A stretch of 64,000 bases of DNA, taken from sequence record LC819009.1; one strand, 5' to 3'. The position numbers and the translations under genes were made by a program. Numbering within the stretch: the stretch's first letter is position 1; each line of letters starts with the position of its first letter. This document shows, piece after piece, positions 1 through 64,000 of this stretch. Under the pieces are notes generated by a model. The model had not been told where the DNA came from, did not search any database, and saw only the letters and a list, made by a program, of their open reading frames with translations.

Positions 1-150
1 CAGCATCTGCTCGATCGTCAGGTCACTGTCCTGGATCGTAGCTGTCTGGCCCTGATACTCAAACTGCAGGAATGCTGAATCCTGCAAGATGAGATCGTTC
101 TGTACCTGCTCAAGGGTATAGAACGCATTCATACGCGGCTTTTGGCGCAT
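1..150 (-). CDS. Hypothetical protein, 5' part only (MRQKPRMNAFYTLEQ...), runs off the window edge
   Basis: ATG at 150 with GGAG upstream; open to position 1; not in the ORF track. Confidence 0.6.
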   Translation of the reverse strand, partial: MRQKPRMNAFYTLEQVQNDLILQDSAFLQFEYQGQTATIQDSDLTIEQML

Positions 151-215
151 GGTGTTACTCTCCTAAAAAGGTTTTAAGCAGAGGGCGGAATTGCCCTCCA
201 TTTTGGTCCAGCTGT

Positions 216-692
216 TTACATCCCGTACTTCACGAGGAAGTCGTCGAACTTCGTGTAGAACTCACTGCGAGTCATAACCTCGCCGTGGAACTCACGATTG
301 GCGATCCGTAGTTCTGATTCGACCCGATACGCTTGCAGCATGACTTCAGCAATCATGCATTCAACACGACGTGCGAAGTCCCTGGTATATGGAGCATCGA
401 AGCCGAAGTGACTCAGCACCGCCAGGTAAGCATTGACTTCGATCGAGTCATTGAACCTGTCGTATCTGAAATCGCCATTTTCAGCTTGCCCGATGAAGCG
501 ACTCGACATCAGCCACTTGTCGACTGTAACCGTAGCCAGTTTGAACGACTTGCGGTCTTCATTCGATTCCGCGAACGGATTGAAACGAAGATCGACCATC
601 TCTTTCGTGTAGTGGCTGCGAGGTTCACGCGCATTCATTGTGCGTAGAACTTCACCGTCGTAAACAACGTGGACCACGTACTTCTTATCCAT
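216..692 (-). CDS. Hypothetical early protein
   Basis: ORF 216..704; GGAG RBS favours the MDKKY start at 692; early-type promoter motif at 748-757. Confidence 0.7.
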   Translation of the reverse strand: MDKKYVVHVVYDGEVLRTMNAREPRSHYTKEMVDLRFNPFAESNEDRKSFKLATVTVDKWLMSSRFIGQAENGDFRYDRFNDSIEVNAYLAVLSHFGFDAPYTRDFARRVECMIAEVMLQAYRVESELRIANREFHGEVMTRSEFYTKFDDFLVKYGM

Positions 693-747
693 TACAAACT
701 CCATTGTAAAAGGAAGTTCAAAGCCTTTGATTGGCTTTATCCTTTTC

Positions 748-757
748 GTTATATATC
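748..757 (-). promoter_or_regulatory. phiKZ-type early promoter motif (GATATATAAC)
   Basis: Resembles the phiKZ early consensus TATATTAC; AT-rich intergenic position; recurs before six other minus-strand units. Confidence 0.6.
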
Positions 758-819
758 TTTGAAAAAATCTACAAAGGCAAATGACGAGGATAGGGCTTTC
801 GCCCTATCCCGTCTTTCGT

Positions 820-2202
820 TTAGTCCAATCCTGTCAGACCAGCCTGATTGGGATCATCCGCTTTCACGAAGATCACCATTGCGACGAATGAACGATAGCC
901 ATTTGCCATCAGGCCCTTGCCGTTCATCTTGGTTTGGATATGCGCTTTCAACAACACGCCATTGACTTCTTTCACTTCACCCTGATCGAGGAACATGATC
1001 TTCACGTTCAGACCAGGCTTGATGATTTCGGGATTAGCGTTTTCCCATTCGAGCGTGTAGAAATGTCCTTGTCCACGAGCCAAACGAGAAGTCGCCAGAT
1101 ACGGATTTGCCGTAATCCCTTCAGGCGAGAGTCGAACATTGTTCTTTCCGTTAGGAGCTTGCTCACCAACGAATTCACTGTTGTTCTGACTACGCCTAGC
1201 CAACGCAGTATTGTTGCCACCCTTGGAGAAGCCTTGGACGATCTGGTTAGCATCTGCGAACATGACGCCATTACCAGCATTGTCCTGAATCTGACTCTTG
1301 TCAGATTCGATCTTCTTGTTACCCGTCGACAGAATGGTCGTGATGCCATTTTGCGTAAGGTAAGTCTTCTCAACCTGAGGAAAGCGCTTGGCAGGAACTG
1401 AGATGATGATCAGCTTTTCTTTCGCCTCATCAAAGCCTGCCGTGTCGTATGGCGGATACACGTACCAGATACGCTCATGAACAAACTGAGCCATACCTGT
1501 CGGGAAGATACCGCCGCACTTGGTTTGAACGTAATCTGCCAGATCCGAGAGCATGACGCCGTGATCGATTACAACCTGGCTTTGCTTATCGGTAGCTGCT
1601 GATGGATGCATGTTCACACCCAGGAGCTTATTGTCGTCATCGACTTCCAGCTGACCACAGTTCATCGTGATCAGGTGCTTGACGAGATCTGCATTGGTCG
1701 TGTTGGTAAAGTTACCACCCACACTCACTTTACTGATGTCATCGAGCAACTTGGGTTTTAGCTGAATGTCGACTTCGACGAAGTCAAGCAGGTTCTGAAC
1801 CTCTCGACTCAAATTCTCGTTGTTGTTATCTTCCGACATGAAGGGACGAGCCTTCGGATCGATAGACACATTAAACGTTTCAACAGTCACCGATCCAGCA
1901 GCATCGGATTTGTCGTAACTGGTAGGATTGAGTAATTCTGTTTTCAGAATGAACTCAAGATTACCCTTGGCCGGATAAACGAAAGCCGTATAGTCACCCA
2001 ACATCATGACCACACGAATCATCTTCACCGCGCCATAGTTCAGTTCGTAGTCAGCATGCTCGTCGATGTCCGTAATCTTGATCACGTCATACGTCTGCGT
2101 GCCAACCTTGAACTGTCCCGTATAGCTGTAGAAGTTAGGCTGGAAGCTGGAATTCAATACCCGCTGGATATCAAAGTCCAATGGAGAGCTGTCGATGTTC
2201 AT
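820..2202 (-). CDS. Virion structural protein, probable baseplate hub/tail tip (phiKZ gp101-like)
   Basis: 460 aa; last gene of the structural block; assignment mainly by synteny and size. Confidence 0.55.
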   Translation of the reverse strand: MNIDSSPLDFDIQRVLNSSFQPNFYSYTGQFKVGTQTYDVIKITDIDEHADYELNYGAVKMIRVVMMLGDYTAFVYPAKGNLEFILKTELLNPTSYDKSDAAGSVTVETFNVSIDPKARPFMSEDNNNENLSREVQNLLDFVEVDIQLKPKLLDDISKVSVGGNFTNTTNADLVKHLITMNCGQLEVDDDNKLLGVNMHPSAATDKQSQVVIDHGVMLSDLADYVQTKCGGIFPTGMAQFVHERIWYVYPPYDTAGFDEAKEKLIIISVPAKRFPQVEKTYLTQNGITTILSTGNKKIESDKSQIQDNAGNGVMFADANQIVQGFSKGGNNTALARRSQNNSEFVGEQAPNGKNNVRLSPEGITANPYLATSRLARGQGHFYTLEWENANPEIIKPGLNVKIMFLDQGEVKEVNGVLLKAHIQTKMNGKGLMANGYRSFVAMVIFVKADDPNQAGLTGLD

Positions 2203-2903
2203 TGAATACGTCCGTGAATACCTGAACGATCCATGTACGACAAGAAGATGTCGCGCATGGATGGACGCTCCGGCAACTTCTTCTCTTCCACATTTTCCGG
2301 CTTGGGCTGATCGGTAACCGGTACTGTCGAGTACTTGTTGCGAACGGTGTACTGATCCTGCTTTGCCTTGCCTCGATCCCTGACGCGTTTGTCGACTGCA
2401 TCGAACATTGCGTTGAGGTTGACGATTTCTCTTTGAAGACCTTCCGGAATGAACGTGCGAGCAAACTCTTCGCCATACTCGTGACCAGCATACTGATACA
2501 CGGCTTCAGCGAATTCGTCGATCTGCACGAGATCTTCAAACGGCACATTGTGGTTGAACACAGTCGACTGGATGCGTTTAGCCCAATCGAACGTATAGTC
2601 CTGGCAGATCTCGTAGATCGCTTTCGTATCGTCACGCTTAACGATACTGACCATTGTGTGTTCGTGATAGTACTCCACCATCTGAGCGATGGGGATGTAC
2701 ACGGGAGCCTGTTGCTTCATGAGCTCCCGGTCTACGTTTTGATTACCCGATGTGTGCAGGCCGTAGCGTTCAAGGTACGCCGTACCAAAACGAGCAATAC
2801 GAGGTACCTTGCACAACCAGACCCGCCCCCACAACGGATACCGAGGATCATCGAAAGGGATGCTACTCGGGTTAGGTGCGGGGCGTTTCTTTTGTTCCGT
2901 CAT
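2199..2903 (-). CDS. Conserved jumbo-phage hypothetical protein (gp100-like)
   Basis: 234 aa; 4-nt overlaps with both neighbours; synteny. Confidence 0.6.
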   Translation of the reverse strand: MTEQKKRPAPNPSSIPFDDPRYPLWGRVWLCKVPRIARFGTAYLERYGLHTSGNQNVDRELMKQQAPVYIPIAQMVEYYHEHTMVSIVKRDDTKAIYEICQDYTFDWAKRIQSTVFNHNVPFEDLVQIDEFAEAVYQYAGHEYGEEFARTFIPEGLQREIVNLNAMFDAVDKRVRDRGKAKQDQYTVRNKYSTVPVTDQPKPENVEEKKLPERPSMRDIFLSYMDRSGIHGRIQ

Positions 2904-4249
2904 AGCCTTCTGAGGTTGTACTTGATCAGCAACAGGAGAAGCGGAATGTAGTAGAACCGTTCCACATGTCCCCAGTTGAGAATGTCGTCACACACTTTCA
3001 GAATATCGCCAGCGGCGATAATTTTAAAGTCGATGTAATCCAGCAGCAAACTTTCGAGCAACGACAGATTCGTGTTGTCGCGCGTATAGAAGGCGCTGGA
3101 GAGGACGTAGCCGTTGTCCATGTCGATGGGCTTGATGATGGGCATCGGAGCGATGGAGCCATCCGTAGGCGGCGTGGGAGGCACGTACGCAGGCATTGTC
3201 GACTTGATGTTGACTGGAAGCAGAGGTTTCTGGATTTCCTTGGCCATCATGAAGTCAACGTTCGTCTTCGGATCGACCGGATACACGACCTGAGCAATGC
3301 CCGAGTAGCGCATCGAAGCGAGAAGTGCCGAACGATGGAAATTCACCCGTGACGTCACGCCGGTCTTCGTGTAGATGAAGTTCATCAACTTCGGATCGCG
3401 ATTGGAGAGCATCGTCCACAGACTCATGGACGAAATCGCGCCATCGTCCCCGATGTTCAATTCACGAATCGACTGGATATGAACATCGTCGAACGAGTTC
3501 ATGATCGACTTGACGAAATCGACCAGTCCATGATCGTAAGTCGGCACGTCTTGCATCGGAACGACAATCGTCATGTACTCGCGACTGAAGTACTGGTTGA
3601 AGTACAGCTGGATGTAGTCGTACCAGTAGCCAGCCAGCTTCTTGCTGTTCTGATAGTCGTCCTCAACGAGCAAGGGATTCTGCAGGTTCAGCAGGAAGTC
3701 CTTGACGAAGTAGTACGTGACGATAGTCTTCTGATCCAGGTCGAAGATACGAGTCTGATCATTGATCGCAATCAGCTGATATTCGATCTGGTGGGCATGG
3801 TCCACGAAGATCTGCATCGCCTGCACTTTCGTGACCTTGAAGATACCTTCACGACCATCAGCAATGCCGGCGCGGAACATGTCACCTTCCTGAGGCACCA
3901 GGAAAGGATAGACGTTCGCCATACCCTGCATCGTCATTTCATTGGTTTGCGGATCTTGAGAAACCTGCGTCAAGTCCTGAGTCACTTTCAGTTCCATCGA
4001 CCAGATGCGACGGTACTGTTGGAGAACAGCAGGCAAGGACGTATCCTGGCCTTTGATCTCACTATTCTTGTCGAGGATCTGTGAGTAGTAATCCACTACC
4101 CACGGCGAGCCTTCGATATACGCAAGCAGATCGCTCTGAGGCGTATATTCGGTATCGATGACAGCGGTCTTCACACCCGGCCTGAAAGGACGGACAATGT
4201 CCTGCCTGGGCTGTGTGGGAGCGTTGTCGAGATCTGTCCAAAGCGGCAT
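2900..4249 (-). CDS. Virion structural protein (gp99-like)
   Basis: 449 aa; operonic; synteny. Confidence 0.6.
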   Translation of the reverse strand: MPLWTDLDNAPTQPRQDIVRPFRPGVKTAVIDTEYTPQSDLLAYIEGSPWVVDYYSQILDKNSEIKGQDTSLPAVLQQYRRIWSMELKVTQDLTQVSQDPQTNEMTMQGMANVYPFLVPQEGDMFRAGIADGREGIFKVTKVQAMQIFVDHAHQIEYQLIAINDQTRIFDLDQKTIVTYYFVKDFLLNLQNPLLVEDDYQNSKKLAGYWYDYIQLYFNQYFSREYMTIVVPMQDVPTYDHGLVDFVKSIMNSFDDVHIQSIRELNIGDDGAISSMSLWTMLSNRDPKLMNFIYTKTGVTSRVNFHRSALLASMRYSGIAQVVYPVDPKTNVDFMMAKEIQKPLLPVNIKSTMPAYVPPTPPTDGSIAPMPIIKPIDMDNGYVLSSAFYTRDNTNLSLLESLLLDYIDFKIIAAGDILKVCDDILNWGHVERFYYIPLLLLLIKYNLRRL

Positions 4250-4258
4250 TGCGTCCTC

Positions 4259-5824
4259 TTATTTCTTCGATTGGAACACGCCATTGACGGTGCTGAACTG
4301 CACGGTCTTCATGGCACGATTGATGGTTCGGCCTTTGAGGCATTCAGCGAATGCATCGTAGGTACGCGGCGTCAAGCCGTTAGCGATGATGTTATCGCAC
4401 GGACGATAGTTACCGGCCGTCGTCGGTGCAATGTACTGAACGATCTGATCGAACGCACAGCGGGCATTGCGAAGACGAGCTTTCGCATCTTCCGTGATGT
4501 AGGTCAGGTCAGTGGTCACCGAAATACGCAGATGCCAGACCTTACGCTTATTGAGAGGTTGAGTCGAATAGATGTTCAGATTCTCATCCATGCGAATCCA
4601 GGTAGGATCTACCAGCAGTCGACCCATGTAAAGGGCCACGTTCACGGCAGACTGACGAGGCTTTGTCACGTACTGGGCTTCCGATGCCATGAACTGCTTC
4701 ATGCAGTCACTGAACTGGAAACCATACGAATCCGCTTCGAGATCCGTCAGGTTCATGAGCAGGTTCGGATCCATTCCCGCCGCCACCTGATCGTCAGTCG
4801 GCAACAGAACGAGAGTCGTGACCATGCGCATCGTTCTCTCAGGAACATTGCGAGGCATAAACTCATCGAAGGTCGGGAAGTAACGACCCGGGAAATCCTG
4901 ATAGACAGGATTCACGTTCTGCATCGATTCGAACGATTTCAGATGCGCCATCGACCAGCTACGCGATTGCTGGTGATCTTGCAAACGCTGAAAGCCTGTT
5001 TCGTTTCGGAACTTCTTGCTCAGGATCTGATTGTGAATCGAGATCGGATACATGAAGTGAATGTCCTTCGGCTTCTCGTAACGCAGCACGTAAGGAATTT
5101 CCACTTCCCACACATCCGTCTCATCTTTACGCTGACCGAAGTCAGGCTCAGAGCCGATGTCAAAGAAGCCAAGACAACGCATCTGGGTTTCCTTGAAGAC
5201 ACCCAATGTGTTCTTTCCTGCCTGATCCGTCAATAGACCATAGCGGGGATTGACCCATTTCTGGAAGAACGTGTCAAAGTCCTCACCATAGCCTGCTACA
5301 GCTTCCTGGAGGCGATGGATCTCTCTGAGGATGACCATGTAGGACTCCGGCATCGCAAACGAATACTGAAGCGTATGGAGCCACGTATCCTCACGATTGG
5401 GGATCTTCATGATCATGTAATCGTACCAGCGACGAGCATCCGTCTTGTTCTTGGCACGATAGTGGATCGTGAACTTCATTTCCACCGATGCATAAATCGG
5501 ACGCATCTCGATTTCGAGGTCACGATTCAGAAAGAGCGGAATTTGTTCAGGTTGTTTGGTCACCATTGCAGGCAGCCAATCATTGACATAGTTCTCCGTG
5601 ATTTCGATGAAGATCTTGTCAGTCGTCGGCAGGCGAATGGTTTCGTATTTGTTCGAGATGTAGCCATGAGGCTGAGCGACCGTATCCGCATAACCCGGAT
5701 AGTTGATATTCATGTCTGCAGGCAGACCGAGTCGATCGATCAGAATTTCCTGGACCGTGGCTACAGCGATGGCACGACTCACCGACTGATCGGATTCCAG
5801 GATAGGTCTTTGAATCTTGGGCAT
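4259..5824 (-). CDS. Virion structural protein (gp98-like)
   Basis: 521 aa; operonic; synteny. Confidence 0.6.
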   Translation of the reverse strand: MPKIQRPILESDQSVSRAIAVATVQEILIDRLGLPADMNINYPGYADTVAQPHGYISNKYETIRLPTTDKIFIEITENYVNDWLPAMVTKQPEQIPLFLNRDLEIEMRPIYASVEMKFTIHYRAKNKTDARRWYDYMIMKIPNREDTWLHTLQYSFAMPESYMVILREIHRLQEAVAGYGEDFDTFFQKWVNPRYGLLTDQAGKNTLGVFKETQMRCLGFFDIGSEPDFGQRKDETDVWEVEIPYVLRYEKPKDIHFMYPISIHNQILSKKFRNETGFQRLQDHQQSRSWSMAHLKSFESMQNVNPVYQDFPGRYFPTFDEFMPRNVPERTMRMVTTLVLLPTDDQVAAGMDPNLLMNLTDLEADSYGFQFSDCMKQFMASEAQYVTKPRQSAVNVALYMGRLLVDPTWIRMDENLNIYSTQPLNKRKVWHLRISVTTDLTYITEDAKARLRNARCAFDQIVQYIAPTTAGNYRPCDNIIANGLTPRTYDAFAECLKGRTINRAMKTVQFSTVNGVFQSKK

Positions 5825-5858
5825 AAGTTGTCCAGTGTTGGTTCTATGTCAAAAGATG

Positions 5859-6275
5859 TCACTCGTTTCGCTGCATGTATTCAGGCAGATCGGGAAACGG
5901 CAAGATCTTTCCTTTCAATTCGTGCGAACAGTCGCCCAGGAAATACACTTCTCCCGGTTTAGCTCCGTTGCAACCTACCCAGGTATGACACTGCTGACAT
6001 TCGAAGTCATGCTCGTCTTCAGGATGCTTCTCATTAAACGTACACCAGCAATCATCCCCAGGTTTGTGGGAATCCATGTAATGTCCAGAACGAGTCAGGA
6101 CGCTCGGACCGAAGACGGGTTTGTTCACGTCTCCATTCCACGTCCAGTTCTGACCCGGAGGACCACCTTGAGTCGTGATCTGGTGACAAGTCTGACAACC
6201 CTGACACCAATAGGTCAAACCACTACGACCGCGATTGTCGGACCAGCTACGAAGTTTTGAAGACAGAAGTCCCAT
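5859..6275 (-). CDS. Small Cys/His-rich putative metal-binding protein, DUF6527-like
   Basis: Motifs WCQGCQTCH, WTWNGDVNKPVFGPSVL, CH, LGDCSHEL; start MGLLSS at 6275. Confidence 0.6.
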   Translation of the reverse strand: MGLLSSKLRSWSDNRGRSGLTYWCQGCQTCHQITTQGGPPGQNWTWNGDVNKPVFGPSVLTRSGHYMDSHKPGDDCWCTFNEKHPEDEHDFECQQCHTWVGCNGAKPGEVYFLGDCSHELKGKILPFPDLPEYMQRNE

Positions 6276-6310
6276 GATGTTCTCAATAAAGATTAACCAA
6301 AGGATCAACA

Positions 6311-6338
6311 CTACCAGTAGCCTTTCGGCTACTGGTAG
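6311..6338. terminator. Intrinsic terminator-like hairpin
   Basis: CTACCAGTAGCC-TTTC-GGCTACTGGTAG, perfect 12-bp stem with GAAA loop on the minus strand. Confidence 0.75.
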
Positions 6339-6350
6339 AGGATCTGCTGT

Positions 6351-6629
6351 TTAGTCGTCGTGACCACGAGTACGTTCGCGGAAGGAACTGTGTCCCGTCA
6401 TGCGGGCTTTCAGATCCTTGTTGCTGCTGCTGCCCGTACCGTAAGCATCGTTGATGGTCCTGACTGCACGTACGGCCGCATGGCCGACGTTCTTGGCCGA
6501 GCCCACCACTGCTTCCTTGACGTCATGCGCGGCGTTCTTCACACCTTGCTTGGCGTTTTCCTTGGTGTCCTGCCACGAGCTCAAGGAAACCTGGCTCTTA
6601 CGCGGTTTGTCGATCTGATAGAAGCCCAT
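6351..6629 (-). CDS. Small hypothetical protein with amphipathic Ala/Lys/Val helix
   Basis: 92 aa; starts 2 nt after the upstream stop. Confidence 0.65.
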   Translation of the reverse strand: MGFYQIDKPRKSQVSLSSWQDTKENAKQGVKNAAHDVKEAVVGSAKNVGHAAVRAVRTINDAYGTGSSSNKDLKARMTGHSSFRERTRGHDD

Positions 6630-6631
6630 GA

Positions 6632-7942
6632 TCAGTGTCCGTCCTTCTTCAAGTCAACGTGGTTGCCGCTACGGTTGTTGAAAGCCAACACGTATTGGGC
6701 AAGATTGATGAACGAGTTCACCACCCCATCCACCAGGCCGTAATACATCAGAGCAGGCTGGTCCATCGTCTTCTGGAAGAACTTCAGATCGTAAAGCATG
6801 ATGTCACGGTCGTTCTTCTTCTCTTTGGTGGAGAAGAGGTTTGCGCCGATCTTCTTGATCTTGGCTTCCATGCCCTTGATGAATGCTTCCTTGTCAACCT
6901 GATACTGCTTGACCTTATCTGCGCACGCTTTCAGCTGCGAGTTCAGATACTGGATGTTTTCGATGAGTTTGTCGGGATTGGCGAAATCGCCTTCGAGCAC
7001 AGCGTACTTGTTCAAGTTGATGATGCCTTCGACTTTCGTCTTCTGGATCTTCAGGCCGTCGACCCAACGCAAGTTCTGCTTCATCACGTCATCGCTCTTC
7101 GCATCGTACTTCGGAGGCGGGAGCATCTGAACAGTCACGAAGGTGTTGTCGCCGAATTCTTCCGACGCATACACCTTGAGTTCACCATTCTTGCCGCGAG
7201 CAGCGGTGAGAACTTTACCCTCACGGGTTTCCTCGAAAGGAACCGGCATCGAGTCGTCAGTCGGTTTATCGCCAAGCATGCTTTCTTTGGCCTTGCGGTT
7301 CATCTCATGCTGGGCACCAAACACCTTCAGCATTTCAGAACCGATCTTGCCGAGGTACGGACCATCCATGATGCCGTGGGTGGTCACGATATGCTTGAGG
7401 ATCTCCGGCTTGGACAAATCGCACTTGGTGTAAAAGCCATTGGAGCCAATCGGATACGGACCATCTTTCTTCTGCTCGTCGGTCTTTTTCTCGTTAGCAG
7501 CTTTGACTTCTTCAGCTTTGTGCTTCAGATCCGCGGTCTTTTCTTCGTGGTCCTTGTTGCGCGTGAAGATACGCTTAATCAGGCCCCACACCCACTGGAA
7601 CGCTTTCTTGATCGCATTGATGATCGACATGAAAACGTTCTTGATCCCTTCACCGAATCCTTCGAGAGCGGCATGACTGATGTCGTGCGTCTTGAAGGAC
7701 TGCAAGTCGGGAATCACTTTGTTCGGTTCGCCGCCAATGCGACCCAGACGCAGGAAGCATTCAACGGAGTGCTGGACGAGTTTGTACGCTGTCTCATCGA
7801 GTCCCTTATCGCCGTCGGTCATCAGTTCCTGGGTATACGTGAGACTTTCCAGAGTCTGAATAGCCGTTTCGACTTTCTCGTTATCGTGAGCATAAGCCTG
7901 GAGGTCCAGATCCAAGCTGTCGCTATAGGTGAGTGAGCTCAT
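6632..7942 (-). CDS. Internal head protein (phiKZ gp93-97 paralog family)
   Basis: Acidic propeptide-like N-terminus; ALE-GF motif typical of head-protease cleavage, followed by IINAIKKAFQWVWGLIKRIF helix. Confidence 0.75.
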   Translation of the reverse strand: MSSLTYSDSLDLDLQAYAHDNEKVETAIQTLESLTYTQELMTDGDKGLDETAYKLVQHSVECFLRLGRIGGEPNKVIPDLQSFKTHDISHAALEGFGEGIKNVFMSIINAIKKAFQWVWGLIKRIFTRNKDHEEKTADLKHKAEEVKAANEKKTDEQKKDGPYPIGSNGFYTKCDLSKPEILKHIVTTHGIMDGPYLGKIGSEMLKVFGAQHEMNRKAKESMLGDKPTDDSMPVPFEETREGKVLTAARGKNGELKVYASEEFGDNTFVTVQMLPPPKYDAKSDDVMKQNLRWVDGLKIQKTKVEGIINLNKYAVLEGDFANPDKLIENIQYLNSQLKACADKVKQYQVDKEAFIKGMEAKIKKIGANLFSTKEKKNDRDIMLYDLKFFQKTMDQPALMYYGLVDGVVNSFINLAQYVLAFNNRSGNHVDLKKDGH

Positions 7943-7969
7943 CGGATTCCTTAATTAGACGTCATAAGA

Positions 7970-8003
7970 GAATACTCAGGAGCCCGAAGGCTCCTGAGTA
8001 TTC
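7970..8003. terminator. Intrinsic terminator-like hairpin
   Basis: GAATACTCAGGAGCC-CGAA-GGCTCCTGAGTATTC, 15-bp stem, cUUCGg loop on the minus strand. Confidence 0.8.
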
Positions 8004-8047
8004 CCAGTGACAACTAACCGAAGTCAGTTACCGGCACGAAACGAGGA

Positions 8048-9364
8048 TTACTCCTTGTTTTCGTACTGGCGTGCCGACAGTTCAGCGTACTGCAGCGACG
8101 CGCTCATGCCGCGGATCGAGTGCGAAGCGAACGAAGCCGCCGGCTCGTCCATCAGCTTGCGGAACAGCGTTGCCGAAGCCTTCGCCTTCTTCTCGGCGTC
8201 GCCCTTCGAATCGCCGCCTTCGCGCGATTGACCGGCCGCGAACTTTTCGAGCTTCGCGATGAACTTCGCCTTGTTGTTGTTGATGTCGGTGAGGTTGCGC
8301 TTGTACTCGCTCACTTCACCGGCGAACTTCTCGATCGCTTCCGCGAAGCCGCGGATTTCGTCCGGCGTCAGGACCTTCAGCGTCTTGCCTTCGTCCTTCT
8401 TGTCGGACAGCGAGACCGAGCCGGCCTTGACCTTGTTCGCAGCTTCTTGAGCAGCCTTCACGTCGGCGCCGCCTTGTGCCTTCGGCACTGCGATGTACAC
8501 GACGGATTCGCCCGGGAAGCGCGAGGTCACGAACACAGCGACGTCGCTTTCAGCCGTCACGCGCTTGGCCGTACCGGCGTCAGCTTGCTTCAGGCCGTAT
8601 TCGGCCGGCGACACGCCTTCCGTACGATCGTTCGCGAGGTCCGTTGCCTTGCCGAAGACGTCCGAGAACGCCTTTTGCTGGCTGAACAGCTTCTTCGCTT
8701 CAGCAGCCAGACCTTGCAGGTCGGCGGTCTTGACCGGCTGGCCGTTCACGCGCACGCTGTTGTACAGCGAGTCGTTTTCGAGGTTCGGCTCGGTAGCCTG
8801 GCCCGACAGCTTCGTGGTCGATTCCTTCAGCTTCTGAGCGCGCGATTGCAGACGCTCGGCCGCGCCGAAGATCTTGTTGAAGAAGTTGCGGACCCACTCG
8901 ATCGACTTCTTGATCGCGTCGACGATCGATTGCCAGATCTTCTTGGCGGAGATTTCGAGCGCTTCGACCGTGGCCTTGCCCAGTGCCGCGCGGTTCGTGC
9001 GCGTACGGAACGATTCCGACGACGGGATGCCGAGTTGCTTGTACGTCACGCCGATGCGTGCGACCTTGAGCAGCGTTTCGACGGACGTTTCGATGATCTC
9101 GGCCGTGTTCTCGTCGATGCCTTCGCCTTCGTTCGCTTCCGCGACTTGTTCGGCGATGGTTTCCAGGCCGTCGGCTGCAACAGCAGCTGCGTCGATCTGG
9201 TCGTTGCCCGTGTTGATCGCTGCTTCGTCGGCGTTGATTTCGCTGACGGCCGATGCCAGGGTGTTGGTTTCGTCCGGAGCGATTGCGTCAGCGCCGGTCA
9301 TGGTGTCTGCGGCGTCGAAGTTTTCGTTCGAGTGCAGGATGCCGCTTTGCGGAAGGAAAGACAT
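8048..9364 (-). CDS. Abundant internal head protein (gp93-like)
   Basis: 438 aa; very strong codon bias; ALE-IS site followed by IVDAIKKSIEWVRNFFNKIFG helix, shared with the neighbouring paralog. Confidence 0.8.
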   Translation of the reverse strand: MSFLPQSGILHSNENFDAADTMTGADAIAPDETNTLASAVSEINADEAAINTGNDQIDAAAVAADGLETIAEQVAEANEGEGIDENTAEIIETSVETLLKVARIGVTYKQLGIPSSESFRTRTNRAALGKATVEALEISAKKIWQSIVDAIKKSIEWVRNFFNKIFGAAERLQSRAQKLKESTTKLSGQATEPNLENDSLYNSVRVNGQPVKTADLQGLAAEAKKLFSQQKAFSDVFGKATDLANDRTEGVSPAEYGLKQADAGTAKRVTAESDVAVFVTSRFPGESVVYIAVPKAQGGADVKAAQEAANKVKAGSVSLSDKKDEGKTLKVLTPDEIRGFAEAIEKFAGEVSEYKRNLTDINNNKAKFIAKLEKFAAGQSREGGDSKGDAEKKAKASATLFRKLMDEPAASFASHSIRGMSASLQYAELSARQYENKE

Positions 9365-9438
9365 GTTGGATTACTCCATTGCAATGAAGGTTACTAAGAG
9401 GCCCTTAGTTTAAAACACCTACTCTCGTAGGATCCTGA

Positions 9439-9479
9439 AAAACGTGCATTCTAAACTATATGCCTAAAATACACGTTTT
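9439..9479 (-). terminator. Long imperfect hairpin (terminator or processing site)
   Basis: AAAACGTGTATTTTAG...TTAGAATGCACGTTTT pairs fully only on the minus-strand RNA, using G-U pairs. Confidence 0.5.
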
Positions 9480-9496
9480 AGTTTCTCACCAAACAA

Positions 9497-10081
9497 TTAA
9501 GAGCCAAAGAACACGCGAAGGGTGAAAAGCATATCGCTCAAACCATCCCGTTGTCCCAGCCATGTACGCAGGAAGTCCCGGATGAGAACGGGTTCGTTGT
9601 TGTAGCGCCCCAAGAGGAACTCGCGTGTTGCGATCCCAATCGTCCAGGCATTGTGCTTACCGATGTCCAGTGTGTCCACATAGATCATCGGATGATACTT
9701 CCGGAACCCCGTGTACACGTAGCAGACCGTCTCGTCAACGAAACGATTTTGCATCGTGTCAAAATATGGGTTCTGTTTCTGTTTTTCGATCCATTCGTTG
9801 ATGGTCAAGGTGCCAAACGAGCCGAGGGCAGCTCGATACAGGCGTTCGCGAAAAGCGAAATCCCGCTTGAGCATGTCCTCGTGCTTCGTGACCTCTTTCC
9901 AGAGTTCCTCGATGTCCGCGTTCGGAGTGAGGTCATTAGCCTCAGACTCCAAAGTGATACGCCGAGTTGCGGCACCTATAAGATCCACCTGAATGGGTTT
10001 GTTCACCTGAGCCTTACGGTACTCGATGGGGGCACCGAGAAAACCGTTCGGGTAGAGTTTCAACCCACCGAAGATCTTCAT
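9497..10081 (-). CDS. Virion/head-associated hypothetical protein
   Basis: 194 aa; 1-nt overlap with upstream gene; structural block. Confidence 0.6.
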   Translation of the reverse strand: MKIFGGLKLYPNGFLGAPIEYRKAQVNKPIQVDLIGAATRRITLESEANDLTPNADIEELWKEVTKHEDMLKRDFAFRERLYRAALGSFGTLTINEWIEKQKQNPYFDTMQNRFVDETVCYVYTGFRKYHPMIYVDTLDIGKHNAWTIGIATREFLLGRYNNEPVLIRDFLRTWLGQRDGLSDMLFTLRVFFGS

Positions 10082-10971
10082 TACTGCATCTCCTCTTCGG
10101 CTTTGTTGATTTTGTAAATCAAGCCTTCCGACTTATCGCGCAGGAGTTTGATCTCCTTCTCGACTTGCGGGTTGGACTTGCCGGCTTGCGCTTCTTCCAG
10201 CAGCAAAATACGCGACTGGATGCGACGCAGGTCTTCCTGCGCCTCTTTGTAGCGCCATGCCTGGAACTCGACGATCCACTTGCCGATATGGAAGAACGGG
10301 TTCAGGCTGACCGGGATGAAACCCATTTTGAACGGGTCCATCTTCAGACGGCCGAAGAGCGCGTTGTTGTCGTCGCTTTCCACGTCGACCTTCACGTTCG
10401 GGATCTCGTCGAACTTCGACTTGAACTTGTCGTCCGACAGCGCTTCGAGGGTTTCCAGGAAGAACGGGAAACGTGCGTCGACCCAGGCAGCTTCGCCCTT
10501 GGACATGTTTTCCTTCTGGTAGTCCTCGTACATGCCGATGGCTTCGGTTTCGTAGATCGTGACTGCCTCGACGAACTTGCGCAGGAAACGATTCAGGAAC
10601 GAAGCGTTGTCCACCAGTTGCATCATGACAGCCGAGCGATGATCGATCGTTGCCTGCGATACCGTTTCGGGCATCGACTTGCGGATTTCCTGAGCCAGGA
10701 TATCCAGGTTCTTCTGAACCTTGTGCAGACGATCCTTCAGGTCTTCGATCACGCTCGCGTTGCGTCCCAGACGGAATGCTTCGCGATACTTCTCTTCGTA
10801 ACCGAGGACCATCTCCGACTTGGCCTTGCGGGTTTTGAACGCCGCAGCAGCGGTGTTGTAGATCGGCATGACCTTGGTGCTCAGATCTTGCTGAACCACT
10901 TCCAGCGAGGCCAGTACTTCATCCTTGCTGGTCACACCTTTGAGCGACTTGACGTATGCGTTGATATTCAT
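10081..10971 (-). CDS. Inner-body/head protein (gp90-like)
   Basis: 296 aa helical protein; strong codon bias; synteny. Confidence 0.65.
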   Translation of the reverse strand: MNINAYVKSLKGVTSKDEVLASLEVVQQDLSTKVMPIYNTAAAAFKTRKAKSEMVLGYEEKYREAFRLGRNASVIEDLKDRLHKVQKNLDILAQEIRKSMPETVSQATIDHRSAVMMQLVDNASFLNRFLRKFVEAVTIYETEAIGMYEDYQKENMSKGEAAWVDARFPFFLETLEALSDDKFKSKFDEIPNVKVDVESDDNNALFGRLKMDPFKMGFIPVSLNPFFHIGKWIVEFQAWRYKEAQEDLRRIQSRILLLEEAQAGKSNPQVEKEIKLLRDKSEGLIYKINKAEEEMQ

Positions 10972-10987
10972 GTTGGCGGCCTTGCTG

Positions 10988-12088
10988 TTAGAAGCTCGGA
11001 GCGTTGCCGAGCTGGTAAGCTTTCAGAATATCGGTGATCGAGGCGCTTTCCTTCTGGTTGGCCGCCTTGCACTCGCGGATCGACAGATCCGACACCGACG
11101 GGATACCGGTCGTGTAGAACTGCACACGGTCGTATTCCGTATCCATCACGGCCACGATGAACAGCCCCGTTGCATCGAACAGCTTCTGGCGAGCCTTGAA
11201 GTTGCTGAACTTGTCGTTCATCGCCAGTTCGACCTTCTTGATGGTTTCCGTCGTGGTCACCACCAGGTTCGTCGAGTTTGCCACCGACGGGTTGAGCGAG
11301 AGCAGGCCGGAGAGCTTGTTGCCACGACGCTGGTTGGCCAGTGCCGTGTAAACGCCCGACTTGTCTTGCATCAGGTTCTTCTTGTGTTCCTTCACGAGAT
11401 CGCGTGCCGTGAGCAGATCGACCAGATTGATCTGACCGCTGCGGTACTTGATCCAGCGCGTGGACACGTCATTGTCGACATGGCCCGTCGAGAGCAGCTG
11501 CGAGAGCAGATCCGGAACCATCGTCGATGCTTGCAGACGAATGAGAACCGGGAGCGTGCCCTTGTTGCCGCCAGCGGAGATCTGGACTTCCAGCAGCTTG
11601 CCGACAGACAGGTTGCTCGCTTCCTTGATCACTTCCGTCGAACGCGATGCCAGACCACCCGGTTCCGAGATTTCATTCTCGCCACCGAGCATCTGCGAAG
11701 CTTCGTTCGAAATCGACTTGAACGACGGCAAACGATGCTTGAAGCTTTCGTTGGACATCGTCCAGATTGCACCGGCAGTGTCGATGGCGCTGTCTTTCGG
11801 ATTGCGGTTGGGATTGAGCTTGTCCAGGTGACGAGCCACTGCGATGTTGTCGATGCTTGCCTGGAGCATGTTCCAGGACAGCAGATAGTATGCCGAAAAA
11901 GCCGAATGCAGTGACTGGGTCACTGTGGGCGTATTTTCGTTGAAGAGCACACTGGAGTCGACGATCATCAGGGGTTCGACGCGGACATTGCGCGTGTAGT
12001 CGACGTACGAATCGGCAGTGCCGGAACGCATTGCGTCGATTACTTTGCCAGCGGTAACGAGGCCGGCTTCTCCAAGCTTTTCAAGCAT
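10988..12088 (-). CDS. Inner-body/head protein (gp89-like)
   Basis: Start MLEKLGE at 12088 after AGGA RBS; SNE motifs near residue 120; synteny. Confidence 0.65.
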   Translation of the reverse strand: MLEKLGEAGLVTAGKVIDAMRSGTADSYVDYTRNVRVEPLMIVDSSVLFNENTPTVTQSLHSAFSAYYLLSWNMLQASIDNIAVARHLDKLNPNRNPKDSAIDTAGAIWTMSNESFKHRLPSFKSISNEASQMLGGENEISEPGGLASRSTEVIKEASNLSVGKLLEVQISAGGNKGTLPVLIRLQASTMVPDLLSQLLSTGHVDNDVSTRWIKYRSGQINLVDLLTARDLVKEHKKNLMQDKSGVYTALANQRRGNKLSGLLSLNPSVANSTNLVVTTTETIKKVELAMNDKFSNFKARQKLFDATGLFIVAVMDTEYDRVQFYTTGIPSVSDLSIRECKAANQKESASITDILKAYQLGNAPSF

Positions 12089-12120
12089 GATTTTATTCCT
12101 CGGGATAACAGGACTTTTAA

Positions 12121-13389
12121 ATGGATAACAGATTAGATCTAACGATCGACCAGATCTATTCACTCGGGAAAAACGGGTCGGAGACCTTGCAAGCCGGGTT
12201 GGATCGAATCTACAATTCGACGCCTCTCGGTCCGTTGCCGAGTAACATGGTCAACACGATTTACGGTATCAACCACCGACAGACTCAGTTGGCTTTGCCT
12301 TTCAACCGCGACAATTATGGTTTAACATTCTTTACGCGGCCGAGGTTGAACCTGACCACAAACAACATTCGTTTTGTTCGGCAAATGTATCCGTTGTTGA
12401 ACACGGAGCCACGGTCTATTCAGCGGATCATCCGTTGCCTGCTGGATCCCTCACTGGCCTATCCAGACACGCAATACACTCAGATCCAACCTGTCAAGTC
12501 GCCCTATGTGGACGACCTGAATATGTTTATTCCACTGCTGTCCAACCTCTGTCTGACTATTTCGGGGTGGCCTGATTACGTCGTCGATACGCATACGACG
12601 CCCGAGGGTCACTACCGGGAATCGCACAGCATGGTCGACAGCAGTATTGAAGTTAAAAACACATACGAATTGTCGGCTTCCTTTCGGAACATACCGAATA
12701 ATCCGGTCACATTATTGTTTTATTTCTGGATCTTCTACGCATCGAAGGTCTTTGAAGGTGAAATGATTCCGTATGGCTCCTCGCTGTACGAAAATGAGAT
12801 CGATTACAACACCCGAATCTACCGTCTGGTGCTGGATCCGACCAAGCGTTACGTTCAGCATATCTTGTCGACCGGGGCGTCTTTCCCCCTCAATGCGCCG
12901 GTTGGTGCGCTGGGTAACTTCGACCACGATCAGCCCTTCAATGAATCAGGGGATAACGTCAACATCCGCTTCCAATGTATCGGAATGGATTACAACGATC
13001 CGATCCAGATTCAGGAGTTTAACTCCGCTGTGACGATCATGAATCCTGGCATGGGCGATGGTTACCGTGACCAGTTCTACATCAAGATTCCTTACCAGAT
13101 CCTCTCGTTCTTCAATATGCGTGGTTATCCTCGTATCGAGAAGAGCACGATGGAACTGGAATGGTACGTGTCCTACGCGATGTTCCAGTCGTATGCCGCT
13201 CAGTTGAGTGACTTCGCCAATATCCAGGGCATGCGCAACCAGACATTCTTGCAATATATTTCCGCAGGCGACACCTCTAATTATAAGAAAGCCTTGGAAG
13301 ACCTGGATACCGAGAACCTGAATCAGACGTTTAACGGCGGCATCATTAAAGCTGATGTCAACGCGAACTCTGGTTCCTCACAGACTTAA
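12121..13389 (+). CDS. Virion tail/baseplate protein (gp88-like)
   Basis: 422 aa; GLTFFTRPRLNL motif; divergent pair with the 972-aa gene. Confidence 0.6.
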   Translation: MDNRLDLTIDQIYSLGKNGSETLQAGLDRIYNSTPLGPLPSNMVNTIYGINHRQTQLALPFNRDNYGLTFFTRPRLNLTTNNIRFVRQMYPLLNTEPRSIQRIIRCLLDPSLAYPDTQYTQIQPVKSPYVDDLNMFIPLLSNLCLTISGWPDYVVDTHTTPEGHYRESHSMVDSSIEVKNTYELSASFRNIPNNPVTLLFYFWIFYASKVFEGEMIPYGSSLYENEIDYNTRIYRLVLDPTKRYVQHILSTGASFPLNAPVGALGNFDHDQPFNESGDNVNIRFQCIGMDYNDPIQIQEFNSAVTIMNPGMGDGYRDQFYIKIPYQILSFFNMRGYPRIEKSTMELEWYVSYAMFQSYAAQLSDFANIQGMRNQTFLQYISAGDTSNYKKALEDLDTENLNQTFNGGIIKADVNANSGSSQT

Positions 13390-13403
13390 CTGGAGCCATT
13401 TTA

Positions 13404-16322
13404 ATGGGCACTATCCGTGACATCATGAACGACGCGCTGGCGGCGTCCTATGACCCTAGCGGTCAGTTCAGAGCGTCGATGCGCACGCTCGTAGCAATCA
13501 TGAATGGGGAGATCGATGACGTCTCTCCAGCCAACCCCGTGGTGATGACCATCGAGAACACGGGTGCGTTGATCGCGGCGTTCACTGAGAGCATGCAGAC
13601 TCAGACTCAGCGGCTCTTGCAGGTGAACGCTCTGACGCCTGAGGACCTCTATCCTCACATGGCGGACGTACACTTCACCAACATCTTCAATCTGCCGGCC
13701 AAGTCGACATTCACTCTGATTCTGGATAAGAAAGAGATCCTGAACCAGATGAAGCCGATTCCTGGCACGATGTCGAGCAAGGTGACGATTCCTCGCAACT
13801 CGTACTTTACGGTCTCGGATTACGTCTTCGGTATTCACTATCCGATCGATATCATCCAACAGGTGCATGGTGGAATTCGTGTTCAGTATGACACGAGTAT
13901 GCCGACTGCTCTGGAAGCGTTGTCGACCAACATCCTGAATACGCGTGAAGTTCAGCGTGACGGGGTGACGTATCTGGCAATCGACATCGACGTCTTCCAG
14001 TTCGACATTGCGAGTAAGACACCGGTAGTGACCCAAGGCACTACCTTCAGCTTCAACGTGGCGATCACGGATCTGTATTACGCGACCCGTGTCTACATGA
14101 CGAATGCTGACGGCTCGTACTCCGAGATCCCGGTAACGTACAGCGAGAAGATCTATGATCCTCTCAAGCCGTGTGCTGTGGTGAAACTGAGTGATGGGAA
14201 CGTCAATGTTTCCATCCCGCAGATCTACATCAACCAGGACATCATCCTGGGCACGCTGCGCATCGATGTCTACACCACGAAGGGACCGCTCCAGACCGAT
14301 TTCTCCAGTTTCGCTATTGGTTCGGTAGGCTACCGCTTCAGAGACCTCGATAAGAACGCTGTAACGACGTATACGGCCCCGATGACGCAGTTGGATACCT
14401 GCATCATACTGGCGGAGCAGCCCGTCTCTGGCGGCGCTCTGGCGATGACCTTCGACGAGTTGCGTACAGCCGTGATTGCCGACGCAATTGGTGATCCGAA
14501 CCTGCCGATCACGCCTGCCCAGATTCAGAACTTCATCACGCGTCTTGGCTACGACGTCATCAAGAATACCGACATCGTAACCGACCGTGTGTTCCTGGGC
14601 ACGAAGAACATGCCGGACCCGACCGATCCGTCTTTGCTCACTGCTGCGAACGCTTCTATCGAAACGATGAATGCGGCGTTCACCGATCTGATTGGTAACT
14701 CGGCAGTGATCGACAACACGGCGGATTCGAACTCCATTACCTTGACGCCTAAGGCTATCTACCAGTTGGTCGATGGCATGCTCAAGCTGGTGGACGACTC
14801 GACTCTTGCTTCGATCAATGCAATGCGCAGTGATCTGAAGGCAACTTACATCACCAATGGTGGTTTCCTCTATTCGCCGTATTACTACGTGCTGGATAAG
14901 AGCAACAACCAGTTCCGTCTTGCGCCTTACTACCTGGATAATCCTCAGGTGCTGTCGCAGACGTTCGTCGAAGACAACGAAGGCACGCTCCTGCAAGTCA
15001 ACACCAACGGGTACACGCTGGTGAAGACGGACTCGGGCTACACGCTTCGTCTGACAGTCAAATCCAACGACGACTACAAGGCTTTGCAGGACACGGACGT
15101 ACAGTGTCTGCTGGGCTTTAAGTCGCCCACGGAAGAAGATCCCTGCTGGCTCACGGGTACGCTCTACGGAACGGATCCCACGAGCAAGGAACGGATCTGG
15201 GAATTCGATCTCTCGTCCAAGTTCGCTATGGACGTCACCGATCGGATTGACTTCCGTAACTTCAAGATGTACGACACGACCGACAAGACGATCTTCGCAA
15301 GCCTCACGCAAGACTTCACGGTTATCTACGCGACTCAATCGCAAATGGGTAACCTCTTCGTGCCTGGTCTGATCGACGCATTGCTTCCGCGTTATCTGGT
15401 CGGCCTGAATAGCAAGGCGATCTGTCAGGAGAAGCTGACGCTGCAGTTCGGTCAAGCTTTGTCCAACCTCTGGGCACGTGCTCGTTCGGTTGCTTCCACG
15501 ATCGAATACGAAACATACCCGACCGACGTTATCCTGCGTTACACGGACGACGTCTGGAAGGTGGATCCGGCAACCAACAGCACGATCTTCATGGTCGACG
15601 GCAAGCCGACGCGCATTCTCCTGCATGCGAAGAACGATCCGATTCTGGATGCTAATGGAAACCAACAGGTTCAGTATCCGGCTGGTTCGATCGTGTATGA
15701 CTACACGCAGAATCCGCCCGTGCCGATCGTCAAGAACGTTCGTTATCTGAAACATCGCTTCGAGCTCTTCCTGATCGAAGGCGTCTATGCGTTCAGTAAC
15801 GACGACATCGCTGTTGCCTATCGTAACACTGTTGCTCAGACGGTGGCTTCGTGGGTGACAACCGACATGGTGAACGTTCAGAAGGCTTCGATGGATAAGA
15901 CGCGAGTCTACTTCTATCCGAAGACTATCTTCGGCACCATCGAGGTTGTGGTGGCCGATGGCATCATCCAGCAGATCTCGGCAGGTCAACGTTTCGACGT
16001 TGCTCTGACTGTGACCAAGGAAGTCTATCAGGACGACGTTAAACGTCAGCTGCTGACCAATCAGACGACGACGGTGATTGCCGCCTATCTGAAAGGCCAA
16101 ACACTTTCCAACAGCGACATCGTGGAACAACTTCGTGCAAGTTATGGCGAAGACGTTCTGGATGCTCAGGTATCGCTCTTTGGTGATGCTGCGAACATTC
16201 CGGTGATGCAGTTGGTCAATGAAGTTCATTGTTGCGGTATTCGTAAACGACTGGTGTCGCGTGACGACAACAAGCTGGTCGTGCAGGAAGACATTAACGT
16301 GACCTTCACGATGATTCAGTAA
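13404..16322 (+). CDS. Large baseplate wedge-like virion protein (gp87-like)
   Basis: 972 aa, beta-rich; size and synteny. Confidence 0.6.
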   Translation: MGTIRDIMNDALAASYDPSGQFRASMRTLVAIMNGEIDDVSPANPVVMTIENTGALIAAFTESMQTQTQRLLQVNALTPEDLYPHMADVHFTNIFNLPAKSTFTLILDKKEILNQMKPIPGTMSSKVTIPRNSYFTVSDYVFGIHYPIDIIQQVHGGIRVQYDTSMPTALEALSTNILNTREVQRDGVTYLAIDIDVFQFDIASKTPVVTQGTTFSFNVAITDLYYATRVYMTNADGSYSEIPVTYSEKIYDPLKPCAVVKLSDGNVNVSIPQIYINQDIILGTLRIDVYTTKGPLQTDFSSFAIGSVGYRFRDLDKNAVTTYTAPMTQLDTCIILAEQPVSGGALAMTFDELRTAVIADAIGDPNLPITPAQIQNFITRLGYDVIKNTDIVTDRVFLGTKNMPDPTDPSLLTAANASIETMNAAFTDLIGNSAVIDNTADSNSITLTPKAIYQLVDGMLKLVDDSTLASINAMRSDLKATYITNGGFLYSPYYYVLDKSNNQFRLAPYYLDNPQVLSQTFVEDNEGTLLQVNTNGYTLVKTDSGYTLRLTVKSNDDYKALQDTDVQCLLGFKSPTEEDPCWLTGTLYGTDPTSKERIWEFDLSSKFAMDVTDRIDFRNFKMYDTTDKTIFASLTQDFTVIYATQSQMGNLFVPGLIDALLPRYLVGLNSKAICQEKLTLQFGQALSNLWARARSVASTIEYETYPTDVILRYTDDVWKVDPATNSTIFMVDGKPTRILLHAKNDPILDANGNQQVQYPAGSIVYDYTQNPPVPIVKNVRYLKHRFELFLIEGVYAFSNDDIAVAYRNTVAQTVASWVTTDMVNVQKASMDKTRVYFYPKTIFGTIEVVVADGIIQQISAGQRFDVALTVTKEVYQDDVKRQLLTNQTTTVIAAYLKGQTLSNSDIVEQLRASYGEDVLDAQVSLFGDAANIPVMQLVNEVHCCGIRKRLVSRDDNKLVVQEDINVTFTMIQ

Positions 16323-16333
16323 CATAGATGAAC

Positions 16334-16367
16334 CATACACACCTGGGCGTAAGCCCAGGTGTGTATG
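16334..16367. terminator. Bidirectional terminator-like hairpin between convergent genes
   Basis: CATACACACCTGGGC-GTAA-GCCCAGGTGTGTATG, perfect 15-bp stem. Confidence 0.8.
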
Positions 16368-16378
16368 TGCTCTTTCGT

Positions 16379-18163
16379 TTATTCGTCTTTTTTCTCTTGA
16401 CCCGTCACGATGCGGAGAGCGTTCTCAGCTTCCGACGTGGACATGGTAATCGAAGGACGATCGTCATCTTCTTCATCCGCGCCACCGAACGACACCTTCA
16501 GGTGCTTAACGGAGACGAACGGCAGCATGTGTTGGTTGACTGTCGATTCCTGGGCTTCCTTACTCAGATCCGACAGATCATCCACGAGCTCTTCCAACGA
16601 AGGCGGAACCATCTCGCCCACCTTGTTGTAAAGCGCCACAAGACCAGCTGCGTTCTTCCTCAGCGTACTCACGACGTCTGCTGCGTTCTTGGTGACTTCC
16701 GTGTAAACACGGGAGATCTCCGCATACACACGCATCAAGCCGGCGTAGTTCTCCGTCAAGACGCGTTGCAGGCGAATGATCGATTCAGCTTGCGCTTTAC
16801 GTTCCGGGCGCGAAGGATCACGCGCAGCAGTTTTCTGAAGACCGCGTGATGCGCCTTCGAGATGTTGCAGGGCAGGCTGGGACTTCTTCAGCAGTTCGAT
16901 GAAGACGATCATGCCGCGCCAGTCTACTTCCTTCAGGCGACGCACACCGATCTGGTAACCAGAGAGCAGTTCTTCCAGATCGTTGAAGTTCGGCTCTTTC
17001 GAACCAGCTTCATGAATGCTGTTGCGAAGAGTCGATGCCCATTCGCCCGCCGTCATGAACGTGTGGGTGCCGATCTTGAATGCAGCTGGTCGTTCGTCGG
17101 AAATGGATGCCAACGAAAGAAGACCGGTGCGTTCCTTATCCCAACCTGCGCTGGGGGGTGCATTGCCTTGCGTGAAAGCAGACGTCGCTTCCTTGCCGGC
17201 AGCAAATGCTGCTTCGAGAGCGTCCAGTTCGGATGACATGATCTTGCTGTAGCTGTTGAAGCCTTCGAACGACGACGTGATGAGCGACATCGCATCGCTA
17301 CGTTCTTGAGCGAAAACAACACGAGCGTAACGGCTCGGCTTTCTCATGTACTCCAGAACTTCTTTGCCACCTTCAACGCCCATCAGTGCTTCGCCCAGGT
17401 CGATCTTCAGGAAGTGCTCGCGCTTTGCCTTCGGATCGATCTTGGTGTTGTCCAGCAGGTCGGGGATTTCAGCGATGATCTGGTCTTGAACCGACACAGG
17501 CAGCGAGGACTTGCGGACTTCCTCGTGACTGATCGCATTGGGCATGCGAATGTTCAGTTCTTTACCCCGCGTAGCTCGGACCTTGCTGACGGTGCGATCG
17601 AGAACCTTCTCCTGCTTGTCCACTTTCTTCTCGGATTCACGGACACCCTGCTCCGCTTTCTCCAGAGAACCGCCGCCACTACCACCACTCGATCCACCAC
17701 CACTGCCAAACAGCCAGTTGATGAACTTATAGATGATGGCGACGAGGAAAGCCGCTGCTGCTGCGATCACCACCCACATCTGGGTCGAGAGGGCTTCGAG
17801 ACTCGGCTCGTAGCCAACGCCCGAAACATCTTCGGTGAAGTAGTTGGGCTTGACGTGGGATTCGAGCGACGGAACGAGTTCCAGAAGCTCGTAAGCCATC
17901 CCACGACTCATGCCCTTGTTCTTCTTCATGCGGCGTTCCAGGTCAATCAGGCGATTGACGTAGGATTCGGTCGAGATGATCAGATCGATGTCGTCCTTCA
18001 TCTCCGGGAACTGGTTAGCCAATTCCGGTTGCTTGAAGAAGTTCGTATCCGGCATCTCGAAGCCGCTGTTGGGACCGCCCTCAGCTGCGGACTGCATAGC
18101 CTGAGCGCGGATCTCCTCGTTGTCGTTGAACTTGTCCCACGTGAAAAGCGAATCACCACGCAT
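16379..18163 (-). CDS. Head/ejection-type virion protein with propeptide and hydrophobic helix
   Basis: 594 aa; STE/SLE motifs; MWVVIAAAAAFLVAIIYKFINWLFG follows SLE-AL. Confidence 0.65.
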   Translation of the reverse strand: MRGDSLFTWDKFNDNEEIRAQAMQSAAEGGPNSGFEMPDTNFFKQPELANQFPEMKDDIDLIISTESYVNRLIDLERRMKKNKGMSRGMAYELLELVPSLESHVKPNYFTEDVSGVGYEPSLEALSTQMWVVIAAAAAFLVAIIYKFINWLFGSGGGSSGGSGGGSLEKAEQGVRESEKKVDKQEKVLDRTVSKVRATRGKELNIRMPNAISHEEVRKSSLPVSVQDQIIAEIPDLLDNTKIDPKAKREHFLKIDLGEALMGVEGGKEVLEYMRKPSRYARVVFAQERSDAMSLITSSFEGFNSYSKIMSSELDALEAAFAAGKEATSAFTQGNAPPSAGWDKERTGLLSLASISDERPAAFKIGTHTFMTAGEWASTLRNSIHEAGSKEPNFNDLEELLSGYQIGVRRLKEVDWRGMIVFIELLKKSQPALQHLEGASRGLQKTAARDPSRPERKAQAESIIRLQRVLTENYAGLMRVYAEISRVYTEVTKNAADVVSTLRKNAAGLVALYNKVGEMVPPSLEELVDDLSDLSKEAQESTVNQHMLPFVSVKHLKVSFGGADEEDDDRPSITMSTSEAENALRIVTGQEKKDE

Positions 18164-18174
18164 GGCGGGTCACC

Positions 18175-18651
18175 TCACGAGAGCGAGATCTTGTTGCACT
18201 CGCGCAACTTGCAGATGAGCAGGTTGGCCAGTTGGAGAACCGACGATGCCTGCATGCCGACTTCCTTGATGGCGTTCCACACTTCGACCGGCATGATCGG
18301 AGCGATGCCCAGCGCGGTAGCCAGGAATTCGAATTCCGGGTTCACGTTGTAGTCGCACGCTTCGCCGTTCAGGATACGGCTGCGCAGCAGGAACATCATC
18401 TTCGCGGCTTCGCAAGCTGCTTGCACGTCGATGAGCATTTCTTCGTTCAGGAACGAGACCGTGCGCGCGACGTTTGCTGTGTGTGCATCTGCGAACACCG
18501 TCATCGGGTTCAGTTCGTTGCCGATCTTCGGAACGAGGTGGTTGCCGATTGCCATGCCGATGATGACCGGCAGGATCAGGCGACGCTTGGCGGAATCGGG
18601 CAGCATGAGGCTGACCTTGCCAGCGAATTCTTGGACTTCGAAATTCTGCAT
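18175..18651 (-). CDS. Virion-associated hypothetical protein
   Basis: 158 aa; operonic. Confidence 0.6.
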   Translation of the reverse strand: MQNFEVQEFAGKVSLMLPDSAKRRLILPVIIGMAIGNHLVPKIGNELNPMTVFADAHTANVARTVSFLNEEMLIDVQAACEAAKMMFLLRSRILNGEACDYNVNPEFEFLATALGIAPIMPVEVWNAIKEVGMQASSVLQLANLLICKLRECNKISLS

Positions 18652-18666
18652 GATGGTGACCTGTGG

Positions 18667-19977
18667 TTAAGCGTTACGGAACTTGTTTGCGTAGTAGAAC
18701 AGCTTGTTGGACGCCATATCTTCGAGCTGTTGCTGGAATTCGATCTGTTTGCGTTTGTTGACGCCCGACGGAATCAGGTAGTCATAAACCAGGCCCACGA
18801 GTTGGGTATGGTCCTTGAAGTGATCGTTGGTCTTGTCGATGATCTCGATGTCTTCGCGAATGCGAGCCGAGTCTTCCTTCGTCAGGCCAGGTTCCTTCAG
18901 TTCGTTGATCAGGTCGTTGCGGATACGGATGAAACGACGACCTGCCTTGTCGTACCAGTCGTGATGGGCATCTGCCAGCAGGAGACCTGCGAGCAGCACG
19001 AACGTCGTGTAAGCGCCGTACACTTGACCGATTGCGATTTCGAAGATACCGAGCGCAAGCACACAGACCTTCACGAATTCCATGAAGAAGTAACCGACCC
19101 AGCCGCGACGATAGATCGTACCCTTGTACATCTTGTCGAGCGCCGTCACGAGATCACGACCAGCGCCATGACGCGTTGCGAACTGATCCGACAGGGCTTC
19201 GAAGCTGTTGATGTCGTAGCCTTCCACGCCCGACTGGCTGCGGTTCTTGCGTGCCAGGTTCGAGATGATGACCGTGTAGATCGTCGTGTTGTTCTTGTTG
19301 CCGAGATCCTGAGCATCCAGATTCGTGATCGCCAGCATATCGCCAGCTTCCTTGATGATCAGCTCACGGCGACCATGATCGGTCGTACCATCCAGTTCGC
19401 GCACCATCGTGATGAGGATCTGGTTGGTCGTACGGAAACGGATCAGGTGTTCGAAGAACGACCACACGTGACCGACTTCATGCAGGATGATAGCCGAGAG
19501 TTCCGGGCTGGAATATTCGCGGCCGTCGAAGAGCTTGTAGAGCAGGCCCTTGTTGCCGTAGATCATCGCAGCGTTCAGGTACATCTTGATCGGCGGCAGT
19601 TCTGCCAGGTAGCCGTCCACCCAGCCTGCGTTCGTATCGATGAACGCACGCACTTCCTTGTTCTGGCTCTTGCGGATGTCGGCGAGCGAGCGCTTGGAGA
19701 GCGTCGTGTCCTTCCAGCCGTAGCCTTCGAGCAGCGGGCTGTTCTTGTCCAGATGCGGGGGTTCCGTCATCATGGGCATGTCGCTCACGCTGATTTCGAA
19801 GTTGATGTTCGTGTTGTCCTTGATGCACTTGGCAACTGCGATCTCGAACTCGGTGCGAGTGTTACCGTCGCTCTTGGTACGGTACTTGTCGATGATCGCC
19901 GTCATCTCGCGGTGGAAGCGATCGTTCTGGAACGAAATGCTCTCCGGCGAGTAGATGGGATTGATGGTGGTAAACAT
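18667..19977 (-). CDS. Virion protein with zincin-like HExxH motif and hydrophobic hairpin
   Basis: IILHEVGH, downstream EALSDQFA, two hydrophobic segments near residues 295-340. Confidence 0.65.
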   Translation of the reverse strand: MFTTINPIYSPESISFQNDRFHREMTAIIDKYRTKSDGNTRTEFEIAVAKCIKDNTNINFEISVSDMPMMTEPPHLDKNSPLLEGYGWKDTTLSKRSLADIRKSQNKEVRAFIDTNAGWVDGYLAELPPIKMYLNAAMIYGNKGLLYKLFDGREYSSPELSAIILHEVGHVWSFFEHLIRFRTTNQILITMVRELDGTTDHGRRELIIKEAGDMLAITNLDAQDLGNKNNTTIYTVIISNLARKNRSQSGVEGYDINSFEALSDQFATRHGAGRDLVTALDKMYKGTIYRRGWVGYFFMEFVKVCVLALGIFEIAIGQVYGAYTTFVLLAGLLLADAHHDWYDKAGRRFIRIRNDLINELKEPGLTKEDSARIREDIEIIDKTNDHFKDHTQLVGLVYDYLIPSGVNKRKQIEFQQQLEDMASNKLFYYANKFRNA

Positions 19978-20074
19978 GTTTTGGCCGACCTTTTGTCAAC
20001 GGTAATTAAAAATCAGACGACACAATGTTGTGCCTGAAATTGTCCTACGCCTCATAAAAAAGGTGCGAAATAGA

Positions 20075-22171
20075 ATGGATAATATTCTGTTGCTCAACAA
20101 GAGGAACAAAACAGCAGTTTACCCAAGTGATCTGCTGGTCATTGACATTGACAGAACCTGTCCGATTCTCGGAAATCCGTTTCCGATGAAGGACAAAGAC
20201 GACGATGAAGAACGCTCTTTTGTGATCGATTCATACCGTCGGTATTTTGAAAAAGAGTATACCAATAATGGGATACTCACCAAACGAATTCATGAACTTG
20301 CAGACCTGGTTCGCTCTGGTAAGCGGATCGGTCTTCGCTGCTGGTGTCACCCTAAACCGTGTCACGGCAACATCATCATCTCCAAGATCAAAAAACTACT
20401 GGAAGGAAACATGTCTGAATCGCCTCAACAACCCAGTAAAGAGTTTCTGAACTATCCCTTCGCAAAGGAAGACATCGATTACGTCGAATGTCGTTTCGCT
20501 ATCCACATTCCGAAGGATCGAAACAACGAGAAAGGTATCGACCTTCATGCAGTTAAGGAAATCATTCACTTCAAGGATGGCACGACCAAGCCGTGGGTGA
20601 AGTACATTCCGAACTACCAGTGCAAATTCTGGACGACGAAGCCTCATGTTCGTAACGGCAAGTTTGCACACAAGCAGAAGAAAGAATGGGAGTCGCTCGA
20701 TAACCTGATTGAAGGTCAGGCTACCGCTTCCGGCATGGGCTTTGCTGTTGCTCGTGCGCTGGATCAGATGCGTCTGGCTGATCGTTATTTCGATCTGAAG
20801 GATTCGCCCTACGTCTACGGTCTGGATATTCCGTCGACGGTGCAACTCAAGCACGACTACACCGTGCGTATGCAGGGTAAGGCTGATACGCCGTTTACCA
20901 TCGCCTATTCTGATACTGAAACGAACATGCTCGGTATCGAAGAAGGTGCTTCGAAACACATCATCATGCAGTCGCTCTTCCATCAGGATGGACGTCTGTT
21001 CACGGTGATTCTCGAAGACTTCGTGAAGACGCTGCCTAATCCGCAGAAAGATCTTCGCGCCCTCTATGACGAACACATGCCTGAGCAAGGCAAGGAACTC
21101 GTCAAGGATTGGGAAATCGCAATCGTCAAAGAACCGATCGACATCGTCAAGGCAATTTTGCAACGTTGCCATACGTGGCAGCCTGACTTCCTGTCGTTCT
21201 GGAACATGATCTTCGACTTGGACAAAATGATCCAGTGCGTTGAAGACGCCGGTTATCGCCCAGAAGACATCTTCTGCGATCCTCGTCTGCCGCGTGAGTT
21301 GCGTTATGCATACCTGAAGCGCGCTAACCCGAGCAAGACGTCGGCATCGGGTCGTCTGATGACCAAGAAGCCTGCCGACCAGTGGCATAGCTGGCTATGT
21401 CCTGCCTCGTTTTACATCATTGACCAGATGGCCACCTACCGCTTCGTTCGTAAATCGAAGCAGCTGGAAAAGTCTTACGGTCTGGATGACATTCTGGGCA
21501 AGGAACTCGAAGGTCTGGGTAAGCTTAAGCACAAGCCTGCTGAAGGTTTGACTAAAGCTGAATTCCACATCTTCATGCAACAGAAATATCCTGGCGAGTA
21601 TGTGATCTATCACATCTGGGATGCGGTCTGTATGCACCTGCTGACATTGAAGACGAAGGACTTGTCATTCTCGTTGCCAGGTACGACGGAGTTCTCGGAC
21701 TTCATGAGCTTTGAATCGGAACCGAAGCGTTACATCCACAAGTTCCATTTCTACGCATTGGAAAACCATCGATGCGTCACTGGTGTATCCAGTAAAGCTC
21801 TGGTGCAAGAATACGACGACATGACCATCTCCACCAAAGGTCACATCGTTACTCTTGAACCACACTTGACTGTGGATTCGGGGATGAAGATCTTCAATGA
21901 TTATCCCGAGCTACAGACAAACTTCTACGGCCATAATGCTGACCTGGACGTCAAGTCCAGTTATCCATACGGCCAGTGGGTTTTCAACATGTCGCGTACG
22001 ACGACTGTTCGAGAACTCGTTGAGATCGAAGGTGTGCGTGATCATGTTCGCCGCATCCAGGGTCTTAACATCTCTGGTGGACGCAGTAATGCAGTTGAAT
22101 TCTGTACTGAGATCTTCGGTCTTCCGACTCTTGCCGAACTCGACAAGATTTACGATCAAGCAAATGCATAA
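20075..22171 (+). CDS. Split family-B DNA polymerase exonuclease/N-terminal subunit (gp82-like) with in-frame N-terminal DUF4326-like domain
   Basis: ExoI SDTET, ExoII FWNMIFD, ExoIII YHIWD, PolB motif A DLDVKSSYP; N-terminal GNPF and LRCWCHPKPCHG; second RBS+ATG at 20411. Confidence 0.8.
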   Translation: MDNILLLNKRNKTAVYPSDLLVIDIDRTCPILGNPFPMKDKDDDEERSFVIDSYRRYFEKEYTNNGILTKRIHELADLVRSGKRIGLRCWCHPKPCHGNIIISKIKKLLEGNMSESPQQPSKEFLNYPFAKEDIDYVECRFAIHIPKDRNNEKGIDLHAVKEIIHFKDGTTKPWVKYIPNYQCKFWTTKPHVRNGKFAHKQKKEWESLDNLIEGQATASGMGFAVARALDQMRLADRYFDLKDSPYVYGLDIPSTVQLKHDYTVRMQGKADTPFTIAYSDTETNMLGIEEGASKHIIMQSLFHQDGRLFTVILEDFVKTLPNPQKDLRALYDEHMPEQGKELVKDWEIAIVKEPIDIVKAILQRCHTWQPDFLSFWNMIFDLDKMIQCVEDAGYRPEDIFCDPRLPRELRYAYLKRANPSKTSASGRLMTKKPADQWHSWLCPASFYIIDQMATYRFVRKSKQLEKSYGLDDILGKELEGLGKLKHKPAEGLTKAEFHIFMQQKYPGEYVIYHIWDAVCMHLLTLKTKDLSFSLPGTTEFSDFMSFESEPKRYIHKFHFYALENHRCVTGVSSKALVQEYDDMTISTKGHIVTLEPHLTVDSGMKIFNDYPELQTNFYGHNADLDVKSSYPYGQWVFNMSRTTTVRELVEIEGVRDHVRRIQGLNISGGRSNAVEFCTEIFGLPTLAELDKIYDQANA

Positions 22172-22182
22172 AGCATAGGTGC

Positions 22183-22210
22183 CTACTCCTACCCGCAAGG
22201 GTAGGAGTAG
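22183..22210. terminator. Bidirectional terminator-like hairpin, identical to the one at 32016-32043
   Basis: CTACTCCTACCC-GCAA-GGGTAGGAGTAG. Confidence 0.8.
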
Positions 22211-22222
22211 AACTATGTCTGT

Positions 22223-22822
22223 TTACCACAAGCTGTAACCAGCAGGTGTGTATTTGGGATTTGCCTGCCAGTCCACAATGGTTGCACCTACCTGACCATT
22301 AGGACTGGAAATGACAGGATAGTAATTGGTTTGTCCCGGCGAATAGGTCGTGAGGCTAAGTGTGCCTTCATTGACGCCATTGCGGTAATAGGTAAACTGT
22401 TTGTTGACAAAATCGACAGCCATGCCGACGTAGTCGCCTTGAGTAAACCCAGTTACACCGTAGTTAGCACGAACGTTGCTGTTGTAAATCAGCTGACTCA
22501 CAGCACCTGTGCAATACCAGAAGACTTCCCCGGAATTGCTGGTCCATGGCGTATTAAAAGTCGTCGTGGTTGTTCCAAGACCAATAAGAGGACTGTATGA
22601 AACAGAACCCTCAAACTGAGTCATAAGAACTTCAAAATACCACTTGCCTCCATTGGCAACGGCTCTGGATAGAGTTGCAAAAACTGAGCCGCCCGTGTTT
22701 CCGCAGTTCGCTCTCAGGTTTCCGTTTGAAACGGAAACCGAAGTAGCTTTAAGTGTTGGGCTAAAAGTCGTTGTTGTTGCTGCGATTGTTTTCTTTTTTA
22801 ACAGCAAGCTAGTTGCCAACAT
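22223..22822 (-). CDS. SPRY/B30.2 (concanavalin-like) domain protein
   Basis: 199 aa; GGKWYFEV and GDYVGMAVDFVNKQFTYYRNG motifs. Confidence 0.8.
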   Translation of the reverse strand: MLATSLLLKKKTIAATTTTFSPTLKATSVSVSNGNLRANCGNTGGSVFATLSRAVANGGKWYFEVLMTQFEGSVSYSPLIGLGTTTTTFNTPWTSNSGEVFWYCTGAVSQLIYNSNVRANYGVTGFTQGDYVGMAVDFVNKQFTYYRNGVNEGTLSLTTYSPGQTNYYPVISSPNGQVGATIVDWQANPKYTPAGYSLW

Positions 22823-22825
22823 AAA

Positions 22826-23425
22826 TCACCACCGAGAAAAGCCGGACGGAATCGGATTCACCAGGTTCGTCGTGAAGTCAACGATCGCAGGCGAACCACC
22901 AGCATTCACGCTACATGAAACCGGATAGTACGTGTGTCCGAGGTTACTGTAAGTGGAAAGGGAGAGTTTTCCTCGCGCAGTTCCACCAAGAATAAATTCG
23001 ATCGTGTTGTTGACCAGATCCAGACAGATACCGATCACACCACCTGCACTTACGAATGTACCGTAGTTCAGACGTGCATCAGCAGCATAGCTGACCTGTG
23101 CATTATTGGGTGCGCTTCCGTAGAAGAGAACCTGATCCAGTGCGCCGCCGCCATACACGTTTGACAACCCTGTGCGTTCAGAACAGATCCCGGTCATTGG
23201 TGCTGCGCCGCCTGACCACCCACTCTCAGTCTGGACAATCAGAATTTCGGTGTACCACTTTCCAGTAGTTTTACCGATAGTGCCGCGAGCACCTGCTCGT
23301 GAGTTGGATGCCAGCGTTGCTCGTGAATTGGTATTCGACAGCGTTACACCGGAAACTACGACAGCAGGATCCCAAGCCAGCAAAGATCCTGTCTTCTTCT
23401 TTAAAAGCAGGGAGTTGTCAAGCAT
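22826..23425 (-). CDS. SPRY/B30.2 domain protein, tandem paralog
   Basis: 199 aa from MLDNSLLLKKK; GKWYTEI and GGVIGICLDLVNNTIEF motifs. Confidence 0.8.
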   Translation of the reverse strand: MLDNSLLLKKKTGSLLAWDPAVVVSGVTLSNTNSRATLASNSRAGARGTIGKTTGKWYTEILIVQTESGWSGGAAPMTGICSERTGLSNVYGGGALDQVLFYGSAPNNAQVSYAADARLNYGTFVSAGGVIGICLDLVNNTIEFILGGTARGKLSLSTYSNLGHTYYPVSCSVNAGGSPAIVDFTTNLVNPIPSGFSRW

Positions 23426-23460
23426 ATAAAGCCCAGTATAATTGGTCAAAAGTCATAGAA

Positions 23461-23488
23461 TCGTACCTAGGCTTTCGCCTAGGTACGA
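23461..23488. terminator. Terminator-like hairpin after tmk
   Basis: TCGTACCTAGGC-TTTC-GCCTAGGTACGA. Confidence 0.7.
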
Positions 23489-23492
23489 GTTC

Positions 23493-24188
23493 TTAACCGA
23501 TGTACTGGATGATTTCGTCGACGGATTTCTTCACTTCAGTGAAGAGGCGAGTTGCGTCAACAGTGAAAAGAGGACCCGCTTCCTGGATGCGACGCTGCGC
23601 GAATTGCAGGCGGAAATTCTGGATGAGATTCTCGAAGAATTCATCCGGTTTCGTTTCGAACGCGTCCTTCGTATTGCCGAGCGCACTCACTCGCTCGTCG
23701 ACACGAGCACGAGACGTTGCCAGATCGATGTCCAGGAAGATCGTGGCGTAGCCTTTGATCTGGCTGTAGAGCCATGCCCGCGTTTGAAGCGGATAGCCTG
23801 CCAGGATGTTGGGCAGATTCAGATGGTAGTCGAACATCTGATCACAGAGCTTCTTAGGGATTCCCTGGGTGAAGTGCTGGTACACCCATGTCGTGTCGTT
23901 CCAACGGTCACTGATGACCACCTGGCCAGACAGAAGGGCAGGTATGATGGTCTCGACCAGTACCCGACGTCGCAGATACAGAATGCACGACAAAACTGCC
24001 GGCATCGGGATTTTCTGATGGATCCATGCGTCCCGCATGAACGATGCTTCTTCGTCTTTCGGGTAGGCAGCCACGACGACGTTCGGAATACCCTTGGCGG
24101 TCAGGTATTCGCCGATGTGTTGCGAGATGCTGCTCTTGCCACTACCGTCGATGCCTTCAACGGTCCAGAAACGATTGTCACTTGCCAC
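23493..24188 (-). CDS. tmk: Thymidylate kinase
   Basis: P-loop VEGIDGSGKSS, VVISDRW motif, IFLDID strand; 231 aa. Confidence 0.9.
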   Translation of the reverse strand: MASDNRFWTVEGIDGSGKSSISQHIGEYLTAKGIPNVVVAAYPKDEEASFMRDAWIHQKIPMPAVLSCILYLRRRVLVETIIPALLSGQVVISDRWNDTTWVYQHFTQGIPKKLCDQMFDYHLNLPNILAGYPLQTRAWLYSQIKGYATIFLDIDLATSRARVDERVSALGNTKDAFETKPDEFFENLIQNFRLQFAQRRIQEAGPLFTVDATRLFTEVKKSVDEIIQYIG

Positions 24189-24294
24189 GATTGGTCTCCT
24201 AGTTTAACCAGGGTATCTGCCGAAAGAATAAAAAAATAAAGCAAAAAAAAATCCCCGGTGTTACCCGGGGAGAAAATACACGCGCCGCCGAGGG

Positions 24295-25065
24295 CTACAC
24301 GCGACGCATGTAGAGACTCAGTGGCACGTAGGACGGATTCACGAAACGATACATCGCAGCGGCACTCTGTTCCTTCTCGCGGCAGTTATTCGCGAAACGA
24401 ACGAAGTGCTCCAACTCGCCCTTGTTCTTGGCGGTGCCGACGTACACACTGTTCTGCTCCTTAAGCGAACTGTAGTAGACTTCGACGCCGCCTTCTTTCG
24501 AGCGAGCATATGCCTGTACGCCATCGGGGATGATGACGTCATGCACAGTCTTGATATAGTTCCGGTTGTACTTCACCGGATACCACAACGACTTGTTGAC
24601 CTCGTCGGTGAACTGACGCAGATTCTCGAAGTAGTAGTTCGCGGCTTCCAGGACCATGTTCTTGTAGTCTGGGTTGTGGAACTCCTGCGCAATGCTGCTG
24701 CCGCTGAAGACACGGATAACAACCTTGCGAGGACCCCGCATTACTGCGACCATCTTCGAAGGAAGAATGAAAACGCCATGGCCAGGAATGACCTTGACGC
24801 CTTCTTCTTTCTTATCAAACAACTGACGTAGCTTGCCTCGCTGGGCGAAAGCTTTCGACTGACCGAGCGCAACGTTGTAGATGCGAAATGTCTCAGCCGA
24901 TACTTCTTCGTCCACGATGGGCGTGAACACGTGATTCTGGCGAATGCTATTCACCCGCCATGCCTTGTCGCCATAGCTGGCGTTAACCATGGACAGGTCC
25001 GAATCGATCGGGAATTCGCGATTCAGAATACGCACTACGTTTTTGCCGACGGAGATCTGTTGCAT
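24295..25065 (-). CDS. Hypothetical protein
   Basis: 256 aa with AAGGA RBS; followed by CCCCGG hairpin and T-run at about 24240-24270. Confidence 0.7.
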   Translation of the reverse strand: MQQISVGKNVVRILNREFPIDSDLSMVNASYGDKAWRVNSIRQNHVFTPIVDEEVSAETFRIYNVALGQSKAFAQRGKLRQLFDKKEEGVKVIPGHGVFILPSKMVAVMRGPRKVVIRVFSGSSIAQEFHNPDYKNMVLEAANYYFENLRQFTDEVNKSLWYPVKYNRNYIKTVHDVIIPDGVQAYARSKEGGVEVYYSSLKEQNSVYVGTAKNKGELEHFVRFANNCREKEQSAAAMYRFVNPSYVPLSLYMRRV

Positions 25066-25099
25066 GTCGATTTTATCCTTACGTTTTGAAAGTTGAAGC

Positions 25100-25837
25100 T
25101 TAAGCTGCGTTGGTGCTTACATCTTCAGAGTTTGCTGCTTCCAGGCTTTCGCCCGATGCTGCTTTTTGGCGAGCCTTGATGATGCAGATCGCCATGTCCA
25201 CGGCCACCAGGAAGTGGGCGTGAGAGGTTTGGTACGGATTCTTCGGAACAGAAACCGTACTGGCCAGCCGTCGCGGATCGCCTGCTTCTTCATAGCTTTC
25301 CAGCGGAGCAGTCGTCTGATACGCGTCGATCATTTCCTTGGTAGCGGCGATGACCGAATCGACCCAGACATACTTCTTCTTCCATGCTGCCTTGTAATAG
25401 CGCTTGGCATCTTCAACCGAATAGCCGGCATTGGCGAGAGTCGCCAGACAGCCTTGTTCGAAGATTGCCCGCGTACGGACAGACAGCGGAATCGCGACGA
25501 TTGTGCGGCCGACTTCTTTTTCATCTTGCTTGCGGATGTTGACGCGCAGGTCCCATTCACCGAGTCGGTGGGGAACGCGGCTCCAACCGTGGAAGAACTG
25601 TACCAGGTCCTTCTGGCGTCCTTCAGACACGATCCGTTCGATTTCTGCTACAGCCGCTTCATCGGCGGCAGATGCGAGAGGTGCAGGGGCTACCCGATGT
25701 GCAGGACGATGGGCTGCATGGTTATTTCCTCCACGACTGAAGGTCGAGGTATGCGGCCGGTGACGTTGGCCTTCTGTGGATTGGGGCGTCTTATTCTTGT
25801 TGCCGCCGAATCGATGTGCCATGTTGAGATAAGTCAT
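25100..25837 (-). CDS. Hypothetical early protein with basic disordered N-terminus
   Basis: GGGAG RBS favours MTYLN at 25837; promoter motif at 25935-25944. Confidence 0.7.
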   Translation of the reverse strand: MTYLNMAHRFGGNKNKTPQSTEGQRHRPHTSTFSRGGNNHAAHRPAHRVAPAPLASAADEAAVAEIERIVSEGRQKDLVQFFHGWSRVPHRLGEWDLRVNIRKQDEKEVGRTIVAIPLSVRTRAIFEQGCLATLANAGYSVEDAKRYYKAAWKKKYVWVDSVIAATKEMIDAYQTTAPLESYEEAGDPRRLASTVSVPKNPYQTSHAHFLVAVDMAICIIKARQKAASGESLEAANSEDVSTNAA

Positions 25838-25934
25838 AATGACTCCCAAGACATAATTTTGGTAAGCGAGGAATTCGCTTGTTTTAACCAACAGAACAGA
25901 ACCCAGCAAAAGTTTTAGCCGGAAATTCATTTTG

Positions 25935-25944
25935 ATTATATATT
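25935..25944 (-). promoter_or_regulatory. Early promoter motif (AATATATAAT)
   Basis: Same motif class as 748-757; AT-rich intergenic region. Confidence 0.55.
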
Positions 25945-26031
25945 GTTGATTTTTTCTGCATTATATCTGAACGCTACACAAATAAAAACAGACATAGACC
26001 AATACCAGAAGCCTTGCGGCCTCTGGTATCG

Positions 26032-26544
26032 TCATTTCTTTTGCTGTTGATTACTAGGCGTTTGATCGAGCAACTTCTCCAACTTCCGAATGGCGCCGTT
26101 TCCGGCACCCAGGAGCTTGGCGCTATGCTTCTTCGCCGAGTTAATCACCTTCAGGAAATCGCGTCGAGGATAACGAATTAACTCATCGAAGGAAAACCCG
26201 AAGATTTCGTGCACCTTGTTTTCGGCAAACTGGTCGAGACGGAAGTCAAACGGGTCCACACGAGCCAGATCCTCAAGCGGCGAGCAGAATAACAGAGGCC
26301 ATGGAACGTTCTTGAAGTCGTCCGGTCCGTCGTGATTGTAGATGCCGAATGCGGTTTCGTACTTCATCCGCATGAACAACTCCGCGTCCACCACATTGGG
26401 TAGTTTGGCGTTGGTCATGGCTTCCAGAATCACGTTGACCGGAGACCTGCCCCTGTCTTCTATTCTCGCCAACTCGGGTTCTAGTCCGATGTGTCCTCCA
26501 GACTCCTCGATGAGAGTCCAAGCAACTTCTGCTCGACCAGCTGA
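26032..26544 (-). CDS. Downstream ORF of putative tail assembly chaperone pair (T-like part, probably reached by -1 frameshift)
   Basis: Open in the -1 frame across the T8 run; C-terminal FGFSFDELIRYPRRDF resembles GT-type chaperone ends; alternative own ATG at 26418. Confidence 0.55.
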   Translation of the reverse strand, partial: SAGRAEVAWTLIEESGGHIGLEPELARIEDRGRSPVNVILEAMTNAKLPNVVDAELFMRMKYETAFGIYNHDGPDDFKNVPWPLLFCSPLEDLARVDPFDFRLDQFAENKVHEIFGFSFDELIRYPRRDFLKVINSAKKHSAKLLGAGNGAIRKLEKLLDQTPSNQQQKK

Positions 26545-28007
26545 AAAAAAACCGAAACCGCATCGAGTGCAATCAGGCGCGGCCACTTGTCGCCGGACAG
26601 GGTGTCCTCGTACTCGTTGACCGAAGTCGTCGCAATGATTGCGACTTGCGTGTTGTTGATGTAGTCGCTGATCGCCTTGAAGAACTTCCGGGAGATCTCG
26701 TCGGAGGCCGAGAGAGACACGAGCACCTTGTCCACGTTTTCACGCGTGGTATAGAGCTCGCCATCTTCTTCGATAGCCTTGACGTAGTGCGAGTACTGGC
26801 GCAGACGGGAAGCCTTAGCCAATTGGCTGATGTACTGCATGCGCTTCTGGTCGGTCGCTTCCGCGCCAAGAGCTTCGTGAACCGCGGCGTTGATTTCGTT
26901 GATCCACTTCTCGCCGGTGTCGAAGTACTCGCGCAGATTCGGCGTATACAGATGCAGCTTCACACCTTCGCCGATTTCGACCACCGTGTTCTGGTTGAAG
27001 ACGAACTGGTCCTTGTAGTCCTTGATCGTCTTGAGCGTCATCGGCGCTTCGATGCGCTTGACCATGTGTGCCAGTTGCTCTTCCTTGAACATTTTGGCGT
27101 TCATGAAGAGACACTTGCGCAGGTCGATGATCTGGTGCAGTTCTTCCTTCGGCAGCTTCGTATCTTCCGTGAAGACAGCCCGCGACATCGGGAAGCCGTT
27201 CGGATAGATCGAGGATGCGACCGACAGAGCGATCAGCGGCAGATCGTTCACGGTGATGTGATCGACCAGGTTTTCCTTGGGCAGATCGTTGACCGTCGTT
27301 TCGATCAGCGAGCCAACCCATGCTTCGAAAACAGCTTTGGCCGTGAAGACCGAGTTGTTCGCGAACATGAGACCGTGCGTGGCCCGGCCGAGCTTGATCG
27401 GTTCAGCGATGATGGTACGCCACAGGCCGATGATGTCGTATTCTTCCAGCGGCTTCACAGTCGCATAGAAGCCCGAGCCAACGAGCGGAACCTGTACCGG
27501 CGAACCCAGACCAAGACGCGCACGAACCGACAGGTTCAAACGCTCCGAGCTCATCTTCGCGCCACGTCCCTTGTTCGTGAACTTGGGACGACCGACGTTG
27601 ACGTTCTGGCCTGCGTAGTTCAGAGCGTTGCGCCATTCGGCATTCGGGTCAGCGAGCGCATCTTCGAACACGCCATGAGCCGGAACCGAACGGAAGCCGT
27701 TGAGCAGCGTCTGATACCAGTTCACCGCATCTTCGTTGACGTCGACTTCGCCCATCTTGGTCGCTGTCATGTCGTCGTTGATACGGCTTGCCGAATCAGG
27801 CAGAAGAGGAACCAGGATATCCTGAAACTTCTTCAGTTCTTCTTCGCTGGGAGCAGGCGACATCAAGTCGGTCTTGCTTTCCCAGTTCTTTGCTTGCTTG
27901 GGCACCTCGACGGTCTGCGGGTCGATACTGACCTGCGTTTCGTCGGGCATGTGAAGCTCGGGCTCGTCACCCGAGCCGCCCTGGTTGTCTTCAGGAGCGA
28001 TTGCCAT
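26481..28007 (-). CDS. Conserved jumbo-phage protein, putative tail/baseplate assembly chaperone (G-like)
   Basis: 508 aa; FYATVKPLEEYD segment reminiscent of T4 gp26-type chaperones; slippery site near the 3' end. Confidence 0.55.
   Translation of the reverse strand: MAIAPEDNQGGSGDEPELHMPDETQVSIDPQTVEVPKQAKNWESKTDLMSPAPSEEELKKFQDILVPLLPDSASRINDDMTATKMGEVDVNEDAVNWYQTLLNGFRSVPAHGVFEDALADPNAEWRNALNYAGQNVNVGRPKFTNKGRGAKMSSERLNLSVRARLGLGSPVQVPLVGSGFYATVKPLEEYDIIGLWRTIIAEPIKLGRATHGLMFANNSVFTAKAVFEAWVGSLIETTVNDLPKENLVDHITVNDLPLIALSVASSIYPNGFPMSRAVFTEDTKLPKEELHQIIDLRKCLFMNAKMFKEEQLAHMVKRIEAPMTLKTIKDYKDQFVFNQNTVVEIGEGVKLHLYTPNLREYFDTGEKWINEINAAVHEALGAEATDQKRMQYISQLAKASRLRQYSHYVKAIEEDGELYTTRENVDKVLVSLSASDEISRKFFKAISDYINNTQVAIIATTSVNEYEDTLSGDKWPRLIALDAVSVFFQLVEQKLLGLSSRSLEDTSD
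26544..26551 (-). promoter_or_regulatory. Putative -1 ribosomal frameshift site (GTT TTT TTT CAG)
   Basis: 8-T run in the correct phase; -1 frame open for 170 more codons. Confidence 0.6.
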
Positions 28008-28019
28008 GTAGCTGGTTCC

Positions 28020-28781
28020 TTAGATGCTGATCAGGCCAGAGCCAACGCGCGGATCCACGTCGTTCGGTTCGGCGGCTTTCGTCGTGTCGACGTCGAAGTC
28101 GGTGGGACGACGGCCTTCAGCCGGCTGGTTGATGATTTCCGACGGTTTGAGTGCATCTTCGCCATCGGCGCTGATACCTTCCATGCCTTCGGCCGGAGCT
28201 TCGACTTCCTTCGCTGCTTGCGGAACGTCGCCTTCGTCGAGGATGGCGACTTCCTGGCCGGCAGCACGCGCAGCTTCGATCTGTTCGACCGTCAGTGCGT
28301 CTTGCGCTTCGAGCAGTTCCTTGAGCGCCTTGTTGTAGATCAGGTTCAGCGCGCCGATGATCGGCTGGAACTTGTTGAAGAGGTCGATGTCGAATGCCTG
28401 ATAGGCTTCGAAGATGCGGTACGCTTTCGAGAGCTCTTCGTAGCTCAGGCACAGCTTACGGATGTGGCCGTGGCTGTCCCAGAGAGCCTGGAATTCCTTG
28501 GCCATTTCGGCGACGAGCGGCTGGATCTTCGCGATTTCGGCGTCGAACGCTTCCTTCTCGCCGTTCTTGGCGACCTTCATCAGCACGACCGGGTGGTTGT
28601 ACTGTGCGAACAGTTCAGCCAGCTTGTTGATGTTCTTCTGGCTGCGTTGGTGAACTTCTTTCAGCTGATACCAGCAGCGGGAGGTCTTCTCGCGATCGAA
28701 CGATTTCTTGCCGCTCGTCATGCCGGCTGCTGCGCGGCGTTCTGCGTCTTTCTGACGACGGCTTGCGGATTTTTGCGTCAT
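28020..28781 (-). CDS. Hypothetical helical protein with acidic tail
   Basis: 253 aa; strong codon bias; GGGGA RBS. Confidence 0.7.
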   Translation of the reverse strand: MTQKSASRRQKDAERRAAAGMTSGKKSFDREKTSRCWYQLKEVHQRSQKNINKLAELFAQYNHPVVLMKVAKNGEKEAFDAEIAKIQPLVAEMAKEFQALWDSHGHIRKLCLSYEELSKAYRIFEAYQAFDIDLFNKFQPIIGALNLIYNKALKELLEAQDALTVEQIEAARAAGQEVAILDEGDVPQAAKEVEAPAEGMEGISADGEDALKPSEIINQPAEGRRPTDFDVDTTKAAEPNDVDPRVGSGLISI

Positions 28782-28895
28782 TTGTCATATCCCCAGTAGG
28801 AATTTTAGATGGTTCACCAGACGATAACTTCAGGTAAATAAAAAAGTATTTATTTACTCTGTTGTGTAGATCCTCTGATGAATAAGGAGAACACT

Positions 28896-29792
28896 ATGCT
28901 CGATCAGAGCTTGGACAACTTTTTGGAACAGGCATTGCCACCGGAGAAGTACCGTCTCTACGTGGACATTATCTCCTATTTGGAGAGCATAGAATACGAC
29001 ACCATCGAGAGTGAGCTACTCAATCTCATCTACATGTCGATTGGCGACGAGAACGAAAAGGTTCCGAAGCCTGAGTCGACCTGCGTGGATGAAATCTACG
29101 GTCACCTTCGCGAGTGTATGATCTCCCAACTTTCGCAAAGCGGTATCATCGCGAATGAAGAGGTCAAGCTAAAGGATGTGTACGATTTGGCCATCGGCCT
29201 TTTCCACATCTCCACTCACGAAGACATCGCAGGCATTGTTGCATGCTGCAGTCTCGATGAAGCCCCGATCCACCAACTGGCTGAAGTACTCCAACTGGTG
29301 ACGACGGTGAGCGCCGATCACTGGATGACAGTCATCGACGAAATTCAACCCGAAGTCATCGACAAGATTGTCGAGATGAGTAAAGAGACGATCAACTCCG
29401 AGTATCAAGTAATGGAGGAGACGGCTGAATATTTACAGAAGATCCGGATCTATTCCGAGTACTGTGTCAAGAAGGGAATGATTGACCTCAAGGTCTTCAA
29501 TCTCGTCTCGAATGTCGTGCTCGGACAGAACTACCAGACGTATCTGGATTCTGGTGTGATTCATGAACTCTTCGAAGGCGATCAGATGGAACGATTGGCG
29601 CTTGAGATGTACGGCATGGCGCTGATGTCCAACGATGCTTCGAAGGATCCGGTCGGAGCTATCCGAACTGTCATCGAGTCATATATCGAGGACACGCGTC
29701 GTATTGTCGACTTGAACTCGAAAGTGCAGCTGGTCAATGCCGAGTTCGTCAAGTTCTATCAAACCACCAGCCAGGGCCTGAACAATGGATAA
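28896..29792 (+). CDS. Conserved jumbo-phage protein adjacent to the vRNAP subunit
   Basis: AAGGAG RBS before MLDQSL at 28896; overlaps the start of the vRNAP gene. Confidence 0.65.
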   Translation: MLDQSLDNFLEQALPPEKYRLYVDIISYLESIEYDTIESELLNLIYMSIGDENEKVPKPESTCVDEIYGHLRECMISQLSQSGIIANEEVKLKDVYDLAIGLFHISTHEDIAGIVACCSLDEAPIHQLAEVLQLVTTVSADHWMTVIDEIQPEVIDKIVEMSKETINSEYQVMEETAEYLQKIRIYSEYCVKKGMIDLKVFNLVSNVVLGQNYQTYLDSGVIHELFEGDQMERLALEMYGMALMSNDASKDPVGAIRTVIESYIEDTRRIVDLNSKVQLVNAEFVKFYQTTSQGLNNG

Positions 29793-31083
29793 ACGTGACT
29801 TTTTCATGCTCTGCATGAAAGAACACAAGTATCGGGATAAGCGCTGGGTGCTACGTGCTTTCGCTTTGGTGCGGGAGAACAAGACACCCGAGACGTCTAA
29901 ACCTCTCGACATCATTCAAACGCCTGCCGGACACTTCTACAAGCATCCGGAAACCGGCGAGCTCGAACAGATTCGTGGTGCAGTCAAACCTGGCAAGCCG
30001 ATGTATGGCGTCAAGGAAAAGCTCACCGTGAAGAAAGGCGAGTTGCCGGGTATTCTCAAAGATGAGGAAACTGACTACGGCCGCATCCTCTACTTCTGCA
30101 TCGTCTTCCTCCATTCGTTTGACGGGCATGTGCCCTTTAAAAACCAGCAAATGGACATGGGGAAATTCGAAGATGAACTCGCAGCGAAACTCCAGGACGA
30201 TGTTGAACCTGGACAAGAGGAGAACCCGGCTCTATTCTATCCTCGTCAGCTCGTACGTTATTACGAAGCCATGGCGTACACCCGCGGCCTGGCAATGCTG
30301 TGCGTACCCGCTGCTTCTCCGGCCTCAATGACCATCGATCCGAAGGTCTTGAAGCGTCGTGATGAACTGTTCAACGATCCGAACATTGACCTGAACAATC
30401 AGGCAGTGGCGGCTTCGGTGGAAAAGGAACTGGTGGACATGGACCGCGATTCGTTCAAGGACGATTCGGCCTCCGGCTTCCTTATCAACAAAAAAGACTT
30501 CGCGGTTATCCGCAAGAAGCGTTTCATTTCATTCGGCTCGGGGGCTGGCCTCACGCCTGACTCCAAGACTGCGTACGTTAAACGTAGCTTGAACGAAGGT
30601 GTGGATGTAAAACAGTTCAAGGACTACAACGATGAAATGCGTACTGGCTCGTATAAACGCGGCGTTGAAACGATGTTCGGTGGCGAACTGGACAAGTGGC
30701 TCGTTCGTGAGTCTTCGAACATCAGGGTTCTTCCGGATGACTGCGGTAGCACTGTCGGTATTCCGACCCTCATCAACGAACTCAATCAAAACCAGTGGAT
30801 CGGCTTTAACATCGTCGAAGGACGAGGCGTCAATAAGCTGAGTTCCGACAACATCGGCACTTATATGGGCAAGGTCGTTCTGCGACGGTCTCCGGCTGCA
30901 TGCTGGGCACCTAAGCCTGACTATTGCACGGTGTGCCTGGGCGAAAAGCTCTCGATGAACCCGGACGCAATTTCCATCGCGTTCTCGCAATACGGCCACG
31001 ACTTCATGGGTGAATCCATGTCCGCAATGCACGGCAAATCCTTGTCGATTGCTCGGATGGATCTCGTGGCAGAAGCTTCTTAA
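29785..31083 (+). CDS. Virion RNA polymerase beta' subunit fragment (phiKZ gp80-like)
   Basis: DDCGS, RSPAAC and CTVCLG zinc-site motifs of beta'; bridge-helix-like GSYKRGVETMFGGELDKWLVR. Confidence 0.85.
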   Translation: MDKRDFFMLCMKEHKYRDKRWVLRAFALVRENKTPETSKPLDIIQTPAGHFYKHPETGELEQIRGAVKPGKPMYGVKEKLTVKKGELPGILKDEETDYGRILYFCIVFLHSFDGHVPFKNQQMDMGKFEDELAAKLQDDVEPGQEENPALFYPRQLVRYYEAMAYTRGLAMLCVPAASPASMTIDPKVLKRRDELFNDPNIDLNNQAVAASVEKELVDMDRDSFKDDSASGFLINKKDFAVIRKKRFISFGSGAGLTPDSKTAYVKRSLNEGVDVKQFKDYNDEMRTGSYKRGVETMFGGELDKWLVRESSNIRVLPDDCGSTVGIPTLINELNQNQWIGFNIVEGRGVNKLSSDNIGTYMGKVVLRRSPAACWAPKPDYCTVCLGEKLSMNPDAISIAFSQYGHDFMGESMSAMHGKSLSIARMDLVAEAS

Positions 31084-31109
31084 CACTTTTCTTTCTGGAG
31101 AACATTCTC

Positions 31110-31991
31110 ATGGCAACGGAACAACAAGGCGGTACGCAAGACAACACTGGCGTCGATCAGGAAGCTCTGAAGGCAGCAGCTGCCGATCAAGCCGCTCAAC
31201 AACAAGAGCAGCAAGACGCCGCAGGTGACGCAGCAAAGGACACGCCTCCGGCAGACGACGCTGCTGCAAAGCAAGCTGCTGCTGACGCTCAGGCCGCCGC
31301 CGATGCTCAAGCTGCACAAGCCGCTGCAGATGCAGCTGCCGCCGCCAAGGCTCAGCCCGTGACCGCACAAGTCCGCAAGACGATCCCCGCTCCGGCTGCT
31401 CAGCAAACGGGTGCGAAGGATGCTTCGACGACCACGGCAACGACGCCTGCCGCCGCTGTCGTCACCAAGCAAGTCGCCGCTGCAACGGTCACTGACACGA
31501 CCACCAAGGCTCCGGCCAGCGATCGTGATCTGCCCGAAGTCGTCGCTGCGATGAAGGTCGCGAAAGCGCAGACGCAATCGGCTCTGTACCAGGTCATCCA
31601 GTACGCGATCGACATGCATCCGGGCAAGCGCGTGGAACTGCCGGCGATCGAACAGGCTCAGATCAACCTGCGCTCGAACCTGTTCACGATCCTGTCGGCT
31701 GAAGACGTGAACTTCAAGGTCGTGTACCAGGCACTGCTCGCAATCGTCAAGGCACATCGTCAGAACTGCTTCGCGATCACGGCACGCAACCGCGGCCTGA
31801 ACACGGTCAGCCTGGCAGCGCTCGACAACAAGGGCATGCGTTTCCTGACGAAGATCGTTGATCTGCTGGTGCTGACTGCCGGCATGAACGACGTCGAAAA
31901 CGTCAAGAAGCAGTTCGACTTCTCGAAGCTGGCTGAATGGTGCCCGAACGTGCGCATTCAGCAAAACCTGACGTCGTACTACTCGGCGTAA
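31110..31991 (+). CDS. Hypothetical protein with Ala/Gln/Thr low-complexity N-terminal half and globular C-terminal domain
   Basis: 293 aa; GGAG RBS; strong codon bias. Confidence 0.75.
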   Translation: MATEQQGGTQDNTGVDQEALKAAAADQAAQQQEQQDAAGDAAKDTPPADDAAAKQAAADAQAAADAQAAQAAADAAAAAKAQPVTAQVRKTIPAPAAQQTGAKDASTTTATTPAAAVVTKQVAAATVTDTTTKAPASDRDLPEVVAAMKVAKAQTQSALYQVIQYAIDMHPGKRVELPAIEQAQINLRSNLFTILSAEDVNFKVVYQALLAIVKAHRQNCFAITARNRGLNTVSLAALDNKGMRFLTKIVDLLVLTAGMNDVENVKKQFDFSKLAEWCPNVRIQQNLTSYYSA

Positions 31992-32015
31992 TTCGCAGCA
32001 ATGCGGACATAGCTC

Positions 32016-32043
32016 CTACTCCTACCCGCAAGGGTAGGAGTAG
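32016..32043. terminator. Bidirectional terminator-like hairpin, identical to the one at 22183-22210
   Basis: CTACTCCTACCC-GCAA-GGGTAGGAGTAG. Confidence 0.8.
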
Positions 32044-32056
32044 GGCTTTATGCCGC

Positions 32057-32917
32057 TTAGGCGTAATTCATCTTGCGCGCTTTACGATTCTGCTTCTTGA
32101 TACGAGCAGAACGCTGGCGACGATTCTTCTGATGCTCCTGGTTATCCAGGCGTGCTTGTGTTGCGTAGTTCTCACGCTCCACATGCTTCACAGCACCAGC
32201 GAAGTATTGGTCGATGCCACGCTCGAAGAACTCATGGCGAACACTATCCCAGCTGGTCAGGTCTTCATCTTCCCGACACATGTCGAACGGAACAGCGCAG
32301 GACATGACGACGCTTTGCGAGATGGGACGACCAAAGAATTCCAGGATGGCAATGGCCATGCATTCGCAACGATCAGCATAGTGCAAATGCTGCCGATGAC
32401 GATACAGAACGCCATTCAGATTCTTGATGCGGAAGTGATGTTCCACGAACTGCATCAGATCCATGCCGATGGCCTGCAAGCCTTTGCGACCAGAGTGCTC
32501 GATGATTGCCCGCATACCGTGCATCATGATGACTGCGTAGTAGTTGGGCATGTACTGGCCGATGTAGTGCGGCTTCGTGCAAGCACCTTCGTAAGCGATC
32601 ATTTCATCTTCGATCTGATCGAGTACGCCCTTGGTGAAACGAACCAGAGAGAAGTTGTGGATCTTGCTTTGTTCGACGAACTTCTTCAGGCTGTCCTTGA
32701 ACGCGTCGTACTTCAACTGCTGTGCGCTACGTTCTCGGCTGCTCGCTAGAGCAGCTGCGTGAAGCAAGCGTTTGAGTTCACGCTTGTCTTTACGCGACAT
32801 TTTCTTTTCTTTCTTTGATCTCTTCTCGGCGATCACCCACTTGAACGCGATGACAACGATCAAGATAAGCAGACCCACCAACCCCACAGCGACGGCATTC
32901 GGATTATACATTTTCAA
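32057..32917 (-). CDS. Membrane-anchored hypothetical protein
   Basis: N-terminal hydrophobic AVAVGLVGLLILIVVIAFKWVIA followed by a basic stretch. Confidence 0.7.
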   Translation of the reverse strand: MKMYNPNAVAVGLVGLLILIVVIAFKWVIAEKRSKKEKKMSRKDKRELKRLLHAAALASSRERSAQQLKYDAFKDSLKKFVEQSKIHNFSLVRFTKGVLDQIEDEMIAYEGACTKPHYIGQYMPNYYAVIMMHGMRAIIEHSGRKGLQAIGMDLMQFVEHHFRIKNLNGVLYRHRQHLHYADRCECMAIAILEFFGRPISQSVVMSCAVPFDMCREDEDLTSWDSVRHEFFERGIDQYFAGAVKHVERENYATQARLDNQEHQKNRRQRSARIKKQNRKARKMNYA

Positions 32918-32934
32918 ACTCTTCTTGGTTTATG

Positions 32935-33339
32935 TCATTCAGGAATGTAGGAAAGAACTACGTACGAAATACCAGGTTCGAGACCGATCTTGTCACCCAG
33001 AATCGGAATCAGGCTAATACCGGCCAAAGTCGACAGATAAAGCGCAGTCAACCCAGCCTTGTCGTCTTCGAAAGTGCATTCACAAGTGAAAGCGCCATCG
33101 TCTTCGACAATTTTGCCAGCCACAATGCACTGGCTAAAATCCGTTTTGGAGGGATTCTTCTCCCGGATGTACTGCTGGAGGGCATAGGCCAAGCGAGCCG
33201 GTCTGGGACCCTCGTTGAAGGCCGCAAAGTGCTTCCTCCACTCATCTACGGTGGTCTCGTACTCCGGCGGCAGAAAAATGTCCACGACCTGGGAAGTACG
33301 AGACCGGATAGTCTTTTGAACTAACCGGTCAAGACTCAT
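32935..33339 (-). CDS. Hypothetical protein
   Basis: 134 aa; GAGGAG RBS; starts 1 nt after the ACP-like stop. Confidence 0.7.
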   Translation of the reverse strand: MSLDRLVQKTIRSRTSQVVDIFLPPEYETTVDEWRKHFAAFNEGPRPARLAYALQQYIREKNPSKTDFSQCIVAGKIVEDDGAFTCECTFEDDKAGLTALYLSTLAGISLIPILGDKIGLEPGISYVVLSYIPE

Positions 33340-33340
33340 A

Positions 33341-33616
33341 TTACTCCTCGTTCAGATGCTTAATTACCTTGTCAAAGACGTCCTGCCAGGTAGCGAACGG
33401 GCCATCGAGAAATCCGATTTCCAATTCATCTTCCAGTTCAGACATGATGTCCATGTGATCCAGCGAATCCAGATCCCCGCTCTGGAAAGGCAACGCCAGG
33501 AACTCACGGAACTCCGTACTGTTCTCGACCGCGGTCTTGCGAACCGTTTTCGTGTCGTACGACGATACTACTTGGACGAGCACTCGACGTGCTTTCTGTG
33601 CTTTGGCCTCAGCCAT
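33341..33616 (-). CDS. Acyl carrier protein-like protein
   Basis: GDLDSLDHMDIMSELEDELEI aligns with ACP GADSLDTVELVMALEEEFD; Ser51 in the DSL motif; ATWQDVFDKV aligns with TTVQAAIDYI; AGGGG RBS. Confidence 0.75.
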   Translation of the reverse strand: MAEAKAQKARRVLVQVVSSYDTKTVRKTAVENSTEFREFLALPFQSGDLDSLDHMDIMSELEDELEIGFLDGPFATWQDVFDKVIKHLNEE

Positions 33617-33671
33617 TTTAAAAACCCCTGCTTGTTATTACTGTTACTGGTTTCGGTCGAAAACCAAATAA

Positions 33672-33869
33672 TCAGTCTCGCTTTATATCGTACAAATCCG
33701 TCAGTTCCGGATGGTAAACACGCAACTGAATCATGTCCCGGTTGTTCGGTACTTCGTTGAACTCGAAGAACATGTTGAACGCTTGACCTTTCTGATCCAC
33801 TACCTGGCAGAGGATGTGTCGGTCCTGTGGCAATTTATCCATCAAAGCTTTAATGTCTACCGGGGTCAT
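33672..33869 (-). CDS. Small hypothetical protein (65 aa)
   Basis: GAGG RBS before MTPVDIK. Confidence 0.6.
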   Translation of the reverse strand: MTPVDIKALMDKLPQDRHILCQVVDQKGQAFNMFFEFNEVPNNRDMIQLRVYHPELTDLYDIKRD

Positions 33870-33905
33870 AAAAACCTCAAAAAATAAGTAGGCAGCAAAA
33901 AGGGC

Positions 33906-33935
33906 GGGACAGAGTGGCCGAAGCCACTCCATCCC
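33906..33935 (-). terminator. Intrinsic terminator at the 3' end of the structured non-coding region
   Basis: GGGATGGAGTGGC-TTCG-GCCACTCTGTCCC followed by GCCCTTTT. Confidence 0.7.
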
Positions 33936-34380
33936 ATGCCTAAGATGAAACTGAACTTACATCCCTAGGTCGTCGCATCACCACAAGGAAATGACGAGTG
34001 ACGACTAAGGGCTATAAGCTTTGCAGCGTTTCCCAACGGATGCGCTACCTATAACTGGTCCCGAAAAGACCCCTTACAATCGATGCGGGCTTAATACACA
34101 CGAAGGCCAAACGACGTCCCCGCAAGCGCGAACGCGCGCGCCAGCGATTTACGTCAGGCATCACTAAGTCCTTAAAGGGAAACTCATATCGGCGGCACTA
34201 AGAGGCGGCCATGAGTCGTGATCTTCGCGCAGCTTAGAGCAGTAGTATCGAGACTCTGCCTTCACCACATACGACGTGTGTATTTCGCGGGCCTTTCACC
34301 CGAGCCAGGATATATCGCGCAATCGCACCATCCCGACCTCTGCCTCGAACAGATCTTCAGAAGCCATGTTGTTAAAGAAC
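33936..34380 (-). ncRNA. Candidate large structured non-coding RNA of unknown class
   Basis: No credible ORF; many nested helices with GNRA/UUCG loops; 10-bp long-range complement 34093-34102/34275-34284; terminator at the 3' end. Confidence 0.55.
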
Positions 34381-34430
34381 GAGACGGCTAACCAGTCCCT
34401 CACGAGATTAGGTTAGCCGCCAGATCACGC

Positions 34431-35729
34431 TTACGGTTGCAGCGTGTCGGTTTGATCAGCAGCTGCTGCGCCGTCATCGTCAGCCTTCACGTCGGTAGCC
34501 GCCGGCGTTTGGACTTCTGCTTGAACAGCAGCATCTGCGACTTCAGCGGTCGGGGCAACGTCGGCGGGAGCAGCGACTTGTTCAGCCGTCTGTTCCACTG
34601 CGGGCGTTTCCACGGCCGGAACTTCTGCTTGCGCTTGTGCAGCGTCGGTTTCCACCGGCGCGGCTTCTTGCGCTGCGTCAGCAGCTTGTTCCACCGGAGC
34701 AGCGTCGACAGGTGCGCCAGCCAGTGCTGCAGCCGTTTCCGGATCTGCATTCACTTCGGGCGTTTGTGCCAGAGCTTCGGGCGAGTGATCGACTTCTTGC
34801 GAGGTCAGATCCGCCGGAGCAGCTGCTTGTTCCACAGCGGGAGCTTCAGCTTGACCAGCATCGGCTGCCGGTGCTTCCACTTGTGCTGCGGCATCGACGG
34901 CCGGAGCCGTTTCTACCGGTGCTGCTTGCTCGCCAGCGGCGGGGTCGACTTCAGGGGCAGCTTCTTGAGCCACGCCTTCGTCGGCTACGCCGGCCGGTTG
35001 AGCTTCGACAGCAGCAGTGTCGGTCGTTTCAGCGGCAGCTTGAGCCGGAACTTCGGCTTGTGCATCTGCTGCATTCGCGTCGACTTGCGGAGCTGCGTCA
35101 GCCGGGGTTTCAGCTTGCGCTTCGCCTGCGGCCGGGTCCACTTCTGCTGCTGCGGGTGCTTCCGGAACTGCCGGGGTTTCCGGTTGTGCCGGTGCATCTG
35201 CGGGCTGTTCCACTGCCGGTGCAGCTTGTTCAGCCGTACCTGCATCCGTGCCCGCTGCCGGATCTTGTTCGACGGCCGGAGCATCGCCCGTCGGTTGTTC
35301 TTGTTCAGCTGCCGATGCGTCAGCTGCGGGAGCAGCATCCGTACCAGCGTTGTCTACCAGCACGTCGCCGGTGGGTTGTGCTTCTGCGGGAGCCGCGTCA
35401 GCAGGTGCCGGGTCTTGAGCTTGATCACCAGCGACCGGAGCCGCGTCTTGCGTTTGGTCGCCAGTTGCGATCTGGTTGTCCAGATCAGCTGCTGCTGCGC
35501 CAGCGGCTGCGGCAGCTGCCGTACCGTTGTCGCCCAGACCGAGCGCTTCGTTCGTGGTGTCGCCGAGCGGTGCGTCGCCGCTTGCCGGCGGGACGATCGG
35601 ATGGTCTTCCTTCTTCTTGTGGAAGATGCCGACGATACGTTCGACCACGTGTTCGGGCAGGGAGGCCAGGGCTTCGATCGCCAGGATTTCAGTCTTCAGT
35701 TCATCGAGAACTTTGTGGATGATGCTCAC
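34431..35729 (-). CDS. Acidic Ala/Pro/Gln-rich intrinsically disordered protein
   Basis: 432 aa; AAGGA RBS; about 40-aa helical head, then degenerate repeats (EVDPAAGE, PAVEQ, APVET). Confidence 0.8.
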   Translation of the reverse strand: MSIIHKVLDELKTEILAIEALASLPEHVVERIVGIFHKKKEDHPIVPPASGDAPLGDTTNEALGLGDNGTAAAAAAGAAAADLDNQIATGDQTQDAAPVAGDQAQDPAPADAAPAEAQPTGDVLVDNAGTDAAPAADASAAEQEQPTGDAPAVEQDPAAGTDAGTAEQAAPAVEQPADAPAQPETPAVPEAPAAAEVDPAAGEAQAETPADAAPQVDANAADAQAEVPAQAAAETTDTAAVEAQPAGVADEGVAQEAAPEVDPAAGEQAAPVETAPAVDAAAQVEAPAADAGQAEAPAVEQAAAPADLTSQEVDHSPEALAQTPEVNADPETAAALAGAPVDAAPVEQAADAAQEAAPVETDAAQAQAEVPAVETPAVEQTAEQVAAPADVAPTAEVADAAVQAEVQTPAATDVKADDDGAAAADQTDTLQP

Positions 35730-35813
35730 GATTTTTCCTTGATAAGGAGTGTTTTAAAAGTACGGCTCAACCAGCAAAAACGTTGTTACTGGCTCATACA
35801 ATTTCGGTCTATT

Positions 35814-36176
35814 TCAGTGCCAGATGATGGTCACGAAAGGTCCTGCAACGGCGAAGGCGAAAAGCAGTTTGCACGCAATATGCAACGCTTGATCGCCCAT
35901 CGCACTGATGATCTTGTTGACACGCAGCATGTCGATTACCCAATGCCAGGCGAACTCGCAAAATGCAATCGTGAATGCTGCTTTCGGATTGAACAACCAG
36001 ACGACTCCACCTGCAGCTGCACCCTGAATCAGGGCATGCATCGTCAGGCCATACCACCACGGGAAGCCAGGCACCAACTTGTTCTTGATGTCGGACAGGA
36101 ATTGTCCTTGACCAGGAAAGTCGAAGAATGCGTGAACTGCCAGCAGGAGACCGAGGACTGCAAGAAACGTCACCAT
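35814..36176 (-). CDS. DUF3307-like membrane protein
   Basis: HAFFDFPGQ, HALI, HWVID and DQALH motifs in hydrophobic helices. Confidence 0.75.
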   Translation of the reverse strand: MVTFLAVLGLLLAVHAFFDFPGQGQFLSDIKNKLVPGFPWWYGLTMHALIQGAAAGGVVWLFNPKAAFTIAFCEFAWHWVIDMLRVNKIISAMGDQALHIACKLLFAFAVAGPFVTIIWH

Positions 36177-36214
36177 GGTTGTTATCCTTATTAGAGTGAA
36201 GGCGCAGCCTGAGT

Positions 36215-36559
36215 TTAGTTACCTAATGAATCCAGGACCTTCCGAGCCTCAGACGGTTTCCAACAATCCCGTCCGTACACCTGCTTCAGAAGTTCAAAGG
36301 ACTCGTAGTACTCCGGTTCCCACTGATCCTCAAGGCCGTAGCACGAGCAGTGTGATCCGTGCACATCGAAGAATTGCTTCTTCTCGTGATCGTAACCAAA
36401 CACCACCGATGATCCGGAATAATCCTCATACGTGTACCCTGCGTACAGGATTTGGTACTTTGGATCGTCCTTGACGTTGAACTGGCGAAAGACATCTTCG
36501 CGTGATTCGAACAGATCGTGGAAAATGGGTTCTTTAGACAACAGGATAGCTTCAGTCAT
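36215..36559 (-). CDS. Hypothetical protein
   Basis: 114 aa from MTEAIL; YEDYSG and HGSHCSCYGLE motifs. Confidence 0.7.
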   Translation of the reverse strand: MTEAILLSKEPIFHDLFESREDVFRQFNVKDDPKYQILYAGYTYEDYSGSSVVFGYDHEKKQFFDVHGSHCSCYGLEDQWEPEYYESFELLKQVYGRDCWKPSEARKVLDSLGN

Positions 36560-36754
36560 GATAATTCCAGTATTGAGTTTGAAGGAAAAGCATTTCCCTA
36601 AAGCACTCTTTACTGAACTTCTCACTACTTAACCACCCAAGTTGCGCCTTCGTAAAGGGGTGGCCCGAGATCTTTATCGTTGGATTAGAACGCTTTGTTG
36701 AGCCGCACACCGTAGGAGGTTGGAGTATGCGCTCGAACTCGATCTCAAAGCCGA

Positions 36755-36870
36755 AAAAAAATAGCAGGAAGGCATCTTCCTGCAAAAGGGGGAGTTACCC
36801 CGAACGTACCGACTCCCTTCACCACAAAGGAGTTTGCTGCCGCATGAGCGTGCTGCTAATCGAGTCGGTC
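36755..36870 (-). ncRNA. Candidate small structured RNA ending in a terminator
   Basis: ACCGACUC/GAGUCGGU stem enclosing two hairpins; GGGG/CCCC hairpin; GCAGGAAG-AUGC-CUUCCUGC plus U8. Confidence 0.4.
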
Positions 36871-36905
36871 GTTCTGGGCAAATCATAGCTACAGCATTTA
36901 TTTTT

Positions 36906-37415
36906 TTATAGTTCGACGAAGTCCACCTTCGGACCATAACGTAATCCACCCGACCATTCGCTGCTATCACGCAGCTTACCATGAATGGTTGAACGGATAA
37001 TGCTTTCGCGTTGGGACTTGCTGTAGTAGAGGCGCGGAATATACATGTCGCATTCTACAGCGATATTGTCGACGGACACCAACACTTTGACAGGCAGCAT
37101 GTGATCATGACGACCCATGTTATCCCGATCGTTCAGCGCTTCAGCAATTTTCAAAAAGGTATTGCGCTGATTCGTGAGATAGTCATAAGCCGGATCGAAC
37201 GGACCGCAGTCTTGTGCCAGTTGTTCGCCTTCATTAACGAGTCGGATACACTCGTCGTAGGAAATGGGGCCGATGGTTTTTAACCACAACGGAAGCATCA
37301 TCTCGGCTCGACGCTTCAGTCTGTCACTGCCTGGACCACGATCCTCCATCAGGTCCTTCAAATTGGCTTCGCGTTTTTTCGCGATTTGGTCTTCTAGTTC
37401 TTGACGGGAAAGCAT
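36906..37415 (-). CDS. Hypothetical protein
   Basis: 169 aa; operonic. Confidence 0.7.
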   Translation of the reverse strand: MLSRQELEDQIAKKREANLKDLMEDRGPGSDRLKRRAEMMLPLWLKTIGPISYDECIRLVNEGEQLAQDCGPFDPAYDYLTNQRNTFLKIAEALNDRDNMGRHDHMLPVKVLVSVDNIAVECDMYIPRLYYSKSQRESIIRSTIHGKLRDSSEWSGGLRYGPKVDFVEL

Positions 37416-37417
37416 TT

Positions 37418-38107
37418 TCAGCCCTTGTAGAGTTGGAACAGCTCAACAATCAGTTCCCGCTCTTCGATATCGCCCATCTCGAAGTCATTGTAAATCGTCG
37501 TCGCTTCCATGTAGAGATCATGGATATCGCCGTTGATCAACATACGCTTTCCTTTCATGGTAAGCGCAGAGACGTCCGGGACTTCTTCACCCTGCATCGC
37601 CATCAGAAGACGGCCGTTAACAGGATGCTCGTAAATCGAAAGCGGTTCCAGGTGAGTCAGTACATCGATGCCGACAACAATCTGCATGTCGCTGTGGGAA
37701 GCACGAGCACGCTGTACTGCCATGACGCTCATGCCCAATTGCTTGAACAGCGCAAGCTTGTTGTACTGACGCAGATAATCGAAGACACCTTTCATCAGCA
37801 CGCTTGATGCGGGGTTATTCGCAACAAACGCCAGTGCTTCAAAACCATCCATCGACGGATGGACAAACAGATGTTGGAGCGGTACGCCGTAAAAGAACGG
37901 CTTCCAGTTGCTCTGGTTATCCTTGACAAACGGATGACCGAACGGACCAACGTGAATGAATTCCTGAAGCAAGAAATTGACAAGCTGATTCAATTCCTCG
38001 TTTTCAGGAGCATCGGGTGAACGCATGAACCAGAAGTCGGTGGAACGGAAATTGACTTCCCCTTCCATGTCATCGTAGCGTTCTTTGTGTTCAGAACCTA
38101 ACAGCAT
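37418..38107 (-). CDS. Hypothetical protein
   Basis: 229 aa; GGAGGG RBS. Confidence 0.7.
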   Translation of the reverse strand: MLLGSEHKERYDDMEGEVNFRSTDFWFMRSPDAPENEELNQLVNFLLQEFIHVGPFGHPFVKDNQSNWKPFFYGVPLQHLFVHPSMDGFEALAFVANNPASSVLMKGVFDYLRQYNKLALFKQLGMSVMAVQRARASHSDMQIVVGIDVLTHLEPLSIYEHPVNGRLLMAMQGEEVPDVSALTMKGKRMLINGDIHDLYMEATTIYNDFEMGDIEERELIVELFQLYKG

Positions 38108-38187
38108 AGGCCCTCCAATTAAATAGCCAACTGATTAGTGCTGGCATTAGAAAAAAAGATCCCGTCGTACTGACCGGGATCGAATCT

Positions 38188-38826
38188 TTAGCGACCGCCA
38201 CCCATCATGGTGCGGACCATTTCCATCGTTGCTGCACCAGCGTTGCGTGCCAGAACGAAAGAGTTTGCAGGACGGCCGGGAGGAATGCGTACTTCGTCGT
38301 CATCCTTGTCGTATTCGAAACCGAACATCTGCGCTGCAGTCACGAGATCGTGCAGGCAGAATTCCTTCCATTCCGGTTCCATGTGATTGGCCAGTTTGGC
38401 ATTTTCGATGTTCGAGACGAGGTCGACCGTATAGTCTTGGGCGCCGTTCGGCTTGGTTTCGTAGTACACGATATTCAAGCCGGGGAAAGCGACCACGATG
38501 TACAGCTTGCGGAAATTGAGCGGGTCCGCCATGTAGATCGTCGAGCAAGGAGGAACTGGATTTCCTTCATCGTCGATGAACATGGTGGAGTTGAACCGTC
38601 CATAATAAGCCGGTTCATTTCCCTGAAGCTTTTCCGTGAACTGGGCTGTGGATACTTCTGCTGCCGTATAATCGGCGCACAGACAACCTGCCGAGAAGAC
38701 GTCCGACAGCTTGGCGGTTTGTTCGCCTTCCCGATTCATGAACATTTCCATGCGGGCAACAACCGACTTCGCGGTGACTGCATGGACAGGAATGATGTTG
38801 ATTGCTTTAGCGAGTTGCTGATTCAT
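38188..38826 (-). CDS. Hypothetical protein, divergent paralog of 38891-39724
   Basis: GAGG RBS before MNQQL; shared motif described in findings. Confidence 0.7.
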   Translation of the reverse strand: MNQQLAKAINIIPVHAVTAKSVVARMEMFMNREGEQTAKLSDVFSAGCLCADYTAAEVSTAQFTEKLQGNEPAYYGRFNSTMFIDDEGNPVPPCSTIYMADPLNFRKLYIVVAFPGLNIVYYETKPNGAQDYTVDLVSNIENAKLANHMEPEWKEFCLHDLVTAAQMFGFEYDKDDDEVRIPPGRPANSFVLARNAGAATMEMVRTMMGGGR

Positions 38827-38890
38827 TTTAATCCTCTCTGTTATAAAAAGAAAAAGGCCCCGAAGGGCCTCTTGTATTGCGTGCTGCTGA

Positions 38891-39724
38891 TTACTTCGCG
38901 ATGACTTCGGCTTGCGTAGGAGCCAGCGGGATCTTGAAAGCTTCCTTTTCAGCATCCCAGGGAAGACCGAAGAAGTCTGCCATCTTCTTCCAGTCGCCCT
39001 TCACCTTTTCCCAGAAGGAACCGGCACCGCCGTCTTCCTTATTGTAGGAAAGCGAGAAGCGATCGTCGTCACGATGCTCGACGTGCGTGATGACTTGGTT
39101 CACGCCAGGCGACAGAACCTTGACCCACAGGTGGGCCTGGAAGTTCTTTTCGTGAACCGTGATCGTCTTGCCCGGCTGGATGAATTCACCAGCTTCATCG
39201 ACGAACACCATCTTCTTCAGGATGCTCGGGATATCCTGGCGATCCATGAAGCCGCCCGACAGTGCGACGAACTTCACATAGTCCGTCATCACCAGAGCGA
39301 TCCCGAATGCATCGCGCATGCGTATCACATCTTCGCCCTGAGCCTTGGCCAGATCACTCAGCCACACAGCAGCTTGACCTTCCGGCAGCTGACCGACGGT
39401 CATCGTCTTGAGGACGCGGCCGTTGTTTTCCGAAACGGGCTCTTGCGGAACGGCGAGTTCTTGCTTATTCATCTTGTTCTCCAGAAGTTCATTACGGGTC
39501 GGTTGCAACAACATCCATGCGTCGTTGTCCGAGACGTTCTTGGTAAGTTCAATCTTACCCTGATTCATGAGACCCGTCAACGTTTCGAGGATCTCTTCTT
39601 CAGTCGCTACAACTGCCTGGCGCGCCACCTTATGCTTGATGGCTGCCAGCGTGCAGCTGATTTCCTGAGCCGGGTTCAGCAGAGCGTTCAGGATAGCGAC
39701 TTGCAGGTTGATTGCGTTGTTCAT
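38891..39724 (-). CDS. Hypothetical protein with possible N-terminal winged-helix domain
   Basis: 277 aa; EEEILETLTGLMNQGKIELT wHTH-like segment; GGAG RBS. Confidence 0.65.
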   Translation of the reverse strand: MNNAINLQVAILNALLNPAQEISCTLAAIKHKVARQAVVATEEEILETLTGLMNQGKIELTKNVSDNDAWMLLQPTRNELLENKMNKQELAVPQEPVSENNGRVLKTMTVGQLPEGQAAVWLSDLAKAQGEDVIRMRDAFGIALVMTDYVKFVALSGGFMDRQDIPSILKKMVFVDEAGEFIQPGKTITVHEKNFQAHLWVKVLSPGVNQVITHVEHRDDDRFSLSYNKEDGGAGSFWEKVKGDWKKMADFFGLPWDAEKEAFKIPLAPTQAEVIAK

Positions 39725-39794
39725 GTTTTTCTCCAGAGAAAAGAATTGTAGCGGAGTCGATCATTCGACTCCATTGGGTTTGTACTTCTACTAC

Positions 39795-40016
39795 TTAAAC
39801 TGCTGCTTGGAAAGTCAGCGTATTGATCTTGCCAGCCTTGAACAGAGCGCGTTCGATGCGCATCATGCGGCTGTCGATCTTCTTGCTGATTGCTTCGAAG
39901 CGACCGAGGTTATTCGTCTTGCGTGCTGCTTCCTTAGCTGCCTTAGCTGCTTCGAGCTTAGCGGCCAGCTTGTTAACGCGTGCATTGAAAGCGATTGCCT
40001 TGAGGATCTTGTTCAT
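39795..40016 (-). CDS. Small basic Ala/Lys-rich early protein (73 aa)
   Basis: AAGGAG RBS before MNKILK; first gene after the promoter motif. Confidence 0.75.
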   Translation of the reverse strand: MNKILKAIAFNARVNKLAAKLEAAKAAKEAARKTNNLGRFEAISKKIDSRMMRIERALFKAGKINTLTFQAAV

Positions 40017-40090
40017 GTTGTTCTCCTTGGGTACTAAATTTTGGCCATACGGGAAAGGGTATTCAGGCTTCATTGCTGAATGTCACCCGA

Positions 40091-40100
40091 GTTATATATA
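40091..40100 (-). promoter_or_regulatory. Early promoter motif (TATATATAAC) at the head of the accessory island
   Basis: Preceded by TTTTCAA, as at 748-757. Confidence 0.6.
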
Positions 40101-40146
40101 GTTGAAAATCTTTGGAATGCGATTTTTTACAGCAAAAAAAGATAGC

Positions 40147-40176
40147 ACTCTCCAGGGGCCGAAGCCCCTGGAGAGT
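40147..40176 (-). terminator. Terminator after the helicase
   Basis: ACTCTCCAGGGGC-CGAA-GCCCCTGGAGAGT followed by a T-run on the minus strand. Confidence 0.8.
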
Positions 40177-40179
40177 ATG

Positions 40180-41790
40180 CTATAAACCTAATGTTGCGGT
40201 ATGGTGCATTGTCGTGGAGATCAACGCCCTGTCTTTCAGCAAGTCTTTCTTGGACTTGTGATAGCTCATGTGTTTCGCAATGTTCATGCACACGAAGTAC
40301 ACAAACGTGGGAACACGATCCGAACCATAAAGCTTCTTAAGATCACGTAAGCGACCCAAAGCTTGCAGGTTAGACTGAATCGAATCGATAGCAACCGTCA
40401 TGATCACTGTCGTCAGATTCGGGATATCGATAGCAGTGCCGGCCTTTTGCAAGGTAGCAAAGATGACGTCAGCGCCAAGCGCATCAATCAACGAATCCCC
40501 CTGGTTGTATTTCGCCAACTTCAGTTCAGGCATCAACTGCTTGTAGTACATCATCGCATCTTCACACATCTTTCGAGTTGCAAAGTAGATGAGGCACTTC
40601 TCGCCATCCTTTCTTTCGAAGAAATACGTCTTACGCATCACATCGTAAATCATCAAGTAATACTGCTTGTACAACTTACTTGACCGATGCAAAGACTTCT
40701 CGAACTCCACATGGGAATACGACGTTCTTCCCCTTGCCGTTGTTTTAAGACGACGCGGTTCGTGAATATCGAACATCCATGCAACAGTCCGAGCGTACTT
40801 CCTGTACTCAGGCACCTTCATCCGGTTCTTATCCGGATACGCCATCTGGTACATGTCCATCAGAAACTGGTTACGATTCACCAGAGTAGCGGACAACGAA
40901 ACGGACTGCTCGATATGTGTGTACAGATCGAACAGGAAGTTAGCATGAAAGTCCTGGTGCGTTTCGTCAATGATCCGGAAACCAAAGCCGCACGCCTGCA
41001 TGAACTCCCACGGGAAGATACGGAAACCAGGAACGTATTCGCCAGGCGGCATCTTTTCCTGATCCGAAATCCAGTTACGCATGGTGGCGTTTGAAATGAA
41101 GACGAATGTTGGCTCCAACCAACCGTCCATCAATCCATTGATCAACCAGATGAGTTTTTCTGATCCGCCTTTATTGTTCTCGCCGCCAATCAACAGGATC
41201 TGCGTAGGTGCGATGTCACATTGCTTCATGACATCATCACGCCACTTATCGAGATAGCCGGGTTTCATGAACCCAACAGTCCGATAGCCCCAGTGAGCGG
41301 CTGCGAAAATCGACATGGCTGACTTACCGCCGCCAGTCTGCATTCCCACCAATTTTGAAACGATCTCGGGATTTTTCAACTGCTCCACGATGTCAACTTG
41401 ATCGGGGAACGGCTTAAAGAAATCCTTGATCTTAATCTCTACCTTTGCCGACTCGTAAATCGGTTCAGTTATATAAGTTACGTCCTCAGGTCTGGCGCCT
41501 GCTCGCTCCAGAATGTTCTTGAAGTCGGGCAAGCTGTTGATGTGAAAACGGTACTCCAGATCGGGATGATTCCAATCGTATTCGAGCGGAGGTTCGTTTA
41601 TACTTGTTCTTGTCGGCGGGGAAGAGTAGGAATCTTTGAAGTCGAGATACCTCTCGCCTCCTGCTTCATCCCAGTCCCAATGCTCGAACCAGGATGCAAA
41701 TTTTCCCACGATCTTTCGCGCCGCCGGTGACTCTTCGCCAAACTTCACTGCGTAGTGATGGCTAAAGATCCGGACGTTTAGCTTACTCAT
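40180..41790 (-). CDS. Superfamily 2 DExH helicase (gp75-like)
   Basis: MQTGGGKS Walker A, IIDETH, SLSAT, GTAIDIP and QALGRLR motifs. Confidence 0.9.
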   Translation of the reverse strand: MSKLNVRIFSHHYAVKFGEESPAARKIVGKFASWFEHWDWDEAGGERYLDFKDSYSSPPTRTSINEPPLEYDWNHPDLEYRFHINSLPDFKNILERAGARPEDVTYITEPIYESAKVEIKIKDFFKPFPDQVDIVEQLKNPEIVSKLVGMQTGGGKSAMSIFAAAHWGYRTVGFMKPGYLDKWRDDVMKQCDIAPTQILLIGGENNKGGSEKLIWLINGLMDGWLEPTFVFISNATMRNWISDQEKMPPGEYVPGFRIFPWEFMQACGFGFRIIDETHQDFHANFLFDLYTHIEQSVSLSATLVNRNQFLMDMYQMAYPDKNRMKVPEYRKYARTVAWMFDIHEPRRLKTTARGRTSYSHVEFEKSLHRSSKLYKQYYLMIYDVMRKTYFFERKDGEKCLIYFATRKMCEDAMMYYKQLMPELKLAKYNQGDSLIDALGADVIFATLQKAGTAIDIPNLTTVIMTVAIDSIQSNLQALGRLRDLKKLYGSDRVPTFVYFVCMNIAKHMSYHKSKKDLLKDRALISTTMHHTATLGL

Positions 41791-41843
41791 CGTGCAAAAA
41801 ACCCCATAGGCATAGCTCAAAGGATGTATGCCCTAGGAGCTTT

Positions 41844-42674
41844 TTAATCTACGAACTCGTATTCTGTAAATACTGCTTTAGGACTTTCACACCGGCGAAC
41901 AATTGCCTTACGTTGCACGCCAGTGGCTCTTTCAGCGTCCATGAGGCTGTCGTAGACAACACCATGAACTTTGACTCGTCTGGTTCGACCAGAGTCTTTA
42001 ATGGCTTGTTTCAAGCGTTCACGAGCCTCTTCTGATTGACGTGATTCGAGCATCTTCTTACGATACTCTTCATCTTGCCATTGTTGTTTATTGCGTTCTG
42101 AATTAGCCGCACGAGCTTCTTCAGTATCGCGACCACCCATGATAGCTTTACGCTTCTCTGGGTCTTTCCATTGCTCGGTAGTAGCTTCAGCAGCACGAGC
42201 TTTAGCTTCTTCCGTATTGCGATGGATCTTGGAACCTTCGGACTGTTTGGCACGATACTCGTCTGTACGATGAGCGGCGATGCTATTGGCAATCCGTTGC
42301 GCTTCTAACTCTCCGATGAGAGCAGGTCGTCTTGCGTCAAACGACTTATTTAAAAGCAATGGATTACCTTTGTTTTCGTCGAGCATTGATTGCTCATGAT
42401 CATAGGCCATTTCACGAGCACGCTCGTCATGACCGGTCAGGAACAACTCAAAATGAATTTCAGGATCTTTGTTATAAGCTTCCTGCAACTCGGTTACGAA
42501 ATGCTTTCCCATTCGAAGAAGAACGATATGGTGTTTGCGTCTTTCGTAAAAGTTTTTAGTAGAGCCGACATAAAACTTGCCGGTCTTAACATGAGTAAGT
42601 CGGTATGCCCCAGTTACAGTGTCGTCTTGCCAATGCGGCTTGTCGCCAGTAACTGTGTCTTTCTTTTTTTCCAA
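41844..42674 (-). mobile_element. Free-standing GIY-YIG homing endonuclease gene
   Basis: GAYRLTHVKTGKFYVGST...R.K.H GIY-YIG core; NUMOD3-like repeats; C-terminal HTH (VYDSLMDAERATGV); GGAG RBS before TTG at 42674; more AT-rich than flanks. Confidence 0.85.
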
Positions 42675-42692
42675 AGTTAAACTCCAAAAATA

Positions 42693-42722
42693 AATAGAGA
42701 GAGGCCGAAGCCTCTCTCTATT
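42693..42722 (-). terminator. Terminator between nvRNAP beta'-C and the endonuclease
   Basis: AATAGAGAGAGGC-CGAA-GCCTCTCTCTATT followed by TATTTTT on the minus strand. Confidence 0.75.
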
Positions 42723-42730
42723 CAACTCAA

Positions 42731-44737
42731 CTACACTCTTGGTAAAAGCTCGGGATGGAGTATCGCGTCCATAGGGTGATCGGGACGATTCTTGTTGATG
42801 AATGACTCAACCGAACTGAAGATGATCGTATGTTTTTCAAAGGCCATCGTCGCCGCGAGTGAACGCATTGCCATGGCTCTCGACATAACACCGATACCAC
42901 GCTTACTCCACGGCTTGCTGAGTGCGTAGTTACCTTCCTTCGCAGAACGTACCGAAATCCCGTAAACCGCCACAGAGACCTGAGCCATGTTGATGGTCAG
43001 TTCACTATTGAGCAGTTCGTAGGTATCCAGCAGGAATTGATCCACGTCAGTAAACTGATCGCGAATCTCTTCACGTTTCACTTCCGACTCGATGTGAGAT
43101 TTGAACCCCAACGAGAAGTCGATCAGCGAATCGTTCTTCATCGGCACGAACGCAAAGGGCTTGCGATAATCCCAATTGCTCATGTCGATGACGAAGTTGT
43201 TCTTATCGTCAATCTCCCAATACTGCTCCTTCACATACTTCAGCATGTCATGACTGAACGACGCCATGCGCTTGCCGGTACCGAGGATGAACGGGCGCCG
43301 ATCCACATACTCGACCTTGCCCTTGTGTTCGATCTCCAGAGACATTGAGCCGATTTCCGTAATACGACCGATAGAAACACGATCGATGTCGGTGAGATAC
43401 ATCACGTCGGTCAACGATTTTCCTTCGTCGTGACTGATGATCATCTTGTAATTCATGCCCTTCATGTTCTCTGTGAAGTAATACGAAATACCATCGCGAC
43501 CTACTTCGAGGTACTGCGCATCTTCTTCATCGATTCTCAGCTTCTGCACCACGCTGTTGGCCAGGTAATGCTTCTTCGACAACTGACGCTGAATAATAAA
43601 CGCGTACAAGTCGGTGGTCATCAACTGACCGAGGTTGGTACGTTTCGGAATCGTCAGGCTGATTGCGCCCAGACAGCATTCGCATACGCCGTTCGGATCC
43701 GGATGCGCACAATGGTTAATGTTGCGCGCATGAATGATTTTCCCGATCAGATGCTCATCGGTACTTTTCAGTTCGTACAGTGTTTCCGTCGGATCTTCAG
43801 GCAGCGTATAATACACGCCTTCGTTCAATTCCAGATCGCTTGCGGTCAGATCGTTTTGCTCACGAATCTTGAACGGAATGAAGCTCTTCGTACCACAGTC
43901 GCCAGGATGCACATTCATCAGGATTTCATTCAAGATTTCCTGACGCCGAGACTGATACACCGCATCTTCCAACTCAGCTTTGGTAGCTTCGATGGCCTGC
44001 GATGCCTTGCGCGACTCGACCATGTTGTCATACAGCGTGCGATGGCCGTCGGTATAATTCGACATCAGCGGATACTTGAAGATCTCGCCGCCCAGATCCT
44101 CAATGTAACCAGTCGGCGCAATTGCCTGAACCAACTGGTTCGTCTTGATGACGCCCGCTCGCGCCATGCGGACCGCACGGTTGTTCATGATTTCGGGAAT
44201 CGTCGATTTCGCAATCAACTTCGTGATTCCCTGAGTCGTTCCCAACACCGACTCTTCCGTGGGTCGCATCTTTTCCAACAGATCGGCGATCTCGGGCACC
44301 TTGAACAACTTGATGACATCCTTGATGGACACGGTCGAAACCGACGTGCCCATCTTGACTGCCAGCAGATTGTACATGACATTCCCATACTCGTAAAACT
44401 CTTTGGTGAGTTCTTCGAGCAGGTCATAGTCGCCGAATCGTCCAGTCTTCTTGTACGCTTCGTAGATGTCCCAGTGGATGATGTTCAACAAGTCCATGTG
44501 CATGTTCTTGTGGAACGTCTTCTTCGCCATCGAGTTGGAGATGTGATGACGCTTTTTCAACGGGATCGGGCGCTTGCGAATCCAATCCCACATCGGCATC
44601 GTGAAGTTGGTTTCACGATCGTTGGTGAGCAACTGGCCGTCCTCGAACTCCAGATAAAACTCACCGGTCAGTACGTCGCTGAGTTCCCAATGAGAATACT
44701 TCAGCAAATCCTCGGCTGGAAAGATAATGTCTGACAC
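42731..44737 (-). CDS. Non-virion RNA polymerase beta' C-terminal subunit (gp74-like)
   Basis: 668 aa; DCGT, CECCLG, NLG...QRQLSKKH and beta'-like C-terminal motifs. Confidence 0.85.
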   Translation of the reverse strand: MSDIIFPAEDLLKYSHWELSDVLTGEFYLEFEDGQLLTNDRETNFTMPMWDWIRKRPIPLKKRHHISNSMAKKTFHKNMHMDLLNIIHWDIYEAYKKTGRFGDYDLLEELTKEFYEYGNVMYNLLAVKMGTSVSTVSIKDVIKLFKVPEIADLLEKMRPTEESVLGTTQGITKLIAKSTIPEIMNNRAVRMARAGVIKTNQLVQAIAPTGYIEDLGGEIFKYPLMSNYTDGHRTLYDNMVESRKASQAIEATKAELEDAVYQSRRQEILNEILMNVHPGDCGTKSFIPFKIREQNDLTASDLELNEGVYYTLPEDPTETLYELKSTDEHLIGKIIHARNINHCAHPDPNGVCECCLGAISLTIPKRTNLGQLMTTDLYAFIIQRQLSKKHYLANSVVQKLRIDEEDAQYLEVGRDGISYYFTENMKGMNYKMIISHDEGKSLTDVMYLTDIDRVSIGRITEIGSMSLEIEHKGKVEYVDRRPFILGTGKRMASFSHDMLKYVKEQYWEIDDKNNFVIDMSNWDYRKPFAFVPMKNDSLIDFSLGFKSHIESEVKREEIRDQFTDVDQFLLDTYELLNSELTINMAQVSVAVYGISVRSAKEGNYALSKPWSKRGIGVMSRAMAMRSLAATMAFEKHTIIFSSVESFINKNRPDHPMDAILHPELLPRV

Positions 44738-44750
44738 GAATTAACCTTCC

Positions 44751-47030
44751 TTATTTAAAAAGTTTTCTAATGAAACCGCTGGCCTTGCGAGCCATGTTCG
44801 CTGCCGAGCGTGCCATACGTTGGAACGTGCTGGTCGCTTCGAACAGATACTCGCGCTTCTTGTCGATATAGGCGTCGCGGTGTTCGATGTCCGGATCCTT
44901 GTACTTCTGGAATACGAACTTGTAGCCATTCATGTCCAGAATGTGCTTGAAGAGTTTGAGGGCCCGATTGTTGCCAAGCGGTACGTTGTTGCGATCCACA
45001 CCACGTTCGATGTTGGTCGGCGTTTTCGAATCGAGAATCGAGTACACATACTCGCGGTGAGTTGCGAGAGAGTTGTTTCGATCCAGCAGATCGGCTGCCA
45101 CCTGCCCACCACAATACGACATGATGATCCGCAGTTCTGCTTCGGAGATTGCTTTGACTGCCTGCGTCTTGGCCGGATTGGAATACTTATCCGAACTCGT
45201 GACTTGCCCGAGGACACCCAGATGCTGAACCTTGGCCGTATTGGTTGCGATCCAGTCGTCGGAAATCTTTTCGAGCAGCATGAAGTACTTGTGGCCCATC
45301 TCGATGTCTTCTTCGGTCCATACCCACTCGCCCGAATAATCTCGATACTCCACAGGTCCAACACGAGGCGGGAACTCCGCTTCACATGCTTCAACTGCCT
45401 GACGCCATGCGGTCATGTTGTGCGTCGGACTGAGAATGTGGATGCATGGGAACTTCATCAGCCATGACAAATGCAGTGCGCGCTTTTCAACATCGTCGAA
45501 TTGCGCACTCGTATAATGCTCGTGCATTGTCGGGCTGAGAATTTCATACAGCCTCATCAGGTCGCCCCAAACCTGGTCATACGCCTGCTGACGCTTAGGC
45601 ATATCTTCCAGGACTTGCTTTTGGGTCGGCTGATCATCCGGTCCAAGCTCAATCGTGTCACGAACCGTCACCAGGAACTCACGAGTCACCTGATTGAAAT
45701 ACGGCTCATACAGGCCGCCGAAGTTTTGCCGGTTAAACGGCGACTCCGGAGACATGACCACTTCAGCGCGAACACCATACTGGTTACGCGGCATTTCGTT
45801 GTCAGGCAGAACGTGACACACAACGCCCTTGTCGCCTGCACAACCAGTTGCCTTGTTACCGATGTTCGGCAGAATGTTGTACTTGATCTTGAACTCGACG
45901 CGCCAATCATCGATCGGTGCTTTGTGATACAGCTTTTGCACCACGTCACCGATGTCGTAATCCGTCATCGCACATGCTTCGAGAACGAGACGATGGAATT
46001 CGTCCGTCAGATGCATTTCACCACGACGCTGACGATACTGCTCGTTATAGACGTTCAGGATTTCCCGATAGAAGCGATCGGTCAGATCCTTGTAATACTC
46101 GACCTGATCATTCATGCCGTTAGGCAACGAACGATTGTCGTGATAGACCATGATGTCGATGATTTCGCCATCGCCTGCGCGAGTATACAGCTTGTCATCG
46201 TAAGTCATGTCCAGCATACGGGTATCGTGAATACCCATGCTGCACACCGCGAGTCGTTCATCGAACTCACGAGTGGCCATCAGCAGGCCGTCAGGACGAA
46301 TGCGCTCACCTACGTCCTTGAAGATTTTATAACGCTTGCGCGGGTCTTCACTCCGCGGGTCGCCGAACATATTCAGGCCATAACGGTTTTGGCCCCAGCT
46401 GGCAGTACGAGTCTCAATCATGTTGAAACTCATCTTCTTCAGTGCGGACTCCGAAATCAGAATACCGTCTTCAGATACTGCCGGGTGACTCATGTTGGCG
46501 AACATGAGATTCAGGCCATAGCCGTAACCACCACCAGCTTTAATCGATGGCGATGTGAGGAATTCGGTCCCTTCCTCGAAACTTGCTCCTTTTGCAATGC
46601 GAGCCCAGTCGCTCGTTTTCTTATACTGGAAACCGAAGTACTGGTGTTCCAGCGAATAGTCTCGCAGATCCAGACAGCCGATCGGACGGCCAGGATTTTT
46701 CAAATCGACATAGATCGCGATCCTTTGAGGATTCGTGATCGTGCTGCCGATAGTACGAGAGCGTGGAAACCGATCGATGACCGCAAGAATCTCGATATCG
46801 CTCGGTGCTTTAACTGAAAAACAATACTCCCCGAATCGTGCTTCAGTCCCTGTTTGCCAATAGCGCTCCTCCGAACCAGAGATGACAAGTGCTTGCGGCA
46901 AGTGCCCAGCGAACATCACCTTCCGAGGACCACTGTTTACATCGACCCATGGATCCATGGAATTGTTTGAAAGAAACTCCGCGTGGAGCTCGCTTGGATG
47001 ACGGGCTAATATTGTCATTGATCCATCCAT
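44751..47030 (-). CDS. Non-virion RNA polymerase beta C-terminal subunit (gp71/73-like, uninterrupted)
   Basis: GNKATGCAGDKGVV (cf. GDKLAGRHGNKGVV), EDGILISES and YFMLLEK motifs. Confidence 0.9.
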   Translation of the reverse strand: MDGSMTILARHPSELHAEFLSNNSMDPWVDVNSGPRKVMFAGHLPQALVISGSEERYWQTGTEARFGEYCFSVKAPSDIEILAVIDRFPRSRTIGSTITNPQRIAIYVDLKNPGRPIGCLDLRDYSLEHQYFGFQYKKTSDWARIAKGASFEEGTEFLTSPSIKAGGGYGYGLNLMFANMSHPAVSEDGILISESALKKMSFNMIETRTASWGQNRYGLNMFGDPRSEDPRKRYKIFKDVGERIRPDGLLMATREFDERLAVCSMGIHDTRMLDMTYDDKLYTRAGDGEIIDIMVYHDNRSLPNGMNDQVEYYKDLTDRFYREILNVYNEQYRQRRGEMHLTDEFHRLVLEACAMTDYDIGDVVQKLYHKAPIDDWRVEFKIKYNILPNIGNKATGCAGDKGVVCHVLPDNEMPRNQYGVRAEVVMSPESPFNRQNFGGLYEPYFNQVTREFLVTVRDTIELGPDDQPTQKQVLEDMPKRQQAYDQVWGDLMRLYEILSPTMHEHYTSAQFDDVEKRALHLSWLMKFPCIHILSPTHNMTAWRQAVEACEAEFPPRVGPVEYRDYSGEWVWTEEDIEMGHKYFMLLEKISDDWIATNTAKVQHLGVLGQVTSSDKYSNPAKTQAVKAISEAELRIIMSYCGGQVAADLLDRNNSLATHREYVYSILDSKTPTNIERGVDRNNVPLGNNRALKLFKHILDMNGYKFVFQKYKDPDIEHRDAYIDKKREYLFEATSTFQRMARSAANMARKASGFIRKLFK

Positions 47031-47066
47031 TCTGTTTTGAAAGTTGAACTGTCGGGAACTTCTAGA

Positions 47067-47089
47067 CAGTATCCAAGATATGATATATT
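47067..47089 (-). promoter_or_regulatory. Early promoter motif with extended element (AATATATCAT-ATC-TTGGATACTG)
   Basis: Near-identical to 59444-59466. Confidence 0.6.
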
Positions 47090-47125
47090 TCTCTAATATT
47101 TTATATAGGCCGTTAAAGGATTCCT

Positions 47126-47467
47126 ATGCCTGCCATTCTGGATAACATCGATAACCAAGGTCCGGCGATTTACTATTCCGAAACCTTCAGACAGATGATT
47201 GAGGATCACCTGACTGTTCTCAAAACGATGTCGACTACTCAAGTCCGCACCATCACCGATGATGACTGGGCGACGTTGTACAAATATGAAGGAGACTTCT
47301 ACGGTCTTCTTGGCGCATTGCAAGTTGACCGCAAGTATCACTGGACTGTGATGCGCATGAATGGTTTCCGTAGCCGATTCGAAGCTACGGACGACATCGC
47401 TCAACTGATGCTGCCTGACTGGACGTATGTGGACAAGCTCGCGCAACTGAGCAAAGAGAAGAAATAA
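47126..47467 (+). CDS. Small protein, possibly T4 gp53/LysM-like baseplate wedge component
   Basis: 113 aa; YEGDFYGLL...HWTVMRMNG pattern; AAGGA RBS. Confidence 0.45.
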   Translation: MPAILDNIDNQGPAIYYSETFRQMIEDHLTVLKTMSTTQVRTITDDDWATLYKYEGDFYGLLGALQVDRKYHWTVMRMNGFRSRFEATDDIAQLMLPDWTYVDKLAQLSKEKK

Positions 47468-47478
47468 ACAAAAGAAAA

Positions 47479-47510
47479 TACTACTGGATCCCGCGAGGGA
47501 TCCAGTAGTA
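47479..47510. terminator. Bidirectional terminator-like hairpin
   Basis: TACTACTGGATCCC-GCGA-GGGATCCAGTAGTA. Confidence 0.8.
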
Positions 47511-47522
47511 CCTTATGCCGTC

Positions 47523-49154
47523 TTAACGACGGTAGTAGCGGTCACGCCGATCGTAACGATCATCCCGATCATCGTAATCGCGATCGCGACGAGCGCGGTC
47601 ACGGATGTCGCGGATACCACGACGACGATCATTGCGATCGTAATCACGGTCATCATAGTCACGATCACGGCGGCGACCATAACGCTCGCTGCTACGTTCT
47701 TCATCACGCAGTGCATCACGCAGTGCCGGATTATCTTCGAAGATATCTCCGGTACGTTCGCGGCGACGATCGTCATAGTCACGATCATCACGGCGATCGC
47801 GATCACGTCGGCGGTCATCACGATCGTAATCACGATCGCGCGAACGACGGTCATCGTAATCACGCTCACGGCGACGTTCACGCAGTTCGCGTTCTTCTTC
47901 TTCGCGACGCTCGCGTTCGAGTCGTTCTTCACGTTCACGCAACTCACGCTCACGCCGTTCGAGTTCACGACGTTCACGATCTGCTGCGCTACGGGCTTCA
48001 CGTTCGCTCGTAACTGCCCGATCAGTACCGGAAGCCTCGCGGGTTCTGTCGGGCAGTGCTTTTCCCAGCGTTTCACCGGTCGACACGGGAGCCGGAGCAC
48101 CCAGAACCATACGACCACGCGGAGCCGAGGAAGATACAGAAGTCGATGTCGCGCCGAGAACAGGACGTTCACGACGGGCTTCATCGGCACGACCCATATC
48201 GCGTTCTTCACGACGAGGTTCGCGGCGAACTTCCTCTTCCTTCTCACGATCCATCTCTTCCCCAGCTTCGTTGGAGTTGAGAGCAGGAATCGTGCGAGCG
48301 AGCTTTTCGACCATGTCCTTGCTGTCGAAGATTTCCTTCCAGGTCCCGAGGTCTTCCGGGAACGTCAGGATTTCCGGCAGATCGACGATGCCCATGTAGG
48401 GCTGCGCCGTTTCCACCAGAGCGTCGACGACATTCAGAACCGAACGCACGAGCGACTCGATGAACGGAGCCGAACGCGAGTTGATGCCGACATTGAAGAA
48501 TTCCGGATCTGCGAGCAGAGTCGGGAACACGAACTCGTAGAGCTTGATCAGCATCTCGCGGTTCTTGTTCGTCAACTTCACACCGTTGATCGGTTCCTTC
48601 TCCGGCTTCTTCAGGCTTTCGTAGATCGGGAACGTGACGATACCTGCACGGCCATACGTCACGCCCTTCACCACACCGCCGCGCTTGATGAAGATGTTGA
48701 TGAACATGTCCGCATTGTTGCGGGACTTCGTCGACTTCTGGATCGATTCGAAATCCTTCACGAGCGATGCATCACACTTCGACAGCGCGTTCAGAACTTG
48801 CGACTGTTCGGTCGTCAGGTTCTTCTGGTTGTCCTGATCGTACGCGATCGCAATGAGCTCCTTCATCAGGTAAGCGATCGACGCATTCAGACGTTGAACG
48901 AACTGGTCACGCAACGTGGCCACCATGTCACTGATGCCCAGGTTGAATGCTTCACGCAGCGGATGGAAGCCTACGCGAGTTTTCCAGTTTTGATTCTTCA
49001 TCTGCTCCCGGGTAGGCAGAACAACCCGCTTGCCATCGATGGTGGCAGGCATCAGTTGATCGCCGAGCTTCACCGACACGTTCCCTTCTTCGTCGGCAAC
49101 CATCCACCCCAGGTCCAGCAGAATCTTGTAATAATCGATGATCTTATCACGCAT
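47523..49154 (-). CDS. phiKZ gp70-like protein with long Arg/Asp/Glu low-complexity tail
   Basis: 543 aa; position after the PicA-like gene; RE/RD/YDDR repeats in the last about 190 aa. Confidence 0.65.
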   Translation of the reverse strand: MRDKIIDYYKILLDLGWMVADEEGNVSVKLGDQLMPATIDGKRVVLPTREQMKNQNWKTRVGFHPLREAFNLGISDMVATLRDQFVQRLNASIAYLMKELIAIAYDQDNQKNLTTEQSQVLNALSKCDASLVKDFESIQKSTKSRNNADMFINIFIKRGGVVKGVTYGRAGIVTFPIYESLKKPEKEPINGVKLTNKNREMLIKLYEFVFPTLLADPEFFNVGINSRSAPFIESLVRSVLNVVDALVETAQPYMGIVDLPEILTFPEDLGTWKEIFDSKDMVEKLARTIPALNSNEAGEEMDREKEEEVRREPRREERDMGRADEARRERPVLGATSTSVSSSAPRGRMVLGAPAPVSTGETLGKALPDRTREASGTDRAVTSEREARSAADRERRELERRERELREREERLERERREEEERELRERRRERDYDDRRSRDRDYDRDDRRRDRDRRDDRDYDDRRRERTGDIFEDNPALRDALRDEERSSERYGRRRDRDYDDRDYDRNDRRRGIRDIRDRARRDRDYDDRDDRYDRRDRYYRR

Positions 49155-49167
49155 TTTTTAATTTACC

Positions 49168-50625
49168 TTAATAGCTGTAACCACGACCCGAACCACCAGC
49201 GCCCATTCCAGTTGTCGAAAGGATTTCATCGAACAGGCTATTGTAGTCACGAGCCACGTCGCGGACGTCTTGCCGACTGTTGGTCAGAATCGGAGACGTG
49301 AGAGAATTGCAGAAGCAAGGGAACACATAACGGCCATGGTTCTCGCCATCATAGAACAGCTTGAAGTCGATTTCCCCGAACACACGGCACTTCACTTGCA
49401 AACCGATCGATACGCGATCTTCAGCGGTAATCGGGAACATCAGCTCGTCGAGCAGGCGATCTTCGAATTGGTCCACGAACCAGCTGAGGTCCACGTCACG
49501 CACGAACGACTTCGCAGTCGTCGGAATGAATTCAAACGGAGCCTCGTGAGACGCCGTTTGATTGTGAACCTGGAAGTCCAGCCGATGCAGACCGGTTTCC
49601 ATCATCAGAGCCGGAACTGCAACCTGAATCAAGGCTGCAATCTTGTCCCATTCTTCGCCGCCGTTCAGATCGTTCGAATCGACGTGATACTCGGTCATTG
49701 CCTTCGATTCGTTGTCGAACAGCTTCGTTTCCGTACGACGCTCTGCTTCCGGATCGATATACAGCAGATCGCGGAACGTGAAGTTGTCGGTGGTGGTCGA
49801 CAGATTGCGAGCATTCGAAATTGCACGCAGGAACACGTCGTCCGTGGCATATGCTTCTTGCACATAGCCTTGAGCCGTCGCATTCACGTCGAGTACGGAT
49901 CCACCAAACTCCGTGTTGTCGATTGCCTTGCGGCGCGATTCGAGAACCTTCGACATGTAACGCGAACCGATGCGATTCGAGGTCGACGACTTCACCGAGT
50001 TCTTCGACAGAGTCACACGCAGATCGGTGAGGTCTTCCACGAGCTCGCCAGTTTGTTCCGCATCGAGCGACGAATAGATATCTTCCGGCCGCATCGTGTA
50101 CAGCTTGTCGCTACGACGACGCAGGCCAGCATTCTCACGATCGGACAGAACATCCGCTGCGCGAGCCGGCATGAACGTACGCTGATAGCCGCCGCGGCCA
50201 TCCGGGATCATACGTTCTTCGAGCATGAACGTATTGTTGACATAGAACTCCATGTCATGATCCACGTTACGTGTGGTGAAGCCGACCGAGTTGGTATAAC
50301 CCATCACGACCTGCTTCAGTTTGTCGCCGGTACCGATCTGGATTTCCAGCGTCAGGATAAAACGGCCACGCCGAGCATCCCAGCCATTCGGGACATCGAT
50401 GATGCCACGAGTGTGGAACGACGGAACCATGAACTGGTTTGCGATCTGTGCCAGCATCGACGGCGTGAAGCGCCTGGACTTTTGGTAACGCTCTTCGACA
50501 CTGTCGAGGAGTGTACCGCTGAAATGGGTTTCATACGGACGGAGGAACTGATCCTGGAACGTAGCCGACTCAGCGATGATCAGCTCTTCAACGAAAATCT
50601 TGATGTCTTGACGACCTTGGCGCAT
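49168..50625 (-). CDS. picA: Phage-nucleus protein import factor PicA/Imp1-like (gp69-like)
   Basis: 485 aa; directly after the gp68-like gene in the conserved block; assignment mainly by synteny and size. Confidence 0.7.
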   Translation of the reverse strand: MRQGRQDIKIFVEELIIAESATFQDQFLRPYETHFSGTLLDSVEERYQKSRRFTPSMLAQIANQFMVPSFHTRGIIDVPNGWDARRGRFILTLEIQIGTGDKLKQVVMGYTNSVGFTTRNVDHDMEFYVNNTFMLEERMIPDGRGGYQRTFMPARAADVLSDRENAGLRRRSDKLYTMRPEDIYSSLDAEQTGELVEDLTDLRVTLSKNSVKSSTSNRIGSRYMSKVLESRRKAIDNTEFGGSVLDVNATAQGYVQEAYATDDVFLRAISNARNLSTTTDNFTFRDLLYIDPEAERRTETKLFDNESKAMTEYHVDSNDLNGGEEWDKIAALIQVAVPALMMETGLHRLDFQVHNQTASHEAPFEFIPTTAKSFVRDVDLSWFVDQFEDRLLDELMFPITAEDRVSIGLQVKCRVFGEIDFKLFYDGENHGRYVFPCFCNSLTSPILTNSRQDVRDVARDYNSLFDEILSTTGMGAGGSGRGYSY

Positions 50626-50642
50626 TTCTTTAGCCCTCTATT

Positions 50643-52208
50643 TTAAAAAGTGTACAACGAAATGAACTGTTCATTCCGCCCTTGCACGTAAATGGCATAG
50701 TCTGCCAATCTGTTCCGAATGTCGTACCCCACTCGGAATGTTTTGTTTACCGCGCTGCCACGTTGGGCTGCGATTTGCTCCTCAGGCAGATTCAGGAACC
50801 ACGTATGGTCAGACAGAGCCTGAGCCAATTCCATGATTTCATTCACTGCATCGTTGTTGGGCTTCACCGCCTTTTTCGTCGGATGACGACGGTAGTACGG
50901 ATAAAGCTCATTGAGTTTGTCGATTTTGTCCTTCGTGATGTGGGCACGGGACTCCTGGCTATACGAACCATATCCTTCTGCATTCATGCTGCGTGCAGTC
51001 GGGATACCGGCCAGATCCTTGAAATCGGTATTCCACAGAACGAACTGCGCAACACCAGCAAGCCGCAAGATGCTCGACTTGTTGATATCCCACAGCGCCC
51101 GTGGACTGACGATCGGATTGACCACCCACTGAATCATGCGGATCTGGCATTCTTCGAGTACGTTGGTCGACATCGTTTCAGCCGAGTCCATTGCCTTTTC
51201 GAGTTCAGCGAGTTGCTCTTCGGACAATTCGTTTTGAAGCAGCAATCGCGCAGCGATCTCGGGATAATACTCGGTCCACTTCTCGATCGCCGTGAACTCA
51301 CCCGGAGGCACCAGGGGTTTGTTCTTGTACTTCTCCGCACGAGACGAGGAGTCTTCACTCGAATCATCTTCGTTCGGATTGATCTTTTCAAGGATCGCGT
51401 TCTGATGGCTGTCGTTTTGCGAGAGCCGATTGCGAAGCGTCTTGTGGATGATCTGCACCAGATGCGTATCCGACGGATGTCGCGTGAAGCTTGCGATCAC
51501 CAGGAAGCGCACGAGAATGTTCGCTACCAGGTTCGTCTGAAACACATCGGAACCAATGCCGTCGATCGACGAACGAATGTTAATGTCGTCCTGCTTGACG
51601 TTCTTCGCCACATAGTGGTTCAGACGCTGCATTGCAGGAGACTCTTCGATCGAAGTCTTCGAGATCGTGAAATACGTATTCAGATCCCTGAACGTCGGCC
51701 CAGATTCCTTCTTGGTGATTTCTGCGAACTCGCCCCAGATCGGTGCGATTGAGCGCAACTTGATCACCATGAACACGAGTTCCCAATAGTCGGCGACCAG
51801 ATAAGTCTGCTCGCGGCTGCCAGGTTTCTCGTGAGTGAACTTGTACTCCACATCCAGATCTTCAGGAATCCAGATGCCGCCGTGATACCGAGTCCAACGC
51901 TCGAAATCTTCCGTGTCATGGATATTGATAATCTCATTGACGATCGGACGAAGCTGAAGGATCAGCGGATTGACGTTGAACGTCTCGTTGAAGATGTTCT
52001 TTGCCTGGCGATACAGATCGAAGATTTTGTCCTGAAGTTCGATGTCGATCCGAGCCCAGTACTTATTGATTTGCTGAAACGGTTCGTACGTTCCTTTCTT
52101 AAAAGCTTGTCCATAAACCCCACCATTGAACTCCAGGGTTTCCCCGCGGTGTTCGATGAGAATCATCCCGCTACCAGCGACGCCTGCGTGTTGGAATTTC
52201 GCTTGCAT
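50643..52208 (-). CDS. Non-virion RNA polymerase promoter-specificity subunit (gp68-like)
   Basis: About 520 aa helical protein; AAGGAG RBS; own early promoter motif; synteny. Confidence 0.75.
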   Translation of the reverse strand: MQAKFQHAGVAGSGMILIEHRGETLEFNGGVYGQAFKKGTYEPFQQINKYWARIDIELQDKIFDLYRQAKNIFNETFNVNPLILQLRPIVNEIINIHDTEDFERWTRYHGGIWIPEDLDVEYKFTHEKPGSREQTYLVADYWELVFMVIKLRSIAPIWGEFAEITKKESGPTFRDLNTYFTISKTSIEESPAMQRLNHYVAKNVKQDDINIRSSIDGIGSDVFQTNLVANILVRFLVIASFTRHPSDTHLVQIIHKTLRNRLSQNDSHQNAILEKINPNEDDSSEDSSSRAEKYKNKPLVPPGEFTAIEKWTEYYPEIAARLLLQNELSEEQLAELEKAMDSAETMSTNVLEECQIRMIQWVVNPIVSPRALWDINKSSILRLAGVAQFVLWNTDFKDLAGIPTARSMNAEGYGSYSQESRAHITKDKIDKLNELYPYYRRHPTKKAVKPNNDAVNEIMELAQALSDHTWFLNLPEEQIAAQRGSAVNKTFRVGYDIRNRLADYAIYVQGRNEQFISLYTF

Positions 52209-52247
52209 CGACACTCCTTTTAAAAATTTCTTAGCTAATACAATCGA

Positions 52248-52257
52248 ATGATATATT
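52248..52257 (-). promoter_or_regulatory. Early promoter motif (AATATATCAT)
   Basis: Identical 10-mer to 47080-47089. Confidence 0.6.
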
Positions 52258-52284
52258 TGTTCGTTTTGTTTAAATGAGGGTTTT

Positions 52285-52312
52285 CACATGGGTGGCCGAA
52301 GCCACCCATGTG
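52285..52312 (-). terminator. Terminator after the ChmC-like gene
   Basis: CACATGGGTGGC-CGAA-GCCACCCATGTG. Confidence 0.7.
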
Positions 52313-52333
52313 TTATGTTTACGAGGTTACTGC

Positions 52334-53101
52334 TTAAAACGAGATGTCGTCGAAATCGGAACCGCCTCCGCCGAAGCCGCCACCCGATGATTCGCCATCG
52401 CTGTCGTTACTGCCACCACCCCAGCCACCACCACCACCGCCGTTACCACCACGGTTGTAATTGCCGCCACCACCGTTACCGCCACCGCGGTTGTAACCAC
52501 CGCCGCCGCCATTGCCGCCCGGCGTCTTCGGTTCCGGATGCTTGTACGTTGCCACCGACACATGTACGACGATACGCGACACGAGGTTGTAGAACGCACG
52601 TGCTGCGAACACCGAGACTTCTGCTTCCGACATCGGCTGATCGGCGCGAGCCAGATGGTGCCAGTACGTCGGTGCGAACGGGAAGTAGATCTGCGGGCGA
52701 CCTTGCTTCAGCAGGTCTTCGACCATGATGTACACGACGCCGCCCGGATTCTTGCCGACTTCCACGCGAGCGATGTTCGACTTCTTCTTGTCGGCGCCGA
52801 CCGGTGCCTGGCAGAACGTGCTGTACTTGACCGGTTCTTTCGATTCGGTCGCCGACTTCAGCTGTTCGAGCATGATCTGCAGATCGACGATGCCGAACTT
52901 TGCCTGGATTCGGCCGAAGTTGTTGTCCTTGTCGTTGGGGTCACGGGTGTAAACCGTGATGCCGGGGTTGTCGTTGTTGGCGTAGAAGTGCAGTTCCGAG
53001 AAACCCTTTACGCCCTTGACGGGACAAGGGGTCGAAAGCACGATGCGCTTCGAATCCAACAGATTCTTGTCGCGCGCCTTGGGTTTGAAGTCACCAGCCA
53101 T
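52334..53101 (-). CDS. chmC: ChmC-like nucleic-acid-binding protein with Gly/Asn-rich disordered tail
   Basis: 255 aa; globular domain plus GGNGGGGGYNRGG tail; located just before the gp68-like gene; strong codon bias. Confidence 0.65.
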   Translation of the reverse strand: MAGDFKPKARDKNLLDSKRIVLSTPCPVKGVKGFSELHFYANNDNPGITVYTRDPNDKDNNFGRIQAKFGIVDLQIMLEQLKSATESKEPVKYSTFCQAPVGADKKKSNIARVEVGKNPGGVVYIMVEDLLKQGRPQIYFPFAPTYWHHLARADQPMSEAEVSVFAARAFYNLVSRIVVHVSVATYKHPEPKTPGGNGGGGGYNRGGGNGGGGNYNRGGNGGGGGGWGGGSNDSDGESSGGGFGGGGSDFDDISF

Positions 53102-53163
53102 GGTTGCCTCTTCTGAGAAAGTTGTTAGTCGTACTCCAGATCATGAGTAGACCTGGTAAAAGA

Positions 53164-54009
53164 TTACATCATGTCCTTCACGGTGTCACGGAAGAACGGG
53201 TTTTTCAGCTGATCCAGATTCATCCGGATACGGGCGTCAGTCGTCAACGCACTCCAGCCATATTTCGTTGCAAGCTCGACGATGTCTTTACGAAGCTTCG
53301 AATCCATCGGCGAGAAGAATTCCTTTTCACCAAAGATACGTGCAAAGTACTGGGTGAAAGGAATCATCGAGAGTTCTTTACCGTTGTTGAGTTTGGTGTA
53401 CCACAACGAACGGTTCTTGATTGCTCCCGTATGCGATTCGATCAGGTCCAGTTCCTCGAAGGACTTATAGGACAACAGATCCCACGCAATGTGTGTTTGG
53501 ATCAGAAAGTTTCCATCCTTCTTATCCGGAGCAATGTCAGTATCGAATCCTTTTACGTAATCCTTACCGACATCGTCCAGGAATTGCTGAATGGATGTTT
53601 CCATGCGCTTGCGTTCTTCCACCTGCTTCGGCGTGATATCCGATTTGAAGATGGAATGGTGACGATAGCGAGTGTAGATGGCTTTATAATTGCAGAGGTA
53701 CAAGGTCGGATCGATCTTGGTATCTGCAAGGACGCGTTTCACTGCTTCCCATTCGTCATGCATGAGTTCTGCAATGACGCCCGGCTTGAGCAGAATATTG
53801 ATGTCAGCCGAGAAAGAGCCGACAATGTTTCGATAAAGCGTACGGGCGTTAAGCCAGTAGTGGTTGTACTTCAGGTGAGGCGACTCATCCCACTTACGCT
53901 CGGGATGGATGTTCATCAGGCTTTCGAGGGCCAGAGAAGTCGGTACATTCACCGGAAACTGACCACGCGCCATCTTCTCAGTGAATGTGAAGACGTTCAT
54001 TGTGTCCAA
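53164..54009 (-). CDS. Conserved jumbo-phage hypothetical protein
   Basis: 281 aa (start may be 53973); synteny between SbcD-like and ChmC-like genes. Confidence 0.6.
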   Translation of the reverse strand: MDTMNVFTFTEKMARGQFPVNVPTSLALESLMNIHPERKWDESPHLKYNHYWLNARTLYRNIVGSFSADINILLKPGVIAELMHDEWEAVKRVLADTKIDPTLYLCNYKAIYTRYRHHSIFKSDITPKQVEERKRMETSIQQFLDDVGKDYVKGFDTDIAPDKKDGNFLIQTHIAWDLLSYKSFEELDLIESHTGAIKNRSLWYTKLNNGKELSMIPFTQYFARIFGEKEFFSPMDSKLRKDIVELATKYGWSALTTDARIRMNLDQLKNPFFRDTVKDMM

Positions 54010-54166
54010 ATTCCCAAATGGATGGATGCCATCAACCCAGCTTCACGCTTTGTCGGATGGTTGTAAATGGTCGAATGATTCAATGCCAGCAGCGGCCAAT
54101 CGTTCTTCACGAAGGGGTAAGTCCTCTTCTTAAACCACATCAGAGGCTGACCATTCATCATTTCAA

Positions 54167-54667
54167 TCATGATGTCCTCACAATGCTCTTGACCCACGCT
54201 TCGATGAACTTGTATTCGCCAATCGTGATGTCGGTCGGGAAGGTCGGTATACGACGAATCGGCATTCCGTTAAGCAGCCGATAACCGCGATAATGAAACG
54301 ACGGATCTCCGAAAGGATGTTTGTCACTGATCCCACGAGGAATCGAGTTCTTCGGCCAGAAGCGAGGAGTGCCTTCCGGCGGACGCGGATACTTCTTGAT
54401 CAGATCGCCGAGAACTTGAACCTGAACGCGATCGACGATCTTTTTCTGCCATGTCCCGAAGAAGGACGACGGCAATGACTTCCCGACATTACTCGGCCTA
54501 GTGACGACAACGCCTTTCTCTGTCCAATCAGAGTCAATTGGCTTCTCGACCCATTGGCCGTTCGACAACCATTCGATCTGAGTAAGAGGCTGCGGTTTTG
54601 CTTGCGGCAACGGCGCATGACCATTGCGCTTGAACTGATTGATGTAACCGAAGTTAGCTTTGCTCAT
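54167..54667 (-). CDS. Hypothetical protein
   Basis: 166 aa; AGGA RBS. Confidence 0.6.
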   Translation of the reverse strand: MSKANFGYINQFKRNGHAPLPQAKPQPLTQIEWLSNGQWVEKPIDSDWTEKGVVVTRPSNVGKSLPSSFFGTWQKKIVDRVQVQVLGDLIKKYPRPPEGTPRFWPKNSIPRGISDKHPFGDPSFHYRGYRLLNGMPIRRIPTFPTDITIGEYKFIEAWVKSIVRTS

Positions 54668-54809
54668 TTTCTTTCCTGTAGAGATTCAGGACCGTCTCTT
54701 TGATGGTGTTGGTGATGGCCTCTCCGATACTCTTACGCTTTTCAGGCGTCATCTCGGCAAGATCTTGCACCGGATCGAATTCAACCATTTCGTAATCTTC
54801 AGAAGCCAT
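54654..54809 (-). CDS. Small hypothetical protein (51 aa, MASEDYEMVEF...ENEQS)
   Basis: GAGG RBS; fills the gap between SbcD-like and 166-aa genes; absent from the ORF track. Confidence 0.6.
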   Translation of the reverse strand: MASEDYEMVEFDPVQDLAEMTPEKRKSIGEAITNTIKETVLNLYRKENEQS

Positions 54810-54815
54810 ACATCC

Positions 54816-56012
54816 TCACATAACGGAAGCCATCAGTTCGTCAAAGTACTCACGCTCATCATCGTTGTTAAGCGTAATTCCCAGACGTTCCATGATGATT
54901 GTTTTAATGTTCGACGAGTCGATCGTGAAAGGCACGTAATCAGCCTCGTCAGTAGTTTCTAACACAGTCGTCGTATCGACTTCTTCCTCATCCAGGAATT
55001 TCTTCGAGAAATGCAGGAAGGGATACATCGACTGGTATGTGTCTATCGCAGCCAGAACTGGATGTCCACGACGAGCAGCAATCCTAACATGATTGTGAGG
55101 ACGAAGAGAATCGCAGGTGTGTAAGACCTGAAGGTGCGCCTTGTCGAGATCCTCGTCAACCTCAATTGTCTTGAAATCCATCGCATGTTCATTCACCTGA
55201 AACGTAGCAGTATACGAACCATCTCGGTTCACTGCTGCATGGACGAAGCCTTTAGGCGTTTCCATTCCATGCCGCTGACGGTCTGGAGAGCCCTGAACGA
55301 TGATACGACCCTCTCTACGGAACTCATGATCGTGTCCAATAAAGATCAGGTAGCGAACGATGTCTAGGTAAGCTTCCGAGCTATGGAACCGTGAGTGTCT
55401 GCCCACAGGAACCTGAAATTCGAAAAAGCCATGCATGATTCCGAAGTCCACTTTCTCAAGTGCTCGTGCTTCCATCATGTCCATGACTTGTCGGTACGTA
55501 ACTTCGTCCGACGTATTCTTTTCATCAGGAATACAGAGAAGATGGATATCATACTTCTCAATGTATTCGATCGATACTTCCTTCACATAACGCAGTTCGC
55601 ACTTGTCTTCAGGTTCAGCCGCATCATTGATGGCGACGAACAAGTGAGATTGCAGTCGGTCATGTGAGGGAGTGCCTTCCAGCACAACGACCGTGGTATC
55701 CGTCCTCGCACAACGAGCGAGTAAGCGACGGATCCACGATACGATAGATGGAACATCCCGATGGTTAACCGGGAGACCTCGATCGAAGACATCACCGACG
55801 ATAAAGAGAATGTTGATTCCCTTCAAGAAGTCATACGTCAACATTGAATCGAGGCCCTTGACCATGAACTCGGCCGGATTAGACGGGCACCCCAGATGAA
55901 TATCCGAGATGCTCGCAACCTTAATCTGTGTCCAGTTCGTAGTCGCCGACGTCTGCAGTGTTTGCACTGCTGCTTCCACCGAGGTCGACAGCTTTGTCTT
56001 TGTTGGGGTCAT
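54816..56012 (-). CDS. sbcD: SbcD/Mre11-like metallophosphoesterase nuclease subunit
   Basis: SDIHLG, GDVFD, EGTPSHD, HG and GHDH calcineurin-like motifs. Confidence 0.85.
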   Translation of the reverse strand: MTPTKTKLSTSVEAAVQTLQTSATTNWTQIKVASISDIHLGCPSNPAEFMVKGLDSMLTYDFLKGINILFIVGDVFDRGLPVNHRDVPSIVSWIRRLLARCARTDTTVVVLEGTPSHDRLQSHLFVAINDAAEPEDKCELRYVKEVSIEYIEKYDIHLLCIPDEKNTSDEVTYRQVMDMMEARALEKVDFGIMHGFFEFQVPVGRHSRFHSSEAYLDIVRYLIFIGHDHEFRREGRIIVQGSPDRQRHGMETPKGFVHAAVNRDGSYTATFQVNEHAMDFKTIEVDEDLDKAHLQVLHTCDSLRPHNHVRIAARRGHPVLAAIDTYQSMYPFLHFSKKFLDEEEVDTTTVLETTDEADYVPFTIDSSNIKTIIMERLGITLNNDDEREYFDELMASVM

Positions 56013-56637
56013 TTTCGAGGAGATTCCCGAGATTCAGGATCTTGTCGTGCTTGCCGTAGCGTTCGAAGATCGCATTCCAGATACGCATGTTCGCGTAGAC
56101 TTGTTCAGTCGGCTTGTCCTTGATGTGCAGACCCGAAAGTTTCTTATTCAGGAACTGCTGCGAAGCTGCCGCATCGAATTCCTTCAGACGCGAATAATGC
56201 CGCTCGATCAGCGTCATCGATTCGCCGCCCGGCTTCGACTGTTCGAGGATCGACGTATCGAAGAGTGGCGGAACCGTGAAGAGGATCTTGCCGTTTTCAT
56301 CGACGATGTCGACCGAAACCTTTTCACCACCAGCAACCTTTTCGAGCCAGGTGCGGTAGTTCACTTCCGCGGTCGGCTGGACTTCGCCAGCGAAGAGCGG
56401 CAGGAAGTGTTCGACGAAGAGCGTTTCCGGGAACTGCGAGTTCTGCTCGATTTGCGTGAGCGAGTTCGAAATGCCGCGGATGTCGATACCGATGCCCATC
56501 CGGCGTTGTTGCTGGAAGTTCGCAAAGACCTTCATCGCTTCTTGCTGGCGCGGATGAGGCTGAGCAACATCGGTTTGAGGTTCCGGCACACGGGAAGTCG
56601 TGCCATCCAGTTTGTTGTCGAGTTCGCGTTGGTTCAT
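55921..56637 (-). CDS. Conserved jumbo-phage hypothetical protein
   Basis: 238 aa; AGGA RBS; strong codon bias. Confidence 0.7.
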   Translation of the reverse strand: MNQRELDNKLDGTTSRVPEPQTDVAQPHPRQQEAMKVFANFQQQRRMGIGIDIRGISNSLTQIEQNSQFPETLFVEHFLPLFAGEVQPTAEVNYRTWLEKVAGGEKVSVDIVDENGKILFTVPPLFDTSILEQSKPGGESMTLIERHYSRLKEFDAAASQQFLNKKLSGLHIKDKPTEQVYANMRIWNAIFERYGKHDKILNLGNLLENDPNKDKAVDLGGSSSANTADVGDYELDTD

Positions 56638-57050
56638 GTCGGGCTTCCTGTTGCATCGACGTTATAGATGCGCTGGACTTGAGTGCCCAGCAGGTCAATA
56701 GCTCGTGACAGATCGTGGCGAATACCCTGATCGTCGACGAAGCTACATCCTATCGTAATCGTCAATGAAGTATTATCGTTCGGATCAGTTTGAGCAACAT
56801 TGCAATCCATCTGCACGTTGGTAAACTGGGTGGAGAAATATGTGTTCAGATACGCATTCAGGTTGGACGTGAGTTCGCCATCCGAAGTCGAATCTGCTAT
56901 CAGTGACTGATACGACGTCACATTCAGCTTGTCTTTATAGAACTGCGTCTGGCTCTTCTGTGTCGTAAAGAAGTGTGCCAGCATGTAGTCTGCTTTTTCG
57001 AGCGGGTTCGACACGAAACCACTCGGGGAATAAGTCGGAAGCAAAGCCAT
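56634..57050 (-). CDS. Conserved hypothetical protein, possibly T4 gp25-like
   Basis: 138 aa from MALLP; helix plus beta-hairpin pattern; fold guess only. Confidence 0.5.
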   Translation of the reverse strand: MALLPTYSPSGFVSNPLEKADYMLAHFFTTQKSQTQFYKDKLNVTSYQSLIADSTSDGELTSNLNAYLNTYFSTQFTNVQMDCNVAQTDPNDNTSLTITIGCSFVDDQGIRHDLSRAIDLLGTQVQRIYNVDATGSPT

Positions 57051-57112
57051 TTTCAGATCCCGAAAACAAAAAAAAATATGGTCAGGGATTTCCCCTGACC
57101 ATACTCCGAACA

Positions 57113-57772
57113 TTACATGTTCTCGTTCAACACCGAAGTCGGATCTTTCTTCTTCGCCGCATAATGCGCTTCAAGCACATCCCACGTCGAGATGATGTCG
57201 CCCTGTTCGATTACGTCGAGATCCCGTTCATCAACGGAATCGTTCATATCCGAATAGAGGACAAATGCGTCTTCGCCTTCACCGAGGCGATTGAAGTCAT
57301 TCTTGATGCCGTGACGATCTTCCGTCCAGATGACACCATCAATGACACGCATGAAGTCCGGGTCATCGAACCCACGTCGTTCGGGATAGCGATTGCGATA
57401 ACTGTCCGAATACCCATCGATTGCCTGCTGTTCATGCAGGATTCTCGACATGATATTAGCCATGAGATAGCGTTGCATCACAGGCTTTGCGTTCTGGATG
57501 GATTCGATCGTCGACAACGGACGGATCACATCTTTACGCATCGGGTCAGCAGTCTGACGAACACGTGCTCGAATACGACGCAGTGCTCGCTCGCCATTAT
57601 ACCGATCAAACGCTTCACGCGAATCCTCAAAGAACCCATTGAAGAGTTCACTGATTCTCGGCGCATAGCGTTCGACACGATCTCTCAGATAACTGAGAGT
57701 TCCCTGATGGGGTTCTCCAAACAATTCGGCGTCGATATCCTCTTCACTGATATAACCGCCTCTGATTCCCAT
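57113..57772 (-). CDS. Conserved jumbo-phage hypothetical protein
   Basis: 219 aa; TAATG overlap with the nvRNAP stop codon. Confidence 0.7.
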   Translation of the reverse strand: MGIRGGYISEEDIDAELFGEPHQGTLSYLRDRVERYAPRISELFNGFFEDSREAFDRYNGERALRRIRARVRQTADPMRKDVIRPLSTIESIQNAKPVMQRYLMANIMSRILHEQQAIDGYSDSYRNRYPERRGFDDPDFMRVIDGVIWTEDRHGIKNDFNRLGEGEDAFVLYSDMNDSVDERDLDVIEQGDIISTWDVLEAHYAAKKKDPTSVLNENM

Positions 57773-59403
57773 TAGTGCAGTGTCCTCGTATTAAACATTT
57801 TGTGCATCCGCGCCAGCTTAGCTGGGTCGGGTCTGCGTGCTTGTTCGCTGTAGTTGTACAGGTGATTCACCACCGACGACACGATCGGTTTGGGCAACGG
57901 CATGTTGTCGCCGATCTTGCGCGGGCCGGACAGTTTCCACGCACCGAAGTGCGGAGCCAGATAACGGAGTTCATCCGTCGTCCAGTTGTCCATGGTCAGG
58001 AAGCCGAACATCTGATCGCCATCGAAGTCAGCATTCGGGCCAGCCACCGAGATGATCGGATAGCTGATCGACATGATCTTCGGATTAGTCTTGATCTTGG
58101 TCACGAACATCCGCTGGATCGAAGTACGATACATGGACGGGTTGCGACCGAAGATAACCGGAATACCACGGCGAACTTTGATCTCGCGAAGCTCGATCTC
58201 TCCATTCTCCAGATACTTCGGTTTCATCTGACCATCGACAATCGAAGCTTCGATTGTCGGCGACAGTTCGTACGGCGACTCATCCAGAAGCTCGTCGAAG
58301 AGTTCTTCGAGCAGCGGATGATGGACGTGCGTATGCGCATTCAGAAAGTACGATGCGTCGTTGTGGCCAAAACCACGACGGAACAACTTACCCATCAAGT
58401 GCAGACGGAACGTCGTTACTGCCAGAGCCCACGGCAGGTGAATCTCGTCATGGTGATGCGGCTCCGTGAGCGAATTGATAACCGCACGGAAGCTGAACCA
58501 ACAGCGAGTTGCGTAAACGTGTTTCCGTACCAGGCCAGGTTTGCCGGCGATGAAGTTCTTTTCGTAATCACGCCCGAACTCGGACAATGCTTCCGAAAAC
58601 TTGGACGCACGGTTTTCCTTTTGGGCAACCGTATAGTCCTTGATATCGCTGTCGATACCGGAGATGTTCCGGACGGCATCGATAATCGTCTTCAACGTCG
58701 TATCCATGTAAGTACCGAACTTGGTGTTCTCGATCACCAGGATGGTCTTGTTGTGCACAGGTACGTGTTGCGAGAAGATGCGATCGCGATACATTGCGAT
58801 AAAGATCTGCATCTCCCTGAGTTTCTCCTTCTTGTCTCTCGTGGAACTGAATTGTGGAAATTCACAAAGCTGACCGATGATCCAGTCAAAGTTGTGATAG
58901 AAGAAGTTCAGCCCGCGCTCGATGCGGCGGTTTTCCAGTTCGTCCATCCACCGACCATGATGCTGGCGATTCGGACGATAGTCCGTATTCGTCAGATACT
59001 TGATGATGTTGAACTTCTGGTTGCTGTTGTTCGAGAGACTGAAGAAGTCCGACAGCAGACGCCAAGCCTGAGGATTGATCAGTGCATCGACGCCTTTAGG
59101 CGCTTCAACCCAGATGATGGGCTCAAGCGGTTTATCCAACACAGCCTGAACCGGTTGCTTACATTTTCGACAGACGGTCCCCTTACCGTTTCTATCTACG
59201 TGATGCTGGCCGAACGTATGCCCACACGAACATTTCGGAATCGTGTCAAGCAGATCGGTATCGTTGTACGTCACGAAGAAGTTTTCGTCGAAGGCCGACT
59301 TCTCCGTTTCCAGCGTGTCCAGTACCTTATTGACGATGATGGGGTCTGATGTTATCTGCGAGAATAACTCGTCATAGTTTTGCATTTCCAAATGTGTGCC
59401 CAT
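57772..59403 (-). CDS. Non-virion RNA polymerase beta' N-terminal/catalytic subunit (gp55-like, uninterrupted)
   Basis: NADFDGD catalytic motif; CSC...CRKC zinc finger; GRNPSM; GGAGG RBS before ATG 59403. Confidence 0.92.
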   Translation of the reverse strand: MGTHLEMQNYDELFSQITSDPIIVNKVLDTLETEKSAFDENFFVTYNDTDLLDTIPKCSCGHTFGQHHVDRNGKGTVCRKCKQPVQAVLDKPLEPIIWVEAPKGVDALINPQAWRLLSDFFSLSNNSNQKFNIIKYLTNTDYRPNRQHHGRWMDELENRRIERGLNFFYHNFDWIIGQLCEFPQFSSTRDKKEKLREMQIFIAMYRDRIFSQHVPVHNKTILVIENTKFGTYMDTTLKTIIDAVRNISGIDSDIKDYTVAQKENRASKFSEALSEFGRDYEKNFIAGKPGLVRKHVYATRCWFSFRAVINSLTEPHHHDEIHLPWALAVTTFRLHLMGKLFRRGFGHNDASYFLNAHTHVHHPLLEELFDELLDESPYELSPTIEASIVDGQMKPKYLENGEIELREIKVRRGIPVIFGRNPSMYRTSIQRMFVTKIKTNPKIMSISYPIISVAGPNADFDGDQMFGFLTMDNWTTDELRYLAPHFGAWKLSGPRKIGDNMPLPKPIVSSVVNHLYNYSEQARRPDPAKLARMHKMFNTRTLH

Positions 59404-59443
59404 CCAACCTCCTTCAAAGCACGATTGTAAAAGATTTCTACTG

Positions 59444-59466
59444 CAGTATCCAATAGATGATATATC
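59444..59466 (-). promoter_or_regulatory. Early promoter motif with extended element (GATATATCAT-CTA-TTGGATACTG)
   Basis: Near-identical to 47067-47089. Confidence 0.6.
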
Positions 59467-59564
59467 GGTATACTTTTTTACATATAGAGACATCTATATA
59501 AAAAAACATACGGATAGATCAAAAGAAAAATCCGCAAGACTCGCTGGATTTTCCTCGACTGTCC

Positions 59565-59837
59565 TTAGTGGACAGTTGCCAATCGGAGTGGTTCCGATTG
59601 GTTGACGGTACGGTAGAGTGCTGCTTGTGTTGCATTGAGGTCATTCAGTTTCCGGCGTCCGTAATCGTTTTCGATCATGAACATCGCTGTTGCAATTTCC
59701 ACAACCGGTATTTCAGGAAAAGCTTGCATGACTGCGAGAGTTGCTTCTCGAATCGTTTTACCTGCATCACGCTCTTTGTAATAAGCTTCGCGAATGTTAC
59801 CGAAACTCAGGAGAGCGGAACTTCTTATTGTGTTCAT
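59565..59837 (-). CDS. Small hypothetical protein
   Basis: About 90 aa between the chimallin terminator and the nvRNAP promoter. Confidence 0.55.
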   Translation of the reverse strand: MNTIRSSALLSFGNIREAYYKERDAGKTIREATLAVMQAFPEIPVVEIATAMFMIENDYGRRKLNDLNATQAALYRTVNQSEPLRLATVH

Positions 59838-59867
59838 CTCAGTTCTCAAGTTGACGGCAAAAAAGAA

Positions 59868-59899
59868 AATAGAGAGAGTCCCGAAGGACTCTCTCTATT
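59868..59899 (-). terminator. Terminator after chimallin
   Basis: AATAGAGAGAGTCC-CGAA-GGACTCTCTCTATT followed by TTCTTTTT. Confidence 0.8.
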
Positions 59900-59930
59900 C
59901 AGTGGGTTACTACTGGCTTACGCCGGCAGC

Positions 59931-61877
59931 TTACCAGCGGTTGTCGTTGCGATCGGCGCGATCGTAGTAACGATCGTCGTAACGGTCACGCGACTGACGC
60001 TGATTGCGATACAGACCACCGCTACCCGGACGGGCCAGGATCGTATCGATGTTGCCATACGTGGTGCGATAGCGATCGCTGCCATCGCGGCTGCTCGACG
60101 TCGGGTTGAGCGACAGCTTGCAGCGGCTGATTGCTTCGATCAGCGCTTCGTCGAAACGGGTATCCCAGTTGTAACGCTGGAAGAAGCCCGTGATGACGGC
60201 GGTCGGCACGAAGTCACGGATGATTTCGTAGCGTTCCGATTGCGACAGCGTGTTGTCGTCGTTCGAAGCTGCGGCCATGCCCCACTTCTGGATCAGGAGC
60301 AGGTCGTCTTCCTTTTCCGGACGCAGCATGTTCAGCAGCGCCAGATAGTCGAAGTCGCGCAGGTCGAGGCGCATGCCGCGATCGCCTTCCGTGTAGTAAC
60401 CGCCATGGATCCGCTCGACGTGGCTGTCGAGGATCGGTTCCGTACGGTCGTACAGGTCTTCGAAGTGACCGTCGGTCAGCACGCAGCACGCGTCGTAGAT
60501 GCGATCCATTGCCTTCTGGCTGCCTTGCGCAGCTGCCATCAGGTCGACATGTTGCCAGGTCGAGGAGCCGCATTCCGGCACGTCGATCGAGTGGATCACG
60601 CCGGGACGCACGGTCGTACGCAGCAGAGCCTGACGCTTCGCAGCGGTGAAGCTCGCGTTCTTCGTTTCCCAGCGCTCGCCGAAGCCGCGTTCCAGATCCT
60701 GGAGGTTGGGTTCGATGGCCAGCGCGCCGATGTTGCGCATGTCGTCTTCACCGACCGAGAGGTTCGGTTCGAAGGCACGCATGATCTCGGCCGATTCACC
60801 AACTGCATGAGCCGTCGCGTGAGCGAGCATCATGGTCGTCGGCGAGAAGTCGACGGTGTCGGTGAACGTGTTGATGAAGCGCAGTGCGTACAGCTGGCAT
60901 TCTTCGCTGCGACGATCGCCACGACGAGCGTACAGATCGTTGCGGCTCGACGCGCCGTCGGCCGGAGCGTAGACGAAGTCGAAGTAGCCGCCGACACGCG
61001 AGATGCGAGTGCCGGTAACCAGCTGGTCGATCGGGTCGCGGCTGTTACGGCCACGGTTTTCGCGCGAGACGAGATCGATGATCATGTCAGCACGGACCGG
61101 CAGATGGCCACGATCGTAGATGTGGTTCTGGCGGTGCTGGATGTGCACGCTGTTGAAGCTGTCGTCGTCGGACTTCAGGCACAGCTGCGGCGCGTCCGGG
61201 TCGTTGCGGTCGATGGCCGTCTTGATGGCGGCGAACGAGTTCTTCACGCAATCGGCGATTGCCTGCGGATCGTCCTTGGCGGTCGGGAAACCACCGTAGA
61301 TGACTTCGGCATCTGCCGTGTACAGGTTTTCGTTCGGATACGCGTTGCCCAGAACTTCCTTCACGACGTCGCGAACCTTCGAGTCGTAGCCGTCGCCCGG
61401 CACTTGCACGACCGTCACGCGATTGCCGCGATAGCTTTCTTCACGCGGACGCAGCTCTTCGGCCGAGCCGGCGAGCAGGAACGTGTGATAGCCGACGCCC
61501 AGCTTTTCCTTGCCACGCTTCTTGCCTGCGATGACGATGCAGGAGAACGGAATGCCGGCGACCGATGCGTCGATCGGGAACACCTGGCAGTCCAGCATGT
61601 TGTTGTCGGTCTTGGCCGGCATGGCTTCCACGAAGTCACGACGGAACACTTCGAGCGCTTCCGCCGTGCCCGTCATTGCGATCGGGGTCGGGTTCATGCG
61701 GCCGATGTTGCTCAGCGATGCCGTACGGATAGTGCCGCTGGAGCGGCTTTCGTCACGGCGCGACGAGCGTTCTTCTTGTGCACGATCTTCTTGTTCGCGG
61801 CGGCTGCCACCTTGCTCTTGCGCACGGCGCATTGCGTCACGGACTTGCGATTGCTGATCTTTGCCTTCGATGCTCAT
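59931..61877 (-). CDS. chmA: Chimallin, major phage-nucleus shell protein
   Basis: 648 aa; segments PVRADM, MRNIGALA, ETKNASF, EPIL and RLDLRDFDYLALLN match recalled chimallin sequence; directly upstream of nvRNAP beta'-N; very strong codon bias. Confidence 0.9.
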   Translation of the reverse strand: MSIEGKDQQSQVRDAMRRAQEQGGSRREQEDRAQEERSSRRDESRSSGTIRTASLSNIGRMNPTPIAMTGTAEALEVFRRDFVEAMPAKTDNNMLDCQVFPIDASVAGIPFSCIVIAGKKRGKEKLGVGYHTFLLAGSAEELRPREESYRGNRVTVVQVPGDGYDSKVRDVVKEVLGNAYPNENLYTADAEVIYGGFPTAKDDPQAIADCVKNSFAAIKTAIDRNDPDAPQLCLKSDDDSFNSVHIQHRQNHIYDRGHLPVRADMIIDLVSRENRGRNSRDPIDQLVTGTRISRVGGYFDFVYAPADGASSRNDLYARRGDRRSEECQLYALRFINTFTDTVDFSPTTMMLAHATAHAVGESAEIMRAFEPNLSVGEDDMRNIGALAIEPNLQDLERGFGERWETKNASFTAAKRQALLRTTVRPGVIHSIDVPECGSSTWQHVDLMAAAQGSQKAMDRIYDACCVLTDGHFEDLYDRTEPILDSHVERIHGGYYTEGDRGMRLDLRDFDYLALLNMLRPEKEDDLLLIQKWGMAAASNDDNTLSQSERYEIIRDFVPTAVITGFFQRYNWDTRFDEALIEAISRCKLSLNPTSSSRDGSDRYRTTYGNIDTILARPGSGGLYRNQRQSRDRYDDRYYDRADRNDNRW

Positions 61878-61980
61878 TTTAGTGCTTTCCTGTTTTGGAA
61901 GAAATGAAAAGTAGATACGCGTACCAGAATTAGTCACGTACGATAAAGAATTGATCGCATTACTAACGCAGATCAACTTT

Positions 61981-61990
61981 GTAATATATC
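61981..61990 (-). promoter_or_regulatory. Early promoter of chimallin (GATATATTAC)
   Basis: Contains the exact phiKZ early consensus TATATTAC. Confidence 0.7.
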
Positions 61991-62178
61991 AATGAAATTT
62001 ATTTAAATCGCACGATATACCACAGCACGCGAACATAGGTGCTACAACATGCAGACGTTGTCATCTGCACAGTATAGGGGTAAAACAATAACTTTTTATT
62101 TCCCTGTACTTTGTCCCTGTCGCATGTTCATGCTATGACTCTGATTGCTAGAAAATTACCTAATACGGATGTGTTCGC

Positions 62179-63258
62179 ATGCTCAGCATCTTCAACGACC
62201 TTCAACCCAGGATGAAAGGTATCATCAGCTTTCCTGAATGGACATTCATTCGGGACGGTCTGATGATGAACCTGGACCACACCAACAAGTATTACCGCAG
62301 TGGTGCTTATGCGGTAGGTTCCGATCATGAACTGGTCAAGTTGTTGTTCGGTTTGACAACCAGTACGGATGAAGAACTGGCCACTTATTACAAACGCGTC
62401 GATGCAAAAGCATTGACGGTTGCTCAGCAATTGGGATTCACGACTTCTATCAGTAAGGGACGCATGTTCAACAATGTGTTCTTCTCCGGTAAAAGTCGAG
62501 AAGTCATCATCGTTCATAACGAAGACTTCGATCCCCAGCAAGTTACGGAGAACTGGCGTGATGCTCGTCCGATTCAAATCCTGCGTCATGGCTTTGACTT
62601 CATCGATTGTTTTCCTATGCAAGGGCAGCTGGAAAGCTCTGGAGTCAGCTGCTTCGCCATCAATCTGTCCATGCTCGGCGTGCAGTATCGAGCGTATCGC
62701 CAATGGCAAAAAAGCTACGTAACAGAAGAGACAGGTCGTAATTCGGTCTATCACTTCCTGTTTGCGTATCCGTTGAACAACATGATTTATGACGCAATGG
62801 ATCATGCGGTGTTTAACCGTTTGGTGCGTCTGAATCAAGATCTACCTACAAGCGACAATCAGTATCGTCATCCGTTTCATGTGACGAACTTCGTGGGTCG
62901 TGTGGATCGAATCCTGGGGAAAGTTCTCGATACACTTCGAAACAATCCTCTTGACTTTTACAACATCTGCGCCACGATCCCTCTGATCAATCAGGGCAGT
63001 TTGCTGGATCTCCTGAAGCTTCCGGACATCTACGAATCGCGGCAAATCAACTGGGCTATTTACATGGCTCGGATCGATATGCTGTTGTTCCTCCTGAGTT
63101 TCGATAACAATCTGAAGATGATGAATCAAAGCGAACTGAGTAAGATCAAGTACGCACTGAAGCTGTATCTGAAGGATGGTACGATTCAGTCTGCAGTACC
63201 GCGCGATCTGTTCGGCAAACAAAAGATCGTCATCGAACGACTGGTTGAAAAGATGTGA
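62179..63258 (+). CDS. Conserved jumbo-phage protein, probably virion-associated
   Basis: 359 aa; divergent from chimallin; assignment by synteny only. Confidence 0.6.
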   Translation: MLSIFNDLQPRMKGIISFPEWTFIRDGLMMNLDHTNKYYRSGAYAVGSDHELVKLLFGLTTSTDEELATYYKRVDAKALTVAQQLGFTTSISKGRMFNNVFFSGKSREVIIVHNEDFDPQQVTENWRDARPIQILRHGFDFIDCFPMQGQLESSGVSCFAINLSMLGVQYRAYRQWQKSYVTEETGRNSVYHFLFAYPLNNMIYDAMDHAVFNRLVRLNQDLPTSDNQYRHPFHVTNFVGRVDRILGKVLDTLRNNPLDFYNICATIPLINQGSLLDLLKLPDIYESRQINWAIYMARIDMLLFLLSFDNNLKMMNQSELSKIKYALKLYLKDGTIQSAVPRDLFGKQKIVIERLVEKM

Positions 63259-63259
63259 A

Positions 63260-63295
63260 CATATACCACTCTGGCGTAAGCCAGAGTGGTATATG
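63260..63295. terminator. Bidirectional terminator-like hairpin
   Basis: CATATACCACTCTGGC-GTAA-GCCAGAGTGGTATATG, perfect 16-bp stem. Confidence 0.8.
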
Positions 63296-63298
63296 GGC

Positions 63299-64000
63299 TT
63301 ATGGGTCTGGTGTGAAATTCGACGTGTATTTCGCGTAACTGTACATCTTGAAGTTATCAAGGTTTCCAATCCACGGGAACTCGGTCGTCGCGCCATTGGC
63401 TGTTTCAGAAATACAACCGATGGTCAGTATCTTCGTATTCAGTGAAAAAGCGGAAGCATTGAAAGTTGTACTTCCGTTCGCAACACCATTCTGATAGATG
63501 GTGAAGACATTACCCTGCTTAACGAACGCAGCATGGTATTTGGTATTCAGGTTGAAACTGTTCGTGGCACCAACGATGGTCAAATGGTTATCGTTTTGTC
63601 CGACGCTATAAAACAGCCCAAGCTTCTGGGAACGTCCAGTTGCATAAAGGGCATAGCCGTTATCGTTGTGATTTCCAAACGTGAAGAAGACAGCTTGACC
63701 AAAGTTGCCTTGCTTCAGATTGTAAAAATAGAATTCGAATGTGAAATCACTGACGAACGGATTAAAATTCCAAGGCGTCGTATCTGTTCGAAGATACGTT
63801 GTCGCCGGAGTAACGTTCGTCGATGCAAACAATGCATTCTGGGATCCAGACAATGCAGGCGTGCTCGCGAGTGTTACTCCTGTGTTTGTGATCGGCCACG
63901 CGTTCGGGCTCTTGTCTGTGAAGTCGCCTTCAAAATCAAGATTCAAGAGCGCTGGCGGTGTAGCTATTTTCTTTTTATAAAGGAGATTGGCACCTAGCAT
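63299..64000 (-). CDS. LamG/concanavalin A-like lectin-fold protein
   Basis: 233 aa; DFTFEFYFY, YHAAFVKQG...IYQNG and GNLDNFKMY..AKYTSNFTP motifs; RBS lies outside the window. Confidence 0.8.
   Translation of the reverse strand: MLGANLLYKKKIATPPALLNLDFEGDFTDKSPNAWPITNTGVTLASTPALSGSQNALFASTNVTPATTYLRTDTTPWNFNPFVSDFTFEFYFYNLKQGNFGQAVFFTFGNHNDNGYALYATGRSQKLGLFYSVGQNDNHLTIVGATNSFNLNTKYHAAFVKQGNVFTIYQNGVANGSTTFNASAFSLNTKILTIGCISETANGATTEFPWIGNLDNFKMYSYAKYTSNFTPDP

What the first reader, a model, noticed from the sequence alone, without database searches (positions are those of the whole stretch)
22223..64000. Three lectin-fold genes share an N-terminal ML..(S/N)LL(L/Y)KKK tag
Seen: MLATSLLLKKKT (22822), MLDNSLLLKKKT (23425) and MLGANLLYKKKI (64000). 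The two SPRY proteins are both 199 aa. The third gene is about 40 kb away and has a different LamG-type domain. All three are more AT-rich than the core. Inference: a short shared docking or targeting peptide attaches interchangeable glycan-binding heads to a common virion or envelope partner, forming a modular receptor-binding repertoire.
Basis: partly seen in the sequence, partly recalled or inferred. Interest (0 to 1): 0.65.

Follow-up and report, generated by a model that had tools for sequence, protein, structure and literature searches.

The report
Shared address tag on phage adhesin-like proteins
A jumbo phage of Ralstonia puts the same 11-residue N-terminal peptide, and the same promoter-like motif, on about eleven small proteins with unrelated binding folds, most likely a plug that fixes swappable binding heads onto the virus particle.

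Summary
The window is the last 64 kb of Ralstonia phage FLC4-5C, a phiKZ-like, nucleus-forming jumbo phage.

- **Extent:** all three quoted N-termini are present. The whole genome holds nine canonical tags (M-L-x-x-x-L-L-x-K-K) plus two degenerate ones, against about 0.01 expected by chance.
- **Folds:** the tag sits on SPRY, LamG, discoidin-type, glycine-rich and unassigned bodies. It is therefore a transferable module, not part of one fold. An AlphaFold model leaves residues 1-15 unstructured.
- **Shared promoter-like motif:** every tagged transcription unit is preceded by one rare motif (GAT-Y-T-T-R-TGAC). This also holds in phage SURPRISE13, RSL2, RSF1 and a metagenomic contig.
- **Turnover:** close relatives keep slot, motif and tag but carry unrelated bodies.
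- **Other phages:** Serratia phage PCH45 and Pectobacterium phage CBB have comparable tag families on LamG and Kelch proteins.
- **Virion link:** four CBB members were found in virions by mass spectrometry. Two PCH45 members lie in its tail-fibre operon.

The best reading is a docking peptide for a modular set of virion surface proteins. Virion presence in this phage, the docking partner and glycan binding are all untested. I rate it a new variant of a known principle.

The parts
22223..22822 (-). Tagged SPRY gene (record gp198, re-extended to 199 aa). It is the second gene of a two-gene unit and starts 3 nt after the stop of the upstream gene.
   Evidence: ORF and translation. SPRY at 36.4 bits. 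AlphaFold pLDDT 86 with residues 1-15 disordered. Foldseek top hits are TRIM9, TRIM67 and Ash2L SPRY. The deposited CDS covers only 22223-22501.
22790..22822 (-). Tag-coding segment of the first SPRY gene (11 codons, MLATSLLLKKK).
   Evidence: pLDDT below 50 and no secondary structure.
22826..23425 (-). Tagged SPRY-like gene (record gp199, re-extended to 199 aa). It is the first gene of the unit.
   Evidence: SPRY at 17.3 bits, below the cut-off. Homologous to the other two SPRY genes by jackhmmer. The deposited CDS covers only 22826-23158.
23393..23425 (-). Tag-coding segment of the second SPRY gene (MLDNSLLLKKK).
23452..23462 (-). Promoter-like motif GATTCTATGAC, 27 nt upstream of the ATG at 23425.
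   Evidence: One of only 14 genome-wide matches to AT-N-Y-T-R-TGA, seven of which precede tagged units. It is conserved at the orthologous place in SURPRISE13, RSL2 and RSF1.
23463..23486 (-). G+C-rich inverted repeat (terminator-like hairpin) directly upstream of the motif. It separates the unit from the thymidylate kinase gene.
   Evidence: Read from the sequence. The same hairpin-then-motif layout precedes gp2 and gp63.
63299..64000 (-). Tagged LamG gene (record gp243, 233 aa). It is the third gene of the unit gp2 > gp1 > gp243, which runs across the ends of the record. Its ATG lies 3 nt after the gp1 stop.
   Evidence: Laminin_G_3 at 48.6 bits. The deposited CDS starts 18 codons downstream. 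The AlphaFold model was unusable, pLDDT 41.
63968..64000 (-). Tag-coding segment of the LamG gene (MLGANLLYKKK).
   Evidence: 9 of 11 residues are identical in the SURPRISE13 orthologue, against 40% identity in the next 19 residues.
62129..62139 (+). Second copy of the promoter-like motif in the window, 40 nt upstream of untagged gene gp242 (62179-63258, +).
   Evidence: Conserved in SURPRISE13 and in contig L012. gp242 matches phrog_3938 and, weakly, a 'virion structural protein' PHROG.

Best explanation
The tag is a linear docking peptide. About eleven small proteins of 150-280 aa each carry it in the same layout:
- an 11-residue N-terminal peptide (M-L-[D/E/x]-x-x-L-L-x-K-K-K);
- a poorly conserved stretch of 10-20 residues, which I read as a flexible linker from its sequence alone;
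- one compact binding domain (SPRY, LamG, discoidin-type, glycine-rich or unassigned).

The genes are transcribed as one regulon from a dedicated promoter-like motif. The peptide most likely folds onto a common socket on the particle, in the tail-fibre or peripheral-baseplate region or another surface structure. One virion would then display a mixed and evolutionarily exchangeable set of adhesin heads.

Shown:
- the tag, its statistics and its position outside the domain;
- its presence on unrelated folds;
- the shared upstream motif;
- body turnover with tag retention;
- comparable tag families in other jumbo phages, some of whose members are virion proteins.

Inferred:
- that the peptide docks;
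- that the partner is on the virion;
- that the heads bind host surface structures;
- that the upstream motif is a promoter.
For: 1. **Tag family.** Nine canonical N-terminal tags against about 0.01 expected. The motif does not occur internally in any long ORF.
2. **Outside the fold.** AlphaFold leaves residues 1-15 below pLDDT 50, and the sandwich starts near residue 20. PDB SPRY domains align from profile position 18.
3. **Unrelated bodies.**
   - The SPRY trio and the LamG group are not linked by jackhmmer, and gp103 stands alone.
   - In SURPRISE13 the tag also sits on an F5/8 type C protein (34.8 bits), on a glycine-rich protein (sub-threshold match) and on bodies with no FLC4-5C homologue.
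4. **Peptide-level selection.**
   - All six Leu codons and both Lys codons are used across 24 tags.
   - The tag is equally conserved in downstream genes of operons that lack their own motif.
   - Orthologue pairs show tag 82%, next 19 residues 37-40%, domain 63-71% identity.
5. **Regulon.** 7 of 14 motif hits in FLC4-5C and 7 of 13 in SURPRISE13 precede tagged units. The only hits in 20 kb of RSL2 and of RSF1 do the same.
6. **Turnover in fixed slots**.
7. **Virion link by homology.**
   - SURPRISE13 gp104 is about 30% identical to a tagged LamG protein of PCH45, which matches phrog_6011 'virion structural protein'.
   - That PCH45 protein is about 33% identical to CBB_549.
   - CBB_548, 549, 551 and 552 share their own N-terminal tag and were found in virions by MS.
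   - By my gene count, PCH45 gp108 and gp109 carry the tag and lie in the operon gp107-111, which the authors report as essential and detected by proteomics.
8. **Fold context.** SPRY folds closest to this one among viral models include phage tail-fibre proteins. The LamG bodies match PHROGs for baseplate wedge and virion proteins.
Against: - No proteomic or structural data exist for FLC4-5C or its genus in the papers I could read. The RSL2/RSF1 virion study was not held.
- The genes are scattered over five loci. Several sit next to replication genes, namely the two DNA polymerase halves and thymidylate kinase, rather than in the tail module.
- The PVP-SE1 homologue lies among early genes.
- No T4gp10-like docking domain was found by Pfam in fibre or baseplate candidates.
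- The same upstream motif also precedes a phosphoheptose-isomerase-like gene. It is absent upstream of the major capsid and sheath genes, so co-expression with the structural genes is unproven.
- SPRY domains in solved structures bind proteins, not glycans.
- The PCH45 proteomic statement is at operon level, and its data tables were not available.
- The structural evidence rests on one model built from nine sequences. The LamG model failed.
Confidence: 0.5

Rival explanations
1. Intracellular adaptor family. The tag docks the variable recognition domains onto a hub inside the infected cell, such as a host protease or chaperone, the nuclear shell or an import factor. The aim would be to capture or relocate host or defence proteins. 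Eukaryotic SPRY and Kelch proteins combine a variable recognition domain with a docking element in the same way.
For: - The closest solved folds are substrate-recognition SPRY domains of TRIM, SPSB and Ash2L proteins.
- Kelch heads occur in the PCH45 and CBB families.
- Several genes lie beside replication genes, and in PVP-SE1 among early genes.
- The same motif precedes a gene matching a host-takeover PHROG.
- Low GC3 and rapid turnover fit accessory conflict genes.
Against: - Discoidin, LamG and glycine-rich modules are typical of phage surface proteins.
- Homologous and analogous tagged proteins are in CBB virions and in a tail-fibre operon.
- The same body family with a similar N-terminus occurs in phages that build no nucleus.
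Confidence: 0.17
2. Packaging signal for proteins carried inside the head and ejected into the host. This would work like the short N-terminal capsid-targeting sequence of the T4 internal proteins.
For: - It is a roughly 10-residue N-terminal tag shared by unrelated proteins of one phage.
- Chimalliviruses package many proteins.
Against: - No conserved acidic protease site follows the tag, and the residues after it are not conserved.
- The bodies are extracellular-type binding modules.
- None matches the phiKZ internal-head family, which is present separately in this genus as SURPRISE13 gp184/185.
Confidence: 0.1
3. Expression element rather than protein signal. The conserved first 33 nt would be an A/T-rich translation-initiation or promoter-downstream element that the regulon needs. 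The peptide would be a by-product.
For: - Leu codons in the tag are strongly skewed to CTT and TTA. TTA accounts for 13 of 58 tag Leu codons, against 7 of 155 in the bodies and 5 of 628 in core genes.
- Three genes share 22 identical nucleotides.
- phiKZ late promoters depend on undefined downstream sequence.
Against: - All six Leu codons and both Lys codons occur at the conserved positions.
- The motif-to-ATG distance varies between 12 and 29 nt.
- Genes inside operons, far from any motif, keep the tag.
- Residues 2-3 are conserved as amino acids.
- No alternative frame opens after the slippery-looking run.
Confidence: 0.08
4. Plain paralogy. The tag would be the conserved first strand of one diverged fold family.
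For: SPRY and Laminin_G_3 belong to the same Pfam clan. The tagged genes often sit in tandem.
Against: - The tag also sits on F5/8 type C, on glycine-rich bodies and, in the variant used by other genera, on Kelch propellers.
- It lies outside the modelled and solved SPRY domain.
- It is followed by a poorly conserved stretch.
Confidence: 0.05

Closest known systems
Conserved N-terminal docking peptides of secondary receptor-binding proteins (K1-5/K1E/SP6, G7C, CBA120, Klebsiella KP32/KP34 groups), as reviewed in PMC6872550
   Same: Peptides as short as 7 residues in some groups, and up to 29 residues in others, sit at the N-terminus of otherwise unrelated receptor-binding proteins of one phage. 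They are thought or shown to plug into a common adaptor. The heads are exchanged between relatives while the peptide stays.
   Different: - The heads there are trimeric tailspikes or depolymerases encoded in the tail module, and the socket is a T4gp10-like domain.
- Here the heads are small single β-sandwich domains, and the genes are spread over five loci with their own promoter-like motif.
- No T4gp10-like domain was found here, and virion presence is unproven.
Pectobacterium phage CBB array CBB_548-552 (Rak2-like jumbo phage)
   Same: - It is a tandem set of proteins of 217-285 aa with LamG or Kelch heads, all starting with one shared N-terminal peptide of about 12 residues.
- Four of them were detected in virions by MS.
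- CBB_549 is a distant homologue of tagged proteins of PCH45.
   Different: - The tag sequence differs (MLPF-x-R...Y-x-N type).
- The shared N-terminus is my observation, not the authors'.
- The phage builds no nucleus.
- The position of these proteins on the particle is unknown. The authors could not assign the tail whiskers to any gene.
DUF7941 'fibre cloud' of chimalliviruses (Goslar preprint 10.64898/2026.04.21.720040)
   Same: It is a chimallivirus-specific N-terminal docking module followed in some members by carbohydrate-binding heads. It is proposed to hang from the peripheral baseplate and to assemble by a disordered segment binding a globular domain. FLC4-5C has a DUF7941 protein, gp177, next to its tail fibre gene.
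   Different: The module there is a globular domain plus linker, not an 11-residue peptide. None of the tagged proteins has DUF7941. Any link between the two systems is speculation.
T4 capsid-targeting sequence of internal proteins
   Same: A short N-terminal peptide shared by unrelated proteins directs them into the particle (from my own knowledge, not tested here).
   Different: That signal is removed by the prohead protease and sends cargo inside the head. No conserved cleavage site follows the tag here.

Membership tests
SPRY / B30.2 domain (PF00622) | Match to the Pfam model above the gathering score | tested here: met
   22223-22822 scores 36.4 bits against a cut-off of 26.3. gp1 scores 35.5 bits. 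The second window gene, 22826-23425, reaches only 17.3 bits but joins the other two by jackhmmer at E about 1e-90.
SPRY / B30.2 domain (PF00622) | Bent β-sandwich fold superposable on solved SPRY domains | tested here: met
   AlphaFold pLDDT 86. Foldseek against the PDB: TRIM9, TRIM67 and Ash2L, E about 1e-10, TM 0.7-0.85.
Laminin_G_3 / ConA-like lectin (PF13385) | Match to the Pfam model above the gathering score | tested here: met
   63299-64000 scores 48.6 bits against a cut-off of 27.6. gp63 scores 56.4 and gp89 49.1. gp2 (20.8) and gp102 (22.1) are below the cut-off.
Laminin_G_3 / ConA-like lectin (PF13385) | Carbohydrate binding | not testable with these tools
   No ligand data. The structure model of the window's LamG protein failed, pLDDT 41.
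Anchor-branch receptor-binding systems with N-terminal docking peptide | Short conserved N-terminal peptide shared by two or more otherwise unrelated proteins of one phage | tested here: met
   Nine canonical tags on at least three body families not linked to one another by sequence search.
Anchor-branch receptor-binding systems with N-terminal docking peptide | A primary fibre or adaptor protein with a T4gp10-like branching domain | tested here: inconclusive
   No such Pfam hit in ten candidates, among them the tail fibre gp176, gp173, gp175, gp177 and several proteins annotated as virion structural. The literature detects these domains by profile-profile methods that I could not apply to these proteins.
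Anchor-branch receptor-binding systems with N-terminal docking peptide | The peptide-bearing proteins are components of the virion | not testable with these tools
   Indirect only: MS of CBB homologues and analogues and the PCH45 tail-fibre operon.
Anchor-branch receptor-binding systems with N-terminal docking peptide | Genes located in the tail or receptor-binding module | tested here: not met
   Five dispersed loci. Two are beside DNA polymerase genes, and none lies in the gp173-177 fibre module.
T4-type capsid-targeting sequence | A conserved prohead-protease cleavage site directly after the tag | tested here: not met
   The residues after the tag are variable, and no acidic residue is conserved.
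DUF7941 fibre proteins | Presence of the DUF7941 module | tested here: not met
   No DUF7941 hit in any tagged protein. Only gp177 carries it.

The most novel reading that the evidence does not exclude
Jumbo myoviruses of several lineages (Chiangmaivirus, PCH45-like and Erwinia chimalliviruses, Rak2-like phages) may use lineage-specific linear 'address labels' of about 10 residues. With them, a freely exchangeable and separately regulated set of small adhesin heads (SPRY, LamG, discoidin, Kelch, glycine-rich) would plug into one socket on the particle. That would make an open, cassette-like surface repertoire, different from classical trimeric fibres. It might account for unassigned whiskers or fibre clouds and for the broad host ranges of these phages.
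Probability: 0.4. Interest if true: 0.72.

Novelty: new variant of a known kind. Interest (0 to 1): 0.6.

Why it matters
- If the tag is a docking peptide, it defines how chimalliviruses display a mixed and fast-evolving set of binding modules. It also gives a simple sequence rule for finding these proteins, most of which are mis-annotated or truncated in deposited records.
- It would connect three loose ends: the many small lectin-like genes of jumbo phages, the unassigned whisker or fibre-cloud densities on their particles, and their unusually broad host ranges.
- The shared upstream motif offers a candidate promoter class for a genus with no transcription data.
- Even if the virion model fails, a peptide shared by unrelated folds under one regulatory motif points to a common partner worth identifying.

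Tried and rejected
- **Programmed frameshift at the T-TTA-AAA-AAG run:** the -1 and +1 frames close after 1-71 codons, and the run is not conserved among tags. Rejected.
- **Tag as part of the fold:** rejected.
- **Wider distribution by sequence search:**
  - The two large protein searches gave only 7 and 2 close relatives.
  - The exhaustive search gave generic multi-LamG proteins with no information on the tag.
  - 80 IMG/VR loci (993 kb) held the tag only in RSL2, RSF1 and one related contig.
- **Variovorax and cyanophage LamG hits:** they lack the tag.
- **AlphaFold model of the window's LamG protein:** unusable, pLDDT 41.
- **RP31 virion proteome:** its ORF62 is the DUF7941-unrelated DUF7194 neighbour (FLC4-5C gp62), not a tagged protein. 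RP31 has no tagged gene at that slot.
- **Papers:** the RSL2/RSF1 virion paper and the PCH45 data tables were not available.
- **Timing class of the motif:** undecided. It resembles the phiKZ late TATG start motif and occurs before the terminase gene, but not before the capsid or sheath genes.
- **Tag-like peptide inside gp177 or any other long ORF:** none found.

Full report
**Identity of the window**
- The window is 100% identical to Ralstonia phage FLC4-5C (LC819009.1), positions 161608-225607, and ends at the end of the record.
- The phage is phiKZ-like and nucleus-forming. The window encodes a protein matching the PHROG annotated 'nuclear shell protein' (the chimallin family), at 59931-61976 on the minus strand, and several split RNA-polymerase subunits.
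- Its relatives are RSL2, RSF1 (genus Chiangmaivirus), FLC6, FLC8, RsoM3USA and Burkholderia phage SURPRISE13.
- It infects bacteria, so nothing here concerns a virus of animals, people or crops. No broken genes are involved.

**The observation**
- Pfam gives SPRY for 22223-22822. It gives a sub-threshold SPRY match for 22826-23425, which is nevertheless a clear homologue. It gives Laminin_G_3 for 63299-64000.
- I read the rest of the genome as separate loci and scanned all six frames. Six more genes carry the same N-terminus: gp1, gp2, gp63, gp89, gp102 and gp103.
- Two further genes carry degenerate versions, gp101 and gp90.
- About 0.01 such N-termini are expected per genome, and shuffles never gave more than 2.
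- The motif occurs nowhere inside any long ORF.
- The gene at 63299-64000 is the last of a three-gene unit (gp2, gp1, gp243) that crosses the arbitrary ends of the record.
- The deposited annotation starts six of the nine genes downstream of the tag, which is why the family is invisible in the record.

**Is the tag part of the fold?**
- An AlphaFold model of the first SPRY protein is confident (pLDDT 86), yet residues 1-15 are below 50 and unstructured. The sandwich begins near residue 20.
- A profile of the family aligns to solved SPRY domains only from position 18.
- The fold matches TRIM9, TRIM67 and Ash2L SPRY domains.
- After the tag comes a stretch that is variable between orthologues. 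Identity is 82% in the tag, 37-40% in the next 19 residues and 63-71% in the domain.
- The model of the LamG protein failed, so the structural argument rests on the SPRY member and on the fold diversity described next.

**One family or a module?**

| Genome | Body type carrying a tag | Evidence |
|---|---|---|
| FLC4-5C | SPRY trio (gp1 and the two window genes) | Not linked to the LamG group by jackhmmer |
| FLC4-5C | LamG group (gp63, gp89, gp243, gp102; gp2 marginal) | |
| FLC4-5C | gp103, no family assigned | Stands alone |
| SURPRISE13 | F5/8 type C (discoidin-type) | 34.8 bits |
| SURPRISE13 | Glycine-rich | 22.1 bits, below the cut-off of 24.3 |
| SURPRISE13 | Four bodies with no FLC4-5C homologue | |

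- I found no untagged paralogue of the tagged bodies in FLC4-5C.
- The tag is therefore a transferable module. It is not the relic of a single ancestral fold.

**Protein or nucleic-acid constraint?**
- Across 24 tags from five genomes, all six Leu codons and both Lys codons are used at the conserved positions.
- The tag is equally well kept in second and third genes of operons, which start 1-12 nt after the previous stop.
- That indicates selection on the peptide.
- One nucleotide bias is superimposed and remains unexplained. TTA and CTT are strongly enriched in the tag compared with the bodies and with core genes.
- The slippery-looking A/T run opens no alternative frame.

**A regulon**
- A rare motif, summarised as GAT-Y-T-T-R-TGAC, lies 12-29 nt upstream of the first gene of every tagged unit. 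It often follows a terminator-like hairpin.
- The loose pattern AT-N-Y-T-R-TGA matches only 14 sites on both strands of FLC4-5C, and seven of them are these sites.
- In SURPRISE13 the figures are 13 sites and 7.
- In 20 kb each of RSL2 and RSF1 the single hit precedes the SPRY pair. In the metagenomic contig L012, one of its two hits precedes the first of its two tagged genes, a SPRY gene.
- The motif contains a T-R-T-G core like the phiKZ late-promoter start motif TATG, but its timing class here is unknown.
  - It also precedes gp242, gp44 and a phosphoheptose-isomerase-like gene.
  - It is absent before the capsid and sheath genes.

**Turnover**
- Tagged genes have low GC3, 0.42-0.57 against 0.58-0.81 in core genes.
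- The repertoire differs among close relatives.
  - gp63 is missing from RSL2 and RSF1.
  - The gp243 type is missing from RSF1 and RsoM3USA.
  - SURPRISE13 lacks the SPRY gene between gp2 and the gp243 orthologue.
- At three slots SURPRISE13 keeps motif and tag but has an unrelated body.

**Beyond the genus**
- Serratia phage PCH45 has eight genes with a related N-terminus (M-L-E-x-hydrophobic-L). The bodies are LamG, Kelch and unassigned.
- Three of the eight match phrog_6011, annotated 'virion structural protein'.
- Counting annotated genes in order, two of the eight are gp108 and gp109 of the operon gp107-111. This numbering is my inference. It agrees with the functions the authors give for gp50, gp81, gp87/88 and gp111.
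- That operon holds the tail fibre and its chaperones. The authors report it as essential and detected by virion proteomics.
- SURPRISE13 gp104 is a distant homologue of one of these PCH45 proteins, which in turn is homologous to CBB_549.
- In Pectobacterium phage CBB, the array CBB_548-552 (LamG and Kelch heads) shares its own 12-residue N-terminal peptide.
- CBB_548, 549, 551 and 552 were found in virions by MS. The authors could not assign the tail whiskers of that phage to any gene.
- Small LamG proteins with a similar start also occur in Vequintavirinae, which form no nucleus. That argues against a nucleus-specific role.

**Interpretation**
- The architecture is that of a docking peptide: a conserved short peptide, then a variable stretch, then an interchangeable binding domain.
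- The closest known principle is the conserved N-terminal peptide, as short as seven residues, of secondary receptor-binding proteins in K1-5, G7C, CBA120 and Klebsiella phages.
- A 2026 preprint describes a different modular docking system in chimalliviruses, the DUF7941 fibre cloud at the peripheral baseplate.
- FLC4-5C has one such protein, gp177, beside its fibre gene. It is a candidate partner, but only by speculation.
- Earlier comparative work noted discoidin, Laminin G3 and SPRY domains in jumbo phages as tail-fibre or virion associated. It does not mention a shared tag or motif.
- I found no paper describing either the tag or the motif.
- I therefore favour the virion-docking model at about 0.5 confidence. 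The main rival is an intracellular adaptor role.

**Limits**
- There are no virion data for this genus and no identified partner.
- Only one structure model was usable.
- Pfam assignments for gp2, gp102 and the glycine-rich proteins are below threshold.
- The promoter reading is by analogy.
- I also declare a slip.

Noticed in passing
window 20030-22171 (+), and LC819009.1 1388-3538 (locus L001): The family-B DNA polymerase is split into two distant genes. The window piece has an N-terminal DUF4326 domain if read from the GTG at 20030. Both halves are flanked by tagged genes, in FLC4-5C and in SURPRISE13 alike.
   Followed up: partly
L002 12977-13507 (gp64) and L002 35492-36181 (gp88): A second shared N-terminal module, about 45 residues with repeated G-G-V-W-K-like units. 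It links gp64 and gp88, each of which lies next to a tagged gene (phrog_25859 and phrog_36019 cross-match over positions 1-45). SURPRISE13 gp87 and gp88 have it too.
   Followed up: partly
LC819009.1 about 86925-86940 (L002 36925-36940): Two copies of the promoter-like motif lie back to back on opposite strands between gp89 and gp90, forming a compact divergent control region. The arrangement is conserved in SURPRISE13.
   Followed up: partly
L003 47748-48233 (gp164): A phosphoheptose-isomerase-like gene (phrog_1238, host-takeover category) carries the same upstream motif as the tagged genes, in both FLC4-5C and SURPRISE13.
   Followed up: no
window 22790-22822 and the tags of gp2, gp63, gp89: The Leu-Lys core is often encoded as CTT TTA AAA AAG AAA. 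This uses the otherwise almost unused TTA codon and forms two overlapping slippery-type heptamers in frame. No alternative ORF follows, and the bias is unexplained.
   Followed up: partly
window 13401-16340 (-) versus 13404-16322 (+): An antisense ORF of 979 aa mirrors the 972-aa gene annotated as a putative virion structural protein almost end to end. Several other long mirrored ORF pairs occur in the window. They are probably a codon-composition effect.
   Followed up: no
L100 about 5001-5660 (Salmonella phage PVP-SE1, gene 10): The annotated start is probably too far downstream. An in-frame GTG with a Shine-Dalgarno-like sequence adds an N-terminus resembling the PCH45 tag. The gene sits among early replication genes.
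   Followed up: no
SURPRISE13 PP856017.1 186219-186908 (L097 39219-39908, -): An unannotated 229-aa ORF with a tag variant fills the gap between the DNA polymerase gene and gp195. It has no Pfam match and no homologue in FLC4-5C.
   Followed up: partly
upstream of L003 24375 (major capsid gene) and L001 22890 (gp28): A different upstream motif (AAACCT-T-rich) is shared by the capsid gene and gp28. CTTTTT-type hexamers are enriched upstream of ORFs genome-wide, which suggests a separate promoter class.
   Followed up: no

What the first reader, a model, noticed from the sequence alone, without database searches (positions are those of the whole stretch)
26032..28007. Putative programmed -1 frameshift giving a G/GT-type tail chaperone pair
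Seen: near the end of the 508-aa ORF the codons read GTT TTT TTT CAG (T8 at 26544-26551). The -1 frame there reads FFSAGRAEV and stays open 170 codons, predicting a fusion of about 658 aa. Hairpins lie downstream (26520-26534, 26501-26518). The fusion ends with FGFSFDELIRYPRRDF, like GT-type C-termini. Known: lambda G/GT and P2 E/E' (T-rich slip site) use -1 frameshifts for tail chaperones. Inference: the same recoding operates in a nucleus-forming jumbo phage, which I do not recall being described.
Basis: partly seen in the sequence, partly recalled or inferred. Interest (0 to 1): 0.75.

Follow-up and report, generated by a model that had tools for sequence, protein, structure and literature searches.

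The report
Conserved frameshift in jumbo-phage core gene
A run of eight T's near the end of a 508-codon phage gene is a conserved signal that lets some ribosomes slip back one base and add a further 170-residue domain, and the same unannotated arrangement is present in every nucleus-forming jumbo phage examined, including phiKZ.

Summary
The window is the last 64 kb of Ralstonia phage FLC4-5C, a phiKZ-like phage. ORF1 (26481-28007, minus strand) is the homologue of phiKZ gp77, chimallivirus core gene cg18, function unknown.

The core observation holds. ORF1 reads GTT TTT TTT across a T8 run, and the -1 frame is open from there for 170 codons.

In 70 non-identical loci (35 clusters at 50% identity):
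- the downstream reading frame is always -1;
- it is open from the T-run for at least 113 codons past the ORF1 stop;
- 64 loci carry T_TTT_TTT or T_TTT_TTC on an invariant Phe-Phe.

Many loci have no start codon for the conserved downstream domain. No in-frame fusion was found among 1.84 billion representative proteins. Synonymous variation in ORF1 collapses exactly at the run.

I conclude this is a programmed -1 frameshift giving a short and a long isoform. Transcriptional slippage is not excluded.

It is not a G/GT family member: the size, fold and gene neighbourhood all differ. The ORF1 model does resemble predicted structures of T4-like baseplate-hub assembly proteins, so a tail-assembly chaperone role is plausible but only inferred.

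I found no published description.

The parts
26481..28007 (-). ORF1, 508 aa (FLC4-5C gp204). Homologue of phiKZ gp77, Goslar gp81, RAY gp267, 201phi2-1 gp136 and SPN3US gp39, i.e. chimallivirus core gene cg18. This is the frame-0 product (short isoform).
   Evidence: PHROG 4585 at E 1.6e-149. cg18 table in the supplement of PMC10299810.
26544..26551 (-). T8 run. The in-frame slippery heptamer T_TTT_TTT occupies 26544-26550, on the Val-Phe-Phe codons 486-488 of ORF1.
   Evidence: Across 70 loci the heptamer is T_TTT_TTT in 45 and T_TTT_TTC in 19. A wobble T precedes Phe-Phe in 55 of 59 loci, against a 27% background.
26032..26550 (-). -1 frame coding segment from the slip site to its stop (26032-26034), 172 codons in that frame. 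It is the C-terminal extension of the long isoform. Residues of about 43-163 form a conserved all-alpha domain (PHROG 12109).
26481..26550 (-). Dual-coding overlap: the ORF1 tail in frame 0 and the start of the extension in frame -1.
   Evidence: The share of synonymous codon differences falls from 0.43 to 0.12-0.14 here, the lowest of 495 windows in the gene. No locus has a -1 stop in the 13 codons after Phe-Phe, against 26 of 70 in the 10 codons before it.
26434..26480 (-). Stretch annotated as intergenic in the GenBank record. It is coding in the -1 frame and acts as a linker.
   Evidence: Codon-position variability of 0.36/0.30/0.59 for -1-frame residues 24-44 (about 26419-26481, which includes this stretch), and indels in whole codons.
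26032..26433 (-). gp203 as annotated in GenBank, starting at GTG 26433. This is a truncated call of the -1 segment. Neither that GTG nor ATG 26418 is conserved within the clade.
25997..26033 (-). Strong stem-loop directly after the -1 frame stop. It is the probable 3' end of the transcription unit that holds gp78, ORF1 and the extension.
   Evidence: The 81-nt segment containing it folds at -33 kcal/mol, z = -5.8. No convincing terminator between ORF1 and the extension; one weak 5-bp terminator-like match lies inside ORF1 at 27812-27825, and matches in the region are fewer than in shuffles.
28020..28781 (-). Upstream gene (gp205), homologue of phiKZ gp78. It ends 12 nt before the ORF1 start. 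The same gene order is seen in phiKZ, 201phi2-1, Goslar and RAY.

Best explanation
ORF1 (core gene cg18, the phiKZ gp77 family) is expressed as two proteins.

Most ribosomes read frame 0 and finish 20 codons after the Phe-Phe pair, giving a 508-aa short isoform with a conserved C-terminal helix. A fraction slip back one base on U_UUU_UUU, with tRNA-Phe in both the P and A sites. These ribosomes continue in the -1 frame for 170 codons, giving a long isoform of about 658 aa. In the long form the terminal helix is replaced by a flexible linker and a conserved all-alpha domain of about 120 residues.

The downstream 'gene' (gp203) is therefore mainly the 3' part of this one recoded gene. That a frame change happens at the run is shown by comparative evidence. 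That the ribosome rather than the RNA polymerase makes it is inferred.

A weaker inference, which I put at about 0.4, is that the protein is a non-virion baseplate-hub or tail assembly chaperone, and that the fixed short:long ratio matters for its function, as it does for G/GT.
For: (1) Conservation. In 70 of 70 non-identical loci the -1 frame is open from the run and continues for 113-174 codons past the ORF1 stop (median 147). The +1 frame control has a median of 12 codons. The loci form 35 clusters at 50% identity and 19 at 40%. They include phiKZ, 201phi2-1, Goslar, SPN3US, RAY, CR5 and Vibrio phages.

(2) Slip signal. 64 of 70 loci have T_TTT_TTT or T_TTT_TTC in the ORF1 frame, on an invariant Phe-Phe. 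The first Phe codon is TTT in all loci, against a 34% background. A wobble T precedes it in 55 of 59 loci, against 27%.

(3) No independent start. 40 of 54 loci have no ATG, GTG or TTG in the -1 frame between its opening and a conserved His-[VIL] motif at or near the ORF1 stop (within about 55 nt). In several loci the first start codon lies 221-413 nt into the conserved domain, phiKZ among them. Gene callers give lengths of 107-156 aa, or call no gene at all.

(4) Stop-codon pattern. -1-frame stops occur within 10 codons upstream of Phe-Phe in 26 of 70 loci and never in the 13 codons downstream.

(5) Dual coding. Synonymous variation in ORF1 drops abruptly at the run. The 'intergenic' linker shows third-position variability and whole-codon indels in the -1 frame.

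(6) No natural fusion. All 70 hits of the extension among 1.84 billion representative proteins are 71-171 aa. The near-full-length ORF1 homologues are 503-537 aa (one 309-aa fragment aside).

(7) Both tails are conserved. The frame-0 tail is more conserved than the -1 frame within the overlap.

(8) Function hint. Foldseek matches the ORF1 model to T4-like 'baseplate hub assembly protein/chaperone' models at E 2.5e-5 to 3e-3, with target-normalised TM-scores near 0.5. The annotators of phage DT01 made the same call. T4 gp26 is listed as a hub assembly chaperone in PMC3004832. 201phi2-1 gp136 is not marked as found by virion mass spectrometry, although its neighbours gp138 and gp139 are. The family is absent from PDB and from the Goslar virion model.
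Against: - There are no protein or RNA data. Nothing here shows the long product directly or gives its abundance.
- No conserved stimulatory structure follows the slip site in this lineage. No upstream Shine-Dalgarno-like element was apparent by eye in the contexts printed (not formally scanned). No Rfam frameshift element matched.
- Six of 70 loci lack a canonical heptamer: G_TTT_TTT in four, A_TTT_TTC in one and T_TTT_ATC in one.
- In this phage, GTG 26433 has a G-rich Shine-Dalgarno-like stretch 12-19 nt upstream. Some separate initiation of a truncated product cannot be excluded.
- A homopolymer run also fits transcriptional slippage.
- The function rests only on similarity between predicted structures. 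There is no sequence-level link and no PDB fold match.
Confidence: 0.72

Rival explanations
1. Transcriptional slippage. The phage's own multisubunit RNA polymerase stutters on the T7-T8 run, so a fraction of the mRNAs carry a run of altered length. Ribosomes translating those mRNAs normally then read through into the extension. The protein outcome is the same two isoforms, but the recoding happens at the RNA level.
For: - The signal is a pure homopolymer, 7 or 8 T long in 59 of 70 loci.
- No conserved ribosomal stimulator was found in the window's lineage.
- Middle and late genes of these phages are transcribed by a non-canonical phage polymerase whose slippage behaviour is unknown (established knowledge).
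Against: - The pattern follows the codon-phased X_XXY_YYZ rule better than it follows run length. 19 loci use T_TTT_TTC. Eleven loci have runs of only 5 or 6 T, short for polymerase slippage.
- Another T8 run sits inside the coding sequence of gp216 in the same window and is tolerated there.
- Several lineages have 8-10 bp stems starting 9-11 nt after the run. That is the usual place for a ribosomal stimulator.
Confidence: 0.17
2. Two ordinary genes. The downstream ORF is made only from its own start codon (GTG 26433 or ATG 26418 here), perhaps coupled to ORF1 termination. On this view the open -1 frame across the run is incidental.
For: - All 21 GenBank records inspected annotate two separate genes, or one gene.
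- GTG 26433 has a G-rich stretch upstream with a duplex energy of -8.1 kcal/mol.
Against: - The frame offset is -1 in 70 of 70 loci, where 1 in 3 would be expected by chance.
- 40 of 54 loci have no start codon upstream of conserved -1-frame residues. In L027 the only start codon lies 413 nt downstream of the ORF1 stop.
- The annotated starts are not conserved even within the window's own clade.
- Dual-coding and linker-coding signatures are present.
- The T-run uses codons this gene otherwise avoids.
Confidence: 0.05
3. Artefact or decay. On this view a homopolymer sequencing error, or a recent frameshift mutation, has split one gene in this assembly.
For: Homopolymer runs are error-prone on some sequencing platforms (general knowledge).
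Against: - The same frame arrangement appears in 70 independent assemblies, both isolates and metagenomes, with runs of 5-8 T in differing flanking sequence.
- The frame-0 tail and its stop are conserved.
- No intact single-frame version exists in the databases searched.
Confidence: 0.01

Closest known systems
Tail assembly chaperone pairs made by -1 frameshifting (lambda G/GT, P2 E/E+E')
   Same: - A -1 shift near the 3' end of the upstream frame yields a minor, C-terminally extended isoform that shares the N-terminal body.
- The arrangement is conserved while the sequence diverges.
- The product is apparently not part of the virion.
- The finding recalls a T-rich slip site for P2. I did not verify this.
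   Different: - ORF1 is 508 aa and alpha/beta, not about 140 aa.
- It is not located between tube and tape-measure genes.
- No tail-assembly-chaperone profile or fold matches.
- In the long form the frame-0 tail, itself a conserved helix, is replaced rather than simply extended.
T4 gp26-type baseplate hub assembly protein/chaperone
   Same: - The ORF1 model matches several predicted structures annotated this way.
- T4 gp26 is classed as an assembly chaperone (PMC3004832).
- BFVD lists a second product of T4 gene 26, from an internal in-frame start (entry name).
   Different: - There is no sequence similarity.
- The targets are 225-310 aa against 508 aa for ORF1.
- The similarity is between predicted models only.
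- The second T4 product arises by internal initiation, not by frameshifting.
- No solved structure is available for comparison.
Other bacterial and phage -1 frameshift genes that set a fixed isoform ratio (T7 capsid 10A/10B, E. coli dnaX tau/gamma, IS3-family orfAB)
   Same: - An in-frame slippery heptamer is used.
- Two products share an N-terminal part.
- The ratio is set by slip efficiency rather than by separate promoters.
   Different: - Those sites usually have a mapped stimulator, either a stem-loop or an upstream Shine-Dalgarno-like element. None is conserved here.
- In dnaX the shifted product is the shorter one.
- These points come from established knowledge and were not tested here.
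Transcriptional slippage sites on A/T runs (for example some IS elements and bacterial or viral genes)
   Same: A homopolymer run lies at the junction of two overlapping frames.
   Different: - The run here is often shorter than typical slippage sites.
- It obeys codon phase.
- No RNA data exist.

Membership tests
Programmed -1 ribosomal frameshift site | Slippery heptamer X_XXY_YYZ in the upstream frame | tested here: met
   T_TTT_TTT at 26544-26550 in the ORF1 frame. A canonical heptamer is present in 64 of 70 related loci.
Programmed -1 ribosomal frameshift site | Conserved, coding -1 ORF that overlaps the end of the upstream ORF and has no obligatory start of its own | tested here: met
Programmed -1 ribosomal frameshift site | Stimulatory element (downstream structure or upstream Shine-Dalgarno-like sequence) | tested here: inconclusive
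   None is significant or conserved in the window's clade. About 10 of 58 other loci have z < -2 for the 60 nt after the run. Not every known site needs such an element.
Programmed -1 ribosomal frameshift site | Trans-frame protein product observed | not testable with these tools
   No proteomic or ribosome-profiling data were available.
G/GT-type tail assembly chaperones | Gene pair lies between the tail tube gene and the tape-measure gene | tested here: not met
   The nearby genes with an identifiable function are a thymidylate-kinase-like gene, a gp78 homologue, a gp79 homologue and a virion RNA polymerase subunit; the two ORFs directly downstream have no known function. The same synteny holds in phiKZ and 201phi2-1.
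G/GT-type tail assembly chaperones | Small (about 100-150 aa) chaperone protein recognisable by tail-assembly-chaperone profiles or fold | tested here: not met
   ORF1 is 508 aa. No such family matched among 6 ORF1 and 47 extension homologues in Pfam or PHROGs. Foldseek matches to 'tail assembly chaperone' models have E of 0.49 or worse.
G/GT-type tail assembly chaperones | -1 frameshift near the 3' end producing an extended minor isoform | tested here: met
   Comparative evidence only.
T4 gp26-like baseplate hub assembly proteins | Shared fold | tested here: inconclusive
   Foldseek against BFVD gives E 2.5e-5 to 3e-3, probability 1.00 and target-normalised TM-scores of 0.44-0.56 for more than eight targets so annotated. 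Both sides are predicted models, and the ORF1 model has pLDDT 71.
T4 gp26-like baseplate hub assembly proteins | Sequence-profile membership | tested here: not met
   No Pfam, NCBIfam or PHROG baseplate family matched. tblastn found only jumbo phages.
Chimallivirus core gene cg18 (phiKZ gp77 family) | Orthology to phiKZ gp77, Goslar gp81 and RAY gp267, with conserved synteny next to gp78-gp80 | tested here: met
   FLC6, RSL2 and RSF1 are listed among the chimallin-encoding phages.
Transcriptional slippage site | Long homopolymer run, with run-length heterogeneity in the RNA | tested here: inconclusive
   Run lengths are 5 T (2 loci), 6 T (9), 7 T (38) and 8 T (21). RNA heterogeneity cannot be tested here.

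The most novel reading that the evidence does not exclude
The frame change is made inside the phage nucleus by slippage of the phage's own non-canonical RNA polymerase on the T-run. On this reading, a core gene of all nucleus-forming phages is recoded at the RNA level, and the isoform ratio is set by the viral transcription machinery rather than by host ribosomes.
Probability: 0.15. Interest if true: 0.75.

Novelty: new member of a known kind. Interest (0 to 1): 0.62.

Why it matters
cg18 (phiKZ gp77) is one of the roughly 70 core genes shared by nucleus-forming jumbo phages, and its function is unknown.

If the recoding is real:
- Every genome of this family examined, model phages phiKZ, 201phi2-1, Goslar, SPN3US and RAY included, is mis-annotated at this locus.
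- A conserved 120-residue domain has been hidden as a variable 'small hypothetical protein'.
- The family has a gene whose product ratio is fixed by frameshifting.

This gives a direct handle on the gene's function. The fold resemblance to T4-type hub assembly chaperones adds a further suggestion: that frameshift-controlled assembly chaperones, known from lambda- and P2-like tails, also operate in giant contractile-tailed phages, where no such pair had been recognised.

The claim can be tested at once on existing proteomic, ribosome-profiling and RNA-seq data.

Tried and rejected
- **Sequence searches for function.** Pfam, NCBIfam, PHROGs and PDB, with single sequences and with profiles, gave nothing beyond PHROGs of unknown function.
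- **Foldseek against PDB** gave no match, best E 0.36. The extension model matched only uncharacterised orthologues.
- **Rfam** gave no hit.
- **Downstream hairpins** as stimulators in this lineage were rejected.
- **Natural in-frame fusions** were sought and not found. The 686-720 aa relatives (phiEaH2, CR5, the SPN3US type) have longer N-termini, not fusions, and keep the separate -1 frame.
- **A second T8 run** in the window (36754-36761) was checked as a possible further recoding site and rejected. It lies in codons 5-8 of annotated gp216, and the overlapping frame spans an intergenic gap.
- **Literature.** Ten full-text searches and checks of a 2025 review, the core-genome paper, a Tn-seq preprint and the Goslar virion preprint found no mention of this frameshift. 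One paper requested by DOI was not held.

Full report
**Identity of the locus**

The 2.2 kb around the finding is 100% identical to Ralstonia phage FLC4-5C (LC819009). It is 81-99% identical to FLC6/FLC8, RSL2, RSF1, RsoM3USA and SURPRISE13. The window is the last 64 kb of that 225.6 kb genome. FLC6, RSL2 and RSF1 are listed among the chimallin-encoding (nucleus-forming) phages in the supplement of PMC10299810.

The genes lie on the minus strand:
- ORF1 is 26481-28007 (508 aa, annotated gp204).
- The downstream frame is listed as 26032-26586 and annotated as gp203 from GTG 26433.

**The observation**

On the minus strand ORF1 reads GTT TTT TTT CAG. The T8 run occupies 26544-26551 and gives an in-frame T_TTT_TTT. 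The second frame is -1 relative to ORF1, reads FFSAGRAEV... from the run, and stays open for 170 codons.

Two details are wrong:
- The two small hairpins exist, but the region folds no better than shuffled sequence (z = +1.4 and +0.2). They are not part of the weak consensus fold of ten clade members (-7.4 kcal/mol).

**What ORF1 is**

tblastn finds homologues in 219 phage records, all of them jumbo phages. phiKZ gp77 is among them at 26% identity. The gene order gp80 (virion RNA polymerase), gp79, then divergently gp78, gp77 and the small downstream ORF is kept in phiKZ, 201phi2-1, Goslar, RAY, DT01, RP12 and FLC9. SPN3US and CR5 keep the same genes with the gp79-gp80 pair downstream on the same strand. 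The supplement of PMC10299810 lists Goslar gp081 = phiKZ gp077 = RAY gp267 as core gene cg18, 'hypothetical protein'.

**Comparative test of the recoding**

I collected 70 non-identical loci: GenBank phages, 55 IMG/VR contigs and five metagenome contigs. They form 35 clusters at 50% identity and 19 at 40% over the ORF1 core.

Frames:
- In all 70, the frame that encodes the downstream domain is -1 relative to ORF1.
- It is open continuously from the T-run for 113-174 codons past the ORF1 stop (median 147).
- The +1 frame runs a median of 12 codons.

Slip signal:
- The run sits on a Phe-Phe pair that is invariant in the six-sequence alignment and present in 69 of the 70 loci.
- The heptamer is T_TTT_TTT in 45 loci, T_TTT_TTC in 19, G_TTT_TTT in 4, A_TTT_TTC in 1 and T_TTT_ATC in 1.
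- The first Phe codon is always TTT, although TTT is only 34% of Phe codons elsewhere in these genes. In the window's ORF1 the count elsewhere is 1 TTT to 16 TTC.
- The preceding codon ends in T in 55 of 59 loci, against a 27% background.

Stop-codon pattern:
- -1-frame stops occur within the ten codons upstream of Phe-Phe in 26 of 70 loci.
- None occurs in the 13 codons downstream.
- Across loci, the only interval in which the frame change can happen runs from 3 nt before the Phe-Phe codons to 30 nt after them.

**Test of the rival: independent initiation**

- A conserved His-[Val/Ile/Leu] motif (His in 43 of 54 unique sequences) lies in the -1 frame at or near the ORF1 stop (within about 55 nt).
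- In 40 of 54 loci there is no ATG, GTG or TTG in that frame between its opening and this motif.
- In several loci the first possible start lies far inside the conserved domain: 221 nt past the ORF1 stop in phiKZ, and 254, 257, 284 and 413 nt in others.
- Gene callers accordingly give 107-156 aa with differing starts. In two contigs they call nothing there at all.
- Within the window's own clade (ten sequences, ORF1 identity down to 52%), neither GTG 26433 nor ATG 26418 is conserved.
- The stretch annotated as intergenic varies mainly at -1-frame third positions (0.36/0.30/0.59), and its indels are whole codons.
- In ORF1, the share of identical-residue codon pairs that differ synonymously is 0.43 over the gene and 0.39 just upstream of the run. 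It is 0.12-0.14 in the two windows that begin at the run. The 24-codon window starting at residue 484 is the lowest of 495.
- Searching the extension against 1.84 billion representative proteins returned 70 hits, all 71-171 aa. No lineage has fused the two parts in one frame. The near-full-length ORF1 homologues are 503-537 aa, one 309-aa fragment aside.
- The frame-0 tail also stays conserved, more so than the -1 frame within the overlap. Both endings therefore appear to be selected.
- In this phage, GTG 26433 has a G-rich stretch 12-19 nt upstream. Some extra initiation of a truncated product here cannot be excluded, but it cannot explain the family-wide pattern.

**Mechanism**

The data show that a frame change must occur at the run. 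Whether the ribosome or the RNA polymerase makes it is inferred.

I favour ribosomal -1 slippage for three reasons:
- The signal obeys codon phase (X_XXY_YYZ in 64 of 70 loci).
- It is kept when the run is only 5 or 6 T (11 of 70 loci).
- Every locus keeps at least one Phe codon that can re-pair perfectly after a one-base slip.

No stimulator is conserved in the window's lineage. Rfam has no match. Two unrelated lineages carry different 8-10 bp stems starting 9-11 nt after the run, and about 10 of 58 loci have z < -2 for the 60 nt downstream. Stimulators may therefore be lineage-specific. Transcriptional slippage by the phage polymerase remains possible (about 0.15-0.2).

A strong stem-loop follows the -1 stop (z = -5.8). 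No convincing terminator lies between ORF1 and the extension (one weak match inside ORF1). The two parts therefore appear to share one transcript.

**Function**

No sequence method gave a named family.

ORF1 model (pLDDT 71, pTM 0.72):
- Its last helix begins at the slip site. The long isoform therefore swaps this helix for the extension.
- Foldseek finds nothing in PDB.
- In the viral model library, after the chimallivirus orthologues, it finds a series of T4-like 'baseplate hub subunit / hub assembly protein / hub assembly chaperone' models. Their E-values run from 2.5e-5 to 3e-3, with target-normalised TM-scores near 0.5.
- The DT01 annotators reached the same name.
- T4 gp26 is tabulated as a hub assembly chaperone in PMC3004832.

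Evidence on virion presence:
- 201phi2-1 gp136 carries no virion mass-spectrometry note, unlike gp138 and gp139.
- Neither Goslar gp81 nor gp82 appears in the Goslar virion preprint.

Extension model (pLDDT 81): it is all-alpha with a long terminal helix and a disordered first 28 residues. It matches only uncharacterised orthologues.

My working view, at about 0.4, is that cg18 is a non-virion baseplate-hub or tail assembly factor made in two forms. This rests on similarity between predicted models.

**Comparison with known systems**

In operation this resembles the G/GT and E/E' chaperone pairs. It also resembles other fixed-ratio frameshift genes.

It is not a member of the G/GT family, because three features fail:
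- position between tube and tape-measure genes;
- small size;
- recognisable tail-assembly-chaperone profile or fold.

It is a member of the cg18 / phiKZ gp77 family.

**Novelty**

None of the 21 GenBank records I opened annotates a joined coding sequence. Ten full-text searches, a 2025 review of nucleus-forming phages, the core-genome paper and other checked papers contain no mention of it. The library does not hold most subscription journals, so an earlier description cannot be ruled out.

The mechanism is of a known kind. The gene family, and the reach of the signal across the chimalliviruses sampled, appear to be new.

The T-run is reported as a natural signal, at the coordinates the finding already gave.

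Noticed in passing
window 25997-26033 (- strand): A stem of 13-14 bp with a GCAA loop lies directly after the stop of the -1 frame (81-nt segment -33 kcal/mol, z = -5.8). A second stem-loop follows at about 25962-25996. It is a likely transcript 3' end for the gp78-ORF1-extension unit.
   Followed up: partly
window 36754-36761 (T8 on the - strand): A second T8 run, also read as TAT TTT TTT TCG, lies in codons 5-8 of annotated gp216 (36552-36785). A 126-codon frame overlaps it in the -1 relation, but that frame spans an intergenic gap and is unannotated. It is probably not a recoding site.
   Followed up: yes
window 24230-24251 and 57068-57076: A7 and A9 runs lie in the gap between gp200 and gp201. 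An A9 run lies between gp237 and gp238, next to a GC-rich inverted repeat (57078-57103). Read on the minus strand, the latter looks like an intrinsic terminator: a stem followed by a T9 run.
   Followed up: partly
window 26646-28799 (+ strand): A 717-codon open frame lies antisense to ORF1 and gp78. There is no evidence that it is a gene. It is probably a shadow of the codon bias on the opposite strand.
   Followed up: no
L023, L025, L027, L030, L033 and L041, L042, L044 (60 nt after the T-run): Two unrelated lineages have different 8-10 bp stems that begin 9-11 nt after the run. In the first group the 3' arm contains the ORF1 stop codon. No compensatory changes were seen. These are possibly lineage-specific frameshift stimulators.
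   Followed up: partly
L073 (RAY) 3523-4071; L006 (phiKZ) 5497-5739; L079 (PhiEaH1) 33-1741: Annotation of the locus is inconsistent. RAY gp266 is drawn 136 nt into gp267. phiKZ gp076.4 covers only the last 80 codons of a -1 frame that is about 170 codons long. In PhiEaH1 the ORF1 homologue is not annotated at all.
   Followed up: yes
BFVD hits A0A1B4XWT4 and A0A1B4XWS3 (Tenacibaculum phage pT24): A phage that did not appear among the cg18 tblastn hits gave weak fold hits to both ORF1 (E 8e-4) and the extension (E 3.9, target-normalised TM-score 0.71). The two proteins have similar UniProt accessions. This hints that a gp26-like gene with an adjacent small partner may exist beyond this family.
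   Followed up: no

Follow-up and report, generated by a model that had tools for sequence, protein, structure and literature searches.

Acyl carrier proteins (ACPs) are among the most connected proteins of bacteria. They dock onto basic patches of their partner proteins via an acidic stripe on helix II; helix III, which helps to form the acyl pocket, also belongs to the usual client interface, whereas helix I lies outside of it. To our knowledge, the serine that carries the phosphopantetheine arm is essentially invariant in carrier proteins. Mitochondrial ACPs (NDUFAB1/ACPM/SDAP) are established small acidic structural subunits of complex I and other assemblies, and they bind LYR-motif partners via the acyl-phosphopantetheine arm and hence require the serine. 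Small ACP-fold proteins are also present in phages (PHROG 5934, Caulobacter phage Seuss, Eneladusvirus and Flavobacterium jumbo phages), and their proposed roles in the envelope or in lipid metabolism are speculation only in the literature (PMC7760394, PMC13573597).

The locus investigated here encodes a protein of this kind. The window, i.e. the whole analysed stretch of 64,000 nucleotides, is 100% identical to the genome of Ralstonia phage FLC4-5C (LC819009.1, 225.6 kb) and 80-97% identical to those of FLC4-4C, FLC6, FLC8, RSL2, RsoM3USA, RSF1 and Burkholderia phage SURPRISE13. FLC4-5C is a phiKZ-like jumbo phage of the RSL2/RSF1 group, whose hosts are the plant pathogens Ralstonia and Burkholderia. 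Split multisubunit RNA polymerases are documented for FLC4-5C and its relatives among the phiKZ-related jumbo phages (PMC5468394), and homologues of the nuclear shell and of PhuZ are present in the RSL2/RSF1 group according to the description of SURPRISE13 (PMC11898562). The gene in question, gp211, is annotated as “hypothetical protein” in the GenBank entry of FLC4-5C. The ACP-likeness of a homologue is already on record in one GenBank entry, that of SURPRISE13, where it is labelled “acyl carrier protein-like superfamily protein”, and two metagenomic homologues have been named “acyl carrier protein” by JGI. A paper characterising the gp211 family was not found in the literature searched, and the publications on FLC6, RP12/RP31 and SURPRISE13 do not mention it. 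The features of the gene are as follows:

33341..33616, minus strand: gp211, a 91-aa protein with ACP fold, PHROG 31629 (open reading frame, PHROG match, AlphaFold2 model, structural and profile matches)
33557..33613, minus strand: helix I (residues 2-20), a basic segment and the one with the strongest conservation in the family (DSSP of the model, column entropy)
33464..33466, minus strand: codon of Ser51 (TCG), the canonical phosphopantetheine position (sequence; not conserved in the family)
33422..33466, minus strand: helix II (residues 51-65), which corresponds to the “recognition helix” of ACPs and carries D53, D56, E60 and E62, capped by D50 (DSSP, column tallies)
33347..33388, minus strand: helix IV, residues 77-90, beginning at Trp77 (DSSP, tally of W77)

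The acidic 91-aa protein that the original prediction had proposed at this position is the product of a real gene. Its reading frame starts with ATG, is preceded by an AGGGG-type ribosome-binding site and matches PHROG 31629 from end to end (E 2.2e-59, residues 1-91 versus profile positions 1-91). The protein has a pI of 4.56 and a net charge of -9. This charge is unevenly distributed, the N-terminal third being basic (+4.5) and the rest strongly acidic (-14). About 27 distinct family members (sequence clusters) were recovered, all of them from RSL2/RSF1-like phages and metagenomic relatives, and nearly all relatives have a length of exactly 91 aa (two have 93 aa), even at an identity of 34%. 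Tblastn with gp211 returned matches in 11 RSL2-like phage records only. A dN/dS ratio of 0.16-0.30 among the cultured phages documents that gp211 is under purifying selection. No second ACP-like gene or domain was found in the FLC4-5C genome, where gp211 is the sole member of its family. Two long proteins (P0025, P0026) that matched residues 42-86 in an exhaustive search were considered as tandem-ACP synthases and rejected; they are acidic repeat proteins without a PP-binding domain and their matches are thus compositional.

The AlphaFold2 model of gp211 (pLDDT 86.9, pTM 0.78) contains helices at residues 2-20, 27-30, 33-41, 51-65 and 77-90 (DSSP). It has none between residues 66 and 76, which form a loop at the position of ACP helix III, and it therefore bears out the earlier alignment with ACP helices I, II and IV and a shortened helix III region; the third helix is in fact missing. 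A wide VIA-align search against 48,161 PDB chains retrieved acyl or peptidyl carrier proteins or domains as all of the best 50 matches (Z 9.6-6.9; rmsd 2.1-3.2 Å over 68-83 residues), and the best one superimposes with an rmsd of 2.2 Å over 79 residues (Z 9.6). The top PDB match obtained with Foldseek is a holo-ACP (probability 0.87) and the best meaningful matches in AFDB and BFVD are ACPs or carrier proteins, the agreement being weaker than that of VIA-align. Structure prediction, one of the checks proposed for the ACP assignment, thus recovered the helical bundle of carrier proteins.

The second proposed check, a PP-binding HMM, gave a divided result. The single sequence of gp211 does not match PF00550 even at E<=10, its scores with the NCBIfam ACP models (12.8-16 bits) are far from the cut-offs of 66-71, and the protein lies below the cut-off of every curated ACP model (PF00550, TIGR00517). 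The single-sequence matches to the “acyl carrier protein” family PHROG 5934 (E 0.0086) and to a mitochondrial ACP in the PDB (E 0.26) are weak or marginal. What did reach the PF00550 gathering cut-off is a single family member, P0019 (21.9 versus 20.8 bits). The profile of 23 family members obtained 110 matches at E<=1 against the PDB sequences (best E 9e-4), and the 60 matches listed are all ACPs or the D-alanyl carrier protein DltC; helix II and the following loop align with solved ACPs without a gap. The ACP-likeness of gp211 clearly exceeds chance, and both the fold and the profile identify the protein as a homologue of ACP. A profile search for a bridge to a particular ACP subfamily returned only members of the gp211 family itself.

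A comparison with the described systems reveals both shared and deviating traits. With the bacterial type II ACP (AcpP, PF00550) gp211 shares the fold, the place of D-S-L at the start of helix II, the acidity of this helix, an I-P-D-like loop motif (in the family consensus) and, approximately, the overall size and the acidic character. It differs from AcpP by about 15 extra residues before the serine, two additional short helices in loop 1 and the lack of helix III; moreover, the serine is replaced in 41% of the family, and neither a cognate phosphopantetheinyl transferase (PPTase) nor an acyl enzyme was found in the FLC4-5C genome. The best sequence matches of the family profile in the PDB are mitochondrial ACPs (7b0n_T, 6gcs_O/Q, 9iho_U), but in contrast to these the gp211 family does not need the serine, and no LYR-like partner was identified. 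The other phage ACP-like proteins are likewise small and share the fold, with a weak fold match for that of Caulobacter phage Seuss (TM 0.47-0.52), but PHROG 31629, the family of gp211, is closed and distinct from theirs.

Position 51 and the conserved surface of gp211

Ser51 is read directly from its codon, is preceded by the invariant D50 and represents the first residue of helix II in the model, exactly as in ACP. The presence of D-S-L in gp211 was hence correctly noted, but its interpretation as an intact functional serine is misleading. Among 27 distinct members, i.e. the 23 of the alignment (S13, A4, T2 and one each of F, P, Q and L) and four further ones (three Ser, one Val), position 51 is occupied by serine in 16, alanine in four, threonine in two and phenylalanine, proline, glutamine, leucine and valine in one each; accordingly, 11 of 27 members (41%) lack the serine. 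With an entropy of 2.0 bits the column ranks 68th of 91 in conservation, below the median position. The maximum-likelihood tree requires about eight to nine changes at this site, no fewer than with shuffled labels, which indicates that the replacements are many and independent. The columns around position 51 anchor the family alignment without gaps, and none of the serine-less variants, in the alignment or among the extra members, has a substitute serine adjoining the invariant aspartate.

The serine-less variants are located on contigs of 220, 119 and 87 kb, and wherever the DNA was read (RSF1 and the loci L003, L004 and L007) they retain the gp211 operon. The cultured phage RSF1 has an alanine at position 51 (D-L-D-A-L-D); a paper that cites earlier work ascribes to it a faster infection and a larger burst than to RSL2. 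FLC4-5C and most of its close relatives keep D-S-L together with the residues for recognition by AcpS, and the holo form might thus matter in this lineage. Given the near-invariance of the carrier serine elsewhere, a variable position 51 is unexpected for an attachment site. Its free replacement indicates that the conserved function of the gp211 family is independent of the cofactor. Since the serine is variable within one orthologous family and has not been lost throughout, the indifference of selection to this residue is seen directly, and the family provides unusually direct evolutionary evidence of a re-purposed carrier fold.

The conserved positions lie elsewhere. In the alignment of 23 members D50, E60, E62 and W77 are invariant, D53 and I57 are each present in 22, and position 56 is aspartate in 21 and glutamate in two. 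D50, D53, D56 and E60 line up as an acidic stripe along helix II, next to which E62 occupies the neighbouring face. The five residues align with D35, D38, E41, A45 and E47 of E. coli ACP, which form the “recognition helix” bound by ACP clients. The constancy of D50 and D53 could also be structural (helix capping) rather than due to docking. The most conserved segment of all comprises residues 1-21, i.e. helix I and the S-S-Y-D turn, with a mean entropy of 0.70 bits versus 1.32 overall, and the most variable one is the loop 67-76 that replaces helix III (2.0 bits). Selection has kept the recognition helix and helix I intact, with no regard to the cofactor serine.

The gp212-gp209 unit and the search for acyl enzymes

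On the minus strand gp211 is part of a unit of four genes (gp212, gp211, gp210 and gp209), whose remaining elements are listed in the order of transcription:

33905..33936, minus strand: terminator-like hairpin, 14 pairs followed by a T run (its span includes the start annotated for gp212)
33672..33869, minus strand: gp212, small acidic protein just upstream of gp211, probably 65 aa (PHROG 35443, lengths of homologues)
32935..33339, minus strand: gp210, 134 aa (spacing, ribosome-binding site, co-occurrence, synteny)
32057..32917, minus strand: gp209, 286 aa, third gene after gp211 and gp210 in the unit (sequence, charge, PHROG 36615 of unknown function)

The hairpin probably terminates an upstream non-coding transcript and marks the beginning of the unit. 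The annotated reading frame of gp212 comprises 86 aa (33672-33932, minus strand), but PHROG 35443 covers residues 22-86 only and the counterparts in RSF1 and in metagenomes have 64 aa; the real start is therefore probably Met22 (33869). No informative match was found for gp212.

The ATG of gp210 is located one base past the stop of gp211 and the motif GAGGAG (33344-33349) lies within the last gp211 codons, an arrangement from which gp210 is predicted to be translationally coupled to gp211. The gene is present in exactly the 11 phage records that contain gp211. The order gp211-gp210-gp209 is kept in metagenomic relatives down to an identity of 34-37% of the ACP-like protein, with characteristic lengths of 64 aa, 91 aa, 118-139 aa and about 300 aa for the four genes and with a gene for 280-321 aa at the position of gp209. 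Synteny is, however, kept over the whole neighbourhood in RSL2-like phages, and the linkage of gp211 to gp210 and gp209 is for this reason only suggestive.

Due to its similar size and its position beside the ACP-like gene, gp210 was examined as a diverged PPTase of the AcpS type. This candidate was rejected: gp210 has no match in Pfam, the PDB sequences or PADLOC, and its model (pLDDT 80) is unlike AcpS. It shows a weak but repeated resemblance to the prohead/assemblin protease fold, namely to T4 gp21 (Z 6.3), to herpesvirus proteases and to prohead proteases of the HK97 type, and “prohead serine protease” clusters in AFDB reach a probability of up to 0.97 with a TM below 0.5. The invariant columns of gp210 contain neither a histidine nor an internal serine. 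As judged from the model, gp210 may be an inactive, shortened relative of this fold, or the resemblance may have arisen by chance.

The third protein, gp209, is strongly basic (pI 9.7, net charge +19 versus -9 for gp211). An N-terminal hydrophobic anchor (about residues 8-28) is followed by a basic Lys/Arg-rich stretch, and the C-terminal tail is highly basic as well; according to the positive-inside rule the stretch after the anchor places the bulk of gp209 in the cytoplasm. The protein had no match in Pfam, PDB or ESM Atlas, and the ESM Atlas look-up for gp210 likewise gave no usable match. A His/Cys-rich segment of gp209 (YRHRQHLHYADRCEC) is noted here as a side observation.

The lack of PPTase and fatty-acid synthesis genes that had been stated for the window extends to the complete 225.6-kb genome of FLC4-5C for the six Pfam families searched. 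A six-frame search with PF01648 (PPTase), PF00550 (PP-binding), PF00501 (AMP-binding), PF00109 (ketoacyl synthase), PF01553 (acyltransferase) and PF03061 (thioesterase) yielded no match, whereas control genomes did match. The neighbours gp210 and gp209 also showed no match to an acyl-enzyme family. A hit of PF22624 (PPTase N-domain) at genome positions 905-1135 scored 13.7 bits, contains four internal stop codons and was dismissed as noise.

Role of gp211

We consider it probable that gp211 is a diverged ACP homologue that has turned into a “pseudo-ACP”, which keeps the fold and the acidic stripe of helix II, can dispense with the phosphopantetheine arm and would, as a small acidic subunit, mediate docking or act as an adaptor. 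One basic surface would be bound by helix II, and the highly conserved basic helix I would provide another interface that is specific to this family. Among the possible partners, the presumably co-transcribed and translationally coupled gp210 and the membrane-anchored, strongly basic gp209 are the most likely, and the three proteins may assemble into a complex of the phage at the inner membrane. A role within the phage is favoured by the coupling and co-distribution of gp210 and by the location of the best-conserved element, helix I, outside the usual ACP-client interface. Alternatively, the target of gp211 may be a host enzyme that is a client of ACP. In phages with Ser51 such as FLC4-5C the host AcpS may still modify this residue, and the modification could be incidental or modulatory.

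The original prediction offered two functions, a redirection of acyl flux, for example to infection membranes, and an ACP decoy. The former corresponds to a true holo-ACP that is phosphopantetheinylated at Ser51 by the host AcpS and carries acyl chains made or used by the host for a purpose of the phage such as membrane or lipid remodelling, with the serine-less relatives being degenerate or re-purposed. The intact D-S-L in the first turn of helix II, the equivalents of ACP D35, D38 and E41 (D50, D53 and D56), serine as the commonest residue at position 51 (16/27) and a membrane-anchored protein in the same operon agree with such a carrier. Yet 11 of 27 members lack the serine but do not differ from the others in length or in the invariant residues, nor in the operon wherever the DNA was read; one of them is RSF1, a viable cultured phage with Ala51 that is described as faster and more productive than RSL2 in a paper citing earlier work. 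Furthermore, helix III and with it the acyl pocket element is missing in the model, the curated ACP models are not reached, and no PPTase, ligase, synthase, acyltransferase or thioesterase of the phage was found among the families searched in the FLC4-5C genome. The redirection of acyl flux depends on the very serine that is so often replaced, and no enzyme for loading or using the carrier was found; consequently, we disfavour it as the function conserved across the family, and we regard the holo-ACP as distinctly unlikely. A carrier role, if real in the lineage with Ser51, would be a lineage-specific extra and not the core function of the family.

The decoy is a sub-case of the pseudo-ACP reading with a host instead of a phage partner: gp211 would compete with AcpP for clients (AcpS, enzymes of fatty-acid and lipid A synthesis, SpoT) via helix II without delivering a substrate and would thereby shut down or rewire lipid synthesis or stress signalling. 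It has to be taken seriously, because the acidic stripe of helix II is exactly what the ACP clients of the host read, position for position; the dispensable serine is as expected of a pure binder, and the missing acyl enzymes among the families searched in the FLC4-5C genome are in line with it. Conservation is nevertheless strongest in helix I with its SSYD turn (residues 1-21, entropy 0.70), outside the usual client interface, and lowest in the loop that has taken the place of helix III, a part of that interface, and the tight coupling of gp211 with gp210 speaks for a partner from the phage. All in all, the decoy is plausible and a serious alternative, though we hold it to be unlikely. A wider scenario, in which gp211 is a serine-independent ACP mimic that captures or silences host ACP clients (lipid A and fatty-acid synthesis, AcpS, SpoT) at the inner membrane together with gp209 and gp210 and thus couples lipid metabolism and stress signalling of the host to the early membrane-bound, nucleus-forming replication, appears unlikely. 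If true, a virus would have made an inhibitor or adaptor out of ACP itself.

Even less probable is a mere scaffold function of the fold without any relation to ACP docking, for example as a nucleic-acid mimic, an anti-defence protein or a virion or assembly factor acting with the protease-like gp210. The strong acidity of gp211, the weak likeness of the gp210 model to prohead proteases and the detection of an unrelated ACP in virions of Erwinia jumbo phages (PMC7760394) can be cited for it. This very unlikely explanation conflicts with the pattern of conservation in gp211, whose conserved residues coincide exactly with those of the recognition helix in ACPs; there was no PADLOC or anti-defence match, and gp210 lacks conserved Ser and His and has weak matches only (TM below 0.5, Z 6.3).

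The pseudo-ACP reading has implications beyond this locus. A viral copy of ACP that keeps the docking helix and for which the cofactor is dispensable would lend itself naturally to probing the interfaces between ACP and its clients, and nucleus-forming jumbo phages could have in gp211 a new factor for host takeover or for assembly. With respect to annotation, the label “acyl carrier protein” in the gp211 family is no evidence of a phage lipid metabolism.

Flanking genes and RNA-library contigs

Contigs from RNA libraries (root metatranscriptomes) align with portions of gp211 and gp210 (33443-33657, 33268-33438 and 33164-33380). They are no proof of transcription because of their low depth, their source in relatives of about 90-99% identity and possible DNA carry-over.

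The genes on either side of the unit show several peculiarities. Downstream of gp207, which encodes a piece of the RNA polymerase beta' subunit, gp208 (31110-31991, plus strand; 293 aa) starts with a long low-complexity region rich in Ala, Gln and Asp, and RNA-library contigs of related phages have indels in this region (skips at 31136-31374 and 31402-31520). On the opposite side gp213 (34431-35729, minus strand) encodes a very acidic protein of 432 aa without a family match, nearly all of which is low-complexity sequence composed of seven residue types (Ala, Glu, Pro, Asp, Gln, Thr, Val); its length differs widely between contigs of related phages, and the skips (34488-34679, 34960-35300) indicate that it evolves by expansion and contraction. 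Upstream of the gp212-gp209 unit a DUF3307 membrane protein (PHROG 2470) is encoded at 35814-36176 on the minus strand, and its gene occupies the equivalent relative position in SURPRISE13 and in one distant metagenomic relative.
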